DNA from: a bacterium
GTDB taxonomy: Bacteria > DRYD01
Reading direction: 5' to 3'
Assembly: GCA_039630415.1 (NCBI GenBank)
Contig: JBCNVB010000013.1
Coordinates: 96,001 to 160,000, forward strand
Length of the DNA: 64,000 nucleotides
The notes beneath the pieces were generated by a model, which was given only the letters and a program-made list of their open reading frames with translations, did not search any database and was not told the origin of the DNA. A program made the translations under genes and the position numbers. Position 1 is the stretch's first letter; each line of letters begins with the position of its first letter. Positions 1 to 64,000 of this stretch are shown here, in pieces.

Positions 1-49
1 TGTCTATCATCTCTTGTTGGTTTCTTGTAGTTATATTTAATTCTATCAT
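1..49 (-). CDS. 5' end of probable YjbQ/UPF0047 family protein (runs off window)
   Basis: GGAGG RBS then ATG at 49; translates MIELNITTRNQQEMID, resembling the YjbQ N-terminal T....E.IDIT pattern; only 16 codons visible. Confidence 0.5.
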   Translation of the reverse strand, partial: MIELNITTRNQQEMID

Positions 50-798
50 ACGTTTCCTCCCAACTCTTGTCTATCAGCTCTCTTTATCCATATCAATAGG
101 ACAAACCCAACAATAATCATCATAATGCAAAAAATCTGAGCTGAAGACAAGTTAAGCATTACAATATTTGACTCTCTAAAGAACTCAACGAAAAATCTTA
201 TAAAACCATATCCAATAAAAAAACTACCCAGAAAAGTACCAGGTTGGTTATATCTTTTTAATAAATACAAAAAGTAAAGAAACAGCATGAGCGAAAGTAA
301 ACTTTCAATAATCTGTGTTGGGTATCTTGTTGTTCCATTAATAAATACACCCCAACTACTTGGCTTACCATAACAGCAACCCGCAAATAAACAAGCTAAT
401 CTGCCAACAAATATACTAAATGGACTTACAAAAGAAAATAAGTCAGCTAATGCTAGAAAATTAAACTTAAATAAAAAACTAGCAAAGTATAGAACTAGTG
501 CGGAAAAGATAATCGATCCAATTATTGTTAAACCACCACTATGAGGATCTATTATATAAACCATAAAATCAAATAAACTATCCACTTCTTCTCTATTAAT
601 TATTAAAAAGCCCAGCTTCCCACCTATATACATCGAAAATACCAGAACAATAGTATAATTGAAAACCCTACTAAATTCCAAGCCAAACCTATTGCAAAAT
701 CTAGAAAGTAAATACACAGAAAGTAGTAAATCTAGGTAAAGTATGGTCCCGTATGTATAAACCGTTAGATTACCTATTTTCAAGAGTACCGGATACAT
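46..798 (-). CDS. lgt: prolipoprotein diacylglyceryl transferase
   Basis: MYPVL..IG..VYTYG start, GRLACLFAGCCYG, YPTQIIES and RFFVEFFR motifs; multi-TM. Confidence 0.92.
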   Translation of the reverse strand: MYPVLLKIGNLTVYTYGTILYLDLLLSVYLLSRFCNRFGLEFSRVFNYTIVLVFSMYIGGKLGFLIINREEVDSLFDFMVYIIDPHSGGLTIIGSIIFSALVLYFASFLFKFNFLALADLFSFVSPFSIFVGRLACLFAGCCYGKPSSWGVFINGTTRYPTQIIESLLSLMLFLYFLYLLKRYNQPGTFLGSFFIGYGFIRFFVEFFRESNIVMLNLSSAQIFCIMMIIVGFVLLIWIKRADRQELGGNV

Positions 799-2311
799 AA
801 TTGAGTACTATTTTAACCCCTAGATAGCCGTTTTCATAGAAAATCTCCGTAGGAGTGCTATTGATAACCGATATTTCTTTTATAATATTTATTCCCAATC
901 CTTTGGTGTCCTTCAAACCACTAAATATATCCTTAACCGATTTATACTTTTCATAATCTGCCCTATTTTTTACAATAACAAAAACCTTACTAGAATCAGA
1001 TTCAATAAGATTAATCTTTACATCATCTGAATTTTTAGTTGCATTATCCAAAACATTGAAAAACATTTGTTGAAACAATTCCACATCAACTTCTACTTTT
1101 CTATCCCTATTCATAACTTTAGGTTCTTCGAATTCTATTTTAGGAGAAAACAATAAAATGGTATCTTGGATTAAAGTAATTATCTCTTCAATGGTAACTA
1201 AACTTTTGTTAACGGAAATTTTTCTAAGCTTAATCTTAGCAAAGTTAAGATATCTATTCACCATTTGATTGATCTTATCCAGATATTTTATAGCATTTGC
1301 TATTTCGGAAGTTTGTTCAACATTTGATAATATTGATTTAACCACAGCTATTGGAGTTCTTAAATCATGAGATATCTCACTTAAAAACTTTATCTTTATC
1401 TTCTCCACCTCGTATATCTCTGTAAAGTCAATCACTATTATCAGTAAATCTTGTTCAATCTCAACTCTTATAACCCTAAACTTCCTATCTTTATAGTCAA
1501 GAATTTCTTTTTCTAAATTATCCAACACATAGCTAATATCGAGGTCATAGGGATTATTAAAAAACTTAACACTTTTTAATTCTGCCCTGCTATCTTTTAA
1601 TAAAAAAACTGAAAAAGGCAAAGACTTGAGAAGATTAATTAGGTTATTTTTCATAATCTTTACACTTTTGAATACCTTTAAAAGCTCATCTTTATATGTA
1701 TAATCTATATCATAAGTGAAGTTACCTGAAGCAACTTCTGTTGAAAATTTACTAACTAAACTTAACCTACTCTGTATTAATCCACTTACCAGAAGTGAAA
1801 ATAATATCGATACAATAATGTAAACGGGCAAAAGTAAAAAATATACCTTAACGATATTTTTTCTAAATTCTCTTATACTCCCTAAGTCAATTTCCAGCGC
1901 TAAACCAAAATCTTTACCATTCATGTATACCAAGCAAAAATAAGTTATAATAAAGTTTTTCCAATCTACAATTGTTTTATCATTCCCGAATCTATACTGC
2001 TTGACAAATTCATCATCCACTTCAAAGTAGTAAGGAAAATAAAAAAGAACATTATAGCTTTTATCGAAAATGATAAAGTATGAATATTCGGGTAAATAAG
2101 GCATAACACTTATAATGTAATCTACACTTAAGGAACTAATGTTGGTATTCTCTAAGTTAGATTTCAATAACTGTCCGTAAGACTCTATTTCTCTTTTTTT
2201 TATCTCTACATAGTACCCAGTAGAAATACTCAAAAAGATAAATAGCATCAAAAGTGATAAAAACAAAGAAAAAATAAACGAAAATACAAATGAAATTGCC
2301 CTAATTGACAT
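770..2311 (-). CDS. membrane sensor histidine kinase (HAMP-HisKA-HATPase, degenerate ATPase boxes)
   Basis: Two TM segments, HAMP-like KDEL region, H-box SEISHDLRTPI, N-box NVLDNATK, GLG G2 box. Confidence 0.85.
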   Translation of the reverse strand: MSIRAISFVFSFIFSLFLSLLMLFIFLSISTGYYVEIKKREIESYGQLLKSNLENTNISSLSVDYIISVMPYLPEYSYFIIFDKSYNVLFYFPYYFEVDDEFVKQYRFGNDKTIVDWKNFIITYFCLVYMNGKDFGLALEIDLGSIREFRKNIVKVYFLLLPVYIIVSILFSLLVSGLIQSRLSLVSKFSTEVASGNFTYDIDYTYKDELLKVFKSVKIMKNNLINLLKSLPFSVFLLKDSRAELKSVKFFNNPYDLDISYVLDNLEKEILDYKDRKFRVIRVEIEQDLLIIVIDFTEIYEVEKIKIKFLSEISHDLRTPIAVVKSILSNVEQTSEIANAIKYLDKINQMVNRYLNFAKIKLRKISVNKSLVTIEEIITLIQDTILLFSPKIEFEEPKVMNRDRKVEVDVELFQQMFFNVLDNATKNSDDVKINLIESDSSKVFVIVKNRADYEKYKSVKDIFSGLKDTKGLGINIIKEISVINSTPTEIFYENGYLGVKIVLNYVSGTLENR

Positions 2312-2316
2312 GCAAT

Positions 2317-3360
2317 TTAAGTTTCCAAGTTAGAAATTACTCGTTGAGTAAATTCCCAAGTTGACAAATAATTGTTAGGACTTAAATCAAAAGTAAAATA
2401 TCCCCGGCTTAACGTTTTGATTACTGCTCGGTAAATAAGGTCGTAAATATGATCGTTATTTAATGAGTATTTAAACATTAAGCCTAACGAAAGGATAGCA
2501 CCTACTGGATTGGCTTTGTTTTGACCTGCTATATCAGGAGCAGACCCATGAATAGGCTCATAAAGAGCTCTTCTAGACGATATACTCGCTGAAGGAAGTA
2601 ATCCTATACTACCAACTAATACCGCAGCCTCATCTGTTAATATATCTCCAAATAAATTCTCAGTAACTACAACATCAAAATACCATGGCTTAAGGATTAA
2701 ATTCATCGCAAAAGAATCTACCAAATGATGTTCTACTTTTACATCTTCATACTCTTTACTTACTTCATTAACTACTTCTCTCCACAATTTTGAAGAAGCC
2801 AGTACATTCGCCTTATCAACACTAACCAAGAATTTTTTTCTTTGTCTTGCAAACTCAAAAGCTATTTTTACAACCCTTCTTATCTCTTGATCTGTATATT
2901 TTAATACGTCAATTGCAACTTTGCCTTTTGCAGATTGATATATCTTCTTTTTACCAAAATATATACCTCCTGTTAGCTCTCTAACGAAGAGTATATTGAA
3001 CTGTGTATTTGTTTTATTACTTTTAACTGGGAGATCAAATATAGGTCTAATATTAGCGAAAACACCCATTTTTTTACGAAGTTCAAGTAGTCCCTGTTCT
3101 GGCCTTACCTGATTCTTTTCCCACTTAGGTCCACCTACTGCACCCAATAAAACTATTCCATACTTTACAGCTTTTTCTATAGTTTCTTTCCTTATAGGAA
3201 CTCCAAACTTATCTATACATACACCACCTATATAGTCCCTCTCTATCTCAATACCAAGCTCAAATTTTTGATTCAAAAGGTTTAAAATCTCAACCGCACA
3301 AGATGTAACTTCCGGACCTATACCATCTCCCTCGAGTACTAATATTTTAGTCTTCTTCAT
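2317..3360 (-). CDS. leuB: 3-isopropylmalate dehydrogenase
   Basis: GDGIGPEV, GAVGGPKW, RELTGGIYFG, VDKANVL, NLFGDILTDEA, EPIHGSAPDIAG. Confidence 0.97.
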   Translation of the reverse strand: MKKTKILVLEGDGIGPEVTSCAVEILNLLNQKFELGIEIERDYIGGVCIDKFGVPIRKETIEKAVKYGIVLLGAVGGPKWEKNQVRPEQGLLELRKKMGVFANIRPIFDLPVKSNKTNTQFNILFVRELTGGIYFGKKKIYQSAKGKVAIDVLKYTDQEIRRVVKIAFEFARQRKKFLVSVDKANVLASSKLWREVVNEVSKEYEDVKVEHHLVDSFAMNLILKPWYFDVVVTENLFGDILTDEAAVLVGSIGLLPSASISSRRALYEPIHGSAPDIAGQNKANPVGAILSLGLMFKYSLNNDHIYDLIYRAVIKTLSRGYFTFDLSPNNYLSTWEFTQRVISNLET

Positions 3361-3365
3361 AGTCT

Positions 3366-3788
3366 TTATTGGCTATTAGTAATTTTTTGTTTTATTTTTT
3401 CAAAATTGGCATTAAGTATAATCTGATCATTTATGCATGCTACCGGATATTGAGCACAACATTTGTAACAATAAGCTGTTTTAACTTCTATACCTGGTAT
3501 ATTTGTAAGTTCATTAATTAATTCCTTCCCACCATTAAAATAACATGAAGTTCCGTTACATACGTAAACTTCAGTTTTTTGGGGTTTCCAAAACCTAAAA
3601 TCTTTGAAAAATGATATAGATGAGTATGCTTCTGAATAAAATATTCCCATCTGATCACATAGCTCTTTTAAAACTTCTTTAGGGATGTAGTCAAAGCTTT
3701 CTTGAATGTCGAAAGCCATTTCTATCAATTTACTTCTGTCTTTACCGTATTTTTCTAGGATTGATTGTATTATTTTAGAGTTTTCCAT
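3366..3788 (-). CDS. NuoE/HydC-like thioredoxin-fold [2Fe-2S] protein
   Basis: IQESFDYIP N-terminal helix, SFF, CNGTSC and CYKCC cluster ligands. Confidence 0.8.
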   Translation of the reverse strand: MENSKIIQSILEKYGKDRSKLIEMAFDIQESFDYIPKEVLKELCDQMGIFYSEAYSSISFFKDFRFWKPQKTEVYVCNGTSCYFNGGKELINELTNIPGIEVKTAYCYKCCAQYPVACINDQIILNANFEKIKQKITNSQ

Positions 3789-3798
3789 ATTGACCTCC

Positions 3799-4533
3799 TT
3801 ATTCTATTAGTTGGAATTTTTCACCTAGGTAATATTTCCTTGCTAATTCATTTTGTGCTATTTCCTCTTTTGTCCCTTGAACTATTACTTGACCATTTGA
3901 AATTATATACGCCCTATCCACTATTCTAAGGGTTTCGTAAACATTATGATCGGTAATGATAATACCTATATTTTTTCTTTTGAGATTGTATATAATGTTT
4001 TGTATTTGTTCAATTGTTATGGGATCGACACCACTAAAGGGCTCATCAAGTAAAAGGAATTTAGGATTAATAATCATAGTTCTTGCTATTTCTACTTTCC
4101 TTCTCTCTCCTCCGGATAGTGTATATCCTAAATTTTTTCTAACTTTCTCTAGATTGAAATCGGTAATTAATTCATCTATTTTCTGTTTTATTATGACTGG
4201 TGAGTTTTTGTAATGGTATTCCAGTACTAATCTAAAATTTTCCTCAACCGTTAAACCTCTAAATATTGAACTTTCCTGTGGAAGATAGGATATTCCATAA
4301 CTTGCTTTCTTAAAAAGGGGCATATAGGTTATATCAATATCATTGATAAATATTTTCCCACTATTTGGTTTAGTAAGCCCTACTAACATATAGAAAGTTG
4401 TAGTTTTACCTGCTCCATTAGGTCCGAGTAATCCAACGATCTCTCCTTGTCTTATTTCCAGACTAACATTATTTACAACAACCCTTCTGGAGTATATCTT
4501 TTTTAAATCAATCGCTCTCAAAACATTACTCAT
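3799..4533 (-). CDS. lptB: LPS export ABC transporter ATPase
   Basis: GLLGPNGAGKTTTFYM, YLPQESSIFR, LSGGERRKVEIAR, DEPFSGVDP, ITDHNV, YLGEKF. Confidence 0.95.
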   Translation of the reverse strand: MSNVLRAIDLKKIYSRRVVVNNVSLEIRQGEIVGLLGPNGAGKTTTFYMLVGLTKPNSGKIFINDIDITYMPLFKKASYGISYLPQESSIFRGLTVEENFRLVLEYHYKNSPVIIKQKIDELITDFNLEKVRKNLGYTLSGGERRKVEIARTMIINPKFLLLDEPFSGVDPITIEQIQNIIYNLKRKNIGIIITDHNVYETLRIVDRAYIISNGQVIVQGTKEEIAQNELARKYYLGEKFQLIE

Positions 4534-5441
4534 AAAGTATTGAAATTCTTTGAAAGAACGATAAATTGTGGTTCTTTATCGTTTAAAACTAAAATAAAAC
4601 CATCACTAAATTTATCCATGTATACCACTTCATTTTCAAACACATTACTTTCTCTAACAGATCCATCAATCTTTGCTAACCTTATTATATTACTCTTGTC
4701 ATATAAAACTATTTCTTTCTCTTCAAAATCAAACCATATCTTATGATAGTTCCCCTCTAACTCAATTCTTTTCATTTCTAGGCCACTTAAGGTATAAAAA
4801 GAAAGTCTCCTTTTTATAGAAGATAGATAGTGCAAAATAACATACTTATTGGAAGAAATATCTAAACTATAAATCGTATGATCCATTTTTATATTTTTTC
4901 TGGAAATAAATCTAAAACCAAAAAAGTTACTAATCTTGAAAATTGAGATGAAAAGATTATTAGCTACGTAGATTTGATTATTTTTCACCACAAAATCAAA
5001 AAATCTTGAAAGTTCAGTTTGGAGAACCAATTTTATGCTTTTGTTGTCTTTTCTGTAATTGAATAACTTAAGTGAATACCTAGTAAATACAATAAAGTTT
5101 GTTTCTCTGTCATTTTCAGAAAGTACTTTTATATTTTTTATTTGTTCCTTGAAGCCAAATTCCGCTTCCTTATTGATAGAGTTAACGTCTATAATCGCTA
5201 TCCTATCCTGTTTTTGAAATACCAGTTTGTCTTTTGAAATGAAAAAAACACTTTCATAATAATCATTCAGTTCTTGTTTTTTTATTAATTTTTGTTGTTT
5301 AAGATCAAATAAGTATAGATTATTGTAGTTTTTGAGAAAGCAAAATAGATTGTTATTTGGGCATACACCTGCTTTACTAAAATTCAAAAGTAGGATTACT
5401 GTAATGATTAGACTATGAATCAGTACCTTTAATATTTTCAT
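4530..5441 (-). CDS. hypothetical exported protein, probable beta-propeller
   Basis: N-terminal signal-like hydrophobic stretch; repeated short beta-strand patterns. Confidence 0.55.
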   Translation of the reverse strand: MKILKVLIHSLIITVILLLNFSKAGVCPNNNLFCFLKNYNNLYLFDLKQQKLIKKQELNDYYESVFFISKDKLVFQKQDRIAIIDVNSINKEAEFGFKEQIKNIKVLSENDRETNFIVFTRYSLKLFNYRKDNKSIKLVLQTELSRFFDFVVKNNQIYVANNLFISIFKISNFFGFRFISRKNIKMDHTIYSLDISSNKYVILHYLSSIKRRLSFYTLSGLEMKRIELEGNYHKIWFDFEEKEIVLYDKSNIIRLAKIDGSVRESNVFENEVVYMDKFSDGFILVLNDKEPQFIVLSKNFNTL

Positions 5442-5447
5442 TTCTTA

Positions 5448-7052
5448 TTAATTTTCTACTATTGGTATCAGCTTAGTTTGCTCTAATTTATATTCGTTTT
5501 GACAATAGGTACACTTTGAGTAATTGTTTTCAAATTTAAGAGTAGTACCGCATTTACATACCCATCCTATCTGTCTTGCGGGTACACCTACAACTAGTGC
5601 GTAATCTGGTACATCTCGATTTACAACAGCACCTGCTCCAATAAAGGAAAATTTACCTATTGTTACACCACATACTATGGTGGCATTCGCTCCTATCGTA
5701 GCCCCCCTCTTTACTAAAGTTTTTCTAAACTCATGCTTTCTTTCTATAAAAGCTCTAGGATTATAAACATTCGTAAACACGCATGATGGACCACAAAAAA
5801 CTTCATCCTCTAATTCTACTCCCTTGTATATCGATACATTATTTTGAATCTTACATCTATTCCCTATTTTAACATCTGGACCTATCATTACATTCTGTCC
5901 TATTATAACTCCTTCTCCTATTTCAGTATTTTTTAAAATATGACAAAAATGCCATATTTTTGTATTTCTTCCTATCTTTACATTTTCATCTATATAACTA
6001 CTAGGGTGAACATAAAACTCCTGTCTATAATTTATACAAGCATGATCTAAATCAATTTTTGAGGATTTTTCAAATTTTCCAGCTTTAAGACAATCTTCTG
6101 CTTTTTTTATTATTCTTAGGACTCTTATAGCTTCATCGGCGTTTGTTAAGGGCTCTGTTTTATTAATAATACAGTCAAGAAAATGATTCAATTCCAGATA
6201 TAGTGGTTCTTCCGTAGAAACAGGTACTACTTTACACTCTTCTTTTTTTGCCATGGGTACTTTACCATTTTTCCACTCCACTTTATGAGGATAGAAAAAT
6301 AATTTTTCCTTAGTTAAATCATCAAAAACCAGCATACCTTCTGATCCTACAATAGTTAGTTTATGCTCTTTGTACGGGTTAAGCCAGCTGACAAATATAT
6401 GGGCTTTTATATTTTGACTAAACTCAAGAGTTGTAAGTGTTATATCAAAAACATTAGGCGTAATATGAGAAATCCCAAAAGCTTCTACTTTTAATGGCTC
6501 TTCCTGAAGAATATACAAAATTAGAGATATATCATGTGGTGCAAAAGACCAAAGGATGTTTTCTTCTGTTCTTAATTTCCCCCAATTCAATCTATTCGAA
6601 AATAAATAAATTATTTTACCGATTTCCCCTTGATGTATTATTTGTTTTATCTTATTTATTGCAGGATGATACAATAACAAGTGTCCTACCATTAGGCAAA
6701 TTCCCTTTTGTTTTGATAGCTTCCTCAATTCCTCTGCCTCTTCTATGTTTAATGATAAAGGTTTTTCTACAAATGTATGTACATTGTTTAGTATAAATTT
6801 TTTGGCTATTGAGTAGTGGGTAGAAGCTGGAGTTGATATTACAACTGCATCACAATCGTACATGTCTTCAATACTTCTAGCTATCGACAAACTTATTTCC
6901 TGATCTTTATACTTACCTACTATATTCTCAACTTTTGAATGATCTATATCAAAAATGACTATCTGAGTTATTTTATTTTGTTTATGGATATGAACTAAGT
7001 TTCTGAAAATATTTTCTCCCCAGTAACCAAGACCTATTTGACCTATCTTCAT
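5448..7052 (-). CDS. Gfo/Idh/MocA oxidoreductase fused to hexapeptide N-acetyltransferase (WlbA/WbpB + WlbB/WbpD-like)
   Basis: [19 protein letters not shown] in N-half; [42 protein letters not shown] in C-half. Confidence 0.9.
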
Positions 7053-7131
7053 TGGTTATATATTTCTACAAAACCTACTATAATCTTCCTACAATGCAAG
7101 AAAAAGATAATATTTGTTGAATTTTGCCAAT

Positions 7132-8232
7132 ATGGATAGTGAAGTAATTCAAGAATTGTTAAAATTAGTACGGATAAGATCTGTAAGTGGTAGAGAAAAT
7201 GAATTAGCTGATTACATATCTCAACAAATCCCTTCAGACCTTAATATAATAAGAAAAAGAAATACAATTGTGGCTTATAGAAGTTTGAAAAATCACATTG
7301 CTCTAGTTGGACATATTGATACAGTCGATAACGTCAATACTAAAAATGGGTTAATAGAAGGGGATAGATTGTACGGTCTAGGAGCTAGTGATATGAAAGC
7401 TGGAATAGCAATTATTCTCCAACTAATTAAAGAATTCTATACTAAACCAGTACTATGGATATTCTATGATCAGGAAGAAAAAGATTATGATCTTAATGGA
7501 TTACAAATGGTATTTGAAGATTACTATGATCTCGTTAAGGAAATAGATTTTGCAGTAATACTAGAACCTACCTCAAACAACGTAGAGTTGGGATGTAATG
7601 GTGTTATTAACTATGGTTTATGGGTAAGGGGTAAATCCGGACATTCAGCTAGATTTCAATCATACCTAAACCCTTTCTACAAAACATTACCAATACTCAA
7701 TTACTTCAAAAACTATAAACCTAAGCTATATACTAGAAAAGTTCGCTTAAATGCTAAAAGTTACATTTTGCAATATTATTCAAACGCGGTAATAACTTTA
7801 TGTAGAGGGTGTAATGACTATAGTGGACAGGAAAATGTAAGAAATGTAGTACCGGAATACTGCTTCCTAAACTTAAACGTTAGATTTACTCCAAATAATG
7901 AATTAAGACAACTGGATCACAAATTTAGAAAAATTTTTGAAAGACTAGGTATTGACAAGGTAGAAATAATTGATTTTGCTCCAGCAGGAAAAATAATAAT
8001 CAATAAGCATTTAAAAAGATTCATGGAGTGGTATATTTCTAATGGTGTTGACATTAATATTTTGGCGAAGCAAGGATGGACAGATGTAGCTAGATTTACT
8101 TCTTATTCGATACCTGCTATTAATTTAGGTCCGGGCGACCCACTTCAAGCACACCAACAAAATGAATCTGTCTCTATTTCTAAAACCCTAAAACTATATA
8201 GCGTTCTTAGACAATATCTATCAGGGATATAA
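7132..8232 (+). CDS. dapE: M20 metallohydrolase, DapE-like succinyl-diaminopimelate desuccinylase
   Basis: GHIDTV, GLGASDMKAG, YDQEE, GHSAR, GWTDVARF, GPGDP.QAH; ATG 7132 preferred to TTG 7114. Confidence 0.75.
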   Translation: MDSEVIQELLKLVRIRSVSGRENELADYISQQIPSDLNIIRKRNTIVAYRSLKNHIALVGHIDTVDNVNTKNGLIEGDRLYGLGASDMKAGIAIILQLIKEFYTKPVLWIFYDQEEKDYDLNGLQMVFEDYYDLVKEIDFAVILEPTSNNVELGCNGVINYGLWVRGKSGHSARFQSYLNPFYKTLPILNYFKNYKPKLYTRKVRLNAKSYILQYYSNAVITLCRGCNDYSGQENVRNVVPEYCFLNLNVRFTPNNELRQLDHKFRKIFERLGIDKVEIIDFAPAGKIIINKHLKRFMEWYISNGVDINILAKQGWTDVARFTSYSIPAINLGPGDPLQAHQQNESVSISKTLKLYSVLRQYLSGI

Positions 8233-8826
8233 ATATTTTTTGTACCACCTAGAATTTTTCTTGTAATACAGAATTCTTTTATGAAGCCTATGGGGTTTTT
8301 CTTTCCAAATTTCTATTTCTTCTGGTAAAATTATATAACCTCCCCAGTGCTCAGGCCTTTTCACTTCTTTGTCTTTGTACTCTTCTAGATATTTCTCAAA
8401 AAGTTGCATTAGTTTTTTATAGCTTTCTAACTCTTGTGATTGTTTGGATATAATTGCAGATATTTGTGATCCTTTGGGTCTGGTTTTAAAATATCTATCT
8501 GAAACTTCTGGTGGTACTTTTTGTGCAATACCTCTAATCCTTATTTGAATATCCATTTTTTCCCAATAGAATACCAGTGCTATATTTGGATTTTGTGATA
8601 ACTCTTGACCTTTTTGAGATTGGTAGTTAGTATAAAAAATTAGTCCTTCATCATTTATTTCTTTAATTAGTACACATCTACTGTTGGGTTTGTTGTTTAC
8701 GCAGGTTGATATTACTGCCACGTCAGGATACTTAAGACGTAGTTTTTGTGCTTTTTGATAGTAATATTTTACTATTTCTAGTGGGTTTTGGGGGGGTAGT
8801 CTTTTGCTTGATTTATTTTGTTTCAT
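8221..8826 (-). CDS. pdxH: pyridoxamine 5'-phosphate oxidase
   Basis: FYTNYQSQKG, YFKTRPKGSQI, RPEHWGGY, HRLHKR, terminal LYP. Confidence 0.95.
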   Translation of the reverse strand: MKQNKSSKRLPPQNPLEIVKYYYQKAQKLRLKYPDVAVISTCVNNKPNSRCVLIKEINDEGLIFYTNYQSQKGQELSQNPNIALVFYWEKMDIQIRIRGIAQKVPPEVSDRYFKTRPKGSQISAIISKQSQELESYKKLMQLFEKYLEEYKDKEVKRPEHWGGYIILPEEIEIWKEKPHRLHKRILYYKKNSRWYKKYLYP

Positions 8827-9544
8827 TAATATTTGACATTTCTTTTGCTCTTCTTTGAGTTATCTTGGATATGAGATTTTGAGCACCTGATTTGAGGGCT
8901 TTATATGCATAGTAAGATACACCTACTATATCTCCCACAATTGCTATTGCTACTAGATAGGGAGCCATTGATGCAAGAGAAGGTAGCGAGAAAGCAGCGG
9001 CAATTGCTCCAACTACACCCAGCAAGTTAGTAATTACCTTCGCTCCATTAACACCTATATCTATTTTGTTCTCATCCAACAGCTTCTTGAACTTATCTAT
9101 CTCCAACATTAGTTGCTTTTTTTGATCCTCTGATAAACTCTGTATCTCTTTTTGCAATGTCTCTAGCTTTTGCTTAATGGTATCTTGTATTTCTTTCCTT
9201 TGTTTAAATTTATCTATGAATTTCCAGGTATCTAGAGCTAAAGTAACCCCTCTTATAGCACCTAAAAGTATTTTATCAACCAATTCTGAAAAGCTACTGT
9301 ATACACCTGTTACTACATTATCCTTTAATTGTTCTGCTATGGTTTTAAAGACAAAAGCTGGATTTTCTTCAATAAACTCTTGAACACTTTGGGCAGAGGA
9401 AATAAAAAAGTCCTGGGCGTAACCAACTACATCTGCTATCTTACTAGTCAAAGGATTCGAAACATTTTTATTAACATTTACGTTCTTATTTACCGTAGTT
9501 AGATTCACTTTATTTGTATTTTCTATGTTCGACATATGTGTCAT
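8813..9544 (-). CDS. hypothetical protein: N-rich N-terminus, coiled coil, C-terminal hydrophobic hairpin
   Basis: AGGAGGG RBS before ATG 9544 (MTHMSNIENT); longer ORF start 9628 overlaps the regulatory motif. Confidence 0.75.
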   Translation of the reverse strand: MTHMSNIENTNKVNLTTVNKNVNVNKNVSNPLTSKIADVVGYAQDFFISSAQSVQEFIEENPAFVFKTIAEQLKDNVVTGVYSSFSELVDKILLGAIRGVTLALDTWKFIDKFKQRKEIQDTIKQKLETLQKEIQSLSEDQKKQLMLEIDKFKKLLDENKIDIGVNGAKVITNLLGVVGAIAAAFSLPSLASMAPYLVAIAIVGDIVGVSYYAYKALKSGAQNLISKITQRRAKEMSNINETK

Positions 9545-9625
9545 TTTTAATCCCTCCTGTAAAAGTCTTATCCTGTTTATGACTTTGTTATGCATATAAA
9601 TATGTACGTCAGGTAGTTTATTGGT

Positions 9626-9646
9626 CAAATGTAAAAAAAATGTTAA
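9626..9646 (-). promoter_or_regulatory. direct-repeat box TTAACA-TTTTT-TTTACA-TTTG
   Basis: + strand TGTAAA 9630-9635 and TGTTAA 9641-9646; 85 nt upstream of ATG 9544. Confidence 0.6.
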
Positions 9647-9704
9647 ATATTTGTGATAATATCATATTGAAGGCTTTTGCAAATATCTGAAAAATTAATA
9701 TATT

Positions 9705-12359
9705 ATGAGTATGGATCTGAATAAAAGTTATGATTTTAAAGAAGTAGAGAATCAGGTTATCAAAGAATTTAGCCAAATGGAAATTAATCCTCAGTTTGCC
9801 CAGAATACATTCAGTATAGCTGTTCCTCCACCAAATGTTACTGGCTCCCTTCATATGGGACATGCTTTGAATTGTACAATCCAAGATTTTCTGATTAGAT
9901 ATAACCTTCTTTTGGGTAAAGACAGTGTATGGTTTGTTGGTACTGATCATGCTGGTATAGCTACTCAAACAGTCGTTGAAAAAAACCTCCTTAAACAAGG
10001 AATAAGAAGAAGTGATATAACACCCGAAGAATTTCTTAGCAAAATCTGGGAATGGAAAGAACAGTACGGTAGCATTATCTTAGATCAATTTCAAAGACTA
10101 GGCATATACGCAAATATAAAATCTGCTAGATTTACAATGGACCCAGAATATACTAAAGCTGTTAAAAAAGCTTTTGTAGAACTTTACAAAAAAGGTTATG
10201 TATATAAGGGTAAAAGAGTGGTGAACTGGTGCCCCAGATGTTTGACCAGTCTTTCTGATCTAGAAGTGGTTCATAAACCAACACCAACTAAACTCTACTA
10301 TGTAAAATATAAACTGAATGATGGATACATAATAATCTGTACTACTCGTCCTGAAACAATATTAGCAGATACTGCCATAGCTGTCAACCCCAATGATAAA
10401 AGATACTCTTCTTTGATAGGAAATTATGCTGAAGTACCAATAGTTAAGAGGTTGGTCCCTATAATATCTGATCAAGAAGTAGATATGGAATTTGGAACAG
10501 GAGCACTAAAAGTTACTCCAGCCCACGACTTTAATGACTTCAAAATATACCAAAAAAATCAACAAATTGACATAATTAACATATTTAACACCAAAGCCCA
10601 ATTAGTAATAGATAAAATAATAAATGAACACAACAAGGAAATCTTAGAATCCTATCAAGGATTAGATAGATATCAAGCAAGAGAAAAAATCATCAAAGAC
10701 CTAACTGAGCAAAACTTACTACACAAGATAGAGGATTATACAACCAACATAGGTTATTGCTATAGGTGTGATACAGTAATAGAACCCTACTATTCTGATC
10801 AATGGTTTATATCGATGAAAGAACTTGTTAGAAAACCTAAGGAAGTAGTGGAGAATGATCAGATAAGATTTTTCCCTTCAACGTATAAAAAAGTAGTGAT
10901 AGATTGGTATGAGAATATTCAAGATTGGTGTGTTTCTAGACAGATATTATGGGGTCATAGAATACCTGTGTACTACTGTAAAGATTGTGGGTATGAGGAT
11001 GCTAGTGAAGAAGAATTGAGAGTTTGTCCTAAGTGTGGGAAAAATTTAGAGCAAGAGAAAGATGTGTTGGATACATGGTTTAGTTCAGCTTTATGGCCAT
11101 TTGCTGTTATGTATTGGCCCCTCGATAAGTTTCAGAAATATCAACAAAACTACTACCCAACAAATGTACTAACAACTGCAAGAGAAATAGTTTTTCTTTG
11201 GGTTTCCAGAATGATAGTTATGTCAATGTTTTTCTTAAATCAAATACCTTTTAAAGATGTAATAATCCATGCTGTTATACTAGCTCCATCAGGAAAAAGA
11301 ATGAGTAAATCTTTAGGAACAGGAATAGATCCACTTGAGTTAATAGAGAAATATGGAGCGGATGCTTTGAGAATGGGACTAATTATTCAAACTGCAGAAT
11401 CACAAGACGTAAAATTTAGCTATGAAAAAATCGAGATGGCAAGGAATTTTATTAACAAAATATGGAACTCCATAAGATACTTCCAAATAAGAAAAACTAA
11501 TCCCAATGCTAAATCAAAACTATCTTTTCAAACCATCGAACTTATAAACCTTTGGCTATACCTAAATCTCTACGAATTAGTAAATAAGCTTGATCAACTG
11601 GCAAATAACTACAAATTCTTTGATTATTGTATGAGTTTATATCAATTTGTTTGGAATGTTTTCTGTGATTGGTATATAGAGTTTACTAAGTTCATGGATT
11701 ATTCTGATTTTGAAAAAACAGTACAAGATGCCTTAAGAATAATTCTTCTATATCTTCATCCGTTAACTCCATTCTCTACTTATTTCCTGTATCAAAAAAT
11801 ATTCCAAAAAAACATAATGCAAGAAAAAATTCAAAATGCTAAGGATGCGATACAAGAACAAATTCAAAACATAGAGAATGAGGGTATAAAATGTTCGAAA
11901 ATTGATGATTTAATAGAATCAATAAAGCAGATAAGACCATTTATAAATGAGATAATAAATTTAACTGCTAAACAGAATGTAACTGTACACTATCAAAGCT
12001 TTGATGATCAAATAGATCATAGGGATCTAATTTTCTTGTTCAATACATTTACGAAAACTGTACATAATGCAGTTAATGATCATAAAATTGACGAACAACT
12101 ATCAAACTACTTTGTTATAAATACGAAAATAGGAAGTATAAAAATATTCGTAGAAAAGGAATACATATCCAAATTTAGGGAGTTTGTAGACCAAAAAATA
12201 AGGAAGTTAGAGGAAAATGTGAACAAAATACAAAAACTTCTTAACAATTCAGAATTCATTTTAAAAGCAGATAGACAAGTGGTTGATAACTACCGAGAAC
12301 AACTTCAAAACTACCTTCAAATGATAGAGATTAACAAAACGATACTGGATCAAATATAG
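9705..12359 (+). CDS. valS: valine--tRNA ligase
   Basis: [47 protein letters not shown]-terminal coiled coil. Confidence 0.98.
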
Positions 12360-12381
12360 GTTCAGGATTTCACTACAATTT

Positions 12382-13464
12382 ATGCTTTGTAGAAATATTA
12401 GACTTCTAAAACCGGTTGATATAAAAAAACACTTAGATGACTACGTTATAGGTCAAGAAAGGGCAAAAAAGATATTATCAGTGGCTGTTTACAATCATTA
12501 TAAAAGAGTACTATTGGGTACTAGAGGTAGTGTAGTAGAGGAGATGGGATTACAAGAGGTAGAGTTACCAAAATCAAACGTATTGATGATAGGTCCCACA
12601 GGATCTGGAAAAACATACTTAGCTAGTACTCTAGCTAAGATATTGAATGTACCTTTTTCTATATCTGATGCTACTTCTCTAACGGAGGCTGGTTATGTTG
12701 GAGAAGATGTTGAAAATATTCTGCTTAGGTTAATTCAAGCTGCTGGCTGGGATATAGAATATGCTCAGATTGGTATATGCTATATAGATGAAATAGATAA
12801 GATAGCCAGAAAGAGTGCGGATAATCCTTCTATAACGAGGGATGTTTCGGGAGAGGGAGTGCAACAAGCTTTGCTAAAAATCCTTGAAGGAACCATAGCT
12901 AACGTACCTCCTCAAGGAGGTAGAAAACATCCCCATCAACAATTCATACAATTCGATACCACCAACGTACTATTTATAGCTGGTGGAGCTTTCAGTGGTA
13001 TAGAGGATATAATAAAATCCAGATTAAAAACTTCTTCCATAGGATTTAGAACAAATCCAACAAAACAGGAAGAAACTGACTATATATCATCAGTAGACAA
13101 TGAAGATCTCTTAAAGTATGGATTTATACCTGAGTTCATAGGTAGGTTTCCTGTTATAGCAACTCTATCTAAATTGGGTTTGGAGGAATTGAAGGATATA
13201 CTTGTTAAGCCGAAGAACTCTATAATAAAACAGTATCAAAAATTACTAGCTTTAGATGGTATAAAGCTAACGGTGGAAAAGGAAGCGATAGAAACTATAG
13301 CACAAAAAGCTTACGAGAGTAAGACGGGTGCAAGAGCACTCAAGTCTATTGTAGAAAATATACTCCTAGATGTAATGTTTGAAATACCTCACCTAGAAAA
13401 TGTCAAGGAAGTGATAATTACTAAGCAAGTAGTAACTGAAAACAAAAAACCGATCTTGAAATGA
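12382..13464 (+). CDS. clpX: ATP-dependent Clp protease ATPase ClpX (lacks N-terminal zinc-binding domain)
   Basis: [48 protein letters not shown] loop. Confidence 0.96.
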
Positions 13465-15245
13465 ATCAAATAGAGCTTGTAAAAAAACTAGCAAATATAA
13501 ACCTAGTTTACGTGGCAATTATTGTATTTATAAATCTACTAAGCTACTTCTCGTTCAAAAGTTTAGATTTGATACTTATAGGATTAAGTGTAATAGTAAT
13601 GTTTGTTTCTTCTTTGCCATATTTTAGGGAATTCAATATAGAGAATTTCAAGCTAACATTTTTTCTCCAAGGGTTAGGGCTGGTTGCTATATGTATATTC
13701 CTAACGTTTAAAAACCCACTCTATATTTTTCTCTTAGGTTTAAATGCTACATACATATTCTCGTTGTCAATTTTTAAGGATGGATATAAATATGCTATAC
13801 CTCTTTTGATCTTGTCAATTATACCCATATTTTACTTCTTGTTCGATGCTAAATATATCATTCAGCTAAGTAAGATTTATAGTAGTATACAAAGTTTTAG
13901 AGGAGGATATTTGAATTTTTTGTTGGTATTTGTATTCATAATTTCTATTGGATTATATGTTGTTACCCAACTTAGAAGCTTCATAATGGATTATTACAAA
14001 TCTCAGGTTATGAGTAATATTCAGGCTAGAATGGATGAGATAAATAGGGTTGCACAGCAAAAAGCAAGAGAAGCTGAAGAAAAACATAGAGAAATAATTC
14101 TAGTAAAAGAAAAGCAAGAAAAGATATTTGCTATAAATACTGATCTAGCAAAAAGAGTAAAGAACATAAAAGCTCAGCTACAATATATTTCTTCCGAATT
14201 AAAAGATATGTTATATGCTACTGGTGTAGTAGTGTTGTTTGAAAGAGGTGGATTTATAACTGCGGATTACCATGTTGATGTTCCTTTACCAGTTGTTGAT
14301 ACCCTTAAAGTATCTCCAAAAACAAATGAAATTGTTAAAAATTTCATCTTTAAATGCCTAAAAAATAAGGAAATTATGCATATCAATAAAAGAAAAGAAA
14401 TATTTGTTAAAGACTTTAGTAAAGAGGAGTGTATAACGTTTTTACAAAGTCTCTCAAAACTTACATTTGATGTATACGAAATACTCATGGTACCGATAAT
14501 AAACAGCTTTGGGGAATCTATGGGGGTTTTTGTGATATTCAATAGCAGGCAGGATTATTTTACTGATATTGATAAGAGATTAGCTGAGTTATTGGGAGTT
14601 CAAGCGGGAATACTTATTCATAACTCAATGTTAATAAAGAAAATTGAAGATACATTCTACGAGACTATAAATGCTTTTAGCAGTGCTATTGAAGCTAAAG
14701 ATAAATATACACCTGTGCTACATACCTACAGGGTTGGTGAATTGGCATATAAAGTTGCTCTTGAAATGGGTCTAAGTGAGGAGGAAGCAGAAAGGATAAA
14801 AATAGCTGGTATACTTCACGATGTAGGAAAATTAGCTATACCAGATAGTATACTAGCAAAGCAAGGACCATTAACCGAAGAAGAAAGAGAAATAATAAAA
14901 ACTCATTCGGAAGAAGGTAGTAAAATCCTGTCTAAAATTTCATTCTTTAGAGAAAAAAATATTCACATATATGTTCTATACCATCATGAAAGAGTTGACG
15001 GTAGAGGATATCCAAAAGGTCTAAGAGGAAGAGAAATACCGCTAGCATCAAATATCATATCGGTAGCAGATACATATGATGCAATATCTACACCCAGACC
15101 TTATAACAAACACTACGCATCAGAACAAAAAGCAATAGAGATTATTAAAGCAGAAAGAGGAAGACAGTTCTTTGAAGAAGTTGTTGATGCCTTCTTTAGG
15201 GTTTTAGAGAAAGAAAAAGCTAAGAAAAAAGTGGGAAATGTATAA
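13461..15245 (+). CDS. membrane GAF + HD-GYP domain phosphodiesterase
   Basis: N-terminal TMs, coiled coil, GAF-like VPI..GV..FT..D, LHDVGK and [11 protein letters not shown]. Confidence 0.88.
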
Positions 15246-15260
15246 AAAGGAGGAAAAACT

Positions 15261-15806
15261 ATGAAAATAACCTTCTATACTCGAGGAGTAGAAATAGATG
15301 ATCAAACTAGGCTCAGAATAAAAGAAAAATTTGATAGACTAAACCGCTACTTTTCCAAAATAGAAAAATATCAAACTGAAGACACGCTAAAAATTGATAT
15401 ACATGTAGACTATCAAAAAGGCATGTATAATGTCAAAATAATTCTTGATCTTGATGGACAAGAATTGGTTATCAAAGACTCTGCCAATAGCTTAATGGAT
15501 GCAATAAACTCTGTCGTTGATTCAATGGAAATTAAACTCTCAAAATATAAGGATAAGGTTGTTACAGGACATAGACATAGAATCAGAGTAGTTGATAACC
15601 AAGAAAACGAGGAAACACAAACTAAGGAGGTAGATATAATTAGAAAAAGGATAGAAGTACCAGTAATATCTGAAAGAAAAGCAATAAACGCTTTATTACA
15701 GGATAGATCTATTTCTTACTTCGTTTTTTATAACAGGGATACTGACAAAATAAATCTAATCAGCAGAACTGAAAATGGATTGATCTTAACTGAATTAGTT
15801 ATATAA
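15261..15806 (+). CDS. hpf: ribosome hibernation promoting factor, long form
   Basis: S30AE-like N-domain (KLSKYKDK) plus C-terminal FVFYNRDTDKIN domain; directly upstream of secA. Confidence 0.85.
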   Translation: MKITFYTRGVEIDDQTRLRIKEKFDRLNRYFSKIEKYQTEDTLKIDIHVDYQKGMYNVKIILDLDGQELVIKDSANSLMDAINSVVDSMEIKLSKYKDKVVTGHRHRIRVVDNQENEETQTKEVDIIRKRIEVPVISERKAINALLQDRSISYFVFYNRDTDKINLISRTENGLILTELVI

Positions 15807-15821
15807 AACAACCTTTTAAGT

Positions 15822-18320
15822 ATGATTGGTTTACTCAAAAAAATACTAAAAATATTTGACCCTAATGAAAGAGAAATAAAGAAAATACTGCCACTCGTAA
15901 ATAAAATAAACGAATTGGAAAAAGAAATAAGTAATCTATCTGATGGTGAATTAAAACAAAAGACAAATGAGTTCAAGGAGAGATTATCTAAAGGGCAGAG
16001 TTTGGATGACATTCTGCCCGAAGCTTTTGCAGTTGTCAGGGAAACTTCTAAAAGAGTTTTGTCAATGAGACATTTTGATGTTCAACTAATAGGGGGTATA
16101 GTTCTTCATCAGGGAAGAATAGCTGAAATGAAAACGGGTGAAGGTAAAACATTAGTTGCTACTTTACCTGCATATCTGAATTCCTTAACCTCAAATGGTG
16201 TTCACGTAGTAACAGTTAATGATTACCTTGCTAAGAGAGATTCTGAATGGATGGGACCAATTTATCAATTCCTAGGAGTATCTGTCGGATATATTAACCA
16301 GTTAATGGATAAACAAACAAGAAAAAAAATGTATTCTTGTGACATAACATATGTTACTAATTATGAAGTTGGTTTTGATTACCTAAGAGATAACCTGGTT
16401 TATAACCTTCAGGATAGGGTTTTGAGAGGATTAAATTATGCAATAGTAGATGAGGTAGATTCAATATTAATAGATGAGGCGAGAACTCCACTCATCATCT
16501 CTGGACCTGCAGAAGATAAGCCAGAACTATTTGAAAAATTTGCAAAAATCGCTCAAGAAATGAAACCAGATGAACACTATAAAGTAGAAGAAAAATCAAA
16601 CTCAATATCATTAACCGAACAAGGAATTGCATTTTTGGAACAAAAGCTTAAAATCAATGACTTATATAGTAATGAAAATTGGATTTATGCTTTCCATATA
16701 AATGTAGCACTCAAAGCTAAGGAATTTTTCAAGAAAGATAAAGAGTACATTATAGAAAACGGAGAGATAATAATAATCGATGAGTTTACTGGTAGGAAAA
16801 TGTATGGTAGAAGATTTTCGGGTGGAATACATCAAGCTATCGAAGCCAAAGAGGGAATAAAAGTTAGACATGATAATCGAACCCTCGCTACCATAACTTA
16901 CCAGAACTTCTTTAGAATGTATAAAAAACTTGCTGGCATGACTGGAACTGCTGCTACAGAAGAACAAGAGTTTAAACAAATCTATAACATGGATGTAGTG
17001 GTTATACCAACATATAAACCTACAAGAAGAAAAGATCATTCGGATAAAGTATTTATGGATGAAGGGGAAAAATTTGCCGCTTTAGTAGATTTTGTCGAGG
17101 AGTTACATAAAGCTGGTAGACCAGTACTGATCGGAACAAGAAATATAGTAAAAAATGAAGTAATCTCGAGAATGCTAAGTCAAAAAGGAATACCACATAA
17201 TGTTTTAAATGCTAAGAATCATGAGAAAGAAGCCGAAATAATAGCTCAGGCTGGTAAAATTGGAGCAGTTACAGTGGCAACTAACATGGCTGGTAGAGGA
17301 GTGGATATCATTTTGGGAGGCAAACCTCTATCAGATTCCGAACTATGTAACTTACCAGACTGTAAGGTAGAGTTCAAACATACCCCCGAATATCACAAAG
17401 TGGTTGAGTTAGGGGGATTATATGTTATCGGAACTGAAAGGCATGAATCGAGAAGAATAGATAATCAACTTAGGGGTAGGGCTGGAAGGTTGGGAGACAA
17501 TGGAGATACCATTTTTTTTGTCTCTCTTGAAGATGAATTATTCAAAATCTTTGGAGGAGAAAGTCTTAATAACTTGAAAAAATTATTCGCTTCTTTAGGA
17601 CCAAAGGGAAGCGTAGATTCTGTTCTTATAGACGCACAACTAAATGCTCTACAAAAGAAAATTGAAGCCTTTCACTTTCAAATAAGAAAAACTCTATTAG
17701 CCTATGATGACGTAATTAATAGACAAAGGGAAGTAATATACAAAGAAAGAGATAGGATTCTACATAAAACAGAAATATTCGAAGTTATTCTTTCTACTGT
17801 CATTGAAGTTATGGAAAGAACTCTGAACTATATCTTGTCTTTTCAAGAAAGTGTATATACTAAGGAAGGAGTTCTAAATAAAATAAAGGAGTTTTGGAAC
17901 AACTTTAACCTTGAAAAGAATATGATGTTTAAAGTTATCGAGATATTTAATGAAAAGATACCAGCAACTATTACTTCTGAAGGACTGCAAAAAATTTTTG
18001 ATGAACTGGATGATACAATTGCAAGTATGATGCTTTTTGAGCTCAAGCAAAAACTTAGTCTAAATAATTTGCCTGAAGATATAATACTCGAAGTACTTAA
18101 AAATGTGTTACTAGAAATTCTAGATAAACATTGGATAGAGCACTTACATAATATTGAATATCTTAGGGAAGGTATAAAACTTAGAGGATGGGGAAACATA
18201 GATCCTTTAACTGCTTTCAGAACAGAAGCTAATGAATTGTTTGAAGAGATGATCTTGAATATCCATAATGACATCATGCGTACTGTTTTTAATTTGGTTG
18301 TAGTTGTCAGATTTGTTTAG
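15822..18320 (+). CDS. secA: preprotein translocase ATPase SecA
   Basis: EMKTGEGKT, VDEVDSILIDEARTPLIISG, ATNMAGRG, HESRRIDNQLRGRAGR. Confidence 0.98.
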   Translation: MIGLLKKILKIFDPNEREIKKILPLVNKINELEKEISNLSDGELKQKTNEFKERLSKGQSLDDILPEAFAVVRETSKRVLSMRHFDVQLIGGIVLHQGRIAEMKTGEGKTLVATLPAYLNSLTSNGVHVVTVNDYLAKRDSEWMGPIYQFLGVSVGYINQLMDKQTRKKMYSCDITYVTNYEVGFDYLRDNLVYNLQDRVLRGLNYAIVDEVDSILIDEARTPLIISGPAEDKPELFEKFAKIAQEMKPDEHYKVEEKSNSISLTEQGIAFLEQKLKINDLYSNENWIYAFHINVALKAKEFFKKDKEYIIENGEIIIIDEFTGRKMYGRRFSGGIHQAIEAKEGIKVRHDNRTLATITYQNFFRMYKKLAGMTGTAATEEQEFKQIYNMDVVVIPTYKPTRRKDHSDKVFMDEGEKFAALVDFVEELHKAGRPVLIGTRNIVKNEVISRMLSQKGIPHNVLNAKNHEKEAEIIAQAGKIGAVTVATNMAGRGVDIILGGKPLSDSELCNLPDCKVEFKHTPEYHKVVELGGLYVIGTERHESRRIDNQLRGRAGRLGDNGDTIFFVSLEDELFKIFGGESLNNLKKLFASLGPKGSVDSVLIDAQLNALQKKIEAFHFQIRKTLLAYDDVINRQREVIYKERDRILHKTEIFEVILSTVIEVMERTLNYILSFQESVYTKEGVLNKIKEFWNNFNLEKNMMFKVIEIFNEKIPATITSEGLQKIFDELDDTIASMMLFELKQKLSLNNLPEDIILEVLKNVLLEILDKHWIEHLHNIEYLREGIKLRGWGNIDPLTAFRTEANELFEEMILNIHNDIMRTVFNLVVVVRFV

Positions 18321-18382
18321 TATCATCTTTGTTTAGTATTATCCACTGTCCATTCACGTTTTGTCTATAATCTAACGTCATT

Positions 18383-18403
18383 TTTACATTTTTTTCACAT
18401 TTA
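18383..18403 (+). promoter_or_regulatory. direct-repeat box TTTACA-TTTTT-TTCACA-TTTA
   Basis: Hexamers at 18383 and 18394; 56 nt before ATG 18456. Confidence 0.65.
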
Positions 18404-18455
18404 CTGCTCTAAAAGAAGCTATTTCAGTGAAATCCTAAGATAAGGAGGTAAAATT

Positions 18456-19556
18456 ATGAACGTTAACATATATGTAGGACCAAGAGAATATAACGCTTTA
18501 TGTACGGCAATATCACAGATAGTTTTTTCACAGTCCAGGGAAGTTAAGGAATATGTTCCGATTGGTTTTAACTATAGAAACCATCTATTTGAAATTCAAG
18601 AGAATTTGGAAAGAGAATACATTAAAGCATTGGGTTTAGAGGACGAATCTCATGCTGAAAATTTGGCCAGCTTTTTTATAGAGCAAATAGATTCTCAAAT
18701 ACCACAAAAATTGTACTATGTTAAAGGTAAGAAAGTTGAGGTAATAGCAGCTAATCCAGAAGAGGGTGTTAAACTTGCTAAAGAGTCAGATGAATTTATA
18801 AATAGATTTGCTTCCTACTTATCCAAACCATTCCATTCTAAACAATATGTTATGACGCTCCATAAAGATCCACATAGAAAGGTATTGACTGCTTTGCATA
18901 AACCCGGTCAAAGTGTAGTTATAGGACAAGTTTATAATCAAAATGGGAATTCTACATTGGAAAGAGATGTTTTATATCATGAATTGGGTCATTCTTTATT
19001 GGATGGTATAGTTCCTCAGGCTAAGCGATGCTTTAGTGAAGCTTTTGCAGACATAATGGCATTCCTGAATCAAGCTTCAAAACCAGATCAAGTAAAGGAT
19101 ATAAAAGACTTCAGAAAAAGTAACAGAATATCTCAAATTGCTGAAAATAGTGCTATTGCAAAAGATCACAAGCTGAGTTATATACGTGATTTGGCTCAAC
19201 AACATAGATATAATTGGGTTGATGAATATGAAGCTGGATCAGCTGTAGCAAGTGCTTTTTACAGAACATGGGCAAATTATGTAGAGGGTTTGAAATCAAA
19301 GGGTATACCTCAAGAAGAAGCGGTTAAGATAGCCAATGATAAATTTTCTAGGTTAGCAATAAGGGCTGCTGAAAACTTAGCTAATCATAAAGAACCCAAA
19401 GCCATACACTATGCGGAGTCTATACTAAAAAATCTCGATTCAGATCATGAACTCAGAAAATTATACTACGAGGAACTGCAAAAAATCGGATATAAAGAAG
19501 CTTTAGAGCATCAAAGGCGTGTTGAGGAAGAATTAAGAAAGTTAGGGATACATTAA
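18456..19556 (+). CDS. thermolysin-like (gluzincin) zinc metalloprotease paralog, unit A
   Basis: DVLYHELGH..FSEAFADI..YIRDL; AAGGAGG RBS; no signal peptide. Confidence 0.75.
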   Translation: MNVNIYVGPREYNALCTAISQIVFSQSREVKEYVPIGFNYRNHLFEIQENLEREYIKALGLEDESHAENLASFFIEQIDSQIPQKLYYVKGKKVEVIAANPEEGVKLAKESDEFINRFASYLSKPFHSKQYVMTLHKDPHRKVLTALHKPGQSVVIGQVYNQNGNSTLERDVLYHELGHSLLDGIVPQAKRCFSEAFADIMAFLNQASKPDQVKDIKDFRKSNRISQIAENSAIAKDHKLSYIRDLAQQHRYNWVDEYEAGSAVASAFYRTWANYVEGLKSKGIPQEEAVKIANDKFSRLAIRAAENLANHKEPKAIHYAESILKNLDSDHELRKLYYEELQKIGYKEALEHQRRVEEELRKLGIH

Positions 19557-19579
19557 AATGTTAAAGAGGTGAAAAGATT

Positions 19580-20668
19580 ATGAATATTTCCATTGAGAAA
19601 GAAAGGTTGTTCTCTATTTATGATAGGGCAAGGGAATATAATGCTCTATGCAGAACTGTGTCAGAAGTTATTCGTTCACATTCTAGAGAGGTTAGAGATT
19701 ATGTTCCAATCAGTTTTAGCTATATAAATCATTTGTTAGAAATTCAGGAGGCTTTAGAAAGGGAATTCGCGAAAGCATTAGATTCATTAGGTTTAGAAAG
19801 AGAATATAGAGTTGAGAATTTGGCAAGTTCTTTTATGAAATACATGAATATTGTGATGCCAGAAAAATCATACTACGTTAAAGGTAAAAAAGTTGAAGTA
19901 ATAGCTGCCAATTCTCAAGAAGCAGTTAGACTTGCAAAAGAATCTGATGAATTCATAAATAGATTTAGTTCTTACTTATCTAAACCATTTAATTCTAAGC
20001 ATTATGTTGTAACGCTCCAACAAGGTGGAAAATTAAATGCTTCGTATATGTCAGGTGAAAATGTTGTTTTGGGAGGGGTATATAATGAAAAAGGGAATTC
20101 CGTACTGGAAAGGGATGTTTTATATCATGAGCTAGGTCATTCTTTTTTGAATAGTATGGTTCCTCGGGCTAGAGAATGTTTTCATGAAGCTTTTGCGGAC
20201 ATAACGGCATTTTTGAATCAAGCCTCAAAACCTGATCAGATAAAGGATATAAAAGACTTTAGAAAAAGCAATAGAATATCTCAAATAGCTGAGAATACGG
20301 CTATTGCAAAATTTTATGGAATGAATTATGTACGTGATCTGTCTGGGCAGAATAGGTATAAATTGAATTCAAATGATGCACATGGTCGTGGTGCTGCAGT
20401 AGCAACTGCTTTTTACAGAACATGGGCAAATTATGTAGAGAGTTTGAAATCAAAAGGTATATCTCAAGAGGAAGCAGTTAGGATAGCTAACGACAAATTT
20501 TCTAGGGTAGCAATAAAGGCTGCCGAAAACTTAGCCAATCACAAACAACCGTCAGCTTTAGACTATGCACAATCTATACTGAAAAACCTTGATACAGATC
20601 CTGAAATTAAAAAGTTATATTACAGTGAGCTAGAAAAAATTGGATATCAACAAGCTTTAAAAAGTTAA
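19580..20668 (+). CDS. thermolysin-like zinc metalloprotease paralog, unit B
   Basis: LNASY, DVLYHELGH, FHEAFADI, YVRDL, DAHGRG. Confidence 0.78.
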   Translation: MNISIEKERLFSIYDRAREYNALCRTVSEVIRSHSREVRDYVPISFSYINHLLEIQEALEREFAKALDSLGLEREYRVENLASSFMKYMNIVMPEKSYYVKGKKVEVIAANSQEAVRLAKESDEFINRFSSYLSKPFNSKHYVVTLQQGGKLNASYMSGENVVLGGVYNEKGNSVLERDVLYHELGHSFLNSMVPRARECFHEAFADITAFLNQASKPDQIKDIKDFRKSNRISQIAENTAIAKFYGMNYVRDLSGQNRYKLNSNDAHGRGAAVATAFYRTWANYVESLKSKGISQEEAVRIANDKFSRVAIKAAENLANHKQPSALDYAQSILKNLDTDPEIKKLYYSELEKIGYQQALKS

Positions 20669-20693
20669 CAGAATTTTTTTGTAGTATATTGTT

Positions 20694-20714
20694 TTTACAT
20701 TTTCTTTACATTTA
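20694..20714 (+). promoter_or_regulatory. direct-repeat box TTTACA-TTTTC-TTTACA-TTTA
   Basis: Hexamers at 20694 and 20705; 59 nt before ATG 20770. Confidence 0.65.
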
Positions 20715-20769
20715 CTTGTGTATGAAAAACTATCTTACTTAAATCCCCATATAAGGAGGTAGAAAGATT

Positions 20770-22977
20770 ATGAGTATTTATTCGATGCAAGAGAATATAG
20801 GATTTAGGATTTTTTGTATGGGGATAGCGCAATTGCTTAATTCACAGTCTGCAGGAATCGGAGACTATGTTCCAGTTAATTTTAATTATAGAAATCATAT
20901 GGTTGAAGTCCAGGAAGCGATGATGAAAGAATATATAAGAGCATTAGGTTTGAGTGAATCTGATGCTAGGAAGGAAGTAAACTTTTTTATGGAATTTGAT
21001 CTTCGTGGCAGAATGCCAGAAAAGTCGTATTACGTTAGAGGTAAAAACGTTGATGTAATAGCTGCGAATCCGGAAGAAGCTGTTATACTTGCTAAAGAAT
21101 CTGATGAATTTATGAATAGATTTGCTCCCTATTTGTCCAAACCATTTAATTCCAAACATTATGTTATAGCGTTGAATCGTGATAGTGATTCAGCACGATT
21201 GAACGCTTCGTATAAACCTGGTTCAAATGTGGTTGTTGGACAAGTTTATAATGAAAAGGGAAATTCTACATTGGAAAAAGATGCTTTGTATCACGAGTTG
21301 GGTCATTCATTGTTGGATAATATAGCTCCTCGTGCGGGATCTTGCTTTCACGAAGCTTTTGCTGATATAATGACGTTTTTAAATCAAGCTTCAAAACCAG
21401 ATCAAATAAAGGATATAAAAGACTTCAGAAAAAGTAACAGAATATCTCAAATAGCTGAAAATACAGCTGTTGCAAAAGATAGAGAAATAAATTACTTACG
21501 TGATTTAGCAGAACAACATAGATATAATTTGCTTGATGAATATGAGGCTGGATCAGCGGTAGCAGGTGCTTTTTATAAAACGTGGGCAAATTACGTAGAG
21601 AGTCTAAAAGCAAGAGGTATACCTCAAGAGGAAGCAGTTAAAATGGCTAATGATAAATTTTCTAGGGTAGCAATAAAGGCTGCCGAAGACTTAGCTAATC
21701 ATGAAAAACCCCTAGCTATACACTATGCGGAGTCTATACTAAAAAATCTCGATTCAGATCCTGAGATTAAAAAATTATACTACAAGGAGCTAGAAAAAAT
21801 CGAGTATCAGGAAGCTTTGAAGTACTACGAAAAATCCAAAAATGGATGGGATAAAGAAACTCTATATACAATTTATGAAGAATCAAAAGTATCTAACACT
21901 TTTTGCAATACAATATCGAAAGTAATTAATTCCCAATCCAAAGTCAAGGATTATGTTCCGATTAGTTTTAATTATAAGGATTATATGTTTGAGATTCAAA
22001 AAGCTTTGGAAAAAGAATATATGAGAGCATTGGATGCATTAGACTTAGAGGGGAAATTTAATCCCAAAGATCTTACAGATACTTACATGAAAAGTATCAA
22101 AGTTTTAATGCCGGAAAAATCATATTATGTTAGGGGTAAGAAAGTTGAGGTAATAGCAGCAAATCCTGAAGAGGCAGTCAAACTTGCAAAAGAGTCGGAT
22201 GAATTTATGAACAGGTTTACTCGCCATATATCTAAACCTTTCAATTCCAAACATTATATTATGACAATCAAAGGAGAGAAAGATTTAAATGCTTCGTATT
22301 TGACGGGTGAGAATGTGGTAAAGGGGCAGGTGTATAACAAAAATGGTAATTCTACGCTTGAGGGGGATGTTTTGTATCATGAGCTAGGTCATTTATTGTT
22401 GGATAATATAGTTCCTCAGGCTGACATGAGCTTTGGTGAAGCTTTTGCAGACATAATGGCATTTTTGAATCAAGCCTCAAAACCTGACCAGATAAGGGAT
22501 ATAAAAGACTTTAGAAAAAGCAATAGAATATCTCAAATAGCTGAAAATAGTGTTATTGCAAAGCAGGGAAAAGAAAGTTATCTGCGTGATTTAGCCGGCG
22601 AACATAGATATAGTATGTATAATAATGTTTACGAAAGTGGTGCTGCTGTAGCTAGTAGTTTTTACAAAGCATGGGCAAATTACGTAGAGAATTTGAAATC
22701 AAAAGGTATACCCCAAGAAAAGGCAGTAAAGATAGCTAATGAGAAGTTTTCCAGGGTAGCTATAAAGGCTGCTGAAGACTTAGCTAATCATAAACAACCC
22801 TCAGCTTTAGATTATGCAGAGTCTATACTAAAAAATCTTGATTCAGATCCTGAGATTAAAAAATTGTATTACAGTGAGCTAGAGAAAATTGGATACCAAG
22901 AAGTTTTAAAGGATCTAGAGTATATCAAGGAACAGGCAAGAAAATATGAATCACAACATTATTCTGATAGATGGTAA
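20770..22977 (+). CDS. tandem two-domain thermolysin-like metalloprotease (A'-B' fusion)
   Basis: Two complete NASY..YHELGH..EAFADI units in one ORF. Confidence 0.78.
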   Translation: MSIYSMQENIGFRIFCMGIAQLLNSQSAGIGDYVPVNFNYRNHMVEVQEAMMKEYIRALGLSESDARKEVNFFMEFDLRGRMPEKSYYVRGKNVDVIAANPEEAVILAKESDEFMNRFAPYLSKPFNSKHYVIALNRDSDSARLNASYKPGSNVVVGQVYNEKGNSTLEKDALYHELGHSLLDNIAPRAGSCFHEAFADIMTFLNQASKPDQIKDIKDFRKSNRISQIAENTAVAKDREINYLRDLAEQHRYNLLDEYEAGSAVAGAFYKTWANYVESLKARGIPQEEAVKMANDKFSRVAIKAAEDLANHEKPLAIHYAESILKNLDSDPEIKKLYYKELEKIEYQEALKYYEKSKNGWDKETLYTIYEESKVSNTFCNTISKVINSQSKVKDYVPISFNYKDYMFEIQKALEKEYMRALDALDLEGKFNPKDLTDTYMKSIKVLMPEKSYYVRGKKVEVIAANPEEAVKLAKESDEFMNRFTRHISKPFNSKHYIMTIKGEKDLNASYLTGENVVKGQVYNKNGNSTLEGDVLYHELGHLLLDNIVPQADMSFGEAFADIMAFLNQASKPDQIRDIKDFRKSNRISQIAENSVIAKQGKESYLRDLAGEHRYSMYNNVYESGAAVASSFYKAWANYVENLKSKGIPQEKAVKIANEKFSRVAIKAAEDLANHKQPSALDYAESILKNLDSDPEIKKLYYSELEKIGYQEVLKDLEYIKEQARKYESQHYSDRW

Positions 22978-22980
22978 GAA

Positions 22981-23001
22981 TTTACATTTTTTTTACAATT
23001 A
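22981..23001 (+). promoter_or_regulatory. direct-repeat box TTTACA-TTTTT-TTTACA-ATTA
   Basis: Hexamers at 22981 and 22992; 57 nt before ATG 23055. Confidence 0.65.
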
Positions 23002-23054
23002 GTAAACCAAAAAATATTTTTTATCAAACATAGAGCAATTAGGAGGTGGAAAAA

Positions 23055-23627
23055 ATGCCAGGAATAGAAGCAGGAAAAATAAACATAAATGCAAAGAATG
23101 TAGTAATTAGAAATAATGATGTCGGAATAAAGGGGAAAAACGTTAAAATTCAGGGAGAAAATTTAGAATTGATATACAATGATAAAGGTATAGATACTGT
23201 TAATTTGTCAGCTACTACTGATAATCTAAAGATTAGTTCTAACAAGCTTGGTATTCAGGTAACGAATGGTTCACTAAAAACCAAATCCGAAACCTTAATA
23301 TCTAATAATCATAAAGGAATAAAGGCTCATAATTTGGGTCTCAAGAGTAAGGGTGATTTAGTGATAGTGGGTAATGGAGTAGGAGCTTCTGCTGAAGGTA
23401 CTGTATCTTTACAAGGATCAAATGTAGAAATAAAATCAAATCAGGTAGGCGTATCGGGTAAGAATGTTTTTGTTAAGGGTGATAAGGTATCAATTGGTGA
23501 CAATACTGTTGGGTTTGATGTAGATTCAATGAATGCTAATGTTCAAGATTTTCAACTGTATGACAATGTTATAGCTATAAAGCAAAGTACTAAGGGGAAA
23601 AAGAAACAAGACAAACAATATAACTAG
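23055..23627 (+). CDS. hypothetical beta-helix (N-x-x-G-I repeat) protein
   Basis: AGGAGG RBS at 23041 supports ATG 23055; about 21-22 aa repeats NNDVGIKG, NDKGID, NKLGIQ, NHKGIK, NGVGAS, NQVGVS, NTVGFD. Confidence 0.7.
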   Translation: MPGIEAGKININAKNVVIRNNDVGIKGKNVKIQGENLELIYNDKGIDTVNLSATTDNLKISSNKLGIQVTNGSLKTKSETLISNNHKGIKAHNLGLKSKGDLVIVGNGVGASAEGTVSLQGSNVEIKSNQVGVSGKNVFVKGDKVSIGDNTVGFDVDSMNANVQDFQLYDNVIAIKQSTKGKKKQDKQYN

Positions 23628-23639
23628 GGGGATTAGAAA

Positions 23640-24014
23640 ATGGAAATAAGACAAACAAACCATTTAATAACTCCCAGAGTTGAATCTAATAGAGTTGAAC
23701 CCAAAAATAGCCAAAAACAACCTACCCCTCATCAAACAGGTATAAAGGGAGAAAATGTAAATATACAAGCGGATAATGTATACATTGTAAATAACACGTA
23801 TAACTACCCTGACATGATAAGTTCGGCTACCTATCCTACCATAAATACGAATCCTATTTTGAATATTGGTAACCTATATAGGACGATGTGCTTACCGTAT
23901 TTTAATCCTTATAGTATGTACCTGTATCCATACTTTGCCTACATGCCTGGTCTTATATGGGGTAGTATGTTTAGTAGCTTATTCAGCAACGTTTGGAATA
24001 TGTATTGGTGGTAA
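23640..24014 (+). CDS. hypothetical protein with one beta-helix repeat and Tyr/Pro/Met-rich tail
   Basis: GGGG RBS; TGIKGENVNIQADNVYIVNN matches repeats of the upstream gene. Confidence 0.65.
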   Translation: MEIRQTNHLITPRVESNRVEPKNSQKQPTPHQTGIKGENVNIQADNVYIVNNTYNYPDMISSATYPTINTNPILNIGNLYRTMCLPYFNPYSMYLYPYFAYMPGLIWGSMFSSLFSNVWNMYWW

Positions 24015-24523
24015 TGAAAAGAGCAATATTCCTAGATAGGGATGGAGTAATAAATAAATACCTACAAAACAATTATGTTAGGAATTGGAGAGATTTTAGT
24101 ATAATACCGGATTTCGAGAATTTTTGGCAAAGACATAGAGAAAAGTACAGTTTTATAGTAATAACTAACCAGTCAGGGATAAATAGAAAGCTGGTTGATT
24201 ATCCGTTTTTTATAGAGCTTTGTAAGTATCTAATGGAAAGGTATGGTATAGAAGCTATTTACTTTTGTCCACATACACCTGATGAAAAATGTAAGTGTAG
24301 AAAACCTCAAAATTTACTTCTAAAAAAGGCCATAGAAAGATTTAAAGTTGATGTAGAGAATAGTTATTTTATAGGGGATGGTGAAGAAGATTTCTTATGC
24401 GCTTCTTCATTGAATATAAAATTTATTCTGGTTTTAACGGGGAAAACTAGACTGCAGGAATTAGAAACATGGGTCCAAAAACCATATATGATAGTTCCAA
24501 ATCTATCTATCTTGGATCTATAA
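24014..24523 (+). CDS. gmhB: D-glycero-D-manno-heptose 1,7-bisphosphate phosphatase (HAD IIIA)
   Basis: FLDRDGVIN, ITNQSGI, CPH..C.CRKP, FIGD; ATG 24014 overlaps the upstream stop. Confidence 0.85.
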   Translation: MKRAIFLDRDGVINKYLQNNYVRNWRDFSIIPDFENFWQRHREKYSFIVITNQSGINRKLVDYPFFIELCKYLMERYGIEAIYFCPHTPDEKCKCRKPQNLLLKKAIERFKVDVENSYFIGDGEEDFLCASSLNIKFILVLTGKTRLQELETWVQKPYMIVPNLSILDL

Positions 24524-25971
24524 GTTTATCTGATATCTTTAGTATTATAGAGAGATACTTTGAAAAAACAGAGATTCAAATTCCACAAATACTGGTAGAT
24601 AAGTTTGTGATACGAAAACTTCTTAAGAGTAGGAAGACTGTTGATAAGGTAAACAAACCTGTTTATGGAGTAAATACGGGTTTTGGTAAGTTGTGTAATA
24701 TAGTTATACCTCAGCAGCAGATAGAGGATCTTCAATTCAACTTGATATATTCTCACGCAGCTGGATATGGTAAGCCCTATAGCCCCCTAATTACATTTCT
24801 GACTATTTTGATAAGATTAAACCAGCTATGTCAGGGGTATAGTGGAGTTAGTGTAGAAATGATTGAAAAGCTGATTGATTACATAAAAGTAGAGTTACCG
24901 ACTATACCTTACTATACATCTGTTGGTGCTAGTGGAGATTTAATACCTTTATCTCATATATTTATTAAGTTTATGAATTACTATAAACCTAAATCTAAGG
25001 AATCTATCGCTTTTATCAATGGTACTTCCTTTTCTTTATCCAACTTTATAGTAGCAATTTTTTTGCTAAAAAAACTAATAGAACTATCCAATTTAACTCT
25101 TGTTCTTAGTTGTTTAGCTAATGATGTTAACTTTTCACATTACTCTACTAAATTAAAGAAAACAAAGAAAAATATTTATTTTCAAAAGGTTATACAAGAC
25201 ATTAATTCGCAGATACAAAGAATAGTGTTTTCAAATGAAGATATTAAAACTCATGGTGTGATGGGTATACAAGCACCTTATTGTTATAGATGTTATCCTC
25301 AAGTAGTGGAGAGTTTATACTTAATGTTGGATGTGAGTACGGATTTAGCTAATAACGAGCTTAGTAGCAATACTGATAATCCTTTGGTAATAGGTAATGA
25401 TTTTATATCTTCTGGGAATTTTCATGGTAATAATTTATCTGTTTTTTCGGATCATCTTAAGTTGCATGTTTTTCAGCTTGCAAACTTATCTTTTCATAGG
25501 ATGAATTATTTACTTAGCCCGAATTTCTTAATTTTAAATGAGGGTTTAAATAGTGGCTTTATGATTAGTCAGTATTTATGCTCTCATTTACTTAGTGAGT
25601 TAAAGAATTCGTGTTATCCACTAAGTATGGAAAATTTTCCAGTAAGTTTAAACCAAGAAGATTTTGTAAGTTATAGCGAAAATAACACAAGGAAGCTAAT
25701 AATTTCCAGTTATTTTTGTAGTATGATACTTACGACTGAATTAATGATGGCTTTACAGAAAATCAAACTCCTTAATAAAAAAATAGATTATAAGTCTATC
25801 AACGTTGATATTAGCAAATTGTTTGATAATCAGATTTGGGAAGCTATAAATAGTTTACCTATACTTGAGGATAGAGACTTTAAGAAGTTCGGTTCGATTC
25901 ATAGTTTTCAGAATATTTTTATACGTAGTAGTAAAATAGTTAGATTTATTGAGGATGGTTGTTTTGTATAA
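24469..25971 (+). CDS. hutH: MIO-dependent aromatic amino acid lyase, histidine ammonia-lyase-like (divergent)
   Basis: YGVNTGFG, SHAAG, SVGASGDL (ASG), INGT, TDNP, GNFHG, NQEDFVS; start uncertain. Confidence 0.75.
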   Translation: MGPKTIYDSSKSIYLGSISLSDIFSIIERYFEKTEIQIPQILVDKFVIRKLLKSRKTVDKVNKPVYGVNTGFGKLCNIVIPQQQIEDLQFNLIYSHAAGYGKPYSPLITFLTILIRLNQLCQGYSGVSVEMIEKLIDYIKVELPTIPYYTSVGASGDLIPLSHIFIKFMNYYKPKSKESIAFINGTSFSLSNFIVAIFLLKKLIELSNLTLVLSCLANDVNFSHYSTKLKKTKKNIYFQKVIQDINSQIQRIVFSNEDIKTHGVMGIQAPYCYRCYPQVVESLYLMLDVSTDLANNELSSNTDNPLVIGNDFISSGNFHGNNLSVFSDHLKLHVFQLANLSFHRMNYLLSPNFLILNEGLNSGFMISQYLCSHLLSELKNSCYPLSMENFPVSLNQEDFVSYSENNTRKLIISSYFCSMILTTELMMALQKIKLLNKKIDYKSINVDISKLFDNQIWEAINSLPILEDRDFKKFGSIHSFQNIFIRSSKIVRFIEDGCFV

Positions 25972-26045
25972 AGGGATATTGAAATCTGTGGAGAATAGTA
26001 TAATGATATTTTTGGATTTGATTTTGTAGAAAGGGGAAAAACTAA

Positions 26046-27050
26046 ATGCCAGAATTAAGAAAAGATCCAGTTCTAAAAAGATGGGTAATAATAGCGACAG
26101 AAAGAGCTTCAAGACCAAATGATTTTAAGCAAAAGGTAAAGGATGAACCTGGAGACCCATCAAAATGTCCCTTCTGTCCAGGAAATGAATATATGACTCC
26201 TCCCGAAGTATTGGCTTACAGAAAACCCGGAAGTTTAACCAATGGACCCGGTTGGTGGATAAGAGTCGTGAATAACAAATTCCCAGCTCTCAAACCGGAA
26301 GGAGAGTTGGACAAAAAGGGAATTGGTATATACGATTTCATGAATGGAATAGGATACCATGAAGTACTCATAGAGGGGGAAGATCATTTCTCAACCCCTG
26401 TAACAAATTCAAAGGAAATGTATATGGAAATAATATGGGCTTATAGAGACAGAATTATAGAGTTATCCAAGGATTCAAGAATCAAATATGTGATAATTTT
26501 TAAGAATCATGGTAAAGATGCAGGAGCTTCGCTTTATCATCCCCACTCGCAAATAATATCAACCCCAATTATTCCTTCTGTGATTAAAAATGAAATAGAT
26601 AACGCAAAAGAATACTATGATTTACGTGATAGATGTATGTTTTGTGATATAATAACGCAAGAGAGAGGACATCAGGATAGAATAGTTTTTGAAAACAATT
26701 CTTTTATAGCCTTTTGTCCATTTGCTTCAGCTTTTCCTTTTGAAACCTGGATTATTCCTAAACGGCACTATCATAGATTTGAGGATATAGATAAAAACCA
26801 TGTTGTAGATTTGGCAGAAACTATGAAAGTTGTTCTTTCTAAGCTATATCTGCTTTTGGATAATCCTCCTTATAATATGATGCTTCATACAGCACCTCCA
26901 AATTCAAATAGTAAAGACTATTTTCATTGGCATATAGAGATAATTCCAAGGTTAACTAAGGTAGCTGGGTTTGAATGGGGAACAGGTACATATATAAATC
27001 CAATGTTACCGGAAACAGCAGCAGCAGAACTACGAAAACAACAAATATAA
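26046..27050 (+). CDS. galT: galactose-1-phosphate uridylyltransferase
   Basis: MPELRKDP, CPFCPGNE, NKFPAL, GASLYHPHSQI, HWHIEI.PR. Confidence 0.95.
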   Translation: MPELRKDPVLKRWVIIATERASRPNDFKQKVKDEPGDPSKCPFCPGNEYMTPPEVLAYRKPGSLTNGPGWWIRVVNNKFPALKPEGELDKKGIGIYDFMNGIGYHEVLIEGEDHFSTPVTNSKEMYMEIIWAYRDRIIELSKDSRIKYVIIFKNHGKDAGASLYHPHSQIISTPIIPSVIKNEIDNAKEYYDLRDRCMFCDIITQERGHQDRIVFENNSFIAFCPFASAFPFETWIIPKRHYHRFEDIDKNHVVDLAETMKVVLSKLYLLLDNPPYNMMLHTAPPNSNSKDYFHWHIEIIPRLTKVAGFEWGTGTYINPMLPETAAAELRKQQI

Positions 27051-27748
27051 TGAAATACCTACTAATAGCTCTAATAATAGTTGGTGTATCTATTGCAGGA
27101 TACTATGCAGGACAGTACTTCTACAAAGAAAAAATAGGTAAAATTCCGGAAAATAATAAACCTCTTATATCTCCGCTAATAGAGGAAAAAAGACAAACAA
27201 ATATAAATGATCTAAATAAACCCTCTGTAATTGTACCAGACTTTAACCAACCAGAAACAGACAAAAAAATAGCTAAAACTAATACAGCAACTACAACCGT
27301 TACAACTACTACCGTTACAAATACTACTGTTACAACTACTACTGCTAACTTGGCCCAAACTACAATAACAGATCAACAAAATGATCAGACAACCGGTCAA
27401 AAAACAACAAACCAAATAACTACAAATCAAACAACTACAGATCAAACTACAACAGGTCGAGTAACAGAGTCTAAACCATCAGAGAGTGAAATAACGGAGG
27501 ATAAGACAGCGGATCAACAGGGAAATTACTACATCCAGGTAGGATCTTTCTCTTCTCTAGAAAATGCCCAAAATATGAAGAAAAATCTTGAATCATTGGG
27601 AATAAAATGTATAATTGAACAAATAATAAAATCCGATCAAACGGTGTACAGAGTAATAATAGGACCTTATCAAACTGAAGAAGAAGCGAATCAAGAAAGT
27701 CAAAAGTTAAAGAAACTAGGGTTTGATAATGTTGTTAAAAGTTATTAA
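27050..27748 (+). CDS. SPOR domain protein with Thr/Gln-rich linker
   Basis: N-terminal TM, Thr-rich stalk, YYIQVGSFS and YRVIIGPY SPOR motifs. Confidence 0.88.
   Translation: MKYLLIALIIVGVSIAGYYAGQYFYKEKIGKIPENNKPLISPLIEEKRQTNINDLNKPSVIVPDFNQPETDKKIAKTNTATTTVTTTTVTNTTVTTTTANLAQTTITDQQNDQTTGQKTTNQITTNQTTTDQTTTGRVTESKPSESEITEDKTADQQGNYYIQVGSFSSLENAQNMKKNLESLGIKCIIEQIIKSDQTVYRVIIGPYQTEEEANQESQKLKKLGFDNVVKSY
27280..27455 (+). repeat. low-complexity coding repeat (TTTV / xQTT units)
   Basis: ACA/ACT-rich degenerate repeats encoding TATTTVTTTTVTNTTVTTTT...NQITTNQTTTDQTTT; boundaries approximate. Confidence 0.7.
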
Positions 27749-27773
27749 TAAAATTGCATAAAGGAGGGCAGCT

Positions 27774-28094
27774 ATGATATTGTATATAGAAGCAAAAGTA
27801 TTGGAAGATAGACCAGGAATACTGGCAAAAATAACCTCAATCTTAGCTCAGATGAATGCTAACATAGCTGCATTCACAACTGGTATAGAGGGAATTATAC
27901 CTTCTGAAGTTAAACCCAAAACCATAAGAATGTTAGTTAGTGTAGAAGACAAAGAGAATATAGTACAAACTCTTTCGGAACAATTGAAAACAGTAAAAGA
28001 AATAGCAATAACAAACATAAGAAAGCCAACTTCAATAGATGTAGTTAACCTTAAGTACGGTTTAGAAAGTGTGATAGCATCGGAAGAAGTATAG
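27774..28094 (+). CDS. small ACT domain protein
   Basis: EDRPGILAKITSILAQMNANI ACT signature. Confidence 0.8.
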   Translation: MILYIEAKVLEDRPGILAKITSILAQMNANIAAFTTGIEGIIPSEVKPKTIRMLVSVEDKENIVQTLSEQLKTVKEIAITNIRKPTSIDVVNLKYGLESVIASEEV

Positions 28095-28098
28095 ATAT

Positions 28099-28872
28099 AT
28101 GAAAATACTGTTTGTAGGAGATATAGTATCCCAAGCGGGAAGAGATGTTTGCAAACATTACATACCAATCATAAGAAAAAACTATCAAATAGACTTTGTC
28201 ATAGCAAATGCTGAGAACAGTGCTGGGGGATTTGGTATAAGTAAGAAAACCTATCAGGAAATAATTGAAACTCAAGTGGATTTAATAACTACGGGAAACC
28301 ACGTTTGGGATAACAAGGAAATACTGGAATTAATACAAAACAAAGCAAATATACTGATACCCTATAATTTGCTTCCCTGGAGCCCCGGTAATAAAATATA
28401 CTTCAACCAGGAATTAAATTTGGCAGTTATAAATCTCCTAGGGAAAACGTTTTTAGATACCCCCATAGGACCACTAGTAGCTATAAAGGAGTTATTGGAA
28501 CAAAAATTCTTCGATAAATACCAAACAATCATTGTTGACTTGCATGCGGAAGCAACAGCGGAAAAATATCTAATAGGTTATCTTCTTAATGGCAAAGTAT
28601 CTGCGGTTATAGGTACACATACACATATTCAAACTAATGATGCAAGAATATTATCTGAAGGAACCTTTTTCATATGTGATGTTGGAATGTGTGGATCCTA
28701 TGAATCCGTTATAGGTTTCAACGTTGAGAAAATTTTAGAGAAGTTTGAAACAGGGGTTTACAGCAGAATAGAACCGGAAAAGAAGAAGCCTTACATTTTC
28801 AATGCTGTAATGCTTGACATAGAAAACGGTAAAACAAAGAATTTTAAGGTGTTCTACGAAAAACTGGAGTAA
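28099..28872 (+). CDS. YmdB-like metallophosphoesterase
   Basis: LFVGDIV, ANAEN.AGG, TGNHVWD, DLHAEATAEK, GTHTHIQT.D. Confidence 0.93.
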   Translation: MKILFVGDIVSQAGRDVCKHYIPIIRKNYQIDFVIANAENSAGGFGISKKTYQEIIETQVDLITTGNHVWDNKEILELIQNKANILIPYNLLPWSPGNKIYFNQELNLAVINLLGKTFLDTPIGPLVAIKELLEQKFFDKYQTIIVDLHAEATAEKYLIGYLLNGKVSAVIGTHTHIQTNDARILSEGTFFICDVGMCGSYESVIGFNVEKILEKFETGVYSRIEPEKKKPYIFNAVMLDIENGKTKNFKVFYEKLE

Positions 28873-28874
28873 CA

Positions 28875-30920
28875 CTATATTTCAAACTTTTGGATATCTT
28901 GTATGCCAACGGTATAAGTTCTTCCATTAACTTCTACGGTTACTTTATTACCTTTTATCTTTACTACTCTTCCAACTTGGTCAAAAACTCTTATTTTCAC
29001 GAAATCGTTTACATTAAGAGTTTCTGTGGTTTGATTTTCTTCAACGTAGGACAAATGATCTGCTAGGTCGAAGTTTTTCAAAGATTCTAGTTTTTTTTCA
29101 AATTTGTGGATATTTTTTGTTTTTAGCTTTTGTAATTCTTCTTCCCACTTTGAGATTAAATTTTTTATCTGTACAGAGTATTGATTGTATAGTTTGTGAT
29201 AAATTTCATCTCTTATTTTTTGCTTTAGGTTATTTTTTAGTCTTTCTAGATTTTGTTTTTCTTGTTCTAGCTGGTATATTAACTGATCTAGTTGTTTTTG
29301 TTTTTGTTGAACATTTTGATAGTCATTTAGGAGGTTGTGGGAAATTTTTTCGAGTTTAGCATGATATTCCTCGGAAGAAAAGTAATGTTGCAGTTCTTGG
29401 ATTTTGTTAAGTATTTCTTCGGGGAAGTCTTTTAGTAAATTGAGGGGTAGGGATGGTAAAAGTATGCCATATATCAGTTTGTATTCGCTTATATTTTTTT
29501 CGAAGTTATATGCTACTGAGCAGCATGTGATTTTGTCATAGAAATAATTTTTAACATGATTATAGTGTGTGGAAAAGACAACGTAAGCTCCTTTGTTGAG
29601 AATATATTCTATGATGGATATGGATATTAAACTGGCTTGGATAGGGTCTGTACCTGAAGCAGGTTCATCCATGATAACTAGGGTGTTAGAATCTAAATTA
29701 CGTATTATTTCTTGCCAGTATTTAACGTGACCTGAAAAAGTACTAAGATTTTCCTGTATGCTTTGCGGATCGGTAACATCATAAAAAACTTTAAGTACAG
29801 GAAGATTAGCTTTTGTACAAAACACTGGTAACCCTATATTGGACAATAGAAAGCAAATAGTGATTGATTTAAGTGCAACACTTTTACCACCATTATTTGG
29901 ACCAACTATCATCAAACCTCTTTCAAACTTAACATCTATTGGAACACAATTTTCTATTAGTGGATTTATCAAATTTTCTATATCCACTATTCTTGTGTTA
30001 TGATTAGGTAAGCAAAAAGTTTGGCAAATGCTAAAATAAGCGTTGAAGAATTCTAGGAAACTACAGACTTTTAAAACTTGCGAAATATTTCTCAGGTTTT
30101 CACATATTTTTTGATAGAGATGATTAAGTATTTTTTGTATTTCTATGTTTTCAAGTGAACGAAGAAACAAAAGTCTGTTGTTATAACTTATTATTGAGCT
30201 TGGTTCAAAGAAAGCGGTTTTGTGAGTCCACGAGTAATCCTGTATTATTCCCTCAAACATACTTACATATTGTGAGTTAACACAAATAACAAATCTACCA
30301 GAACGATAACTTACCTCGTTTGAAACTAAGTATTTTGAGTTTTGTCTTATGAAATCTGTTAATTTTTGGGGTATGATTTTGCTTAATGAAGAAATTTCGT
30401 GCCTTATTTTTTTTAACTCTGGAGTACTATCGTCTTTGATATTACCGTTTGAGTCTATAAAATAATCGATTAAGCTTAGAAGTTCTTTCATATTTGGCGT
30501 TGATGTTACAAAACTATATATTTTTGAATACTCCTTTTTATTTTTCAAGTATTCATTGAATTTCTTTTTAAAGTTTACGAATGAACTCAGAAAATCACCG
30601 ATTTTTAGAATAATTTTTGAGTCAAAGATTGAATATGTAGGAGTTATATCAAAGTGTATGTTGTATAAGTCTTCAGAGTCTTGTATTTGGATAGAAAAGA
30701 TTTTGCAAATATCTTGATCTACGAATCTTGTATGTACTTTGTTTAGGTATTCTCTGTCTTTTAAAAGGGTATAGTACTGGAAAGATATTTCTTTTAGGTT
30801 GGTTATGGGCCTTTGGTGATGTAGTTTAGTAAATATATATTCTAGAACTGGTTTTGCAAGTGAAGATGATTTATGATCAATTAGCTCTTTTATTTGGTCT
30901 ATTTCTTTAAGATTTATCAC
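28875..30920 (-). CDS. mutS2: MutS2 family ATPase (ends at KOW-like domain, no Smr)
   Basis: GPNNGGKS, QSIQENLSTFSGH, DEPASGTDP, STHY, coiled coil; GTG start. Confidence 0.88.
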   Translation of the reverse strand: MINLKEIDQIKELIDHKSSSLAKPVLEYIFTKLHHQRPITNLKEISFQYYTLLKDREYLNKVHTRFVDQDICKIFSIQIQDSEDLYNIHFDITPTYSIFDSKIILKIGDFLSSFVNFKKKFNEYLKNKKEYSKIYSFVTSTPNMKELLSLIDYFIDSNGNIKDDSTPELKKIRHEISSLSKIIPQKLTDFIRQNSKYLVSNEVSYRSGRFVICVNSQYVSMFEGIIQDYSWTHKTAFFEPSSIISYNNRLLFLRSLENIEIQKILNHLYQKICENLRNISQVLKVCSFLEFFNAYFSICQTFCLPNHNTRIVDIENLINPLIENCVPIDVKFERGLMIVGPNNGGKSVALKSITICFLLSNIGLPVFCTKANLPVLKVFYDVTDPQSIQENLSTFSGHVKYWQEIIRNLDSNTLVIMDEPASGTDPIQASLISISIIEYILNKGAYVVFSTHYNHVKNYFYDKITCCSVAYNFEKNISEYKLIYGILLPSLPLNLLKDFPEEILNKIQELQHYFSSEEYHAKLEKISHNLLNDYQNVQQKQKQLDQLIYQLEQEKQNLERLKNNLKQKIRDEIYHKLYNQYSVQIKNLISKWEEELQKLKTKNIHKFEKKLESLKNFDLADHLSYVEENQTTETLNVNDFVKIRVFDQVGRVVKIKGNKVTVEVNGRTYTVGIQDIQKFEI

Positions 30921-30937
30921 TTTTTATGCTAGAGATT

Positions 30938-31912
30938 CTACAATTCTTCAATGCTGTATACCTTTTCGCTTATTGATTTATCAAATCCTTTTCTTATCAG
31001 ATTTGATAATATTTTGTTTGGCATTAGTTCTAAGAATATGTTGGAGGGGTATTTTTGATTGATTTTTTCGATTGTAAGAATCCAATTTACGGGATTTATC
31101 ATTTGGTTTTTCATTTCTTGTTTTATTTGGTTTGGGTCAGTGAGATTTTGGGAGTTTATGTATAATTCCAACTTTGGGGAATTGAAGTTTACCTGGTCGA
31201 TATGTTTGGAGAGATAGTTATTAGCTTCTTGCATCATGTAGCTGTGGAATGCTCCTGATACTTTCAGAGGCAAAATTTTGATCGTCGGTATTTGTAACTT
31301 TATTTCTTTTTTTAGTTCTTCTGATTTTTCTACTGGACATGAGATTATGAGTTGGCTATAAGAATTGTAGTTTGCTATTGTTGAGTTATAGTTTTGTACT
31401 ATAGTTTGAAGTTTTTGAATTGTTTGTGGGTTAAAGTTATCTATGACTGCAAACATTGTTCCCTCTTTTGAATAGTTGTGCATAAAGTATCCTCTTTTTA
31501 CTACTAAATCTATACCTTGGTCTAATGTAAGTGATTGTGAGCATACTAGTGCTGAGTATTCCCCTAGACTATGTCCTGCTAGACAACTTATCTTATCACC
31601 AAGTATGTCTTTTATACATTCAAAGCATGATACTGAAACTGAAAAAATCAGTATCTGGCTATACAATGTGATGTTTATCTTTGATTCATCCTCTAGTAAA
31701 GATATTAGGTCGGTATCTATGTAGTCTTTGTATTGTGATTTTATTTTTTGATTGATATAGTCGAAAGTTTTTCTGTATATTGGGAACTGGTTGTACCAAT
31801 CCATTCCCATGGATTTATACTGGCTGGCTTGACCTGGAAAAAGTAGATTTATTTTTGTATTTTCAGTTATTTGCTTTATTTTGATTAGTTTATTTTCCAA
31901 CTGTTGTAGCAT
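30938..31912 (-). CDS. fabD: malonyl CoA-ACP transacylase
   Basis: FPGQASQ, GHSLGEYSAL, ANYNS..Q, VSGAFHS. Confidence 0.95.
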   Translation of the reverse strand: MLQQLENKLIKIKQITENTKINLLFPGQASQYKSMGMDWYNQFPIYRKTFDYINQKIKSQYKDYIDTDLISLLEDESKINITLYSQILIFSVSVSCFECIKDILGDKISCLAGHSLGEYSALVCSQSLTLDQGIDLVVKRGYFMHNYSKEGTMFAVIDNFNPQTIQKLQTIVQNYNSTIANYNSYSQLIISCPVEKSEELKKEIKLQIPTIKILPLKVSGAFHSYMMQEANNYLSKHIDQVNFNSPKLELYINSQNLTDPNQIKQEMKNQMINPVNWILTIEKINQKYPSNIFLELMPNKILSNLIRKGFDKSISEKVYSIEEL

Positions 31913-31951
31913 ATTTATATTATTCTTTTGGCTTTGAATTGAACCCTTTCA

Positions 31952-31994
31952 TTAACAAAATTTTTACATTTATTTAAACCAAAATTAACATTTA
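31952..31994 (+). promoter_or_regulatory. extended 11-bp-period box TTAACA/TTTACA/TTAAAC/TTAACA
   Basis: Hexamers at 31952, 31963, 31974 (degenerate) and 31985; last one 53 nt before ATG 32044. Confidence 0.65.
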
Positions 31995-32043
31995 GGAGAA
32001 ACAAAGAAGTAGAGGTAGAAAAAAAATTTGGGAGGAGATAAAA

Positions 32044-33060
32044 ATGATGAACTTTAACAATCCTGGAACAGCACCAATCTTTCAAAGTCAACCTCTAAAT
32101 ACCAATCCTGTTCAAAATCAACTGCCTACCCAAACTACTGCCCAATCTGCCACTGGAAATACATCACCAACATCTTCTGATCCATTTGAAAAGCTAATGA
32201 ATAAATCCCTGGCTGAAAAAACTAACGATAAACCTACTAATTTACAATCAAATGATTTGCAATCAAATAATCTGGAAACACCAGAATTACAAAGATATAG
32301 AAAACAAATAGAAGCTCTAGATCTTGATCAGTTAAGAATGGAAAGGAAGAGACTAGTTGATTTAATAGTTAAATACATGAATGAAGGTAACACTGAGTTA
32401 CTTGATGAAGCTCAGAAGAAGTATAAAATAGCCGTGCAAGTTAGTGATAGTAAAGTTATGAATTTTTCAGCTGGAGCTATAGCTCAAACCCCCAAAACTG
32501 AGCAAACCCAAGTGGCTCAAAATCAATCTCAACAAGAGGACTTCCTTAAAAAGCTAAGGGAATCCGAAATACTTCCTCCTGACAATACTCAACCACCTAC
32601 TATACCTCAGCAAACGGCTATATCACAAAAAACAAACATTGTTGATACAACAACTACATCAGTAGTAGGAGCTAATCCCAATGTTCAAGTTTTCTCTGCC
32701 CCAACCACCGAATCGGTAATACAAGGATTTGTAAATAATCAACCTACTCCTACTATGAACCAACCTTTAAATCAATATGGTACGATAAATGCTCTAAATA
32801 CGATGAACATGCAACAAATGAACAGTTTATTCTCAAACCCTCAGGGTATGTTTAATTCTCTAAATACGATAATGAATCCGATGGCACCTGTACACCCATA
32901 CTCTCCTCTTATGACCAGCTATGGAATATATGCCCCTAATCTAAGAAGAGATCCCACAATGAACGCTTTTCTAAATGGTGAACTTTATCCTACTGATATG
33001 GCAGAACTTGGTGTTTGGTCTGTTCTTAACAGAGAATTGTTCAAAAGAACAGACGAATAA
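32044..33060 (+). CDS. hypothetical N/Q/T/P-rich low-complexity protein with short helical domain
   Basis: GGAGG RBS; long ORF; no signal peptide. Confidence 0.75.
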   Translation: MMNFNNPGTAPIFQSQPLNTNPVQNQLPTQTTAQSATGNTSPTSSDPFEKLMNKSLAEKTNDKPTNLQSNDLQSNNLETPELQRYRKQIEALDLDQLRMERKRLVDLIVKYMNEGNTELLDEAQKKYKIAVQVSDSKVMNFSAGAIAQTPKTEQTQVAQNQSQQEDFLKKLRESEILPPDNTQPPTIPQQTAISQKTNIVDTTTTSVVGANPNVQVFSAPTTESVIQGFVNNQPTPTMNQPLNQYGTINALNTMNMQQMNSLFSNPQGMFNSLNTIMNPMAPVHPYSPLMTSYGIYAPNLRRDPTMNAFLNGELYPTDMAELGVWSVLNRELFKRTDE

Positions 33061-33226
33061 ATCTAAAATAAGATCGAGTAAATCTAAAATAAAAATTCAA
33101 GATAAAACGTGTAAGTTTTTAGTCTATTTTTAGTCTAGGTTATAGAGGCATGTAGTGATGATTTTAAAAATACTTAAATACTGTATTAAAGAATTTTGAC
33201 GTCTGCTTTGTCTAGATTATTCTTGT

Positions 33227-33679
33227 TTATTGTTGTTGTATAGTTTCAAGAGCTTTTGTAGCCATTGTTTTAATTGATTCGACTACACTCAAATTAGCTT
33301 CATACATTCTGGAAGCTTGTATCATTTTTGCCATTTCCTCAACTACATTTACATTTGGCAGAGTAACATATCCATCTTTATCAGCGTTTGGATTAGTAGG
33401 ATCGTATACTTTTCTAAATCCTGAGTTATCTTGTCTTACTCCAACAACATTTGCTGCATTTAATTGGTTTTCAAATTCTTCTCCAAAACTAACGGTAAGT
33501 ATTCCTTCTTCTTCTGGATTGTTTAAAGGTTTAGAGGAGACGATAAGATCTTTTCTTTTGTAGGGTTCTCCGGTGATGGTGTTAGTGGTGTTTGCGTTAG
33601 CTATGTTTTCTGCGATTATATCCATCATTTGTCTGCTTACGCTCATTCCGCTAGCTGCAATTCTGAGAGAGTCAAACAT
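33227..33679 (-). CDS. flgC: flagellar basal-body rod protein FlgC
   Basis: ASGM..ENIANANTT, PYKRK, YDPTNPNAD..GYV.LPNVN..EM..MI.ASR.YEAN. Confidence 0.96.
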   Translation of the reverse strand: MFDSLRIAASGMSVSRQMMDIIAENIANANTTNTITGEPYKRKDLIVSSKPLNNPEEEGILTVSFGEEFENQLNAANVVGVRQDNSGFRKVYDPTNPNADKDGYVTLPNVNVVEEMAKMIQASRMYEANLSVVESIKTMATKALETIQQQ

Positions 33680-33721
33680 TTTCTATCCCCCCTTAACTAC
33701 TGAATTTAAGCTAATTTTAGG

Positions 33722-34024
33722 CTATATGTTGGTTTGGAATAGAGTTTTTGTTCCTTCAATTAGTTTTTGAGTTATACCTCTTATCATTTTGAGGGTTAGT
33801 CCTGCTTCTTGCCAAGCAAAAACTACTTGGTTTACATCTTTGACTTCTCCAGAAGCTAATTTTCTGCTTATATCTCCTGCTTCCAGAAGCTTGTTGTTTG
33901 CTGAACCTATAGTATTTTTTATAACATCTCCGAATGTAACCATTCCACTTTCTGCAGTACTTTTAGTTTCAACAAATGGGTTTGCTAATCTAGTTGGTTT
34001 TGTAATATCAATGGGGTTAAACAT
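33722..34024 (-). CDS. fliE: flagellar hook-basal body protein FliE (divergent)
   Basis: 100 aa; F.D.IK, LASGEVKDVNQVV.A..EA.LTL pattern; located between flgB and flgC. Confidence 0.8.
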   Translation of the reverse strand: MFNPIDITKPTRLANPFVETKSTAESGMVTFGDVIKNTIGSANNKLLEAGDISRKLASGEVKDVNQVVFAWQEAGLTLKMIRGITQKLIEGTKTLFQTNI

Positions 34025-34039
34025 AATTATCTACCTCCT

Positions 34040-34450
34040 TTACATTCTTTCAAATATTTCGGTTAGCGATTTAAGGGGTGAGGTTGCTCCTCTCAAAAGA
34101 AGTTGGTATTGGATTTGATTTTCTAGAGATTTATTCATTTGTTCACTTATGTCGACTTTTTTACCTGTGGAGGTTGCTTCAGGTTTAAAGCTAGCCAGTT
34201 CTATGCTTCCAGATATATGCTCTGGATCTTCTGCTTGTAACTTTACGTTAAATGGGTCGGATTGATTATCAAACTTTTCTTTCCTTATTTCTGCAAAAAC
34301 TTGTTCAAAGTTTAGGTCTTTAGCTACGTAGTTTGGATTGGTCGCGTTTGCTATGTTGCTTGCTATTACTTGTTGTCTTTGCCAGGCAGAATCTACTGCT
34401 TTTCTCATGTACTCATAATGATCTCCTAGTAGGTCTTTCATGAAACTCAT
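34040..34450 (-). CDS. flgB: flagellar basal-body rod protein FlgB (divergent C-terminus)
   Basis: RQQVIASNIANATNPNY.AKDL.FE; VD..EQM...ENQIQYQ. Confidence 0.88.
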   Translation of the reverse strand: MSFMKDLLGDHYEYMRKAVDSAWQRQQVIASNIANATNPNYVAKDLNFEQVFAEIRKEKFDNQSDPFNVKLQAEDPEHISGSIELASFKPEATSTGKKVDISEQMNKSLENQIQYQLLLRGATSPLKSLTEIFERM

Positions 34451-34504
34451 TTTTTTCCACCTCCAAGTTATTTTGTTTGTACACCTGTTTAAAAATTTTT
34501 TAAA

Positions 34505-34525
34505 TAATTGTAAAATAAATGTTAC
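34505..34525 (-). promoter_or_regulatory. direct-repeat box GTAACA-TTTAT-TTTACA-ATTA upstream of flgB
   Basis: + strand TGTAAA 34509-34514 and TGTTAC 34520-34525; 58 nt before flgB ATG 34450. Confidence 0.62.
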
Positions 34526-34539
34526 ATCCTAAATATCAG

Positions 34540-35598
34540 CTATAAAACTCCGCTTTGCTTAATATGGTTATGGAAGATTTGTCTTATTTGTGGATCGTCT
34601 ATAGTGTTAAGGATGGAAATAGCATAATCTTTTACATTGGCGTTAGGTATATTTCTAGTGTTTTCAGCGGCTTTGATAGCTATTGATTTAAATTTATCAT
34701 TAGCAATAGCTAAGGCTTCTTGTGGATTCATACCACGTTGTTTAAGCATTTCAACGTAATCAGCCCAAGTTTTATAGAAACTACTAGAAACCGGTAAACT
34801 TAGTGAATAAGGATCAATAATTATATCAGGCATGTATTTATAATCTCCTGCTAAATCCCTTGCAAATTGAATTCCCCAAGACATACTTACATAGGTATTA
34901 TCAGCTATTGTAGATATTTTATTTGTTTTTCTAAAATCTTGTATATCTGTTACTTGACTAGTATTTGAAGCTTCATAAAGAAACGTAATAATGTCTGCGA
35001 ATGCTTCGTGAAAATCTCTAGTAGCGGTAGGATTTATTTGATCTAGTATTGCATGACCTATTTCATGTACCAAAACATCTTTCTCTAAAGTGGAGTTCCC
35101 TTGGTTATTATAGGTGTAACCAACAACTACGTTTTGACCCGGAATATAGTAAGCATTACCTAACTGATGCATAAACTCTACGTTATTGATTGTTACTATG
35201 TTAATTTTGTGGGGGAAAGGACTACTCATATACGCTAGAAAATCTCTCAAAACTTTATCAGCTCTCATTGCTATCATCATTGCCTCATTCGGATTTGAAG
35301 CTACTACTGTGCTTTTGTTACCCTCTACATAGTACATCTTACTCGGCATACTATCTATCAAGTATAACATACTATACAAAGAAAGAAGCTGATCAAAGAC
35401 ATATAAATCTTGTCCTTGTATATTTTCATTAGAAATTTGGCTGAAAACATCTTCCGAAATCATTTGTTTGACCTTATCAGTATCAAAACTTATGGGACCA
35501 TATTCTTCTATTTGGGGGTTAATCTGTCTTACATATTCCCTAATTTTCTTGGCTGCAATATCAAACACTTTTATATTTTCCTGGTAGTTGAAATTCAT
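34540..35598 (-). CDS. thermolysin-like zinc metalloprotease, distant paralog of the 18.4-23.0 kb array
   Basis: GNAYYIPG, GNSTLEKDVLVHEIGH, FHEAFADI, DFRKTNKIS, TWADYVE, ANDKF..AIKAAEN; start ATG 35598 after GGGGTGG. Confidence 0.78.
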   Translation of the reverse strand: MNFNYQENIKVFDIAAKKIREYVRQINPQIEEYGPISFDTDKVKQMISEDVFSQISNENIQGQDLYVFDQLLSLYSMLYLIDSMPSKMYYVEGNKSTVVASNPNEAMMIAMRADKVLRDFLAYMSSPFPHKINIVTINNVEFMHQLGNAYYIPGQNVVVGYTYNNQGNSTLEKDVLVHEIGHAILDQINPTATRDFHEAFADIITFLYEASNTSQVTDIQDFRKTNKISTIADNTYVSMSWGIQFARDLAGDYKYMPDIIIDPYSLSLPVSSSFYKTWADYVEMLKQRGMNPQEALAIANDKFKSIAIKAAENTRNIPNANVKDYAISILNTIDDPQIRQIFHNHIKQSGVL

Positions 35599-35729
35599 AA
35601 ATCCCACCCCTATTAAATATTTCTCACTTTTGTGTTTAAAAACATTTATGTGAATCTTTAAATTATTGTAAATTAAAAAGGGTGATTCAAATATACTCAA
35701 TAATTCATAAAAAATAGGGGGTAAAAATT

Positions 35730-37019
35730 ATGCACGATGTAAATCAAATAGTCCAAAAACCTGATAAATACAAATACTTTCTCGAAATCAGAAATGAAGA
35801 TCCTCAAATAATAGACCAAATAATTCGCCTAAATAAGCACAGAAAAGAACTCATAAATCAAATAAACAATCTCAGAAGTCAGAAAAATCTCATCTCCGAA
35901 AAAATAGGGAAAAAAGATTATAAAACTGATAACGAGAGACAAGAGTTAATACTTCTATCAAATGAAATTGATACCCAAATAAAACAGCTTGAACCAGAAC
36001 TAGAAGTTACGCAAAAAAAACTAAATGAAATACTTGTAACTATACCAAATATTGTGTACGAAGATGTACCCGTAGGAAAGGATTCATCAGAAAATGTCAT
36101 TGTATACAGTGAAGGTGAAGAATGGATACCAGATTTTGAACCTTTACCTCACTGGGAACTAGCAGAAGAACTAAATATCATTGACTTTGAAAGAGGAGTT
36201 AAACTATCAGGATCTCGATTCTACATAATGAAAGGTAAAATGGCTAAACTTCAAAGAGCACTTATTAATTTCTTTATCGATTTTCATGTAAAATATCATA
36301 ACTACAAAGAGTTGTACTTACCGTTCATAGTAAAAAGACATTGCCTAGAAGGCGCTGGTCAGCTACCAAAATTCGAAGATAATCTATATAGAGACCAAGA
36401 GGATGATATGTGGCTAGTGCCCACTGCAGAAGTACCTCTAACTAACATCTATAAAGATGAGATTCTATCAATCGAAGTATTACCACTTTACTATGTTGCC
36501 TACACTCCCTGCTTCAGAAAAGAAAAAATAGCTGCCGGTAGAGATGTTAGAGGAATAAAAAGAGGACATCAGTTCGATAAAGTTGAACTATACAAATTTG
36601 TTACTCCAGAATCAAGTGATCATGAATTGGAAAAGCTGGTACAAGATGCTTGTGATATACTCAGAGCTTTGGAATTGCCCTTTAGAGTAGTAAAATTATG
36701 TAGTGGAGACTTAGGTTTCGCTTCAGCAAAAACATATGATATAGAAGTGTGGGCAGCAGGATGCAAAGAATGGTTAGAAGTTAGTTCGTGTAGTAACGTA
36801 TTGGATTTCCAGGCTAGAAGAGCTAATATAAGATTTAGAAGAACTCCGACTTCAAAACCAGAATACGTACACACCTTAAACGGTTCAGGACTTGCTCTAC
36901 CAAGAGTTGTCATCGCTATACTTGAAAACTACCAGCAAAAAGACAAATCTATCAAAATACCTAAAGTACTTCAACCCTATACAGGCTTCGAAAGCATAGA
37001 AATCAGCTGGAAATACTAA
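35730..37019 (+). CDS. serS: serine--tRNA ligase
   Basis: GQLPKF, PTAEVP, RGHQFDKVE, EVSSCSN..DFQARRA, TLNGSGLA. Confidence 0.98.
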   Translation: MHDVNQIVQKPDKYKYFLEIRNEDPQIIDQIIRLNKHRKELINQINNLRSQKNLISEKIGKKDYKTDNERQELILLSNEIDTQIKQLEPELEVTQKKLNEILVTIPNIVYEDVPVGKDSSENVIVYSEGEEWIPDFEPLPHWELAEELNIIDFERGVKLSGSRFYIMKGKMAKLQRALINFFIDFHVKYHNYKELYLPFIVKRHCLEGAGQLPKFEDNLYRDQEDDMWLVPTAEVPLTNIYKDEILSIEVLPLYYVAYTPCFRKEKIAAGRDVRGIKRGHQFDKVELYKFVTPESSDHELEKLVQDACDILRALELPFRVVKLCSGDLGFASAKTYDIEVWAAGCKEWLEVSSCSNVLDFQARRANIRFRRTPTSKPEYVHTLNGSGLALPRVVIAILENYQQKDKSIKIPKVLQPYTGFESIEISWKY

Positions 37020-37041
37020 TAAAGATCCTAAGGAGGAAAGT

Positions 37042-37476
37042 ATGAAATTCTACGAATCTACAGTGGAAAGAAAGATAGTCATTGTAAGAATAGATCAAGA
37101 TGAGGAAGTTATTCAATTTCTCGAAAACATAGCCATGTCTTTGAAAATAGAATCTGGATTATTTACAGGTATAGGAGCTATTAAACAAGCCACCATATCA
37201 TTCTATGATTACCAATCCAAATCATACATCGATAAGGAAATAGATGAGCGTATGGAGGTTATAAATCTAACGGGTAATATTTCGTATAAGTATGCTGAAG
37301 AAAAACCTTTTATTCATGCACACATTACCTTATCTGATAAACAATGTAATGTGTATGGAGGTCACCTTAAGAGAGCTATTGTAGGAGTAACATTGGAAAT
37401 ATTCATATTACCTATAAATGACAGGATAGAGAGAATATACGATCAAAGCTTAGGGCTATTTATTTGGAAACCATGA
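37042..37476 (+). CDS. PPC/DUF296 domain protein
   Basis: GIGA, NLTGNIS, HAHITL, GGHL, TLEI. Confidence 0.88.
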   Translation: MKFYESTVERKIVIVRIDQDEEVIQFLENIAMSLKIESGLFTGIGAIKQATISFYDYQSKSYIDKEIDERMEVINLTGNISYKYAEEKPFIHAHITLSDKQCNVYGGHLKRAIVGVTLEIFILPINDRIERIYDQSLGLFIWKP

Positions 37477-38548
37477 AAAGATGGAATTGATGATTTTTTG
37501 AATTGGATTATAGTTTATGATACGTTGTATAGTATGCTCCCAAGATATGTTTTTACCTTCAATAAATTGCTTTGCATTTTTTCCCATTTGAATAGCAATA
37601 GATTTATTCTCATAAAGAAAGTCCATTGCTTTTGCTATTGATTCTGGGGAGGGTTTGCAAACGATACCGGTTTTATTGTTTTGTACGAATTCTAAACAAG
37701 CTCCACTGTTGTTAACTGTTATAACGCTTTTTGAAGAATAAAAAGCTTCTAACGTAACATATCCGTAGTCTTCATCAAATGGGGTAAAGATGACGGCTAT
37801 TGCCCTAGCATAAAGTTTTCTCTTGATAGTTTCGTCTACATATTCCATTATCTCTAATCTTTGGTTAATTTGTGGGTCATTTAGTAAAGGCTTTATGTAA
37901 TTCCTAAAATACTTTTCTTCTATTTGACCTGTCATTATCACTTTGAAATTACCTTTAGCATATTTTAAAGCTTCTATGACTAAATGTTGTCTTTTATTGT
38001 AAGCAAATCGGCTAGGAAAGTAATAATAGTCAGAATATTCTTCACAAAAGTAATTTTCTTTTGAATCTACGGGTGGATACAATACTTCAGCTTCTATGCC
38101 ATTATACTTTTTTAATCTAGTTTTTACATTTTCTGAGATGGCGAATACTTTTTGGCATTCTTTTAGGAATGTTTGATCGTACTTGATTATTTTTTCCCTT
38201 AATTGTTGTATTTCATTTTTTTTTATCTTTTAGTGGATTTAGTTCTGTATCCCATAGATCGTAAAATTCTCTTATATGATGCATAAACCAAACAACTTTG
38301 TTGGGATGTTTTATCGCATAGCTACATGGTCTTAGAGTTATGGCTAGGTCTCCATAGTTGAATTTTAAATTCCTTATAGCATGTATTTGTTGTTCTATTA
38401 GTCTGTAGTCTGTTGAGAAAGGTAGTATTATTTTTTCTACTTCGAAATTTTTAGATAGTTGGTTTACGAGTGTGTCTGTAAGTACTGAATCTCCACCTTT
38501 TGAGAATGGCTGTTTAGTTGTTACTACTAGGATTTTTTTGATTTTCAT
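37456..38548 (-). pseudogene. GT4 family glycosyltransferase split by a +1 frameshift in an A9 tract
   Basis: ORFs 38213-38548 and 37456-38082 join in one frame if the tract at 38216-38224 is A8; EDYGYVTLEA GT4 motif. Confidence 0.85.
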
Positions 38549-39521
38549 TTATATTGTTTTTTACTATTATTTGCAGTAATTCTTTGAATGATATACCTGT
38601 TTTTTCGGCTTCTTGGGGAAGTAGGGAAACTTGTGTAAAACCAGGGATAGTATTTACTTCTAGAAAATATATTTCTCCCTCTTTTGTTAGTTTATAGTCT
38701 ATTCTTGCTGCATCTTTAAAGCCTATGAATTCAAATATTCTTTTGGATAAGTCTTTTAGATAGTCTAATGTTGTTGATGGTAGATCTGGAGGTATTATGT
38801 GATTAATACTTTTAATGTATTTGCATTCATAGTCAAAAATTTGATTTGATTCAATTTCTAATTCGCAAGGTTCTAGGGGTATGATTTCATTTACTTTCTG
38901 TACTACTCCTACGGTTATTTCTCTACCTTTAATAAATTCTTGGATTAAAATTGTTTCTTGATCTTCTTCGAAAGCAATTTCAATTGCTTTTTGTAACTCT
39001 TCTTCTATCTTTTCGTTATTTGTAACTAAGGATATGCCTATGCTGCTTCCTGAATTATTAGGTTTGACGATTAATGGTGGAATTAAAAAGTTATTTTTCA
39101 GTTTTGAAAAAACAAGTTTACTACCACCTTGTATGTATTCGTTTTTTCTAATATGAACGGTTTTTGGAATTTTTAGGTTTAATATGTTATAGGTGCTTAT
39201 GAATTCTTTTACTAGTAGATTGCATATCATTTTATTCATTGCAATCTTACTGGCTGTAGAATTCGAAAAGGTGAAGGGAATATTTAGGGATTCTAGAAAA
39301 GACTGAATTGTACCGTCTTCTCCGTATTTGCCATGAAGTGAAAGAAAAATTAGATCATACTTTTCAGTAAGTACTTTCATATAGAATTCCTTTAGATCAG
39401 ATAATATGTATTGTTCTGTGTCAGGATAGATTTGCTTAAGAATTTGATATATGTTTTGCCCCGATTTTATTGATATTTCTTTTTCGGAGGATATACCCCC
39501 CATTACTACGAGTACTTTCAT
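38514..39521 (-). CDS. ddl: D-alanine--D-alanine ligase
   Basis: GGISSEKEIS, LHGKYGEDG, GSSIG, FDYECKY, EVNTIPG. Confidence 0.95.
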   Translation of the reverse strand: MKVLVVMGGISSEKEISIKSGQNIYQILKQIYPDTEQYILSDLKEFYMKVLTEKYDLIFLSLHGKYGEDGTIQSFLESLNIPFTFSNSTASKIAMNKMICNLLVKEFISTYNILNLKIPKTVHIRKNEYIQGGSKLVFSKLKNNFLIPPLIVKPNNSGSSIGISLVTNNEKIEEELQKAIEIAFEEDQETILIQEFIKGREITVGVVQKVNEIIPLEPCELEIESNQIFDYECKYIKSINHIIPPDLPSTTLDYLKDLSKRIFEFIGFKDAARIDYKLTKEGEIYFLEVNTIPGFTQVSLLPQEAEKTGISFKELLQIIVKNNINENQKNPSSNN

Positions 39522-40294
39522 TTTTCCTTTATAAAATACGCTAGAAACTCTGTATTACCTTTGTAGCCTTTGATGGGAGACTCTATAACTTTTATGAATT
39601 TATACCCTTGTTTAGAAATCGTTTTTAATGTTCTGAGTAAAACTTGAATTACTTTCTTCCTATCTCTTAGCACTCCTTTTTTGAGATATTTTCTTTCTTG
39701 TTTTGTTAGTTCGAAATTGGGTTTTATCAAGGTTATCATTTTGAATTTGTTATCTATGAGTGTAAGTGGTTGGGTAATATGTGTAAGAGATATGAAGGAA
39801 ACATCAATAACGATAATTTCTACGTGTTTTACTATATCTAGATTGATTCCAAAAGCTGTAGGGTTTTGAAATAAAAGGTGTATATTTTTAGCATTAAATT
39901 TTTCAATATTAATTACGTTGGGGTTTTTGAGTAATTTTGGATGGAGTTGAGATTTACCGTTATCTAAGGCTATAACAAATTTAGCTTTATGGTTTAGCAA
40001 GCATTCAGTGAATCCTCCTGTTGAAGCACCAATATCTAGACATACTTTACCCTCTACACTAAAATTATGTTTTGAAAATTCTGTAATAGCTTTTTCAAGT
40101 TTATATCCTCCTCTTGATACGTAGTCTACTGGATTTTCTACTTCTATTACTACCTCTTGGGGAAACTTTTTTGAGATTTTATAAATTACTTGTCCGTTTA
40201 CTTTTACTTTCCCATCTAATATTAATTTTTGTGCTTTTATTCTGGATTCAACTAGTTTTTTTAGGACTAAAAGTTCATCAAGCCTGTATTTCAT
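39518..40294 (-). CDS. tlyA: TlyA family rRNA 2'-O-methyltransferase
   Basis: S4 domain RLD, YVSRGGYKL, DIGASTGGFT, DVSFISL, SPIKG..GNTEF. Confidence 0.94.
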   Translation of the reverse strand: MKYRLDELLVLKKLVESRIKAQKLILDGKVKVNGQVIYKISKKFPQEVVIEVENPVDYVSRGGYKLEKAITEFSKHNFSVEGKVCLDIGASTGGFTECLLNHKAKFVIALDNGKSQLHPKLLKNPNVINIEKFNAKNIHLLFQNPTAFGINLDIVKHVEIIVIDVSFISLTHITQPLTLIDNKFKMITLIKPNFELTKQERKYLKKGVLRDRKKVIQVLLRTLKTISKQGYKFIKVIESPIKGYKGNTEFLAYFIKEK

Positions 40295-40811
40295 TTAAAA
40301 GATGCTTTGATAATATTTCTTTTTCAGATATTTTCTCCAAATAATCTATCATCTGATGTATAGTTGAAAGGTCTTTTGTTGGGTAGCCTATTAGTACAAT
40401 GTAATTTTTGAGAAGTTTTTGAAAATTAGGTAAAAGTAGTTTATAATTTCTTGCTTTTTCTAAATACTTTAAAAAACTCAGTGTAAGATTGAAAATTTTT
40501 GTTTCTTTTTGGTTCAAAACAAGTGTTTTGAGAATTATTTCAAAAAAGCAATGGATGATAACTTTTTTGTAATAAGAGTTTCTTATATTTTCAAAGTAAT
40601 CTTGTACATTGTATTGCTGTATGAAAAAATAGTTATTTTTCTTTTTCGCTTCAAAGCTTAGTAAATTAGGTGGATGAAGATTGAGATTTTTTATTCTATA
40701 GGAATAGATGAAAATTGATAAACCTGTTTCTTTTGTCAATATGTATATCATATTACCTTTTGGAAGTTTTTGTATTTGTATGACTATTCCAAGATAGTTA
40801 TACTCACTCAA
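40278..40811 (-). CDS. recO: short RecO-like DNA repair protein
   Basis: GIVI..ILTKETG OB-fold-like start; F..IRNSY.K; E.KIF.L...L..LE. Confidence 0.6.
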   Translation of the reverse strand: MSEYNYLGIVIQIQKLPKGNMIYILTKETGLSIFIYSYRIKNLNLHPPNLLSFEAKKKNNYFFIQQYNVQDYFENIRNSYYKKVIIHCFFEIILKTLVLNQKETKIFNLTLSFLKYLEKARNYKLLLPNFQKLLKNYIVLIGYPTKDLSTIHQMIDYLEKISEKEILSKHLLNEIQA

Positions 40812-41914
40812 TTTTTGAAAGGTTCGTAATGTCCTTTGGTGATTATGTTAAAGATTCTTTTTGATGCAAGACCATCACCATAGGGATTGGGTATGTTGTT
40901 TTTTCTCAAAATTTCCTTATGGTTTAAATATTTTAAGGTTTTGGAAACTATTTTGTTTTTATTCGTTGTTGCAATTATTATGAATTTATTTTTCAACCCT
41001 TCGGGTCTTTCTGTTTTATTTCTTACCACAATTACTGGGGTTTTATAGGTTGGTGCTTCTTCTTGTATACCCCCAGAATCAGTTATTATTATTCTGGCAT
41101 TTTTAATTAAGTTTAGCATAGATAAATAATCAATAGGATCTATGAGCTTTATATTTTTATTTTTTGATAGTATTTCATAGGCTGGTTTTCTTACATTTGG
41201 ATTATAGTGGACAGGGAAAACTACAGGTAATGAGGTTTTTATCTGAATCTCATTTATAGCAAGCATTATTTGATTCATAGTTTCCCCAAAAGATTCTCTT
41301 CTATGAACTTCCACCAGAATGTAATTGTCGCTTTGTAAACCTAACTTTTTTTGTATGTCAGTATCATCAATTTGCTTATCTATCATACAAAGTGAGTCTA
41401 CAACTGTGTTGCCTGTGATAAAAACATTATGTTTTATGTTTTCTTTTGCTAGGTTTTGAGCGGAGAGTTGGGTTGGACAAAAGTGATAATCAGCCACCGC
41501 ACTTATAAGTTTTCTGTTAATTTCTTCTGGAAAAGGTTGATACTTATCAAACGATCTCAAACCTGCTTCTATATGACATATTTTTTTATTCTTATAAAAA
41601 CAAGAAAGTGCGACTATAAAAGCTGTTGTTGTATCACCTTGCACAAACACATAGTCAGGATTGATTTCATCTAAAACTTGACTCATTTTTTTTAGAACAT
41701 TTATTGATATATCAAACAAATCTTGGTTGGGTTTCATAATATCAAGATCATAGTCGAATTTGATACCAAAAACCTGATTTGCAGTATGTAACAACTCTTT
41801 GTGTTGAGAAGTACTTATAACTATTGTTTGCAGGTTTTGAGATTTGAATTCATTAATTACCGGAGCAGTTTTTATTAGCTCTGGTCTAGTTCCTACTACA
41901 AAGCAGTACTTCAT
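40808..41914 (-). CDS. wecB: UDP-N-acetylglucosamine 2-epimerase (non-hydrolysing)
   Basis: GTRPELIK, VQGDTTT, HIEAGLRS, PFPEE.NR, HRRES, TDSGGIQEE, NPYGDG. Confidence 0.96.
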   Translation of the reverse strand: MKYCFVVGTRPELIKTAPVINEFKSQNLQTIVISTSQHKELLHTANQVFGIKFDYDLDIMKPNQDLFDISINVLKKMSQVLDEINPDYVFVQGDTTTAFIVALSCFYKNKKICHIEAGLRSFDKYQPFPEEINRKLISAVADYHFCPTQLSAQNLAKENIKHNVFITGNTVVDSLCMIDKQIDDTDIQKKLGLQSDNYILVEVHRRESFGETMNQIMLAINEIQIKTSLPVVFPVHYNPNVRKPAYEILSKNKNIKLIDPIDYLSMLNLIKNARIIITDSGGIQEEAPTYKTPVIVVRNKTERPEGLKNKFIIIATTNKNKIVSKTLKYLNHKEILRKNNIPNPYGDGLASKRIFNIITKGHYEPFKN

Positions 41915-41999
41915 AGTTATATTATTTAACTACACTCATAACTATCCTATACAAAATAGCAAGAATAATGTATTACTATGCATAATATTTCTATTGGGA

Positions 42000-42638
42000 A
42001 TGCAAATTTTTAAAGCTTTAATATTTACCGTATTTCTCTGTCTCAGTTTATCATACTGCTTATCTTTAAAAGGTAACCTAATTTCTACGCAGTTTATCTG
42101 GATACATGAAAAAAATACTACCCAAACAATATATCTAAACGGTCAATTTTACTGTTCTATTCAAGAACGAAAACATAAAAACAAAACTGCCTATCTAGAG
42201 TTACTATTTTGCATGTATAACGTTGATATTAAAATTTATTCTAACAATATCTTTAAGCTAAAAGACAAGTACGATAAGTATTGTAAAAAGTATACCTATG
42301 AATTTGTTGGTAATAAGGTTACTGATAGCTCTAATGATATAACTTCGTGGGAATTTATAAAGCCTTTGCTTGTTTTGTACTATCTCAAGAGGGATTATGT
42401 TTTTCAGACTATTAAAAGCCAAATAAATTTCTATAAAAGGAGTTACATACAAGCAAAAAAATTAACGGAATATGCGGTATATGAAACTTATAATGGGGTT
42501 ACCTTATCAAAAGGGTATGCTACTATTAGGGACAAGAAAATAGAATTCTATTTTGATTCGAATATAGACAAAAAGGTAGTTCGTACGTCTGCTTTTAATA
42601 TAACCTCGAAGTTAAATGCAATCACTTTTATTGAATAA
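42000..42638 (+). CDS. hypothetical exported protein
   Basis: ATG 42000 gives a signal-peptide-like MQIFKALIFTVFLCLSLSYC; upstream TTG start overlaps wecB. Confidence 0.55.
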   Translation: MQIFKALIFTVFLCLSLSYCLSLKGNLISTQFIWIHEKNTTQTIYLNGQFYCSIQERKHKNKTAYLELLFCMYNVDIKIYSNNIFKLKDKYDKYCKKYTYEFVGNKVTDSSNDITSWEFIKPLLVLYYLKRDYVFQTIKSQINFYKRSYIQAKKLTEYAVYETYNGVTLSKGYATIRDKKIEFYFDSNIDKKVVRTSAFNITSKLNAITFIE

Positions 42639-42646
42639 TATTATTT

Positions 42647-43204
42647 ATGGCTACCATAAGTAAGGGGAAGCACAGCTTGGTACTCATATATGATGATTTC
42701 GTGGAGAAAAGATTCTATCCAGAGTTTTATCCCAATTTTTTAAAAGAGTTAAGAGCACTTAAACAGCTATACAGTTACAATTTCATACCTAAGCTACTGG
42801 GTTATCAAGAAAAGGATCTATCCATAACGATTCAAAGAGCTTGCGGACGTAATTTATCGAGTATTCTTAAAGAGAGTCATACAAACCAATTACTTATAGA
42901 AGAAATTTTCAAAACAATCTTGAAGATATGCATAGTACTAGATATAGAGGGTATTTACAAGGATGAGTGGAATAGACCCTATAAACATGTTTTTGTAAAC
43001 CAACATACGCAAGAGATAAAGATAATAGACTTTGATCGAAGCTTATTTTTCTCAAATAGAAAAAATACTCTTCAGTTTCTATCTTTTATTTTTAACTACT
43101 ATGGAATGCATAAAGAACTGTTTAGTGTAATGTGTGAAATCTCTAGACTTCTAGAGAGCCAAATAATGGAGTACATTAATTGGGATTACCATAATTCGGA
43201 GTAG
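42647..43204 (+). CDS. small protein-kinase-like protein (COG2112-type)
   Basis: SKGKHSLV, LKELRAL, PKLL, E.NRP.KHV, IKIIDFD. Confidence 0.7.
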   Translation: MATISKGKHSLVLIYDDFVEKRFYPEFYPNFLKELRALKQLYSYNFIPKLLGYQEKDLSITIQRACGRNLSSILKESHTNQLLIEEIFKTILKICIVLDIEGIYKDEWNRPYKHVFVNQHTQEIKIIDFDRSLFFSNRKNTLQFLSFIFNYYGMHKELFSVMCEISRLLESQIMEYINWDYHNSE

Positions 43205-44256
43205 CCTTGTTGTATTTCCTCAGGGTGATCTGTTAGTTTTACTGCTGTTGAAAGAGTTATATGTCCTTCTTGAAGCAGTTTTCTTAAACTTTTACCAAAG
43301 GTTATCATACCGTCATATTCTCCATTTAAAATGTATTCATATATTTTACTCATTTCGTTTTCTTTAATTAGAGCTTTTATGGTAGGGGTTGTATTCATGA
43401 TTTCTATTGCTGGAATTAGTTTACCTGTTTTAATACTGCTAATAAGTTTTTGGCATATGATAGTGGATAGTGATTCGGAAAGAGCTTCTTTCACTGTTTC
43501 ACGTTGTTGATCTTTAAACATATCAATTATTCTATAGATCGTTTTTATTGTTGAGTCTGAGTGAATAGTTGTTATAACCATATGTCCTGTTTCTGCTGCA
43601 TTTATTGCTAGGAGAGTGCTTTGTGGATCCCTAAGTTCTCCAACAAAAATAATATCTGGGTCTTGTCTTAAAGCATCTTTTAATCCTTTTTCAAATGAAA
43701 TAGTATCTATACCTACTTCCCTTTGAGTTATAAAGGATTTTTTATCCACAAACATGTATTCTATTGGGTCTTCTATGGTTACTATTCTTTTTGGATAATT
43801 TTGATTTATGTATTCAATTATTGCTGCTGCGGTCGTTGTTTTACCGCTTCCAGCTACACCAGAAATTACAAATAACCCTCTTTGCTTACTAATGGCTTTA
43901 ATTATCAGATCAGTCGGAAGATTAATAGATTCCATGTTTTCTGGCGGATTGAGGATTTTCCTTGCTGCTAGGCCTATCAATCCTTGGGTTTTAAAAACAT
44001 TTATCCTAAACCTTATTTCTCCCAATGATATGCTGTAATCGAAAGATCCTATACTTTCAAGCTCCTTTAAAAGCCTAGGTTCAAAAGTTTCTTTTAGAAT
44101 TTGTAACATATTCTCCACTGATAGAGGTTCGTTACCAAAGAATATTAGCTGTTTATTAATGCGATAGGCTGGTTTAGAACCAACTTTTAAATGTAAATCT
44201 GTAGCATTTACATCTCTATCATTCATTATTTGTAACAGTTTCAGTAAACTATACAT
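43186..44256 (-). CDS. pilT: PilT/PilU family type IV pilus ATPase
   Basis: TDLHL, RFRINVF, GVAGSGKTTT, TIEDPIE, QREVG.DT, LRQDPD, AAETGH. Confidence 0.88.
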   Translation of the reverse strand: MYSLLKLLQIMNDRDVNATDLHLKVGSKPAYRINKQLIFFGNEPLSVENMLQILKETFEPRLLKELESIGSFDYSISLGEIRFRINVFKTQGLIGLAARKILNPPENMESINLPTDLIIKAISKQRGLFVISGVAGSGKTTTAAAIIEYINQNYPKRIVTIEDPIEYMFVDKKSFITQREVGIDTISFEKGLKDALRQDPDIIFVGELRDPQSTLLAINAAETGHMVITTIHSDSTIKTIYRIIDMFKDQQRETVKEALSESLSTIICQKLISSIKTGKLIPAIEIMNTTPTIKALIKENEMSKIYEYILNGEYDGMITFGKSLRKLLQEGHITLSTAVKLTDHPEEIQQGYSELW

Positions 44257-44259
44257 GAT

Positions 44260-45693
44260 TTATATGATTTCATCAATAAAATCGGACAACCTTCCTATCA
44301 TGTTACTTATTATCTTACCTTGATATACTTTTAGCATAGTTTTTACACGTTTAACACTTTCAATTATTTCGGTATGTGGTATTGCTTTTATAAACATTTC
44401 AACTAGTTGTTTATCTAGTCTATTTTTTTCTGCATCATCTTTAAGGATGGAGATTGCTTTGTGGAATGAAAAAGCTGGACGGTAAGGTCTATCTATTATC
44501 AAAGCATCGAACGTATCAGCTATAGATATAATTCTGCTTTCCAAGGGTATTTTTTGATGGGAGTAACCGTAGGGATACCCACTGCCATCTAGTCTTTCAT
44601 GATGTAATTCTGCTATATCTACTATTTCCTTTATGAATTCATATATGGGGCTAAGCAGATTTTTTAATTCTCTAACATGTAACTTAATTATTTCAAACTC
44701 TTCCCACGTTAATTTATCTTTCTTTTGCAAAACTTGATCTGGAACGATTATTTTTCCAAAATCGTGGATAAGAGCTGCTTTGTAAATTCTATCTGCTCTA
44801 TCAGGTTCTAGACTTAACTGCTTAGCTATATTGTAGCTTATCAATGCTACTCTATACGAATGATCAAATGTATATCTGTCTTTCTTTTCAAGTAGATCTA
44901 TAGTGACAGTAATAAAAGTTATAACTTGATTGGAAATGTAAGTATTGTCTGTAGACGATAAAGCATAAATCCCCAAAATAATTGCAAAATATATTTTACA
45001 AGATTCAAAAGTATAAAAGAGTGTAACAAAAAACACCGATTGTATTAAGATTTCAATGATTGTAGAGGTTATTTGTATTTTGGTATGAGTTATAAACTTT
45101 TTAGCGTAATCGTCAACATAAATTACCTTTATGTCTTGATAAATTTGAAAAGCGATTTTTTCTATGAAGTTCCACACACATATTAGGGCTATTAGAAAAA
45201 TCATGGAATTTTTAATATCATTAATCATCAGCAGATTAGGAATATGGTATAGAAATATGAAGGAAACTATGGTTATTATCCATTCAATAAAGTACCTGTT
45301 GAGCTTTTCTTTGTCTATTTCTTTTTGAAGGGTTTCCAAGTAGCTATATCTTTCTTGGGATAAAGCCAATTTAGGTGAGGTATTAAAAAATTTAGTTACG
45401 AAGTGTGCTAATACTATGCTTATATTCGCTACAATCAATGAATAAAGTAATCCCTTACTTAAAGTTATTAGTATAAAAATTGGTTTAAATAAGTCTAGTT
45501 TGGGTAGTACACTTCTATGAAAGTATAGCTCTTTTCGTACCAAAATGGACAGAAAGAGACTTACTATATTAATAAAATCATCAATTGATGTAGAGTTACT
45601 GAAAACACTAAAAAATATTATGATGATTGAAATGAGATAGAAAAGAGGAATAGATACGGTTTCATCTATTTGAATTAAGTTTTTGCTTGTCAT
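44260..45693 (-). CDS. membrane HD-GYP domain protein
   Basis: Multi-TM N-half; D.YT..HS.RVA, IHDFGK, HHERLDGSGYP, RPYR. Confidence 0.88.
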   Translation of the reverse strand: MTSKNLIQIDETVSIPLFYLISIIIIFFSVFSNSTSIDDFINIVSLFLSILVRKELYFHRSVLPKLDLFKPIFILITLSKGLLYSLIVANISIVLAHFVTKFFNTSPKLALSQERYSYLETLQKEIDKEKLNRYFIEWIITIVSFIFLYHIPNLLMINDIKNSMIFLIALICVWNFIEKIAFQIYQDIKVIYVDDYAKKFITHTKIQITSTIIEILIQSVFFVTLFYTFESCKIYFAIILGIYALSSTDNTYISNQVITFITVTIDLLEKKDRYTFDHSYRVALISYNIAKQLSLEPDRADRIYKAALIHDFGKIIVPDQVLQKKDKLTWEEFEIIKLHVRELKNLLSPIYEFIKEIVDIAELHHERLDGSGYPYGYSHQKIPLESRIISIADTFDALIIDRPYRPAFSFHKAISILKDDAEKNRLDKQLVEMFIKAIPHTEIIESVKRVKTMLKVYQGKIISNMIGRLSDFIDEII

Positions 45694-46280
45694 TTTATGA
45701 AGTTTTGTATTTGTTTATAAAGTTCTGATATAGTTTTGTCATTTATGATAACTTTATCGGCTTTTTTTACTTTTTCAAGAGGATCCATTTGACTTTCCAT
45801 AATTTTCTCAGCCAAATTTTGATCTATTTTATCTCTATCTACTATCCGTTGAATACATACATTTTTGGGTGCAAAAACTACCCATATTTCGTCAAACAAA
45901 TACTCTAATTTTTTTTCATACAATAGAGGGACTATAAAGAAAGCGTGTTTTTTTTTATAGCTTTTATTTTCACTAATCGACCTTTTTAGTTTTATAATTT
46001 GATCTATCACTACTGGGTGTAGTATTTTTTCTAATTGTTCTTTTTTGTTAATATCATCAAAGATTATACGTTTAATGCATTTTTTTATCAATCTTTGGTT
46101 TTTAACACATTCTGGGAAAAGTTGTTTAATTTGATCTTTAATGTTGGAGTATTTTTTGTCTTTATAAATAGTGGATACAAATTCATCTGAGTCAAAAACA
46201 AAATATCCTTTGGATATGAGATATTTACCTACCGTTGATTTACCACTACCTATATTACCAGTTATGCCTACATGTAGCAT
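45690..46280 (-). CDS. coaE: dephospho-CoA kinase
   Basis: GITGNIGSGKSTV, LEKILHP, VPLLYE, SQM. Confidence 0.93.
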   Translation of the reverse strand: MLHVGITGNIGSGKSTVGKYLISKGYFVFDSDEFVSTIYKDKKYSNIKDQIKQLFPECVKNQRLIKKCIKRIIFDDINKKEQLEKILHPVVIDQIIKLKRSISENKSYKKKHAFFIVPLLYEKKLEYLFDEIWVVFAPKNVCIQRIVDRDKIDQNLAEKIMESQMDPLEKVKKADKVIINDKTISELYKQIQNFIK

Positions 46281-46505
46281 CTATAGTTTAATGGCTTTGT
46301 CTATTAGAAAAACAGGGATTTCTTCTATGATAGGGAAGAGGAGATTACATTTAGGACATTTATAGCCCTGTATTTCTTGTCCTTTAATTTTTCTTAGTAA
46401 TTCATCTTCGGTTTCTTGTTCATATAGATACTTTTCGACAAATTCTAAATCTGATTTACATTGAGGGCAACACAGCACTTCTAATAGCTCTATGTACTTC
46501 TTCAT
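46281..46505 (-). CDS. Trm112/YcaR family small zinc-binding protein
   Basis: LLEVLCCPQCKSDL...CPKC..FPI.EEIPVFL; GGGG RBS before ATG 46505. Confidence 0.85.
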   Translation of the reverse strand: MKKYIELLEVLCCPQCKSDLEFVEKYLYEQETEDELLRKIKGQEIQGYKCPKCNLLFPIIEEIPVFLIDKAIKL

Positions 46506-46619
46506 ATACAAGTCCCCCTTTTTCTTTGATAAAAAAATTCTATAATAACGCACTATTTCCCTACATGAAGAGAGGTAATTTGTACTGTTTATAGAAAAAT
46601 AAAAACACAGATAAGGAGT

Positions 46620-47279
46620 ATGCCTATAGTTGCAGGGTCTATATTAGGTGGAAATTTGTTGAATATAGAAGAAATTATTAAACTTTCTGAAGAAAGTGAA
46701 ATAGATTGGCTACATTTAGATATAATGGACGGAAACTTTGTACCCAATCTAACTTTTGGGTATGATTTCGTTAAAAAAATAAAAGAAAAAACAAAACTAC
46801 CAGTAGATGTACATTTGATGGTAATAAACCCAGAAAAATATATACACTATTCTGAATACTGTGATATGATAACTTTTCATATAGAAACCACTAACTTCCC
46901 TATGAGATTAATAGAAAACATAAAGAAAATAAGGGATATAAAAGTTGGTGTAGCTTTAAATCCGATAACCAATGTAGAAATAATATCCAATCTGGAAGGG
47001 TATATAGATAATGTTTTGATCATGACAGTAGAGCCTGGATTTGCCGGACAAAAATTTATATCCAACTGTCTAAACAAAATCTACAAAGCTAAACAATTAA
47101 CTAAAAAATGGAAAAAAGATATGTTTATATCAGTTGATGGAGGAATAGATGACAAGAATTATAAATTAGTTTTAGAGAAGGGAGCAAACTATATAGTATG
47201 TGCTTCGTTTCTGTACCAAGACTACTCCAAAACAAAACAAAGGGTTAAGCTAATTAAGAAGGGGGAGAATTATGCCTAG
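46620..47279 (+). CDS. rpe: ribulose-phosphate 3-epimerase
   Basis: HLDIMDGNFVPNLTFG, DVHLM, MTVEPGFAGQKF, VDGGI. Confidence 0.97.
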   Translation: MPIVAGSILGGNLLNIEEIIKLSEESEIDWLHLDIMDGNFVPNLTFGYDFVKKIKEKTKLPVDVHLMVINPEKYIHYSEYCDMITFHIETTNFPMRLIENIKKIRDIKVGVALNPITNVEIISNLEGYIDNVLIMTVEPGFAGQKFISNCLNKIYKAKQLTKKWKKDMFISVDGGIDDKNYKLVLEKGANYIVCASFLYQDYSKTKQRVKLIKKGENYA

Positions 47280-47658
47280 AAAAAAACAAAATAGCAAGCA
47301 AAAAAAACGTCAAAAAGAACAAAATCAATCAACAAACCATGAAATACAACAAAATATAGAAGATCTAGAACAAGACATAGAAATCAATGAAGATAGAGAT
47401 GAACTAAATATAGATAGCCTAAGTGACTTGGATGATCTAGAAACCATAGATCAAGATTACTCCGAAGTCGAAGAAAGCGATTTCTTTGTAACAGAGGATG
47501 ATCTCATAATATGCCCAGGATGCGGAGAAATAATAGAATATGAAAGATTAAAATTACTAGAAGAATGCCCCAGTTGTGGATTAAATATATCAGAATTTGA
47601 AGAAGTATCTAACTACGGAAAACCACCAAAAGATGACTTGGAGGAAGAAGACTGGTAG
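47272..47658 (+). CDS. hypothetical acidic protein with CxxC...CxxC zinc ribbon
   Basis: Basic N-tail, D/E-rich middle, CPGC and CPSC. Confidence 0.7.
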   Translation: MPRKKQNSKQKKRQKEQNQSTNHEIQQNIEDLEQDIEINEDRDELNIDSLSDLDDLETIDQDYSEVEESDFFVTEDDLIICPGCGEIIEYERLKLLEECPSCGLNISEFEEVSNYGKPPKDDLEEEDW

Positions 47659-47709
47659 TTGAAGGTTTATTAACCCCAATGAAGAAATTCTTATTAAGGA
47701 GAAAATAAA

Positions 47710-48099
47710 ATGGATACAATAACACTCATACTAATCACAATAGCAGTACTTGTATTCCTTACCCTAATAACTGTATTACTAACCAATTTCTTTAATTCTC
47801 TCAATGCTAAAATCGATAAAATACTATCAACTACTGAAGAATTGAATCAAACGCTTAGAAAGGTGCAAGAAATAATTGAAACTACTAAGCCAACTCTGTA
47901 CAATATTCAGGAAATAACTAGTAACCTGAAAAAAATATCCACTAGTGTCTATGAAATAACTTCGGATATTGAGTATATAACAAAAAGAGGTAAATACTCA
48001 GTCCAAACCATGGAAAAACTGGGATTACAGGGAATAAATAAAATCACAGAATTCATAAAAAAAATGGTGACAAGTAAGGATCAGGGGGGAAAAGTATGA
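47710..48099 (+). CDS. DUF948/YtxG-like membrane-anchored coiled-coil protein
   Basis: N-terminal TM plus coiled coil, directly upstream of a YtxH-like gene. Confidence 0.65.
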   Translation: MDTITLILITIAVLVFLTLITVLLTNFFNSLNAKIDKILSTTEELNQTLRKVQEIIETTKPTLYNIQEITSNLKKISTSVYEITSDIEYITKRGKYSVQTMEKLGLQGINKITEFIKKMVTSKDQGGKV

Positions 48100-48374
48100 A
48101 AGGCGTAGGAGACGTAATAGGAGCATTTTTAATAGGAGTAGCTGTGGGAACAGTAATCGGTATGCTTTATGCTCCACAAAGCGGCGAAGAAACTAGAAAA
48201 TATATCTCCGAAAGAGGATCCAAAACTATAGAAGAACTTAACCAAAAAATGAATAATCTTAAAGAACAATTCGAAAAAATAAGCAAAGAAATATCAAAAA
48301 CCACAGCAGAATTAGTAGACAAACTATCTGATGTATTTGAAAAAAAGCAAGAAAAACAAGAAAGCCAAGGGTGA
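48096..48374 (+). CDS. YtxH domain protein
   Basis: FLIG.AVG..IGMLYAPQSGEETR. Confidence 0.88.
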   Translation: MKGVGDVIGAFLIGVAVGTVIGMLYAPQSGEETRKYISERGSKTIEELNQKMNNLKEQFEKISKEISKTTAELVDKLSDVFEKKQEKQESQG

Positions 48375-48381
48375 TCAATCC

Positions 48382-48726
48382 ATGAACATCGAACTAAGAA
48401 CCGAAAAAATTGATGATATCTACATAGTAGAAATTGAGGGAGAAGTTGATACTTACACATCTTCCAAAATAAAACAAGACATACTCAAAATAGTAGAACA
48501 AACCTCCAAAATAATAGTATCTATGGAAAAAGTAAAATTCATTGATAGCACGGGACTAGGTATACTAATTGGCATACTCAAAAAAATAAAAGAAAAAGAA
48601 GGTGAAATGATAATAGTATCACCTAACTCCTACATAAACCAAATCTTCGAAATTACAGGATTATTTAAAGTATTCAAAATAGTAGAAAATCACCAACAAG
48701 CAATAGATCATATGAAAAAAGGATAA
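48382..48726 (+). CDS. STAS domain anti-sigma factor antagonist
   Basis: GEVD.YT, V.FIDSTGLG, IFEITGL. Confidence 0.92.
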   Translation: MNIELRTEKIDDIYIVEIEGEVDTYTSSKIKQDILKIVEQTSKIIVSMEKVKFIDSTGLGILIGILKKIKEKEGEMIIVSPNSYINQIFEITGLFKVFKIVENHQQAIDHMKKG

Positions 48727-48731
48727 GTGTT

Positions 48732-49481
48732 ATGATAAATCTAGAGGGTAAAAATGCTATAGTTACGGGTTCATCAAGAGGAATAGGCAAAGCGATATCT
48801 TTAAAGCTAGCAGAAGCCAAAGCTAATGTAGTTATAAACTATAAGTCAAGTCAAAAGGAAGCTGAAGAATTAGCTCAAGAAATATCAGCCAAATATAACG
48901 TTAAAGCTATCCCAATTCAAGCTGATATATCCGACCTAGAACAAGTTAAAAAACTCAAAGAAATAGCTAATCAACAACTCGGACCTATCACCATACTCGT
49001 AAATAACGCTGGAATTAACAACGATAAACTGCTTAGAAACATGACACCCGATATATGGGAATCAGTAATAAAATCAAACTTGTATTCGATATACTACACT
49101 TGTTATACTTTTGTCGAAGATATGATAAATTCGAGATGGGGAAGGATTATAAATATATCCTCTGTTGTAGCTTTGATGGGTTCGGCAGGACAAGCTAATT
49201 ATGCTGCTTCCAAAGCCGCTATAATAGGATTTACAAAATCAATCGCTAGAGAACTTGCTAAAAGAAATATAACTGCCAATGTAGTATGTCCTGGATACAT
49301 AGAAACAGACATGACCCAAAAGTTGGCACCCAAAATAAGAGAAGCTATTATAAACAATATCCCTGTTGGAAGACCAGGACAACCAGAAGATGTAGCAAAT
49401 CTTGTACTCTTTCTTGCTTCTGATCTTTCTTCCTACATAACCGGTGAAGTAATTAATATCAGCGGTGGACTATACATGTAA
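48732..49481 (+). CDS. fabG: 3-oxoacyl-ACP reductase
   Basis: TGSSRGIG, NNAGI, GQANYAASK, PGYIETDMT. Confidence 0.88.
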   Translation: MINLEGKNAIVTGSSRGIGKAISLKLAEAKANVVINYKSSQKEAEELAQEISAKYNVKAIPIQADISDLEQVKKLKEIANQQLGPITILVNNAGINNDKLLRNMTPDIWESVIKSNLYSIYYTCYTFVEDMINSRWGRIINISSVVALMGSAGQANYAASKAAIIGFTKSIARELAKRNITANVVCPGYIETDMTQKLAPKIREAIINNIPVGRPGQPEDVANLVLFLASDLSSYITGEVINISGGLYM

Positions 49482-50549
49482 GTGTTTATATTCAGTTTTA
49501 ATCTGATAATAATACTACTCCTAATAACAGGATTTATCTTTGTTGGTAGTGCAAATAACTTCGAATATAAAACTTTCAAACATCTAATATCGATAGTCAT
49601 AGGATTGGTTCTATTTGTGATAACCTCAACAAGTATGATTGCTATTAAACACTTAATATTTAATTCTTGGATACTTTGGATAACTTCTTTTTTAGTGGTA
49701 ATCTCGACTCTATTTATAGGTACAACTGTAAATGGCGCTAAAAGTTGGATATACATAGGTAATTTCTCATTCCAACCTTCAGAACTAATAAAATTTTCTT
49801 TACCTTTTGTATTTGCTTATCTTGCTTATGTAATCAAAAATAAACTTGTATTCTTTGTACTTTCCATGTCGATATTTGGTATAAGTACGATACCAATATT
49901 TTTGCAGCCAGATCTTGGTTTTTCTTTACTTCTTTTTTTTACGACATTGATTGTTAACTATTGTTATGGAATAAATGGATTTATTATTCTTCTTACTATG
50001 GGCCTGTTTATCATAGCTGGAAGTTTTGTAATAAAGCCCTATCAGTTAGAAAGACTTATTACTTTTCTAGATCCATACAAAGATCCTTTGGGTAACGGAT
50101 GGCAAACCATACAAAGTGTTAATTGTCACATAAATGGAGGCTTATGGGGACAGGGAATTGGAAAAGGAATCGTTTCTAAACTTGGATTCTTACCAGAAAA
50201 AGATACTGATTTTATATTTTCTCTGATTTCTGAAGAAATAGGCTTAATTGGGTCGCTGTTAATTATTTGCCTCTTCTTATTGCTAATTTTCCATCTCCTA
50301 ATAATTCATTATAAATCGGTACAAATCGAGCATAAGATAATTTCCGGCTATGTTTTTGGTATCATATTCATCCAATCTTTTATAAATATAGCAATGAATA
50401 CTATGTCTGGTCCAATAACTGGTTTACCTTTACCTCTAATCAGCTACGGAGGAACTAACATGGTTGTGACCCTATTCCTATTGGGTACCATGAATCAAAT
50501 TTATTTCCAAATAGTTCAAAAGCAAAAGATAGACAAATGGATAAAATAA
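49482..50549 (+). CDS. SEDS family peptidoglycan glycosyltransferase (RodA/FtsW)
   Basis: GAKSWI, QPSELIK, QPDLG, GGLWGQG, LPE..TDFIF, PITG.PLPLISYGG. Confidence 0.92.
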   Translation: MFIFSFNLIIILLLITGFIFVGSANNFEYKTFKHLISIVIGLVLFVITSTSMIAIKHLIFNSWILWITSFLVVISTLFIGTTVNGAKSWIYIGNFSFQPSELIKFSLPFVFAYLAYVIKNKLVFFVLSMSIFGISTIPIFLQPDLGFSLLLFFTTLIVNYCYGINGFIILLTMGLFIIAGSFVIKPYQLERLITFLDPYKDPLGNGWQTIQSVNCHINGGLWGQGIGKGIVSKLGFLPEKDTDFIFSLISEEIGLIGSLLIICLFLLLIFHLLIIHYKSVQIEHKIISGYVFGIIFIQSFINIAMNTMSGPITGLPLPLISYGGTNMVVTLFLLGTMNQIYFQIVQKQKIDKWIK

Positions 50550-50555
50550 GGTTTT

Positions 50556-51455
50556 ATGAGTATTGGTTGGGTAATATTTTCAATAGCTATGGCTTCTTTA
50601 GAACCCATAATAGTCAAATTTTTTTACAATCAGCATCAGCTAAATCCATTTGAAATCATCATTTTTAAAAATTTATTTGCTGGTATAGTTATCATACCCC
50701 TTATATATCTTCTTGGATTTAAGATAAGAGTTTTAGCGATAACTGATATATTGAATATTTCTAGAGTTTCCTTTCTTTTACTTTTCACGACTTCTGCAAT
50801 GATAATATCGTTAAAATATATACCTGCTTTCGTAATGCTCACTATATTCAGTTCAAACCCTGCCTTTGTCACTATGATAAATCAACTAAAAGGTAAAAAT
50901 ACAGTCGATAGTGTTTTTTGGATTGGATTTTTAATTGCTTTCATAGGAATTTGTTTACTTTTGGAAATTTATAATATTAACTTGCATTTTAGCCTTAATT
51001 TCTTTTTAGGAGTTGTTATTTGTTTTATGGGAGTTTTGTCTTCAGGATTATATAGAACAACTCTGGATGAACTAACTCATAGGTATACACCCATAGTGGT
51101 TTCATGTTATATTTTCCTGATCAACTTGATATTTATTTGCATTTTTTTAGGTGGATACTATTTGTCCTCTATTATGAGCTTGATTGAGAGTCCAGATATT
51201 ATTGGAGGCTATGAGGTTTGGGTTGGTATTTATGGAGGTATTGCTGGTGCTCTTGCTAACATAGCTTTTCTATATGCCCTTAACCTACTGGGATCTACCA
51301 AAGTATCTATCCTAAATATGCTTCAGCAACCAACCATTATTCTTCTCTCAGTCATACTACTCAATGAAAAGATAAATGCATATCAGATAATAGGGATTTT
51401 ACTCGTTATACTGGGTGTAAATATTGCTATAAGGAGAATCAAATTATTGAAGTAA
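50556..51455 (+). CDS. DMT/EamA family transporter
   Basis: About 10 TM segments, two EamA-like halves, terminal LNE....Q..G..L..G. Confidence 0.85.
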   Translation: MSIGWVIFSIAMASLEPIIVKFFYNQHQLNPFEIIIFKNLFAGIVIIPLIYLLGFKIRVLAITDILNISRVSFLLLFTTSAMIISLKYIPAFVMLTIFSSNPAFVTMINQLKGKNTVDSVFWIGFLIAFIGICLLLEIYNINLHFSLNFFLGVVICFMGVLSSGLYRTTLDELTHRYTPIVVSCYIFLINLIFICIFLGGYYLSSIMSLIESPDIIGGYEVWVGIYGGIAGALANIAFLYALNLLGSTKVSILNMLQQPTIILLSVILLNEKINAYQIIGILLVILGVNIAIRRIKLLK

Positions 51456-51460
51456 ATTAA

Positions 51461-52375
51461 CTACAAAAATTTCAGATCTGCTATATTGAGAATTTTTTGA
51501 TTCATTACTTCTTGAGGCAAAAGTTCTGCACAAAAATCATCTGATAAATAAATTTTTCCATGATAGAATTTTCTGACATATTCTATAAACTCTATTAATT
51601 TTTCCCTATCTTCAAGTAGGGTGGTGTTCGTATTTATTACTCCCAAAATTAGGTTTTGGAATTTATTTAGGTTAATTTGCTCAACTTGTTTTATAGGATT
51701 TTTATAGAAATTTAAACCTATTCCATCAACTTCAAGTTTTTCTAGATCCTTATAGTTTTGTATTTTATTTTTGAAAAGTACAAACTTGGTTGATTTAAGT
51801 GATTGTAATCTTCTACATAGATCTACTATTGGTTTTATTTTTGTTACTGGAGTGTACTCTATGAAAGCTAAAATCAAGCTTTTTTGAGATATTTTGATCC
51901 ACTCTTGTTCTAATTTTTGAGCTATATGTGATATTAATTCTATACTTGTTTCTGTTTTTAAGTTAGAATATTTTCTAAGAGTCAAGGGAGCTGGTAAAGA
52001 AACTAGGTAGTTAAATTGACCCATTTTTCCTATATCCAAGTACTCTTCCAAGTAGATTGAAAAGTTTGAGGGGTTAATATCCAATTTCTTGATATGAATT
52101 TTCCTCCAGAACATATTGGTTTCTTCAAATCTTACCAGTGATTCGGCACGGCAATTATCTATAAAACTACACAGTGGTCTTAACAAATCTTGATACTTGA
52201 ATAACCCATTAGAGTAAAATTCACATTCGGCTTTTTTTTGAAGTTCTATAAGATTATCTAACTCCAGATTGTATAGACTTTTCAACTCTTTTAGGGATAT
52301 TCTGTTTCTATCAAAATCTCTTGTAGCTTGTATAAGTTTTTCTGATCTAGGATAGCTACCTGCTAAAATAATCAT
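51461..52375 (-). CDS. single-barrel MetE-like (UROD/MetE fold) protein
   Basis: GSYPR start, IELQKKA..F.SNG....DL, N.FWR, PAPLTL, GVIN.NTT.LE, ELLP....QK. Confidence 0.7.
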   Translation of the reverse strand: MIILAGSYPRSEKLIQATRDFDRNRISLKELKSLYNLELDNLIELQKKAECEFYSNGLFKYQDLLRPLCSFIDNCRAESLVRFEETNMFWRKIHIKKLDINPSNFSIYLEEYLDIGKMGQFNYLVSLPAPLTLRKYSNLKTETSIELISHIAQKLEQEWIKISQKSLILAFIEYTPVTKIKPIVDLCRRLQSLKSTKFVLFKNKIQNYKDLEKLEVDGIGLNFYKNPIKQVEQINLNKFQNLILGVINTNTTLLEDREKLIEFIEYVRKFYHGKIYLSDDFCAELLPQEVMNQKILNIADLKFL

Positions 52376-53046
52376 GGCTGGTTATAAAGTATTATCGTGT
52401 ATTCTCCTTTTTCAGGTAATTGATCCTCTTTTAATTCCTTAAGTTTAGAGAATATTACCTTTTGATTAACTTTTGTAAGTTCATGTAAAATTAGTATTGA
52501 TCTATTTGGGAATATTTGCTTCATATTATTGAGAGTTTTTTTTATTCTGTGGCAAGATTCAAAGAATACAATACTTTTAACATAATTAGGGCAAGAGGAT
52601 AAAATTTCGATGTATTTATTTTTCTTATCCAAAAAACCAAGAAAAAGAAAGGGGGTGTGGGGCAGGGGACTTAGTGACATAGCTGAACACAGAGAACTAA
52701 CACCGGGTACTAATTCTACTTCTATTCCATTCTCTATTGCATACTTTACTAAATTTATTGGAGGATCCTCGATATTTGGGGTCCCTGCTCCACTCATAAA
52801 TCCAATCTTTTCATACCTACCAATTAGTGAAAGTATTTTACTCTGTCTTTTGTACCAATCACTCTCATGATATGATAGGATTTTTTTGTTTATCTTATAA
52901 TAGTTCAGTAGTTTTAGGGTTCTTGAGATTTTCTCAGCCAGAAATACATCTACTTCATTAGCTTTTTCTAGAAAGTTGAGTGTTACATCTTTTAGGTTAC
53001 CTATTGGTGTCGAGAAAAGAATCAATTTCTTCAGGAATACCACCAC
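52372..53046 (-). CDS. rsmI: 16S rRNA C1402 2'-O-methyltransferase
   Basis: STPIGNLKD, AGTP.I.DP, PGVSS, FLGFL, FESCHR, ELTK, KGE. Confidence 0.9.
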   Translation of the reverse strand: MVVFLKKLILFSTPIGNLKDVTLNFLEKANEVDVFLAEKISRTLKLLNYYKINKKILSYHESDWYKRQSKILSLIGRYEKIGFMSGAGTPNIEDPPINLVKYAIENGIEVELVPGVSSLCSAMSLSPLPHTPFLFLGFLDKKNKYIEILSSCPNYVKSIVFFESCHRIKKTLNNMKQIFPNRSILILHELTKVNQKVIFSKLKELKEDQLPEKGEYTIILYNQP

Positions 53047-53354
53047 CAGTGCTCCTTAGGATACTTAGTTTGATAGTGTGATAAATTAACAAATCTTTTT
53101 ATTTCTGGTATTAGATGCGTTAGTTCTTCGTCTGCCATAATTAAAGAAGAAATTAATTTTTGAAAATCTTGATATATACTGAATGGTATGATTTCTTTGT
53201 TTTGTTCGAAATAGTCTATTAAGTCTTGAATTTCACTTCTATACTGCAAGAATAGTGGAGCGTTGTATCTGTTTATCTTTTTTTCTTGTACCATTTTTTG
53301 GTAATCATCCAGGTACTCTTGCAATAGATCTAGAATTTCTATGTATGCTTGCAT
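53031..53354 (-). CDS. hypothetical protein (C-terminal PKEHWWW)
   Basis: Tightly packed ORF in the operon between flotillin and rsmI. Confidence 0.65.
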   Translation of the reverse strand: MQAYIEILDLLQEYLDDYQKMVQEKKINRYNAPLFLQYRSEIQDLIDYFEQNKEIIPFSIYQDFQKLISSLIMADEELTHLIPEIKRFVNLSHYQTKYPKEHWWWYS

Positions 53355-53357
53355 TTT

Positions 53358-55208
53358 TTATTGATTTGTTGATTGTTTTTGTTGTGGTTGTGGTGATAGT
53401 CCTTTAATTAGTTCGATAATGTCTACACCAGTGATATTTTTCAGTACTTCTGGTACGGTTGCTACTGTTCCGGCTATATCTCTGGTTAGGTTGGAGAATC
53501 CTGCGCCATTACCTCCACCTATCATTATAACTTTTTCTACTTTATTAAGTGGATTAGATACTTTTTCTGCTACTTCTGGTAGTTTTTCTATCATGAGTTC
53601 TGCTATAGCGGCATTGTTATACATTCTCCAAGCTTCTGCTTTTTTCATCATAGCTTTAGCTATAGCCATACCTTGTGCTTCTGTGATTTCTGCTTCTGCT
53701 ATTCCTTTAGCTTTTATTGCTTCAGCTTCTGCTTGACCACTAAGTTTTATTTTTTCTGCTTCTGCTTGAGCTAGGGCTATTTGCCTCATTTTTTCTGCTT
53801 CTGCTAGTTGTTCGATTTTGAATCTTTCTGCTTCTGCAGGTTTTTTAACAGTTGCTTCTAGTTCTTTTTCTTTTCTTTGTGTTTCTAGGACTTGGAGTTC
53901 TATTTGTTTTTCTTTTTCGGTTAGGTAGTAAGCCATATCAGCTTCTGCGCGTTTTGATTCTGCTTTTCTTCTTTCTTCAGATACTTTCATGTCAGCTTCT
54001 ATTTGAGCTATTCTTTTTCTTTGATCAGCTTCGGCTTCTTTTTCAGCTGCTTGTGCTTCTGCTTCTGCCGCTGCTTTTCTGGCTTCAGCCATTTGTTGTG
54101 CTTCTTTTGATTTAGCTTCTGCGTCTTGTTGAGCTGTATATATTCTCTTTTCTTTTTCTGTTTCAGCTTGTCTTTTAGCTATTTCTAGAGATTGTTCGAG
54201 TTCATAGTTTTTAGCTACCTTTTCTAGTTCTGCTTGTTTCATTCTTGCTTGTGTTTCTTGTTCTTTTATTTGAGGAGCGACTCTGAATTCTATTGCTTTT
54301 TCTGGATCTCCTATATCTTTGATTGCAAATGTATCTAGTATTAAGCCCATTTTGAAGAAGTCATCTTTTATTGCCTCTTCAACTTTCTTTACTATTTCTT
54401 CTCTTTTGTGAAGTAATTCTTCGAGATTTACTGCAGCTATTACTTCTCTAGTTTTACCTTCCAGAATTTCTCTGATACTGGATACTACACTATCTGATCT
54501 TTGATTAAGGAATCTTTCACCTGCTTTTTCTAGTTCGTTAAGATTAAATTTTACTGCTGCTGTAGCGCTTACGCTTACTGGTATTTTATCTGCGGTTAAA
54601 ATTTTGGTTGTTGTTACATCTATTATTAAGCTTGTAAGAGCTAGTTTTATTGAACCGATTGGATCGAGGATGTCTTTGATAGTGAATGCATCTATTTTCA
54701 AACCTAGGGTAGCTAGGTCTTTAGCTGCTGATTTATTTACTTCTTGAATGAAGGTATCTCTGTCGTGGAGAAGTTGTTGTAATCTAGTTCTAGCTACTAC
54801 TTCTCTAGTATGTCCTTCTAGAATTTCTTTTATATTTTTGTCTATTTCTTGGTCTGTTTTACCAAGGAATCTTTCTGCTGCGTTAAGTATGTTAGCCATG
54901 CTTTCTGAGTTTATTTTGACGGTTGCGACTGCTTCTACTGATAGTGGAACTTTGTCTAATGTAAGTATTTGTGGGCTTCTTATGTCGATAATTCTTGCTT
55001 CAAGTGAGAGTTCTTGGGCTATTTGAACTAAAGGAAGTACTATAGCACCTCCTCCAACTACTACTTTTCTTCCTCCCATTCCTGTTATTATTAGTGCTTT
55101 GTTAGGTGGAACTTTTCTGTACAGTGTAACGATGAAATAAGCTAGCATCATTATAACTGCAAAAACTACAAGGATACCTACTATAAGGAAAATGTTTCCG
55201 AATTCCAT
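53358..55208 (-). CDS. flotillin/SPFH family protein with tandem-duplicated SPFH domain
   Basis: YRKVPPNKALII.G, AAERFLG, EILEG.TRE (twice), EA-rich coiled coil, KKAEAW..YN.AA. Confidence 0.92.
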   Translation of the reverse strand: MEFGNIFLIVGILVVFAVIMMLAYFIVTLYRKVPPNKALIITGMGGRKVVVGGGAIVLPLVQIAQELSLEARIIDIRSPQILTLDKVPLSVEAVATVKINSESMANILNAAERFLGKTDQEIDKNIKEILEGHTREVVARTRLQQLLHDRDTFIQEVNKSAAKDLATLGLKIDAFTIKDILDPIGSIKLALTSLIIDVTTTKILTADKIPVSVSATAAVKFNLNELEKAGERFLNQRSDSVVSSIREILEGKTREVIAAVNLEELLHKREEIVKKVEEAIKDDFFKMGLILDTFAIKDIGDPEKAIEFRVAPQIKEQETQARMKQAELEKVAKNYELEQSLEIAKRQAETEKEKRIYTAQQDAEAKSKEAQQMAEARKAAAEAEAQAAEKEAEADQRKRIAQIEADMKVSEERRKAESKRAEADMAYYLTEKEKQIELQVLETQRKEKELEATVKKPAEAERFKIEQLAEAEKMRQIALAQAEAEKIKLSGQAEAEAIKAKGIAEAEITEAQGMAIAKAMMKKAEAWRMYNNAAIAELMIEKLPEVAEKVSNPLNKVEKVIMIGGGNGAGFSNLTRDIAGTVATVPEVLKNITGVDIIELIKGLSPQPQQKQSTNQ

Positions 55209-55264
55209 GAATATATCACCCCCTTATTTGTTCGTTACTTTATATGGTACTCTGGTTGTTTCGT

Positions 55265-55801
55265 TTATACTTTGGTTACTTCTTGAGCATCCCAGTTGGG
55301 TGGGCATGCTTGTCCTGGATTATCATATACATATTTGCAAGCTTTCAGAGTTCTAAGAATTTCTCTGGTATTTCTTCCTATCAGGAAATCATTAACACAC
55401 ATATGGACGACAGTCCCTTCGGGATTGACTATGATTGTTCCTCTTCTTGTTAAGCCAACGTTTTCATCATATGTTCCCATCATAGATGTTAGATTGTGTG
55501 TAGAATCTGATATCATTGGGAATTGAACATTTTTTAGTGCTTCTGTTGATTCTTTCCAAGCTTTGAGAGTGTAAACTGTATCTGTACTTATTGACATTAC
55601 TTCACAATTTAGTTTTTTAAATTCGTCGTATATTTTGGATATTTCGACTAATTCTTCTTGGCATACACCTGTAAATGCTGCTGGGTGTGATATTAGTACT
55701 ATCCATTTACCTTTGTATTCTTCCAGGTTTAGTTCTTTTATTTCTCCATTGTGGTAGCATTTTACTTTACAGTATGGAAACTTTTGACCTACTTTTAGCA
55801 T
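55265..55801 (-). CDS. ahpC: 2-Cys peroxiredoxin (AhpC-type)
   Basis: PAAFTGVC peroxidatic motif, GRN..EILR, QACPPNW resolving Cys. Confidence 0.88.
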   Translation of the reverse strand: MLKVGQKFPYCKVKCYHNGEIKELNLEEYKGKWIVLISHPAAFTGVCQEELVEISKIYDEFKKLNCEVMSISTDTVYTLKAWKESTEALKNVQFPMISDSTHNLTSMMGTYDENVGLTRRGTIIVNPEGTVVHMCVNDFLIGRNTREILRTLKACKYVYDNPGQACPPNWDAQEVTKV

Positions 55802-55944
55802 TTTTTGCTTACCTCCTTCTGTGTTTATAGTTAATAGTCTGTTGATAAAGAACTGACAATATAATTGTTATATTAATTTACTCTATAACCTCTATTTGAT
55901 ATCTTTATTTTTATTGATAAAATTCAATGGAATTAAGGTGTATT

Positions 55945-57255
55945 TTATTCCTGTATCTTATATACAAAAGGTATCCATGAAGTGTTATTATAAGCTGAAC
56001 CGGTTAAGAAAATTGAGGTGCCATCTACAACAAAATCATACACTTCAGTATGACTTTGAGGATCATTATTATTATTTGACAGGTCTATTAGGTATGGTGT
56101 AGATTGAACTTGAAGGTTTGAAGGATTTAATTTTAATAAAAATCCATCTTTTTGATTATTAGATCTTACAAAATGTCCTGCTATGTAGATTGTATTATTT
56201 GCAAAGTATATAGAGGTTGGGGTTATATCTTTGTCACCAGTTATGACCAAACTGAAGTGATTATGTGTCCAATTGTTAGATGACAAATCCAACTTTGCAA
56301 CATACATATCATCGTGGTTTGTACTTGTATTTTTGTACATTCCGACAGCAAATAGGTTATTATTATCTACATACAAAGATTCTATTGAAGAGTTTCCCAT
56401 ATTAGGAATGCTTAGTATATCATCGATAATAAAAGTATTTCTGTTGTTTGGATTTGATTTATTAACTTGTATAATGAATGATTTGTACTTAGAAGTTGAT
56501 TTACTTAATCCTCCAAGAAATATATTTGATGAATTTACTCTTACTACCTTAATTTCATCTGTTTCATTACCTCCTGCAATATTGGAGAAGGTATCAATAT
56601 ATTGTTGAACACCTGAATTATTTAGTTTTATTAAAAAACCATCAAAGTTATTACCATTCCATGATCTTCCTACTATGTATATTTCTGTTGAGTCTACAAA
56701 TATTGAGGTACTGGAATCTTCATCATTGCCTCCTGCAATGTTAGAGGAGAGAAAACCATAATCGTTATTATTATCACCATCTAGATCTCTTGGAAGATTA
56801 CTCCCAAAATTTGGTAAAAAATTAAGATTGGTATCTATTTTTAGTACGAAAGCATCTAGGTTATTTATTGTTCCACTGTTTCCTGTAAGATATAGATCTG
56901 TTGAGTCATTATTAATATCAAAACAGTAATCAAGGGAACTATTACTTTGGATGTTGTCAAAATTTTTTAAAGTTGAGTTTGCTGATGAGATATCTAAACT
57001 ATCTAGTTTTATTACAAATACATTTGCATTTGCATTTGTTGTATATCCTGCTGAAAAGATATTGTTTCATATTTTTGTGATAGATCTTGCAAAGCCAGAA
57101 AGATTATTAAAATTTCTGACTGATGTTGATGCTCCTGCAGTACTGGTTGGAACGGTATTGCCTCCTCCTTTACTTCCACATGATAAAAGATACCCTATCA
57201 TTATTAGTACTACGGAAATGATCAGCAATGATATTTTTATCTTTTTATATTCCAT
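55945..57255 (-). pseudogene. beta-propeller lipoprotein interrupted by a single in-frame TGA at 57067-57069
   Basis: Lipobox-like LLSC; frame continues stop-free after the TGA into ORF 55945-56400 (1311 nt, 437 codons); repeated (I/L)Y(L/I)xG...D(A/G)F(V/L)xK blades. Confidence 0.8.
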
Positions 57256-57404
57256 GTTATCACCTCCTAATATGGTTCCGAAATAAGTTTGATTAAATTA
57301 TGATAATTATCCTTCTTTCTTAATTTCATATATTGACATAGATCAATAAAAATTGGGGATATTTTAAAAAGGTTTGGGTGGTGTGGTTATAGAAAAGATA
57401 TTAT

Positions 57405-57524
57405 TGGCTGGTGCCCATAGCGGTGGGGAAACACCCGGTTCCATTCCGAACCCGGAAGTTAAGCCCACCAGCGCCGATGGTACTAATGGGGCGACCCAGT
57501 GGGAGAGTAGGTCGGTGCCAGCCA
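57405..57524 (+). rRNA. rrf: 5S ribosomal RNA
   Basis: GC-rich 120 nt; terminal helix TGGCTGG/CCAGCCA; CCATTCCGAACCCGGAAGTTAAGC, GCCGATGGTACT and GGGAGAGTAGG conserved 5S blocks. Confidence 0.98.
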
Positions 57525-57557
57525 TCTCCTCAATCCCACAAAATCCCTCTATAAAAC

Positions 57558-58094
57558 ATGATATTCCTCTGCACACCCATCTACGAAGTCGGATGGATTG
57601 CTGTTTGGATAACTTCTATCATCTACTCACTAACTTATCCTTTATTTTACAAAATCTTCAAAGAATATAAAGAACGGAATAAAATTTCTAAAGAAGCATT
57701 TGAAAGAGTAGAGAAAGAGAGATGGTTTTGTTTTACTGTTTTGGCTATCTTTCCTCTTGCTGCACCTACTTGTGCAACTATACTTATAGTACCTGTAATA
57801 GCTCTACTTACATTCCCTCTGTACTTTACTTTTAGTTTTATCTACACTATTCTATACAGCTCCGCTGAAAAATTTGAAAGAAAATTACTAGCTATCTACT
57901 ACGGTATACCAATGCTTGTATTAATATCATTGGGGATAACTTTCAAGGTAAATCTTTATGGGAGTTTATCAGAATTTTTAGTATATTATGCTACCGAACA
58001 TTTAAGACCCTATCTAATAACCTTTATCCTCTGCCTTGCATTTTTTGTTGTATATCTTTTGATATTCGACAAGCAAATGGATCAGAGTAAGTAG
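57558..58094 (+). CDS. hypothetical membrane protein
   Basis: Several hydrophobic segments; no recognised motif. Confidence 0.6.
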   Translation: MIFLCTPIYEVGWIAVWITSIIYSLTYPLFYKIFKEYKERNKISKEAFERVEKERWFCFTVLAIFPLAAPTCATILIVPVIALLTFPLYFTFSFIYTILYSSAEKFERKLLAIYYGIPMLVLISLGITFKVNLYGSLSEFLVYYATEHLRPYLITFILCLAFFVVYLLIFDKQMDQSK

Positions 58095-58096
58095 TT

Positions 58097-58687
58097 ATGT
58101 TGATGAAAAATCTTGTATTTGCTTTAGTCTTGTCGATTTTGGTTTATGTCTTTATTGATTTATTTTATACTGATTTACCACCCTATTCTATAGAGCTCGC
58201 TTTAGTTAGGACGTACATATATTTCAATGAACCTACGAAAGTGGAAATATACTCTTTTTTGAAATATCAAAAAAAAGGAGGATGGATTTTAGTACCTAGG
58301 GGAATATATCTAAGCTTTCCACTTGCTCAATCAAATATAAAACAAATTCTTAAACTTAATTATGAAGGTTTTGAAGTTTTACACACGAATGCTAGCTATA
58401 ATGGTTTGCAGGATATGATAGGATTTATAAACTATAAGAAATTTCAAGAGAACTGCCTAATATATTTACAAGAGAAGTTGCAAACACCAAATAAATATAT
58501 TCACTACTTTGATTTACCTTATTTTTGGTCTAATAGAGCTTATGTAGAAAATAATTTAATCATCAGAAAAAGGGAAAACTTAGTCATAATGAATATTCTC
58601 CCTGATAAAGTAAGAGAGAACCAAAATTACAGGATAATATCGATTAAAAATACAAAAAAGGAGAAATTGTCTGTTACAATTTTTTAG
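58097..58687 (+). CDS. hypothetical membrane-anchored protein
   Basis: N-terminal hydrophobic helix; follows previous ORF by 2 nt. Confidence 0.55.
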   Translation: MLMKNLVFALVLSILVYVFIDLFYTDLPPYSIELALVRTYIYFNEPTKVEIYSFLKYQKKGGWILVPRGIYLSFPLAQSNIKQILKLNYEGFEVLHTNASYNGLQDMIGFINYKKFQENCLIYLQEKLQTPNKYIHYFDLPYFWSNRAYVENNLIIRKRENLVIMNILPDKVRENQNYRIISIKNTKKEKLSVTIF

Positions 58688-58776
58688 ACTTAGAGTTAGT
58701 TTTAGACTTAGTTCTTAATTAGCTATAGTTTTTTGAAGAGGAAATTTTTGTTGAAGGTATAACTTTAAATACTAAC

Positions 58777-60033
58777 ATGGAAAGGAAATTATCCTATTTT
58801 TTTGCAATAATAATAGCACTTCTTAGTTTATACTTTGTGTTTCATTTGTTTTATCCGCTTACAAAAGGTTCTGTAGTACCTATAAAACTTGGTTTAGATC
58901 TCAGGTACGGAATCCATATTATGTTGGAAATGTATGATCCTTCCAAGAAAATTCTGACAGAAGGTGAAATGAGACAGATAATAGGTATACTGGAAAGAAG
59001 GCTAAACCCTACAGGTACCTATGAAATAATCATACAGCAGGCTGGGAATAACAGAGTTATCGTAGAAATTCCGGAAATAACCGATACTTCACAAGCTCTG
59101 GAAAGAGTAACAAAAATAGGGAAACTGGAATTCAAAGTAGATGAATACGATCCTAACACCGGTTTAATTACTAAAAAAACTGTTCTTACGGGAGATAGAA
59201 TAATAAAAGCGACAGTAGAGTATGATCCTAATACCCATTATCCTCATGTTGCCTTTACTCTAGATTCGGAGGGAGCTAAAATATTTGAGCAAGTTACAAG
59301 AGAATATTTACAAAAACCTGTATACATTTATTTTGACAATAAAGAGATTTCAGCCCCGGTAGTACAAAGTGTAATTACTGGTGGAAGTGGAATTATTACT
59401 TTGGGCTCTAAAAGTAAAGAAGAAGCTCTCAAAGAAGCTCGTGAGTTAGCCATATATCTTAATGCTGGAAAATTGGATTATCCTCCAAAGGTATTAGAAG
59501 CCTACACTATAGGTCCCACTTTGGGTGAAAAACACCTTAAAAAAAGCTTGCAAGCGGGAATAATAGCTCTCTTGGCTGTTGCCATATTCATGATAGTATT
59601 TTACAGAATACCTGGTTTTGTTGCAGTAATAGCTCTAGTTTTCTATGGCTTACTTTTCTTATGGATAATATCGGTCAGCAGTACAGTACTTACTTTGGGA
59701 TCAATAGCTGGAATTATACTATCAATAGGTATGGCGGTTGATGCAAATATACTGATATTTGAAAGACTAAAAGAGGAGATAAGATCAGGTAAACCCATAA
59801 ATACTTCTCTAGACTTAGCTTTTGCTAGGTCTTTTGATACCATTCTAGATAGTCATTTAACAACCATAATAGCTGCATTGATTCTGATGATATTTGGAAC
59901 TTCGACAATTCAAGGATTTGGTTTTGCTCTTTTGTGGGGAAATGTAGTTAGCTTTTTTACTGCTATATATGTAACAAAGACGGTTATGTACTTCCTGTTT
60001 TATCATAATCCAGAGTGGGTTAAATTAGTATGA
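58777..60033 (+). CDS. secD: protein translocase subunit SecD
   Basis: LGLDL..G, SAPV, IGPTLG, GMAVDANILIFER.KEE, I.GF. Confidence 0.95.
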   Translation: MERKLSYFFAIIIALLSLYFVFHLFYPLTKGSVVPIKLGLDLRYGIHIMLEMYDPSKKILTEGEMRQIIGILERRLNPTGTYEIIIQQAGNNRVIVEIPEITDTSQALERVTKIGKLEFKVDEYDPNTGLITKKTVLTGDRIIKATVEYDPNTHYPHVAFTLDSEGAKIFEQVTREYLQKPVYIYFDNKEISAPVVQSVITGGSGIITLGSKSKEEALKEARELAIYLNAGKLDYPPKVLEAYTIGPTLGEKHLKKSLQAGIIALLAVAIFMIVFYRIPGFVAVIALVFYGLLFLWIISVSSTVLTLGSIAGIILSIGMAVDANILIFERLKEEIRSGKPINTSLDLAFARSFDTILDSHLTTIIAALILMIFGTSTIQGFGFALLWGNVVSFFTAIYVTKTVMYFLFYHNPEWVKLV

Positions 60034-60046
60034 GAAAAATTATACC

Positions 60047-61897
60047 ATGAGAGAGCTTACGGTAAGATCTGTTTTGTTGGGTATTTTTCTAGGTATAGTG
60101 CTAAGTGCTGCAAACGCTTATTTGGGTTTAAAAGCTGGTATGACAGTAGCAGCGGCTATTCCTGCCGCAGTTATATCCATGATAGTACTTACCAAAATAC
60201 TCAAAAACGGTACTATCCTGGAAAACAATATGGTACAAACTATGGCTTCAGTTGCGCAAGCAGTTGCAGCTGGAGTAATATTTACTGTACCAGCTTTTTT
60301 TATTCTCAAATCCCAAAAAGTAATTGATTTTATACCTTCCTATTGGCTTATAGTAATTTTGACATTTATAGGTAGTTTATGGGGAGTTGTATTTATGATA
60401 CTTTTCAGAAGACCACATATAGTTGAGGAACATGATAGTTTACCATATCCAGAAGGTACTGCTTGTGCTGAGGTTCTTAAAACTGGACAAAAAGCAACTG
60501 AAAATGCTAAATTCCTCTTTTTTGGGTTCTTCATAGCTTCTATAGTCAAAATTTTGCAAAATATAAAAATAACTGTTGGTCAGAGTGTTTATAAGATTTT
60601 GGATGATGTTTTTACATTGTCCTTTCAGGTCAAGGGTTTACCTATAGCTTTACAAAAAATAGTGATTTCTGCTGAGTTGTTACCTGCTTTGTTGGGTGTT
60701 GGAATGATGGTTGGTATTAGAATAGGTATAATGGTAGCTACTGGTGCTCTTATAGCTTGGTGGGTTATTATACCGTTAATTGGTATGTTTTATCCTAGTT
60801 TGGATTCCACGCAGATATACAAGGATTACGTAAGATATATAGGTATTGGTGTGATAATAACTGGTGCTATTTTTTCTTTTTTCCAATTTATGCCTATAGT
60901 TTTAAAGGTTATATTGGGTTTTGGGAAGGATTCACAACAAAAAAGTAAGCAAATAAGTTTTCAAAAAGATCCTCATAAGGATTTATGGTATGATAATCCT
61001 AATCATGATAGAGATTTGCCGTTCCCTATTGCTTTTTTATTGATTTTTCTGGGTGGGATTATATTTTTCTTTGTTAATCCGCTGGATAGTTTATTGGGTA
61101 AATTTTTGTCGTTTTTGGTTTTAATTATATTTGCTATTTTATTTACTGCTGTATCATCGTACATAGTTGGGATGGTTGGTTCTAGTAATCAGCCTGTTAG
61201 TGCGATGACTATTTCTACTCTAATTGCTGTGGCTTTAACTTTAAAACTGATAGGTTTAACTGGGCAGATAGGAATAGTTACTGTTTTAGTGGTTTGTGTT
61301 ATAGCTTGTATTTCGTTAGCCATAGCTGGTGATATGTCCCAGGATCTAAAAACAGGTTTTTTGGTCAAGGCTACTCCCTACAATCAACAGATTGTGGGTA
61401 TCATATCTGCTGTTTCATCCAGTTTTTTCTTAAGTTATCTGATTTTTGTTTTAGATAGTGTATATGGTTTTGTTGGTGGCAGTTTACCTGCTCCTCAAGC
61501 TAATCTAATATCTACTTTGGCGCAGAGTATATTTCAAGGAAACGTTAAATGGAATGAGATTATTGTGGGTATGTTTTTGGGGTTAATAGCTAAAATGTTG
61601 GGGTTTTCAGTTTTAGCTTTTGGAGTTGGGGTATATTTGCCTTTGCATCTTTCTTTGCCTATCTTAATAGGAGGTTGGTTTGCTAACTTAATAAAACAAA
61701 AGGAAGAGCAAAAAGTCTTAGTGGCTTCCGGTTTGATAGCGGGAGACACTATATTAGGAATCCTTTTTGTTTTCCTAATAGCATTCAATATTATGCCTCT
61801 AAAAGCTGATATAAATATCTTTCAAAACTTAACGCCATTGATATCGCTTTTTGTTTTCGGATTGATGATATTTCTAATATATAGGAGGTTGAAGTAA
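60047..61897 (+). CDS. OPT family oligopeptide transporter
   Basis: ELTVR, YLGLKAG.TV.A.IP, ILENN, L.YPEG.AC, GSSNQPVS, QDLKTG, APQA. Confidence 0.93.
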   Translation: MRELTVRSVLLGIFLGIVLSAANAYLGLKAGMTVAAAIPAAVISMIVLTKILKNGTILENNMVQTMASVAQAVAAGVIFTVPAFFILKSQKVIDFIPSYWLIVILTFIGSLWGVVFMILFRRPHIVEEHDSLPYPEGTACAEVLKTGQKATENAKFLFFGFFIASIVKILQNIKITVGQSVYKILDDVFTLSFQVKGLPIALQKIVISAELLPALLGVGMMVGIRIGIMVATGALIAWWVIIPLIGMFYPSLDSTQIYKDYVRYIGIGVIITGAIFSFFQFMPIVLKVILGFGKDSQQKSKQISFQKDPHKDLWYDNPNHDRDLPFPIAFLLIFLGGIIFFFVNPLDSLLGKFLSFLVLIIFAILFTAVSSYIVGMVGSSNQPVSAMTISTLIAVALTLKLIGLTGQIGIVTVLVVCVIACISLAIAGDMSQDLKTGFLVKATPYNQQIVGIISAVSSSFFLSYLIFVLDSVYGFVGGSLPAPQANLISTLAQSIFQGNVKWNEIIVGMFLGLIAKMLGFSVLAFGVGVYLPLHLSLPILIGGWFANLIKQKEEQKVLVASGLIAGDTILGILFVFLIAFNIMPLKADINIFQNLTPLISLFVFGLMIFLIYRRLK

Positions 61898-63702
61898 TGA
61901 GAGTCATTTTGTATATATTAGCTTTGGTGTACTTCTTAATTAGGTTTTTTTTTGCTGATATAACACCTGAAAGATTCTTTATATTAGATTACGATGAAGC
62001 GATAGACTTTGTTTCTTCTTATACTGACAATCCTGAGGGGTATGTTGAAGAAAAGATATCACCTAATTTCAATGCTGTTTCGATTCGTTTAAAAAGTTTG
62101 AGTGAGTTAAGGGCTGAAGGTAAAGTAGATTTGGCAACTTTGGAGTCTTTGAGGATTGATCCTAAGTCATGGATGATGCCCCTGTCAAATAGACTATGGG
62201 AGAAACAGGTATGTTTCGCATATTTCCCTTTGGAAAAAGATCTGAGCATGGCGGAAAAAGCACTAAGGTCACTTAAAATAGATTGTGAAAGGTATGGAAA
62301 CATTTTGGTAGTTTACGGTGATAGTAAGTATATTTTCAATCTTCAAATTTTTGTAACCAATGAAATAGAGAGTATATCAAAGGATAAGAAAGTGTTATGG
62401 AGAGTCAGTTCATTGTTGTATAATCTGAGCTATTTAGATGATTTAGTGAAGGCAGGGGATATGATAATATTTACGGGTCCGTTTGTTGCTGGGTATCCTT
62501 CTGAACAGGAAATGAATGAAGTAGTCAAGTACATAGAGTTAAAGGGCTTAACATTTGTTTTTCCAGAGTTTTATGATAGTAGGAGTGTCCAAAGTGGAGC
62601 CAATTTTATTGCCCAAAAAAAAGCTATTAAGCTTTTCAGTACCATAGTTCTAAAGAATAAGACTCCTGAACAAATAATAGGTTCTATAGACACCGCTATT
62701 AATGAGAGAAATTGCCAAGCAGTACTTTTCAGATTCTTTGAAAGATTTTCTCTTTCTCAAAATATTCAGATAATTGAAAGAATTAAGAATCAATTTTATA
62801 CGAATTATCAGGCTGAAAATTATGAATTTTTGCAACTAATTAGCGTTATTAGCTATGTATATTTATTATTTTTTGCTCTTTTGGTTTTTGTAAGCTATAG
62901 TTACTATCATGAAGTAATATCTGCAAACGGATATGTGTTAAATAGTGTGTGGTTTATTGTTATAGCGGTATTGAACAGTGTAGGAATGATTGTTAGTAAA
63001 GTTTTGAAAATATACTGGTTATTTAATTTACTTATAGTTTTGGGAGTAAGTGTTGTTTTAGTGGCTCTATTTTTTAGAATATTTGAGTCGCATAGGGATA
63101 CTTTAGTTAGATATATAGAGATTATTATATGTTCGATTAGCATGGGTGTAATTGTAAATTCTATGATATACGAGAACATGTACGCAGTTGGTATACAGAA
63201 GGTAGGTTTTATAAAATTGCTCCTATTGTTACCGATAGCGTACTCAATTTTTGCGGTTTTTAGTTTAAATGAGATCAGGTTGTTTTTATTGAGGAGGATG
63301 AGAGTCATAGATTTTTTAGGTTTTGTTTTAGCGGTAGGAATTTTGTCATTATACTTGTTAAGAAGTGGTAATTGCGGTATTATTTTCCCATATGAGGATA
63401 AGATAAGGAATTTAATGGATAAGGTATTTATAGCTAGACCAAGATTTAAAGAATTTTTGGTGGGTGATCCTTCTATACTTGCTTCATCATACAGTAAATT
63501 TTTTATACCTTTGGCATTTATTGGGGTTGTTAGTATAGTTGATAGTTTTCTTCATATACATACTCCTATTTTTTATAGTTTGTTAAGGACGATATGGGGT
63601 GCAGTTATTGGATTTGTATTGTTTTTGATCGTAAAAAGGATAATAGAGGTGAAAATGGGTAAGGGTAGTAAAATAAATAGTGGGTATGGAGAACAGAAAT
63701 GA
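61897..63702 (+). CDS. DUF5693-like membrane protein
   Basis: Periplasmic N-region then multi-TM; RSGN, RPRFKEFL.G.P, F.HIHTP....LR. Confidence 0.7.
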   Translation: MRVILYILALVYFLIRFFFADITPERFFILDYDEAIDFVSSYTDNPEGYVEEKISPNFNAVSIRLKSLSELRAEGKVDLATLESLRIDPKSWMMPLSNRLWEKQVCFAYFPLEKDLSMAEKALRSLKIDCERYGNILVVYGDSKYIFNLQIFVTNEIESISKDKKVLWRVSSLLYNLSYLDDLVKAGDMIIFTGPFVAGYPSEQEMNEVVKYIELKGLTFVFPEFYDSRSVQSGANFIAQKKAIKLFSTIVLKNKTPEQIIGSIDTAINERNCQAVLFRFFERFSLSQNIQIIERIKNQFYTNYQAENYEFLQLISVISYVYLLFFALLVFVSYSYYHEVISANGYVLNSVWFIVIAVLNSVGMIVSKVLKIYWLFNLLIVLGVSVVLVALFFRIFESHRDTLVRYIEIIICSISMGVIVNSMIYENMYAVGIQKVGFIKLLLLLPIAYSIFAVFSLNEIRLFLLRRMRVIDFLGFVLAVGILSLYLLRSGNCGIIFPYEDKIRNLMDKVFIARPRFKEFLVGDPSILASSYSKFFIPLAFIGVVSIVDSFLHIHTPIFYSLLRTIWGAVIGFVLFLIVKRIIEVKMGKGSKINSGYGEQK

Positions 63703-63764
63703 AGTGCCTAACAGGGGCCTAAAATAATACCTGTTGCGCCCAAAAGTGCCTGAAGGAGGAGTGA

Positions 63765-64000
63765 GTGAGTAAGCTGTTTGTAGGGAATCTCAGTTATCAA
63801 TTAAGCGAAGAAGAACTTAAAAAAACATTCGAAGCATACGGAAATATAAAAGAAGTAAGATTACTTCAAAATAAAGGATTTGGATTTGTTGAATTCGAAT
63901 CTGACGAATCAGCACAAAAAGCAATGGAAGAACTAAATGGCAAAGAGCTCAGAGGAAGAAAAATTAGAGTAGAAATGGCTAGACCAAGACAATCAAATCC
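63765..64000 (+). CDS. RRM (RNP-1) RNA-binding protein, 3' end beyond window
   Basis: Not in the ORF track; AAGGAGGA RBS, GTG 63765: MSKLFVGNLSY...KGFGFVEF...LNGKELRGRKIRVEMARPR. Confidence 0.93.
   Translation, partial: MSKLFVGNLSYQLSEEELKKTFEAYGNIKEVRLLQNKGFGFVEFESDESAQKAMEELNGKELRGRKIRVEMARPRQSN

Follow-up and report, generated by a model that had tools for sequence, protein, structure and literature searches.

A WalR/VicR-like direct repeat upstream of flagellar base genes, proteases and orphan genes in a deep-branching hot-spring bacterium

Why should flgB, fliE and flgC, which encode parts of the flagellar base, be preceded by the same short repeat as proteases and orphan genes that lack a secretion signal? 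The question arises from a window of 64,000 nucleotides, in which a first-pass annotation had picked out six copies of TTHACA-N5-TTHACA as the mark of a dispersed regulon of the OmpR/PhoB-family type. All six are present (Table 1), five of them exact and the sixth, at 34509-34525 on the reverse strand, with one mismatch (GTAACA). The additional hexamer proposed beyond the 31952 site lies at 31985-31990, and the distances of 56, 59, 57 and 58 nt given between four of the sites and their start codons are correct, with ATG 23055 taken as the third start. For the remaining two sites the distance is 85 nt (9630 to ATG 9544) and 75-78 nt (31968 to ATG 32044/32047). The five exact matches compare with a mean of 0.33, and a largest value of 2, in 100 dinucleotide shuffles of the window. 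Matches with one mismatch number 13 for 10.85 expected, which alone is no more than chance, so that the flgB site is identified solely by its conservation in relatives.

Table 1. Boxes and genes of the window, and the two candidate regulator genes encoded elsewhere in the genome
Feature	Position	Strand	Remarks
Orphan, 243 aa, N-rich N-terminus, hydrophobic C-terminal part	8813..9544	-	No Pfam family above cut-off
Box of three hexamers, 11-bp period (ATCACA, TTAACA, TTTACA)	9630..9657	-	Co-oriented with ORF 8813-9544, 85 nt off
Exact box	18383..18399	+	56 nt 5' of ATG 18456
Two tandem HEXXH genes, 366 and 362 aa, 23 nt apart	18456..20668	+	Motif HELGH...EAFADI; no signal peptide
Exact box	20694..20710	+	59 nt 5' of ATG 20770; paralogous copy of the 18383 promoter
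Fused double HEXXH protein, 735 aa, two paralogous halves	20770..22977	+	
Exact box	22981..22997	+	57 nt 5' of ATG 23055
Orphan repeat protein (190 aa), then 124-aa orphan	23055..24014	+	Both without Pfam family
Exact box with third hexamer 22 nt further on	31952..31990	+	75-78 nt 5' of 338-aa Q/N/T/P-rich orphan
Low-complexity orphan, 338 aa	32044..33060	+	No signal peptide, no Pfam family
flgB (weak Pfam match), fliE, flgC	33227..34450	-	Gene order unusual
Degenerate box GTAACA-N5-TTTACA, then TTAAAA	34498..34525	-	58 nt 5' of flgB
Fifth HEXXH paralogue, 39-40% identical to the first	34540..35598	-	
Decayed box-like site TTTACA-N5-TTAAAG	35656..35672	-	57 nt 5' of ATG 35598; alone below any threshold
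WalR-like OmpR-family regulator gene	contig 8, 30108-30797		Outside the window
Second, divergent OmpR-type regulator	contig 6, 8442-9125		Winged helix Pfam 23.1 bits, cut-off 26.2

Across the 1.4-Mb genome, which is 68% A+T and 93% coding according to our own simple ORF caller (the source also of the gene starts), there are 36 exact copies of the box and 32 of these are intergenic. When the intergenic segments are taken alone they hold 30 copies, compared with 0.56 +/- 0.76 (largest 3) in 200 dinucleotide shuffles of the same segments, an excess that confirms the earlier observation. The reversed but uncomplemented pattern, used as a control, occurs five times in the intergenic DNA, and the 1.31 Mb of coding DNA contain four copies of the box. 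Scoring with a position weight matrix gives the same picture, with 41 of the 47 matches at a score of at least 16 being intergenic. The spacer is not random, as at least four of its five positions are T in 24/36 copies, and TTTACA stands first in 23 copies and second in 26. On the opposite strand every one of the 36 copies reads TGTDAA-N5-TGTDAA; 32 fit TGTWAH in both halves and the remaining four have TGTGAA in one half. The signals found around the box without assuming a pattern are the T-rich spacer and flank, not TTAA, and in the extended form one strand carries the 11-bp unit TGTWAAAAAAA twice, almost unchanged. The WTTR tail that had been included in the motif does not belong to it: it follows only five of the 36 copies, all five in the window. 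Outside the box no similarity was seen among the flanks of the copies in this genome, and neither the position profile nor the pattern counts revealed a fixed -10 box 3' of the motif. A putative core promoter, AGGRAAA-N15-TARAAT, was picked out by eye ahead of fliF, flhB, the sigH-type gene and tRNA genes; genome-wide it occurs 9 times in the sense and 6 times in the antisense direction, compared with 2.4 in shuffles, and is retained only as a tentative landmark.

The box is also found in relatives. In its strict form it occurs 12-41 times in each of nine family genomes (9/9), once in the sole other genome of the order and not at all in 20 unrelated genomes, while the general pattern has 24-76 copies per family genome compared with 9-38 for the reversed control. 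Orthologous genes in two genera have retained their boxes despite the intergenic DNA having otherwise diverged. Upstream of fliF an inverted box lies 77-81 nt from the start in all eight loci with enough upstream DNA; flhB has an inverted box in 8/10 family genomes and also in the order relative; and flgB has a direct, degenerate box in 9/9 genomes, with the first half degenerate in all nine. The gene for a SigH-type sigma factor is preceded by an exact direct box in 9/9 relatives, and a box with at most one mismatch precedes 8/10 subtilase orthologues, where nothing else is conserved between the box and the ribosome site. An interpretation of TGTCGAA-like half sites beside the SigH gene as Spo0A sites was rejected, Spo0A_C being matched in 0/10 family genomes.

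The co-orientation of box and downstream gene that had been proposed holds within the window but not across the genome. Among 52 sites scoring at least 15, co-orientation alone accounts for 23 and inversion alone for 11; a further 14 separate divergent genes and four have no start nearby. In the window the box at 9630 is inverted relative to valS, lying 64 nt from its start at 9711 by our ORF caller (9705 in the ORF list), and the 31952 box is 39 nt from the start of a divergent gene (30938-31912) on its opposite side. Since both orientations are used, and orientation is kept at orthologous genes, we do not regard the box as a promoter element.

Two proteins with a Trans_reg_C domain are encoded in the genome, and only one, on contig 8, is a canonical OmpR-family regulator. 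YycF is its best NCBIfam match, followed by MtrA, RpaB and PhoB, though at 272.6 bits it does not reach the YycF equivalog cut-off of 340 and the other three score nearly as well. Amongst solved structures its DNA-binding domain is closest to B. subtilis YycF (2D1V, E 4.7e-25), with VicR and WalR in the top five; it shares WGYDY.GD.RTVDV..RRLR.K.EDNP with YycF and the recognition helices are nearly identical. Of six genus mates, four have a copy of the protein with 93-94% identity and two have one with 88-89%; identity falls to 82-83% for the second genus and to 67% for the order relative. FliF retains only 51-53% identity from one genus to the other, and among the proteins compared the regulator stands far above the average in conservation. 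Beside it are encoded a receiver-only protein, an orphan of 221 aa, a 391-aa kinase whose only match is HATPase_c and an ORF truncated at the edge of the locus, the visible 92 aa of which match no Pfam family. The locus is not a walR-walK-walHIJ operon, in which the kinase would be a PAS/HAMP protein of about 600 aa; the 391-aa kinase is not WalK-like. Nor does the locus hold pst, phoU or other phosphate genes. No box precedes the regulator's own operon and autoregulation was consequently rejected.

We consider it probable, at about 70%, that the 17-bp element is the binding site of an OmpR-family response regulator with a WalR-type DNA-binding domain, acting at some 45 sites that make up one regulon. 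The proposed regulon of OmpR/PhoB type thus gains support, given that the reverse complement of the box is the WalR/VicR consensus and that a WalR-like regulator is encoded. From the sequence of its DNA-binding domain we infer that the contig 8 protein is the binder. By analogy with the family, one molecule would occupy each hexamer, the two arranged head to tail along the same face of the DNA. Sites upstream of a recognisable core promoter, as at fliF, flhB and sigH, would activate, and direct sites close to the gene may take the place of the -35 element, as in Pho-type promoters. At the direct sites of the candidate cargo genes the box is the sole conserved element, and a self-sufficient promoter would fit there too.

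That last observation bears on another interpretation, in which the box would itself be a compact promoter for an alternative sigma factor, similar to the -24/-12 promoters of sigma-54, with the transcript starting about 10 nt downstream. The 11 bp between the halves match such promoters, and the lack of a -10 box, the subtilase orthologues with only the box conserved and the box 5' of the sigma gene in all nine relatives, reminiscent of self-activating sigma circuits, could all be accommodated. However, 11 strong sites are inverted relative to the only start nearby, the inversion is kept across genera at fliF and flhB, where transcription from the box would run into the end of the gene before it, and the HEXXH family has a direct box in this genome and an inverted one in four relatives. 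No sigma-54 DNA-binding domain (Sigma54_DBD) was found in the genome, which is 89% complete, Sigma54_activat matches do not exceed 28.6 bits and occur only in long AAA+ proteins, and the GG/GC signature is missing, while for sigma-70-type factors the elements must lie about 17 bp apart rather than 5. The sigma-54 version was rejected on these grounds, and a compact promoter of any kind seems very unlikely. It is harder still to credit that T-rich intergenic composition, or the copying of paralogous promoters, has produced the motif as a by-product: the genome is A+T-rich, the spacers are T-rich and two of the window sites are paralogous copies, but neither the shuffled segments nor the reversed control approach the intergenic count, the flanks are dissimilar beyond the box, and boxes persist at orthologues in two genera where the surrounding intergenic DNA has diverged.

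The box might instead be bound by the divergent regulator of contig 6 or by an unrecognised factor, leaving the WalR-like protein to do something else. There are, after all, two Trans_reg_C proteins, the WalR-like one falls short of the equivalog cut-off and has no WalK-like partner, and similar 11-bp direct repeats are read by many OmpR-family members. Against this, the winged helix of the contig 6 protein is barely recognisable, the recognition helix of the contig 8 regulator is almost that of YycF, whose box equals the motif, and the contig 8 regulator is unusually well conserved; we therefore think a different binder improbable, if less so than a compact promoter.

The nearest known system is WalR/VicR (YycF) of the Firmicutes, whose box is given as TGTWAH-N5-TGTWAH and whose footprinted sites in S. 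mutans lie on either strand with A favoured at position 7 (PMC4168254). The other strand of our box agrees with that description in hexamer, spacer length, 11-bp period, the A at position 7 and the use of both strands (PMC4168254). It differs in its host, a deep-branching hot-spring lineage rather than a Firmicute, in a regulator below the YycF cut-off without an adjoining WalK-like kinase or walHIJ, and in its targets: instead of mainly cell-wall hydrolases they comprise flagellar base genes, proteases and a sigma gene. In the direct sense the box can be compared with that of B. subtilis PhoP, built of TT(A/T/C)ACA repeats, and with the PhoB box of E. coli (consensus quoted in PMC4168254). 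Hexamer and 11-bp period are alike, as are direct boxes near genes without a recognisable -35, but apart from one nuclease/phosphatase-family gene the content of the regulon is unrelated to phosphate scavenging. A similar repeat, (G/T)TTACA(T/A)(T/A), forms the HLR1 site of cyanobacterial RpaB, the third-best NCBIfam match of the contig 8 regulator; the RpaB regulon is described as global, with the distance to the transcript start deciding between activation and repression, though the HLR1 repeats are 10 bp apart and not 11, and RpaB targets photosynthesis genes (PMC6525291). In the genome studied here clusters of boxes adjoin a cluster of DnaA boxes, and genome G008 has 13 exact boxes. CtrA of Caulobacter is an OmpR-family master regulator whose sites lie upstream of fliF and other early flagellar genes and also next to the replication origin. 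The likeness to CtrA is functional, lying in boxes before early flagellar genes and next to DnaA boxes; its TTAA-N7-TTAA(C) does not fit our box and the regulator is not CtrA-like by sequence.

What, then, does the regulon contain? Boxes precede five of the seven mapped flagellar base units, two of them through weak boxes: beyond flgB-fliE-flgC, which had been singled out in the window, there are boxes before fliF and flhB-flhA and weaker ones before SLT-fliK-flgE/G and fliM-N-P, an outcome that favours the proposed regulon. The predicted regulon also includes the SigH-type sigma gene (in relatives), many hydrolases and lineage-specific orphans, mostly without a secretion signal: three subtilases, three clostripains, the thermolysin-like HEXXH proteins, a nuclease and many orphans. 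An M23 peptidase and an SLT transglycosylase have weak boxes only. A hydrophobic N-terminus is absent from 27 of 35 regulon proteins, whose N-termini contain much N and Q and little L and E. The first-pass annotation had seen in these genes an export apparatus and its cargo under one activator. The targets are not all of that kind, since two lysine aminomutase genes, RidA and endonuclease V are ordinary cytoplasmic enzymes. The flagellar parts present are FlhB, FlhA, FliF, FliP, FliM/N, FliG, FlgB/C, FliE and a FliK-like protein, together with two rod proteins of FlgF/G size and a 271-aa protein with a FlgE/F/G-D1 domain. Flagellin_N and MotA_ExbB are each matched in 0/11 genomes of the order, these being 71-90% complete and very divergent versions being possible, and FlgI and FliD have no match in the studied genome, the one searched for them.

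Since flagellin and MotA are unmatched in all 11 genomes, the idea of cargo becomes more plausible; co-regulation by itself would not demonstrate export. On gene content, a flagellar export machine with co-regulated signal-less cargo is plausible but unproven. There are precedents: Lysobacter enzymogenes OH11 is described as having an export system without flagellin and as needing FliI and FlhB for the secretion of a protease and other enzymes (PMC7688988), and Buchnera as keeping the flagellar export system without a filament (PMC8109811). As there, export gate, rod and base genes are kept and flagellin is missing. Here, unlike those cases, the MotA-family stator is unmatched too, the condition extends through an order of free-living thermophiles, and a shared regulator box joins the base genes to candidate cargo. 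A fuller scheme, which is tentative and in our judgement doubtful, would have the flagellum of the order turned into a non-rotating, filament-less exporter of about 25 signal-less proteases, a nuclease and orphans, with one WalR-type-domain master regulator that switches machine and cargo together, adjoins the replication origin and controls the SigH-type sigma factor, a CtrA-like logic using different parts. Motility had been deduced from these flagellar genes in a published survey (PMC4791363). The literature found under the names Calescamantes and Calescibacter gave no account of the motif, the regulator or a filament-less flagellum in the group.

In practical terms, a box that can be read from sequence yields, for a deep-branching lineage not in cultivation, a list of some 45 promoters as candidate targets, in which flagellar base genes stand beside enzymes of normally secreted kinds that here lack signal peptides. 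Should the link be true, a whole lineage would have kept its flagellum for secretion, with cargo list and switch both in hand, and the conversion of flagellum to secretion system could be tested with cloned parts. If only the regulon is true, a WalR-type box and domain would serve a different gene set far outside the Firmicutes.

The fold of the HEXXH protein, predicted from five paralogous rows (pLDDT 76), has its best matches among M4 thermolysin-family enzymes, and these are weak (E 2.8e-3, TM 0.38-0.51), so that a thermolysin-like fold is weakly suggested by the model. In a collection of 5.8 billion proteins no relatives of near length were found beyond two proteins of the window itself. 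Searching whole genomes of the order identified single-copy homologues, 34-38% identical, in four of the ten other genomes, all of them genus mates, and in all four the box upstream is inverted, in contrast to the direct boxes of the copies described here.

The repeated box described by the first-pass annotation, a 17-bp direct repeat of the form TTHACA-N5-TTHACA, was confirmed. The window has five exact matches, while 100 dinucleotide shuffles gave a mean of 0.33 and none reached five. The boxes read as described there, four of them are followed by start codons at 56, 59, 57 and 58 nt as stated, and the third hexamer at 31985 is present. Matches with one mismatch are not above chance in the window (13 against 10.85 expected), so the sixth reported site, 34509-34525 (GTAACA...), rests on other evidence. 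The WTTR tail said to follow the repeat comes after only 5 of the 36 copies in the genome, all five inside the window.

The window is positions 96001-160000 of contig 5 of the source genome, G000, an assembly of 1.40 Mb in 31 contigs (32% G+C, 89% complete), for which a simple codon-usage caller gave 1320 ORFs covering 93% of the genome. Of its 36 exact boxes, 32 are intergenic. Three of the four ORF-internal copies are directly upstream of a co-oriented gene, with the neighbour or the start probably mis-called, and one of these precedes the third subtilase paralogue; the remaining copy looks like chance. The excess stands up against a composition-matched background: the 644 intergenic segments hold 30 copies, and their dinucleotide shuffles 0.56 ± 0.76 (largest count 3 in 200 shuffles). 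The reversed, uncomplemented pattern has 5 copies in intergenic DNA, and the 1.31 Mb of coding DNA holds 4 copies of the box. A weight matrix gave 47 matches at a score of at least 16, 41 of them intergenic. The 5-nt spacer has at least four T in 24 of the 36 copies and a T-run lies ahead of the first hexamer; the whole comes near to a tandem pair of 11-bp units. Orientation was classified over the 52 sites in G000 with a score of at least 15 (Table). That all boxes are co-oriented with the downstream gene is true only inside the window, as genome-wide 11 of the 52 are inverted and 14 lie between divergent genes, and the claim is therefore limited to the window.

Table. Boxes, orientation classes, regulatory proteins and box targets in G000 (positions are those of the window unless a contig is named)
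Feature	Position or number	Remarks
Exact boxes	9630(-), 18383(+), 20694(+), 22981(+), 31952(+)	Window pattern search
Co-oriented with sole nearby start	23/52 sites	43-80 nt to start codon, median 63
Inverted relative to sole nearby start	11/52 sites	69-116 nt to start codon, median 85
Between divergent genes	14/52 sites	
No start within 130 nt	4/52 sites	One of the four adjoins the replication origin
WalR-like regulator	Contig 8, 30108-30797	Trans_reg_C
Sole RpoD-like sigma	Contig 5, 179929-180996 (locus L010)	355 aa, weak region-2 match
flgB-fliE-flgC	33227-34450(-)	Direct, degenerate box
fliF		Inverted, exact box
flhB-flhA		Inverted box, one mismatch
SLT-fliK-flgE/G-flgF/G		Weak direct box, score 11.7-12.5
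fliM-fliN-fliP		Weak inverted box, score 10.8-11.2
HEXXH family (thermolysin-like)	18456-22977, 34540-35598	Box target
S8 subtilases	3	Box target
C11 clostripain-like proteins	3	Box target
Endonuclease/exonuclease/phosphatase-family protein	1	Box target
M23 peptidase	1	Weak box
FG-GAP proteins	2	Box target
Signal-peptide proteins	Several	Box target
Lon-N-domain protein, HD-GYP protein	One each	Box target
EF-hand proteins		Box target
RidA, endonuclease V, two lysine 5,6-aminomutase alpha genes		Box target

The reverse complement of the box, TGTWAA-N5-TGTWAA, fits the WalR/VicR consensus TGTWAH-N5-TGTWAH. The B. subtilis PhoP consensus named in the first-pass annotation is this WalR/VicR box on the opposite strand, an equivalence derived here. 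Work on S. mutans VicR (PMC4168254) describes footprinted sites on both strands, one being TGTAAA-N5-TGTTAA, and a preference for A at position 7, which the G000 box shares. G000 encodes two Trans_reg_C proteins. The one on contig 8 has YycF as its best NCBIfam match, followed by MtrA, RpaB and PhoB, and among solved structures its DNA-binding domain is closest to B. subtilis YycF, whose recognition helix is almost the same, and VicR and WalR also rank in the top five. Since its score of 272.6 bits is below the YycF equivalog cut-off of 340, and its neighbours (a receiver-only protein, an orphan, a 391-aa kinase and a further ORF clipped by the locus end) do not form a walRKHIJ operon, we treat it as WalR-like in its mode of action and not as a WalR orthologue. 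Among six genus mates the regulator has an identity of 93-94% in four and 88-89% in two; the figure is 82-83% for the second genus of the family and 67% for the order relative, the single compared genome of the same order outside the family; FliF, for comparison, is 51-53% identical between the genera. The earlier assignment to the OmpR family has good support, and it can be narrowed to a box and a regulator of WalR type. By analogy with WalR, RpaB and PhoP (PMC6525291, PMC4168254), upstream sites would activate, and close-in direct sites would replace the -35 element or repress. Hot-spring metatranscriptomes with this organism are described in PMC11696919; among the sequencing runs listed for this DNA none was RNA.

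A strict form of the pattern, TTHACAYTTTTTTHACA, occurs in 12-41 copies in each of the nine other family genomes, once in the order relative and not at all in 20 unrelated genomes; in reversed form, as a control, it is found 3-24 times. For the general pattern the counts per family genome are 24-76, and 9-38 in the control. The inverted box of fliF is separated from the start by 77-81 nt in all eight loci with enough upstream DNA (one further locus stops 80 nt upstream and is not counted). For the inverted box of flhB the distance is 96-111 nt (one at 170) in 8/10 family genomes and 82 nt in the order relative. A direct box with one degenerate half precedes flgB in 9/9 genomes compared. The gene for a SigH-type sigma factor (NCBIfam SigH 300.9 bits, cut-off 208), absent from the 89% complete G000 assembly, has an exact direct box in 9/9 relatives. 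Of ten subtilase orthologues, eight carry a box that is exact or one mismatch off, one has a half-site and one has no box.

That the box is itself a compact promoter deserved consideration, because no -10 box follows it at a fixed distance and it is the sole conserved upstream element at the putative cargo genes; in the subtilase orthologues the stretch from box to ribosome site has no other conserved element. The conserved inverted sites of fliF and flhB, however, aim into the end of the preceding gene, and orientation flips within the HEXXH family, where the box is exact and inverted in 4/4 genus mates having the gene and direct in the G000 copies. A promoter of the sigma-54 kind finds no real match in G000, for the factor or its activators. 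Moreover, fliF, flhB and the SigH-type gene carry a separate conserved element pair between box and start codon (by eye AGGRAAA, about 15 nt, TARAAT), which may tentatively be taken as the core promoter. Its distance from the box upstream is about 16, 50 and 29 nt, respectively; these positions are tentative, as the core was read by eye and its count before protein genes is weak genome-wide. Similar elements (AGGGAA/AGGAGG, about 13-16 nt, TAGAAT(A)) are found ahead of many of G000's 42 tRNA genes, and resemble a SigH-type promoter more than TTGACA/TATAAT. A canonical RpoD was not found in G000. An RpoD-like form of 356-395 aa is present in every family genome, and one match of 89.6 bits in the related genome G006, on a short contig, is possibly foreign. 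Further sigma factors of the family are a SigH orthologue, a SigH paralogue and SigF/B-like sigmas; despite these, Spo0A is absent from it. One inverted box, whose spacer is 4 nt long and not 5 (TGTAAAAAATGTAAAA; contig 5, 192850-192866(-)), stands some 80 nt ahead of a tRNA-Phe gene at 192949.

Pfam scans covered 30 co-oriented and 16 further target genes, to which later paralogue and orthologue work added; 12 of the first 30 have no Pfam family. The regulon holds more flagellar units than the flgB unit first noticed, with boxes at fliF and flhB-flhA and weaker ones at two other units (Table); no box with a score of at least 10 precedes the fliG cluster or the lone flgG-like gene on contig 3. 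The flagellar genes of G000 are dispersed over the window and contigs 12, 26, 3, 21 and 18 in units of one to five amid housekeeping genes, with fliF on its own, flanked by an orphan and pheS, and with flhB-flhA ahead of an RNB-domain gene. The HEXXH family has expanded in G000 to five domains, two of which are fused in one gene, and is single copy in four genus mates (34-38% identical); with the G000 query it was not found in the second genus or the order relative. Its members carry HELGH...EAFADI, and the predicted fold is closest, weakly, to M4 enzymes.

The regulon proteins may be cargo of the flagellar export apparatus, a reading to which we give a probability of about 0.3. Secretion is the usual fate of subtilases, clostripains and thermolysin-like enzymes. 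Neither Flagellin_N nor the MotA/ExbB family was found in any of 11 genomes of the order (71-90% complete), and FlgI and FliD have no match in G000, the sole genome searched. FliF, FlhB/A, FliP, FliM/N, FliG, FliE and FlgB/C are present. Flg_bbr_C matches in each genome are FlgC and two rod-size proteins, with a further weak, sub-threshold match of 271-279 aa in the three second-genus genomes and the order relative. Because a FliK-like protein and a 271-aa protein with the FlgE/F/G D1 domain are also present, along with an SLT transglycosylase, there may be a short hook. Of the co-oriented regulon proteins, 27 out of 35 lack a hydrophobic N-terminus, a proportion close to that of the whole genome. 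Set against other non-hydrophobic proteins, the 27 have N-termini enriched in N (1.94-fold) and Q (1.46-fold) and depleted in L (0.63) and E (0.59). Against the cargo idea, eight regulon proteins have Sec-type N-termini and several targets are cytoplasmic enzymes, and co-regulation by itself is no proof of cargo. In Lysobacter enzymogenes OH11 a functional fliC is missing and the secretion of a protease needs FliI and FlhB (PMC7688988). A published survey took the flagellar genes of this group for motility (PMC4791363). The kind of element is known; the lineage, the targets and the tie to a flagellar apparatus without filament or stator are new.

At the likely replication origin of G000 (contig 18, about 85590-86410) several box-like sites adjoin a cluster of at least 15 DnaA boxes (TTTTCCACA/TTATCCACA). 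At the likely origin of the related genome G008 (locus L121; contig 26, 49800-53300) a 1.3 kb repeat array next to 15 DnaA boxes contains 13 exact boxes, mostly paired 23 nt apart and alternating with the palindrome TTGACAAAAGTCAA. The cluster fits a global regulator and is reminiscent of CtrA, MtrA and Spo0A, which act at their own origins.

An ORF at 26975-27748(+) of the window, absent from the ORF-caller set, encodes a membrane anchor and a long T/N/Q-rich low-complexity stretch, and its C-terminal part looks SPOR-type-like by eye. G000 also encodes a 1444-aa bacterial alpha-2-macroglobulin, a protease trap (contig 3, 14593-18924; locus L104:593-4924), which coexists with the many unusual proteases of this genome.

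Follow-up and report, generated by a model that had tools for sequence, protein, structure and literature searches.

The proximal rod operon flgB-fliE-flgC of the genome studied here, a member of the hot-spring phylum Calescibacteriota, belongs to a flagellar-type type III secretion apparatus, which very probably is a reduced flagellar machine that no longer confers motility. We lean towards the view that this filament-less, flagellum-like machine, linked by a common upstream sequence element (the box) to proteases without signal peptides, is a device for protein export and not a swimming organ. If this is right, a whole hot-spring phylum probably keeps its flagellar machine for exporting proteins rather than for swimming.

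The rod operon and its secretion machine

The window is a stretch of 64,000 nucleotides, and the operon lies in its positions 32044-35598 between MP352, an M4-like metallopeptidase, and LC338, a mostly disordered protein of 338 aa. The features of the locus are as follows.

31959..31983, plus strand: box upstream of LC338, 85 nt to the start codon, with one perfect and one degenerate half-site
32044..33060, plus strand: LC338, phylum-restricted 338-aa protein and candidate early-type export substrate (structure model, invariant motifs)
33227..33679, minus strand: flgC, proximal rod (TIGR01395, 145.1 bits, cut-off 102.1)
33722..34024, minus strand: fliE, rod adaptor, between flgB and flgC (PF02049 and TIGR00205, the latter 39.9 bits, both above cut-off)
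34040..34450, minus strand: flgB, proximal rod, at the head of the operon (TIGR01396, 67.2 bits, cut-off 59.05)
34505..34529, minus strand: box upstream of flgB, 79 nt to the start codon, PWM 14.3 bits
34540..35598, minus strand: MP352, M4-like (thermolysin-fold) zinc peptidase of 352 aa (fold model, motif, synteny)

The earlier note had described rod genes between two signal-less neighbours, with the metalloprotease on the same strand 89 nt upstream of flgB. The HMM matches bear out this gene content and its coordinates, the MP352 frame ends 89 nt before flgB, and neither MP352 nor LC338 has an N-terminal hydrophobic stretch as judged by our own hydropathy heuristic, which was used in place of SignalP. 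The order flgB-fliE-flgC is the same in nine genomes and the flgC product is 75-88% identical across eight relatives. In one relative (G005) the identities of FlgB (84%), FliE (75%) and FlgC (84%) exceed those of FabD (55%) and MutS2 (45%).

The comparison covered 11 genomes of the phylum from three genera, with relatives named Candidatus Calescibacterium, all of them metagenome assemblies that are 71-90% complete. A flagellar-type export gate outside the window had been postulated, and the inventory of the whole focal genome found it: FlhA, FlhB and FliO/P/Q/R are encoded together with the ATPase complex FliH/I/J, the MS ring protein FliF and the C ring proteins FliG/M/N. The rod set FliE-FlgB-FlgC-FlgF-FlgG is complete, and there are further a short FlgE/F-like protein, a FliK-like ruler with a T3S4 domain, and a FlgJ-N-like protein with a lytic transglycosylase (SLT). 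These genes form about nine scattered units at no fewer than eight places on six contigs, and their reading frames are unbroken in up to 11 genomes across the three genera. FlhA is found in 11 of 11 genomes, and the NP[V/I/T]H motif of FlhB, like the FliK-like T3S4 domain a retained part of the switch, in 10 of 10. By its sequence scores the machine is typed as flagellar and not as an injectisome: FlhA reaches 747.6 bits with the model of its own family and 543.7 with SctV, FliI scores 654 bits on FliI_clade2, above the cut-off, and for FlhA, FlhB, FliI, FliP and FliQ alike the flagellar models give better scores than the Sct ones. FlhB, FliP, FliQ, FliJ and FlgF pass their cut-offs; FliF and FliG fall well below the equivalog cut-offs, yet pass those of Pfam.

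Flagellin_N (PF00669), MotA_ExbB, CheW, the hook cap FlgD and the L-ring protein FlgH gave no match in any of the 11 genomes, nor was CheA found, and the MotA/ExbB/TolQ superfamily as a whole is missing, whereas every family searched matched the flagellated control genomes. The focal genome has no Flagellin_C (PF00700), gave for FlgK just cross-matches to FlgG and FlgC, and, as the only genome searched for it, has no P-ring protein FlgI; the set of families searched leaves aside MotB, FliD, FliS, FlgL, FlgM, FlgN and FliA. Each genome has exactly three FlgE/F/G-type frames, of 245-279 aa, and a long hook protein was not found across the phylum, the FlgE-like frames all measuring 271-279 aa. 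FliM is without the N-terminal 20 residues that form the CheY-binding segment in E. coli, and in the torque helix of FliG three of the five charged residues of E. coli are replaced (R281V, D288K, R297S), residues which we take to have torque-helix roles in that species. Of what makes a motile flagellum, the gate and ATPase, MS ring, C ring and rod are present, and the filament, the hook with its cap and junction (FlgK, in the focal genome) and the stator (MotA only) are not; the complete canonical flagellum that would have spoken against the earlier note was not found. No outer-membrane route is evident either, with the L and P rings absent and the secretins unlinked. Most genomes have two secretins and three incomplete ones have a single one; both of those in the focal genome are boxless and unlinked to flagellar genes, and one of them, of 534 aa, lies among housekeeping genes and scores best on the GspD and PilQ models.

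A direct-repeat box and the genes behind it

The box is a direct repeat, TTTACA-N5-TTTACA, with TTTACAyTTTnTTyACA as the full element. The focal genome has 14 exact copies, all 14 intergenic, and 11 copies with one mismatch, of which 10 are intergenic, against two copies of the same pattern read backwards. Across the seven genomes of the genus, exact copies and reversed controls number 14/2, 14/4, 15/1, 19/8, 17/12, 3/1 and 7/3. The second genus shows no enrichment of the exact box over the control (3 v 7, 3 v 3, 2 v 2), and has variant sites upstream of flgB and LC338 nonetheless. A shared 10-mer considered as the box was rejected, its 3 matches against 1.2 expected being not significant. The box stands in either orientation relative to the gene, about 50-105 nt upstream.

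That LC338 and flgB both carry the box, as had been claimed, is confirmed in all nine genomes examined, where box-like sites stand upstream of the two genes at -63 to -117 despite differing neighbour genes. The flgB site ranks 27th of 1278 upstream regions by PWM and keeps its place, between -63 and -95, in all nine; the LC338 site (7.7 bits) ranks 43rd of the 1278, and the orthologues have sites of 7.7-25.1 bits in 9 of 9 genomes. With a PWM trained on 25 sites, the fliF site among them, a box of at least 10 bits is found at four of nine flagellar units and at 70 of 1284 genome-wide (p = 8e-4), and relatives have exact boxes upstream of flhB (G004), flgF (G005) and fliM (G007). Since no fixed -10 element was found at the box sites, the box is more likely to be a regulator site than a plain promoter. 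In the flagellar regulon of CtrA the box TTAA-N7-TTAAC likewise places phased half-sites upstream of flagellar operons and many orphans; the Calescibacteriota box has at least two phased half-sites with an 11-bp period, but its half-site, TTTACA, differs from that of CtrA, and so does its use in both orientations relative to the gene.

Besides flagellar operons the box precedes about 25-40 further units. They encode, among others, signal-less peptidases of the S8, C11 and M4-like kinds, hydrolases of the cell wall, proteins of amino-acid catabolism, and orphans whose N-termini are rich in N/Q/S/T/P. This last feature, pointed out in the earlier note, holds up in numbers, the median N-terminal content of these residues being 0.33 in 28 box genes and 0.23 in 1214 others (Mann-Whitney p = 1.4e-6). 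The claim that all box orphans are signal-less is true inside the window but does not extend to the genome, where signal-like N-termini occur in five of the 28 box genes and in 339 of the 1214 others (p = 0.29). The regulon also includes cytoplasmic enzymes, namely lysine aminomutase, transketolase, RidA and aldehyde dehydrogenase. That the box joins the flagellar operons to signal-less peptidases and orphans under common regulation is supported by the distribution of predicted sites; membership of the box regulon is not the same as export, as the regulon mixes cytoplasmic enzymes with proteins that have signal-like N-termini.

The two neighbours of the rod operon

LC338 has no Pfam or NCBIfam family match, occurs throughout the phylum (11 of 11 genomes) and has just seven matches among 1.84 billion representatives. 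Its structure model is largely disordered, with a single confident helical hairpin at residues 80-147. The residues A10-P-I-F13 and D46-P-F48..L51 are invariant in nine sequences, and about 30-40 residues past A10-P-I-F13 stands a gate-recognition-like motif, F48-E-K-L-M52. A like motif occurs at residues 31-50 in six of nine known early proteins of the focal genome (FliE, FlgB, FlgF, FlgG, FlgJ-N and SLT), while the strict pattern occurs, by chance or otherwise, in 35 of 1267 open reading frames and in none of the box peptidases. As a resemblance in sequence, the disordered N-terminus of LC338, with A10-P-I-F13 as its small hydrophobic signal, matches the two-signal layout of early export subunits as set out in the excerpt of PMC8983047. 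The predicted complex of FlhB-C, the cytoplasmic domain of FlhB, with LC338 residues 1-70 scored 0.32 against 0.02 for the best of three controls, a weak sign of docking in the low-score range: of 157 solved complexes 116 pass the mark used, as do 2 of 215 mismatched pairs, and scores of 0.60 or less include only 18 of those 157 but both passing mismatches. The three runs share at least 86% of contacts, with a partner pLDDT of at least 48. The LC338 family has no profile similarity to FlgC/F/G/E-like proteins (hhalign probability 0.06%). It is possible, if somewhat short of probable, that LC338 is exported by the flagellar-type machine, and it would then count among the early (rod/hook) substrates, as one specific to the lineage. 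Nothing marks it as the pore-former that had been suggested, since no hydrophobic or amphipathic feature of that kind was seen; its features are closer to those of an early-type export substrate.

MP352 starts at an ATG after the ribosome-binding site GGGGTGGG. The motif H178-E-x-x-H182 and E198, the third-ligand Glu about 20 residues downstream, are invariant in 10 family members. MP352 has no Pfam or NCBIfam match (E < 0.01), Pfam M4 included, and a search of solved structures with its family profile brought up no peptidase. The AlphaFold2 model (pLDDT 84.9, pTM 0.88) has M4 peptidases as its best Foldseek matches (E 1e-4 to 7e-3, TM 0.41-0.50), namely aureolysin, vibriolysin, ProA, LasB, protealysin and thermolysin. 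The likeness of MP352 to M4 peptidases is thus one of modelled fold, without membership by sequence profile: HExxH and the downstream Glu are common to both, protealysin-like enzymes included, and the model is nearest to M4 structures, but the TM scores are just 0.41-0.50, and MP352 has neither a signal peptide nor a recognisable propeptide and is part of a lineage-specific tandem expansion. This expansion lies elsewhere in the window.

18383..22977, plus strand: four MP352 paralogues in tandem downstream of secA, 39-43% identical to MP352 (open reading frames of 366 aa, 362 aa and a fused two-domain 735 aa)
18383-18399 and 20694-20710: exact boxes in the paralogue array (exact pattern match)
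22981..23627, plus strand: repeat-rich orphan of 193 aa with an exact box at 22981-22997, no Pfam match

The box is present at paralogues and orthologues of MP352, but one of at least 4 bits was not found at MP352 itself. Its position upstream of flgB, from which a role as cargo had been proposed, is unique to the focal genome and absent from all seven others whose fetched locus extends far enough upstream of flgB. MP352 would have come to lie next to flgB through local rearrangement only.

Rival readings and related systems

Since the filament, the stators and the steering have been lost and the box is common to the machine and signal-less proteases, the function is probably protein export and not swimming. 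We propose that the machine would be unable to rotate or propel and would work as a protein exporter, and that a putative box-binding regulator would turn it on together with a degradative, scavenging programme. The signal-less box peptidases would be its candidate late cargo, a role we regard as doubtful. The idea that a flagellar-type gate delivers protein is favoured by the retained gate, the loss of the canonical flagellum and the co-regulation through the box; the particulars of MP352 and a pore-former as cargo are on weaker ground.

It is also conceivable, though in our view rather unlikely, that the basal body exports its own rod parts only and has the role of a periplasmic or envelope structure, of an anchor or sensor, or of a nanotube-like connection platform, the box reflecting just a shared response to starvation and the peptidases without signals being intracellular. 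This would sit well with the mixed content of the regulon, with the absence of any outer-membrane conduit linked to the machine and with box peptidases devoid of the gate-motif-like pattern. Subtilases without signal peptides can indeed be intracellular enzymes, and in Bacillus flagellar export cores are tied to nanotube formation. It is harder to reconcile with the retention of the ATPase complex, the C ring, the FliK-like ruler and the NPxH motif of FlhB, seemingly more than a static structure needs, with the compositional bias of the box-gene N-termini, or with M4, C11 and S8 enzymes being typically extracytoplasmic. Protease secretion also has a precedent in Lysobacter, according to an excerpt of PMC7688988.

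An ordinary motile flagellum, whose genes for filament, hook cap, junction, stator and chemotaxis were missed through incomplete assemblies or divergence, seems very unlikely to us. Colman et al. (2016) inferred motility from the same genes and, in the excerpt concerned, list cheY and cheD (PMC4791363). The genomes are indeed incomplete and the lineage divergent, and since FliF and FliG fall far below the family cut-offs, the models could fail to recognise a filament protein that has diverged strongly. Against this, five families are missing from all 11 genomes, every one of which has FlhA and three short FlgE/F/G types, the control genomes all gave the expected matches, the MotA/ExbB/TolQ superfamily is wholly missing, and both the CheY-binding end of FliM and most of the torque-helix charges of FliG are gone. 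That the machine is a decaying relic with no present function we consider highly improbable: many components are lost and the rest scattered, but those that remain are intact across genera, are better conserved than FabD or MutS2 and have a conserved cis element upstream.

The closest precedents of the export device that we favour come from Buchnera and Lysobacter, with filament-less flagellar systems in which apparatus and basal body are kept and flagellin is absent, as was found here. Lysobacter enzymogenes OH11 is a non-flagellated predator without functional flagellin, which depends on FliI and FlhB to secrete a protease, a glucanase and a third protein and retains flgE, flgD, flgH and flgI, as described in that same excerpt (PMC7688988). 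On this description, OH11 and the Calescibacteriota are both free-living and keep export gate and basal-body genes without a functional flagellin, but the latter are without the hook cap and L ring (11 of 11 genomes) and flgI (focal genome), with only the short FlgE/F-like protein left. Filament loss is phylum-wide in the Calescibacteriota, whereas in Lysobacter it is recent and confined to one genus. Unlike in OH11, a dedicated cis box would join the machine to its candidate cargo, and the system is known here from genes alone. The reduced genome of Buchnera aphidicola has retained its basal-body and type III export genes but no filament, and the account excerpted from PMC8109811 regards protein transport as the likely role of these structures. 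As far as that account goes, a filament-less basal body with its export genes is common to both; Buchnera, a gammaproteobacterium, lives as an obligate endosymbiont of insects, whereas the Calescibacteriota are hot-spring organisms in which the reduction goes deeper and stops at the rod. Buchnera presumably keeps its hook genes.

In the scheme of Abby and Rocha (2012), as given in the excerpt of PMC3459982, injectisomes arose by a loss of motility with translocation kept, a secretin being added later, and the Calescibacteriota gene set fits, by analogy, what would be the first of these steps. The Myxococcales system, proposed there as a descendant of an early form, is described as being without FlgB, FlgC and FliE (PMC3459982). 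An injectisome would have an Sct-type core without flagellum-specific genes; here, the secretins are unlinked and GspD- or PilQ-like, the core scores as flagellar (FlhA above SctV, FliI clade 2), and FlgB, FlgC and FliE are kept.

The rod locus and the flagellar inventory

The earlier note had placed three proximal-rod genes between a metalloprotease and a low-complexity protein, and this arrangement was borne out, since the coordinates, the 89-nt gap and the FlgB, FliE and FlgC families all held.

Rod locus (window coordinates)
34540-35598, minus strand: MP352, a metallopeptidase of 352 aa, 89-nt gap before flgB
34040-34450, minus strand: flgB, above the curated cut-off of its NCBIfam equivalog
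33722-34024, minus strand: fliE, above the curated cut-off of its NCBIfam equivalog
33227-33679, minus strand: flgC, above the curated cut-off of its NCBIfam equivalog
32044-33060, plus strand: LC338, a mostly disordered protein of 338 aa, convergent to the row MP352-flgB-fliE-flgC

The rest of the 64-kb window surrounds the locus with housekeeping genes including mutS2, fabD and serS, and family searches found no other flagellar gene in it. The commoner order is flgB-flgC-fliE; here fliE sits between both rod genes, and the order flgB-fliE-flgC is kept in nine genomes of one family with varying flanking genes. An MP352-type peptidase is never found upstream of flgB in the seven other genomes whose compared sequence extends far enough; fragments of unrelated genes are found there instead, the 3' end of secA in the related genome G004 being one of them. 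LC338 adjoins flgC in the source genome and G006 only, lies approximately 2-3 kb from it in G004 and G005, and elsewhere is on a different contig from flgC. Since the flanks differ between genomes, adjacency is no evidence that MP352 or LC338 works with the rod, and synteny was therefore dropped as evidence for cargo.

A whole-genome flagellar inventory, as the earlier note had proposed, revealed the export gate together with the absence of flagellin, MotA, CheW, FlgD and FlgH across the phylum, Calescibacteriota.

Flagellar gene units elsewhere in the source genome (assembly of 1.40 Mb, 31 contigs, 89% complete)
flhB-flhA
fliM-fliN-fliO-fliP-fliQ
fliR
fliH-fliI-fliJ, downstream of alaS
fliG and fliF
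flgF
operon of a lytic transglycosylase, a FliK-like protein, a 271-aa FlgE/F-like protein, FlgG and a 103-aa FlgJ-N-like protein

Occurrence of six families in the phylum survey (11 genomes of three genera, 71-90% complete)
FlhA: 11/11
Flagellin_N: 0/11
MotA_ExbB: 0/11
CheW: 0/11
FlgD: 0/11
FlgH: 0/11

Flagellated control genomes gave matches for every one of the six families. In the source genome, Flagellin_N, Flagellin_C, FlgK, FlgI and MotA_ExbB were not found. The FlgE/F/G-type ORFs were the same three in each genome of the phylum, all of 245-279 aa and none longer. Judged by family models, the core apparatus types as flagellar and not as an injectisome: FlhA scored 747.6 bits on the FlhA model versus 543.7 on SctV (NCBIfam), FliI reached 654 bits with the clade-2 FliI model and so exceeded the NCBIfam cut-off, as did FlhB, FliP, FliQ, FliJ and FlgF with their own models.

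The remnant components are all intact, and identity between G005 and the source genome is 84% for FlgB, 75% for FliE and 84% for FlgC, with 55% for FabD and 45% for MutS2. FlhB has N-P-x-H at the autocleavage site in all 10 genomes compared, and the FliK-like protein still has its T3S4-type domain, so the substrate-specificity switch survives in both its parts. The features of rotation and steering look eroded at the sequence level. FliM begins past the region in which the E. coli protein carries its CheY-binding motif. In one pairwise alignment of FliG (22% identity), of five charged residues of the E. coli torque helix K264 is kept and D289 becomes E, but R281 is replaced by V, D288 by K and R297 by S.

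Neither L nor P rings were found, and two secretins are unlinked to flagellar genes and lack the repeat (box) described below. How proteins would cross the outer membrane is the main gap in this picture. Release to the periplasm and release to the exterior are judged equally likely. One unlinked secretin of 534 aa (G000:C4:53360-54961) has a single N-domain, is located among housekeeping genes and scored best on the GspD and PilQ models, though below cut-off; a counterpart of approximately 512-536 aa occurs in 8 of 10 other genomes.

The box and the genes that carry it

The box has the form TTTACAyTTTnTTyACA and is often extended to three or four half-sites with an 11-bp period. This two-repeat pattern replaced a shared 10-mer, for which 3 matches versus 1.2 expected were not significant. 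The source genome contains 14 exact boxes, all intergenic, and 11 one-mismatch copies, 10 of them intergenic, most copies lying 50-105 nt upstream of a start codon. Exact boxes versus a reversed-pattern control numbered 14 v 2, 14 v 4, 15 v 1, 19 v 8, 17 v 12, 3 v 1 and 7 v 3 in seven genomes of the same genus; the exact box was unenriched against this control in a second genus (3 v 7, 3 v 3, 2 v 2) and did not occur in the third.

With a position-weight matrix built from 25 sites, the fliF site included, flgB ranked 27th, the transglycosylase operon 34th, LC338 43rd and flgF 49th among 1278 upstream regions. Inverted boxes stand before fliF (an exact copy) and flhB (18 bits). Sites of at least 10 bits in either orientation were found for 4 of 9 flagellar units versus 70 of 1284 genome-wide (hypergeometric p = 8e-4), a post hoc comparison with fliF in the training set. 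The stronger argument for the box is its conservation across genomes. Box-like sites occur at similar distances upstream of flgB in 9/9 genomes and of LC338 in 9/9, confirming the earlier claim that both genes bear it, and exact boxes are found upstream of flhB in G004, flgF in G005 and fliM in G007. A sigma-70 -35 element was rejected, as no TAnnnT followed at fixed spacing in the 25 sites. Since there is no such -10 hexamer and the box occurs in both orientations, it looks like a putative regulator binding site rather than a core promoter.

A gene-free stretch of approximately 1 kb upstream of alaS-fliH-fliI-fliJ (G000:C18:85443-86442) holds many box-like sites in both orientations, with scores including 16.2, 14.7 and 14.2 bits, and could be a regulatory hub or contain unannotated RNA or small genes. 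An exact box also lies just 3' of the gene for a PilQ-like secretin of about 700 aa in six genomes of two genera (G000, G001, G002, G004, G005, G007); in the source genome it precedes a 128-aa orphan (G000:C5:206137-206610). At window 8813-9646 (minus strand) a 271-aa orphan, divergent from a class I tRNA synthetase gene, has a one-mismatch box directly against the start of its longest ORF. This layout is repeated in G004, and since the match there starts at residue 59, the true start of the orphan is probably downstream.

The genes behind the best 42 upstream sites include two S8 subtilases, three C11 clostripain-like peptidases and M4-like paralogues of MP352, and in none of these was an N-terminal hydrophobic stretch seen by our hydropathy heuristic. 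Also among them are an NlpC/P60 hydrolase with an internal membrane segment, two lysine 5,6-aminomutase alpha subunits, RidA, an aldehyde dehydrogenase, a nucleoside transporter, a Lon-N domain protein and many orphans, one of which has an M15-like motif. In relatives the box is kept by orthologues of several of these members: by a C11 peptidase in G004 and by orphans of 378 aa in G005, 348 aa in G006 and G009 and 208 aa in G008, and it stands inverted, 66-87 nt upstream, before M4-like orthologues in G004, G005 and G006.

The N/Q/S/T/P-rich N-termini that the earlier note had remarked upon in several box products correspond to a genome-wide bias: the fraction of these residues in the first 30 has a median of 0.33 in 28 box-gene products versus 0.23 in 1214 other proteins (p = 1.4e-6). 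The lack of signals did not hold up as a mark of box genes genome-wide: 5/28 have signal-like N-termini versus 339/1214 of the other genes (p = 0.29), which is no depletion. Since box genes with such N-termini exist and several others plainly encode cytoplasmic enzymes, the notion that the box means export is too simple.

MP352 and LC338 as candidate cargo

MP352 and LC338 each match no Pfam or NCBIfam family. MP352 has paralogues and orthologues, and H178-E-x-x-H182 and E198 are invariant in the 10 family members compared. Its AlphaFold2 model (pLDDT 84.9, pTM 0.88) has M4 peptidases as the nearest solved folds by Foldseek (aureolysin, vibriolysin, ProA, LasB, protealysin and thermolysin; E 1e-4 to 7e-3, TM 0.41-0.50), and the leads in the ESM Atlas are M4/M36 families; a profile search against solved structures gave nothing meaningful. 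Given the invariant residues and the M4-like fold, MP352 is predicted to be a zinc peptidase of thermolysin fold that falls outside the M4 sequence profile and has no hydrophobic stretch at its N-terminus. No box precedes MP352.

Box-associated features elsewhere in the window
18456-22977 (18383-22977 with the first box), plus strand: tandem array of four M4-like paralogues, directly after secA
22981-23627, plus strand: 193-aa orphan behind an exact box, with short Gly/Asn/Lys-rich repeats and no family match

The array paralogues are 39-43% identical to MP352. Two of them are fused in a single ORF of 735 aa, and the first and third units each have an exact box in front. The secA 3' end directly upstream of flgB in G004 suggests a former adjacency of the array and the rod operon that a later rearrangement broke up. 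The 193-aa repeat orphan is possibly a beta-solenoid, and a histidine ammonia-lyase-type gene lies about 0.8 kb downstream of it.

LC338 is found in all 11 genomes surveyed for the phylum and is almost missing elsewhere: a search of 1.84 billion representative proteins gave 7 matches, and one of 185,579 species genomes gave 10 loci; the titles of the matches are two Candidatus Calescibacterium, one "Deltaproteobacteria bacterium" and, for most others, just "bacterium". Its model is disordered for the most part, the one confident element being a helical hairpin at residues 80-147. The pore-former proposed in the earlier note was not supported, as neither model nor sequence points to one: there is no hydrophobic segment and no confident fold beyond the hairpin. 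Its profile had no meaningful match among solved structures, no lead came from the ESM Atlas, and comparison with the rod protein profile revealed no similarity.

The N-terminus of LC338 is variable and disordered, save for the invariant A-P-I-F (10-13) and D-P-F-x-x-L (46-51). The gate recognition motif of early flagellar subunits reportedly has the consensus FxxxΦ. According to PMC8983047, such subunits have a small hydrophobic N-terminal signal, and the gate recognition motif lies about 30 residues beyond it and docks on the FlhB cytoplasmic domain. In the source genome, F-x-x-[LIVM]-[FLIMV] occurs at residues 31-50 of FliE, FlgB, FlgF, FlgG, the FlgJ-N-like protein and the transglycosylase, with the LC338 copy at residue 48. 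Of 1267 ORFs, 35 have the narrower F-[DE]-x-[LIVM]-[FLIMV] within residues 25-65; FlgB, the transglycosylase, FlgJ-N and LC338 are among them, but none of the box peptidases. Complex prediction of FlhB 218-362 with LC338 1-70 lent weak support to docking, with a score of 0.32 versus 0.02 for the best of three controls; the mark used was passed by 116/157 solved complexes and 2/215 mismatches, and at or below 0.60 by just 18/157 and both mismatches. Three runs agreed in at least 86% of contacts, with a partner pLDDT of at least 48. LC338 is a phylum-specific candidate substrate with export-signal-like motifs.

Proposed secretion without motility and its relation to known systems

The observations are consistent with a flagellar type III apparatus that ends at the rod, does not serve motility, is conserved in the phylum and shares its regulation with a degradative programme. 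We infer that this apparatus would export LC338, and perhaps the signal-less peptidases as well. The main rival is that it exports its own parts alone and that the peptidases act in the cytoplasm. The earlier note's claim of protein delivery stands in part: the gate is kept, flagellin, the MotA-type stator and other parts of a canonical flagellum were not found, and the box is shared, but the adjacency of MP352 to flgB is peculiar to the source genome and MP352 lacks the box. In a joint reading, which we consider rather unlikely to be correct as a whole, an old and independent conversion of the flagellum to secretion would have left a rod-only machine that keeps its own ruler and specificity switch, is governed by a dedicated box-binding regulator and delivers signal-less S8, C11 and M4-like peptidases, with which the cells would scavenge or attack neighbours in biofilms of hot springs. 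LC338 would then be a new structural or gatekeeping substrate, and an unlinked secretin may be the outer-membrane exit.

The closest precedents are in Lysobacter and Buchnera. As reported in PMC7688988, Lysobacter enzymogenes OH11 has no flagellin, keeps the export gate with flgE, flgD, flgH and flgI, and requires FliI and FlhB for the secretion of protease and other proteins; Buchnera keeps basal bodies without filaments (PMC8109811). Compared with Lysobacter-type filament-less flagella, the Calescibacteriota system would be more radical and much older, and unlike an injectisome it is flagellar by sequence. Abby and Rocha proposed that injectisomes began as flagella minus motility parts, with secretins recruited later (PMC3459982). 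In the literature searched, one paper discusses the flagellar genes of this phylum and takes them as motility genes (PMC4791363), and no mention of missing filament or stator genes was found. The inventory argues that the organelle cannot be a propeller, against that swimming reading. A strongly conserved rod-only machine in a deep-branching, free-living thermophilic phylum would be a natural experiment in flagellar type III secretion after the loss of motility, and it bears on the possible origin of injectisomes from flagella; if the joint reading were true, the machine would be a present-day counterpart of the earliest steps that have been proposed for that origin. The concrete, testable candidates gained are a cis element, a putative regulator, a phylum-specific candidate substrate and thermostable peptidases without classical signals.

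The window further encodes two HD-GYP-type (HD_5) proteins (13461-15242, plus strand; 44263-45693, minus strand), a PilT/T2SSE ATPase, an OPT oligopeptide transporter and an M20 peptidase, the last two of which fit a peptide-scavenging lifestyle. Elsewhere in the genome, a 1444-aa bacterial alpha-2-macroglobulin and a pilin-like protein are encoded just upstream of der and flgF (G000:C3:14593-18927).
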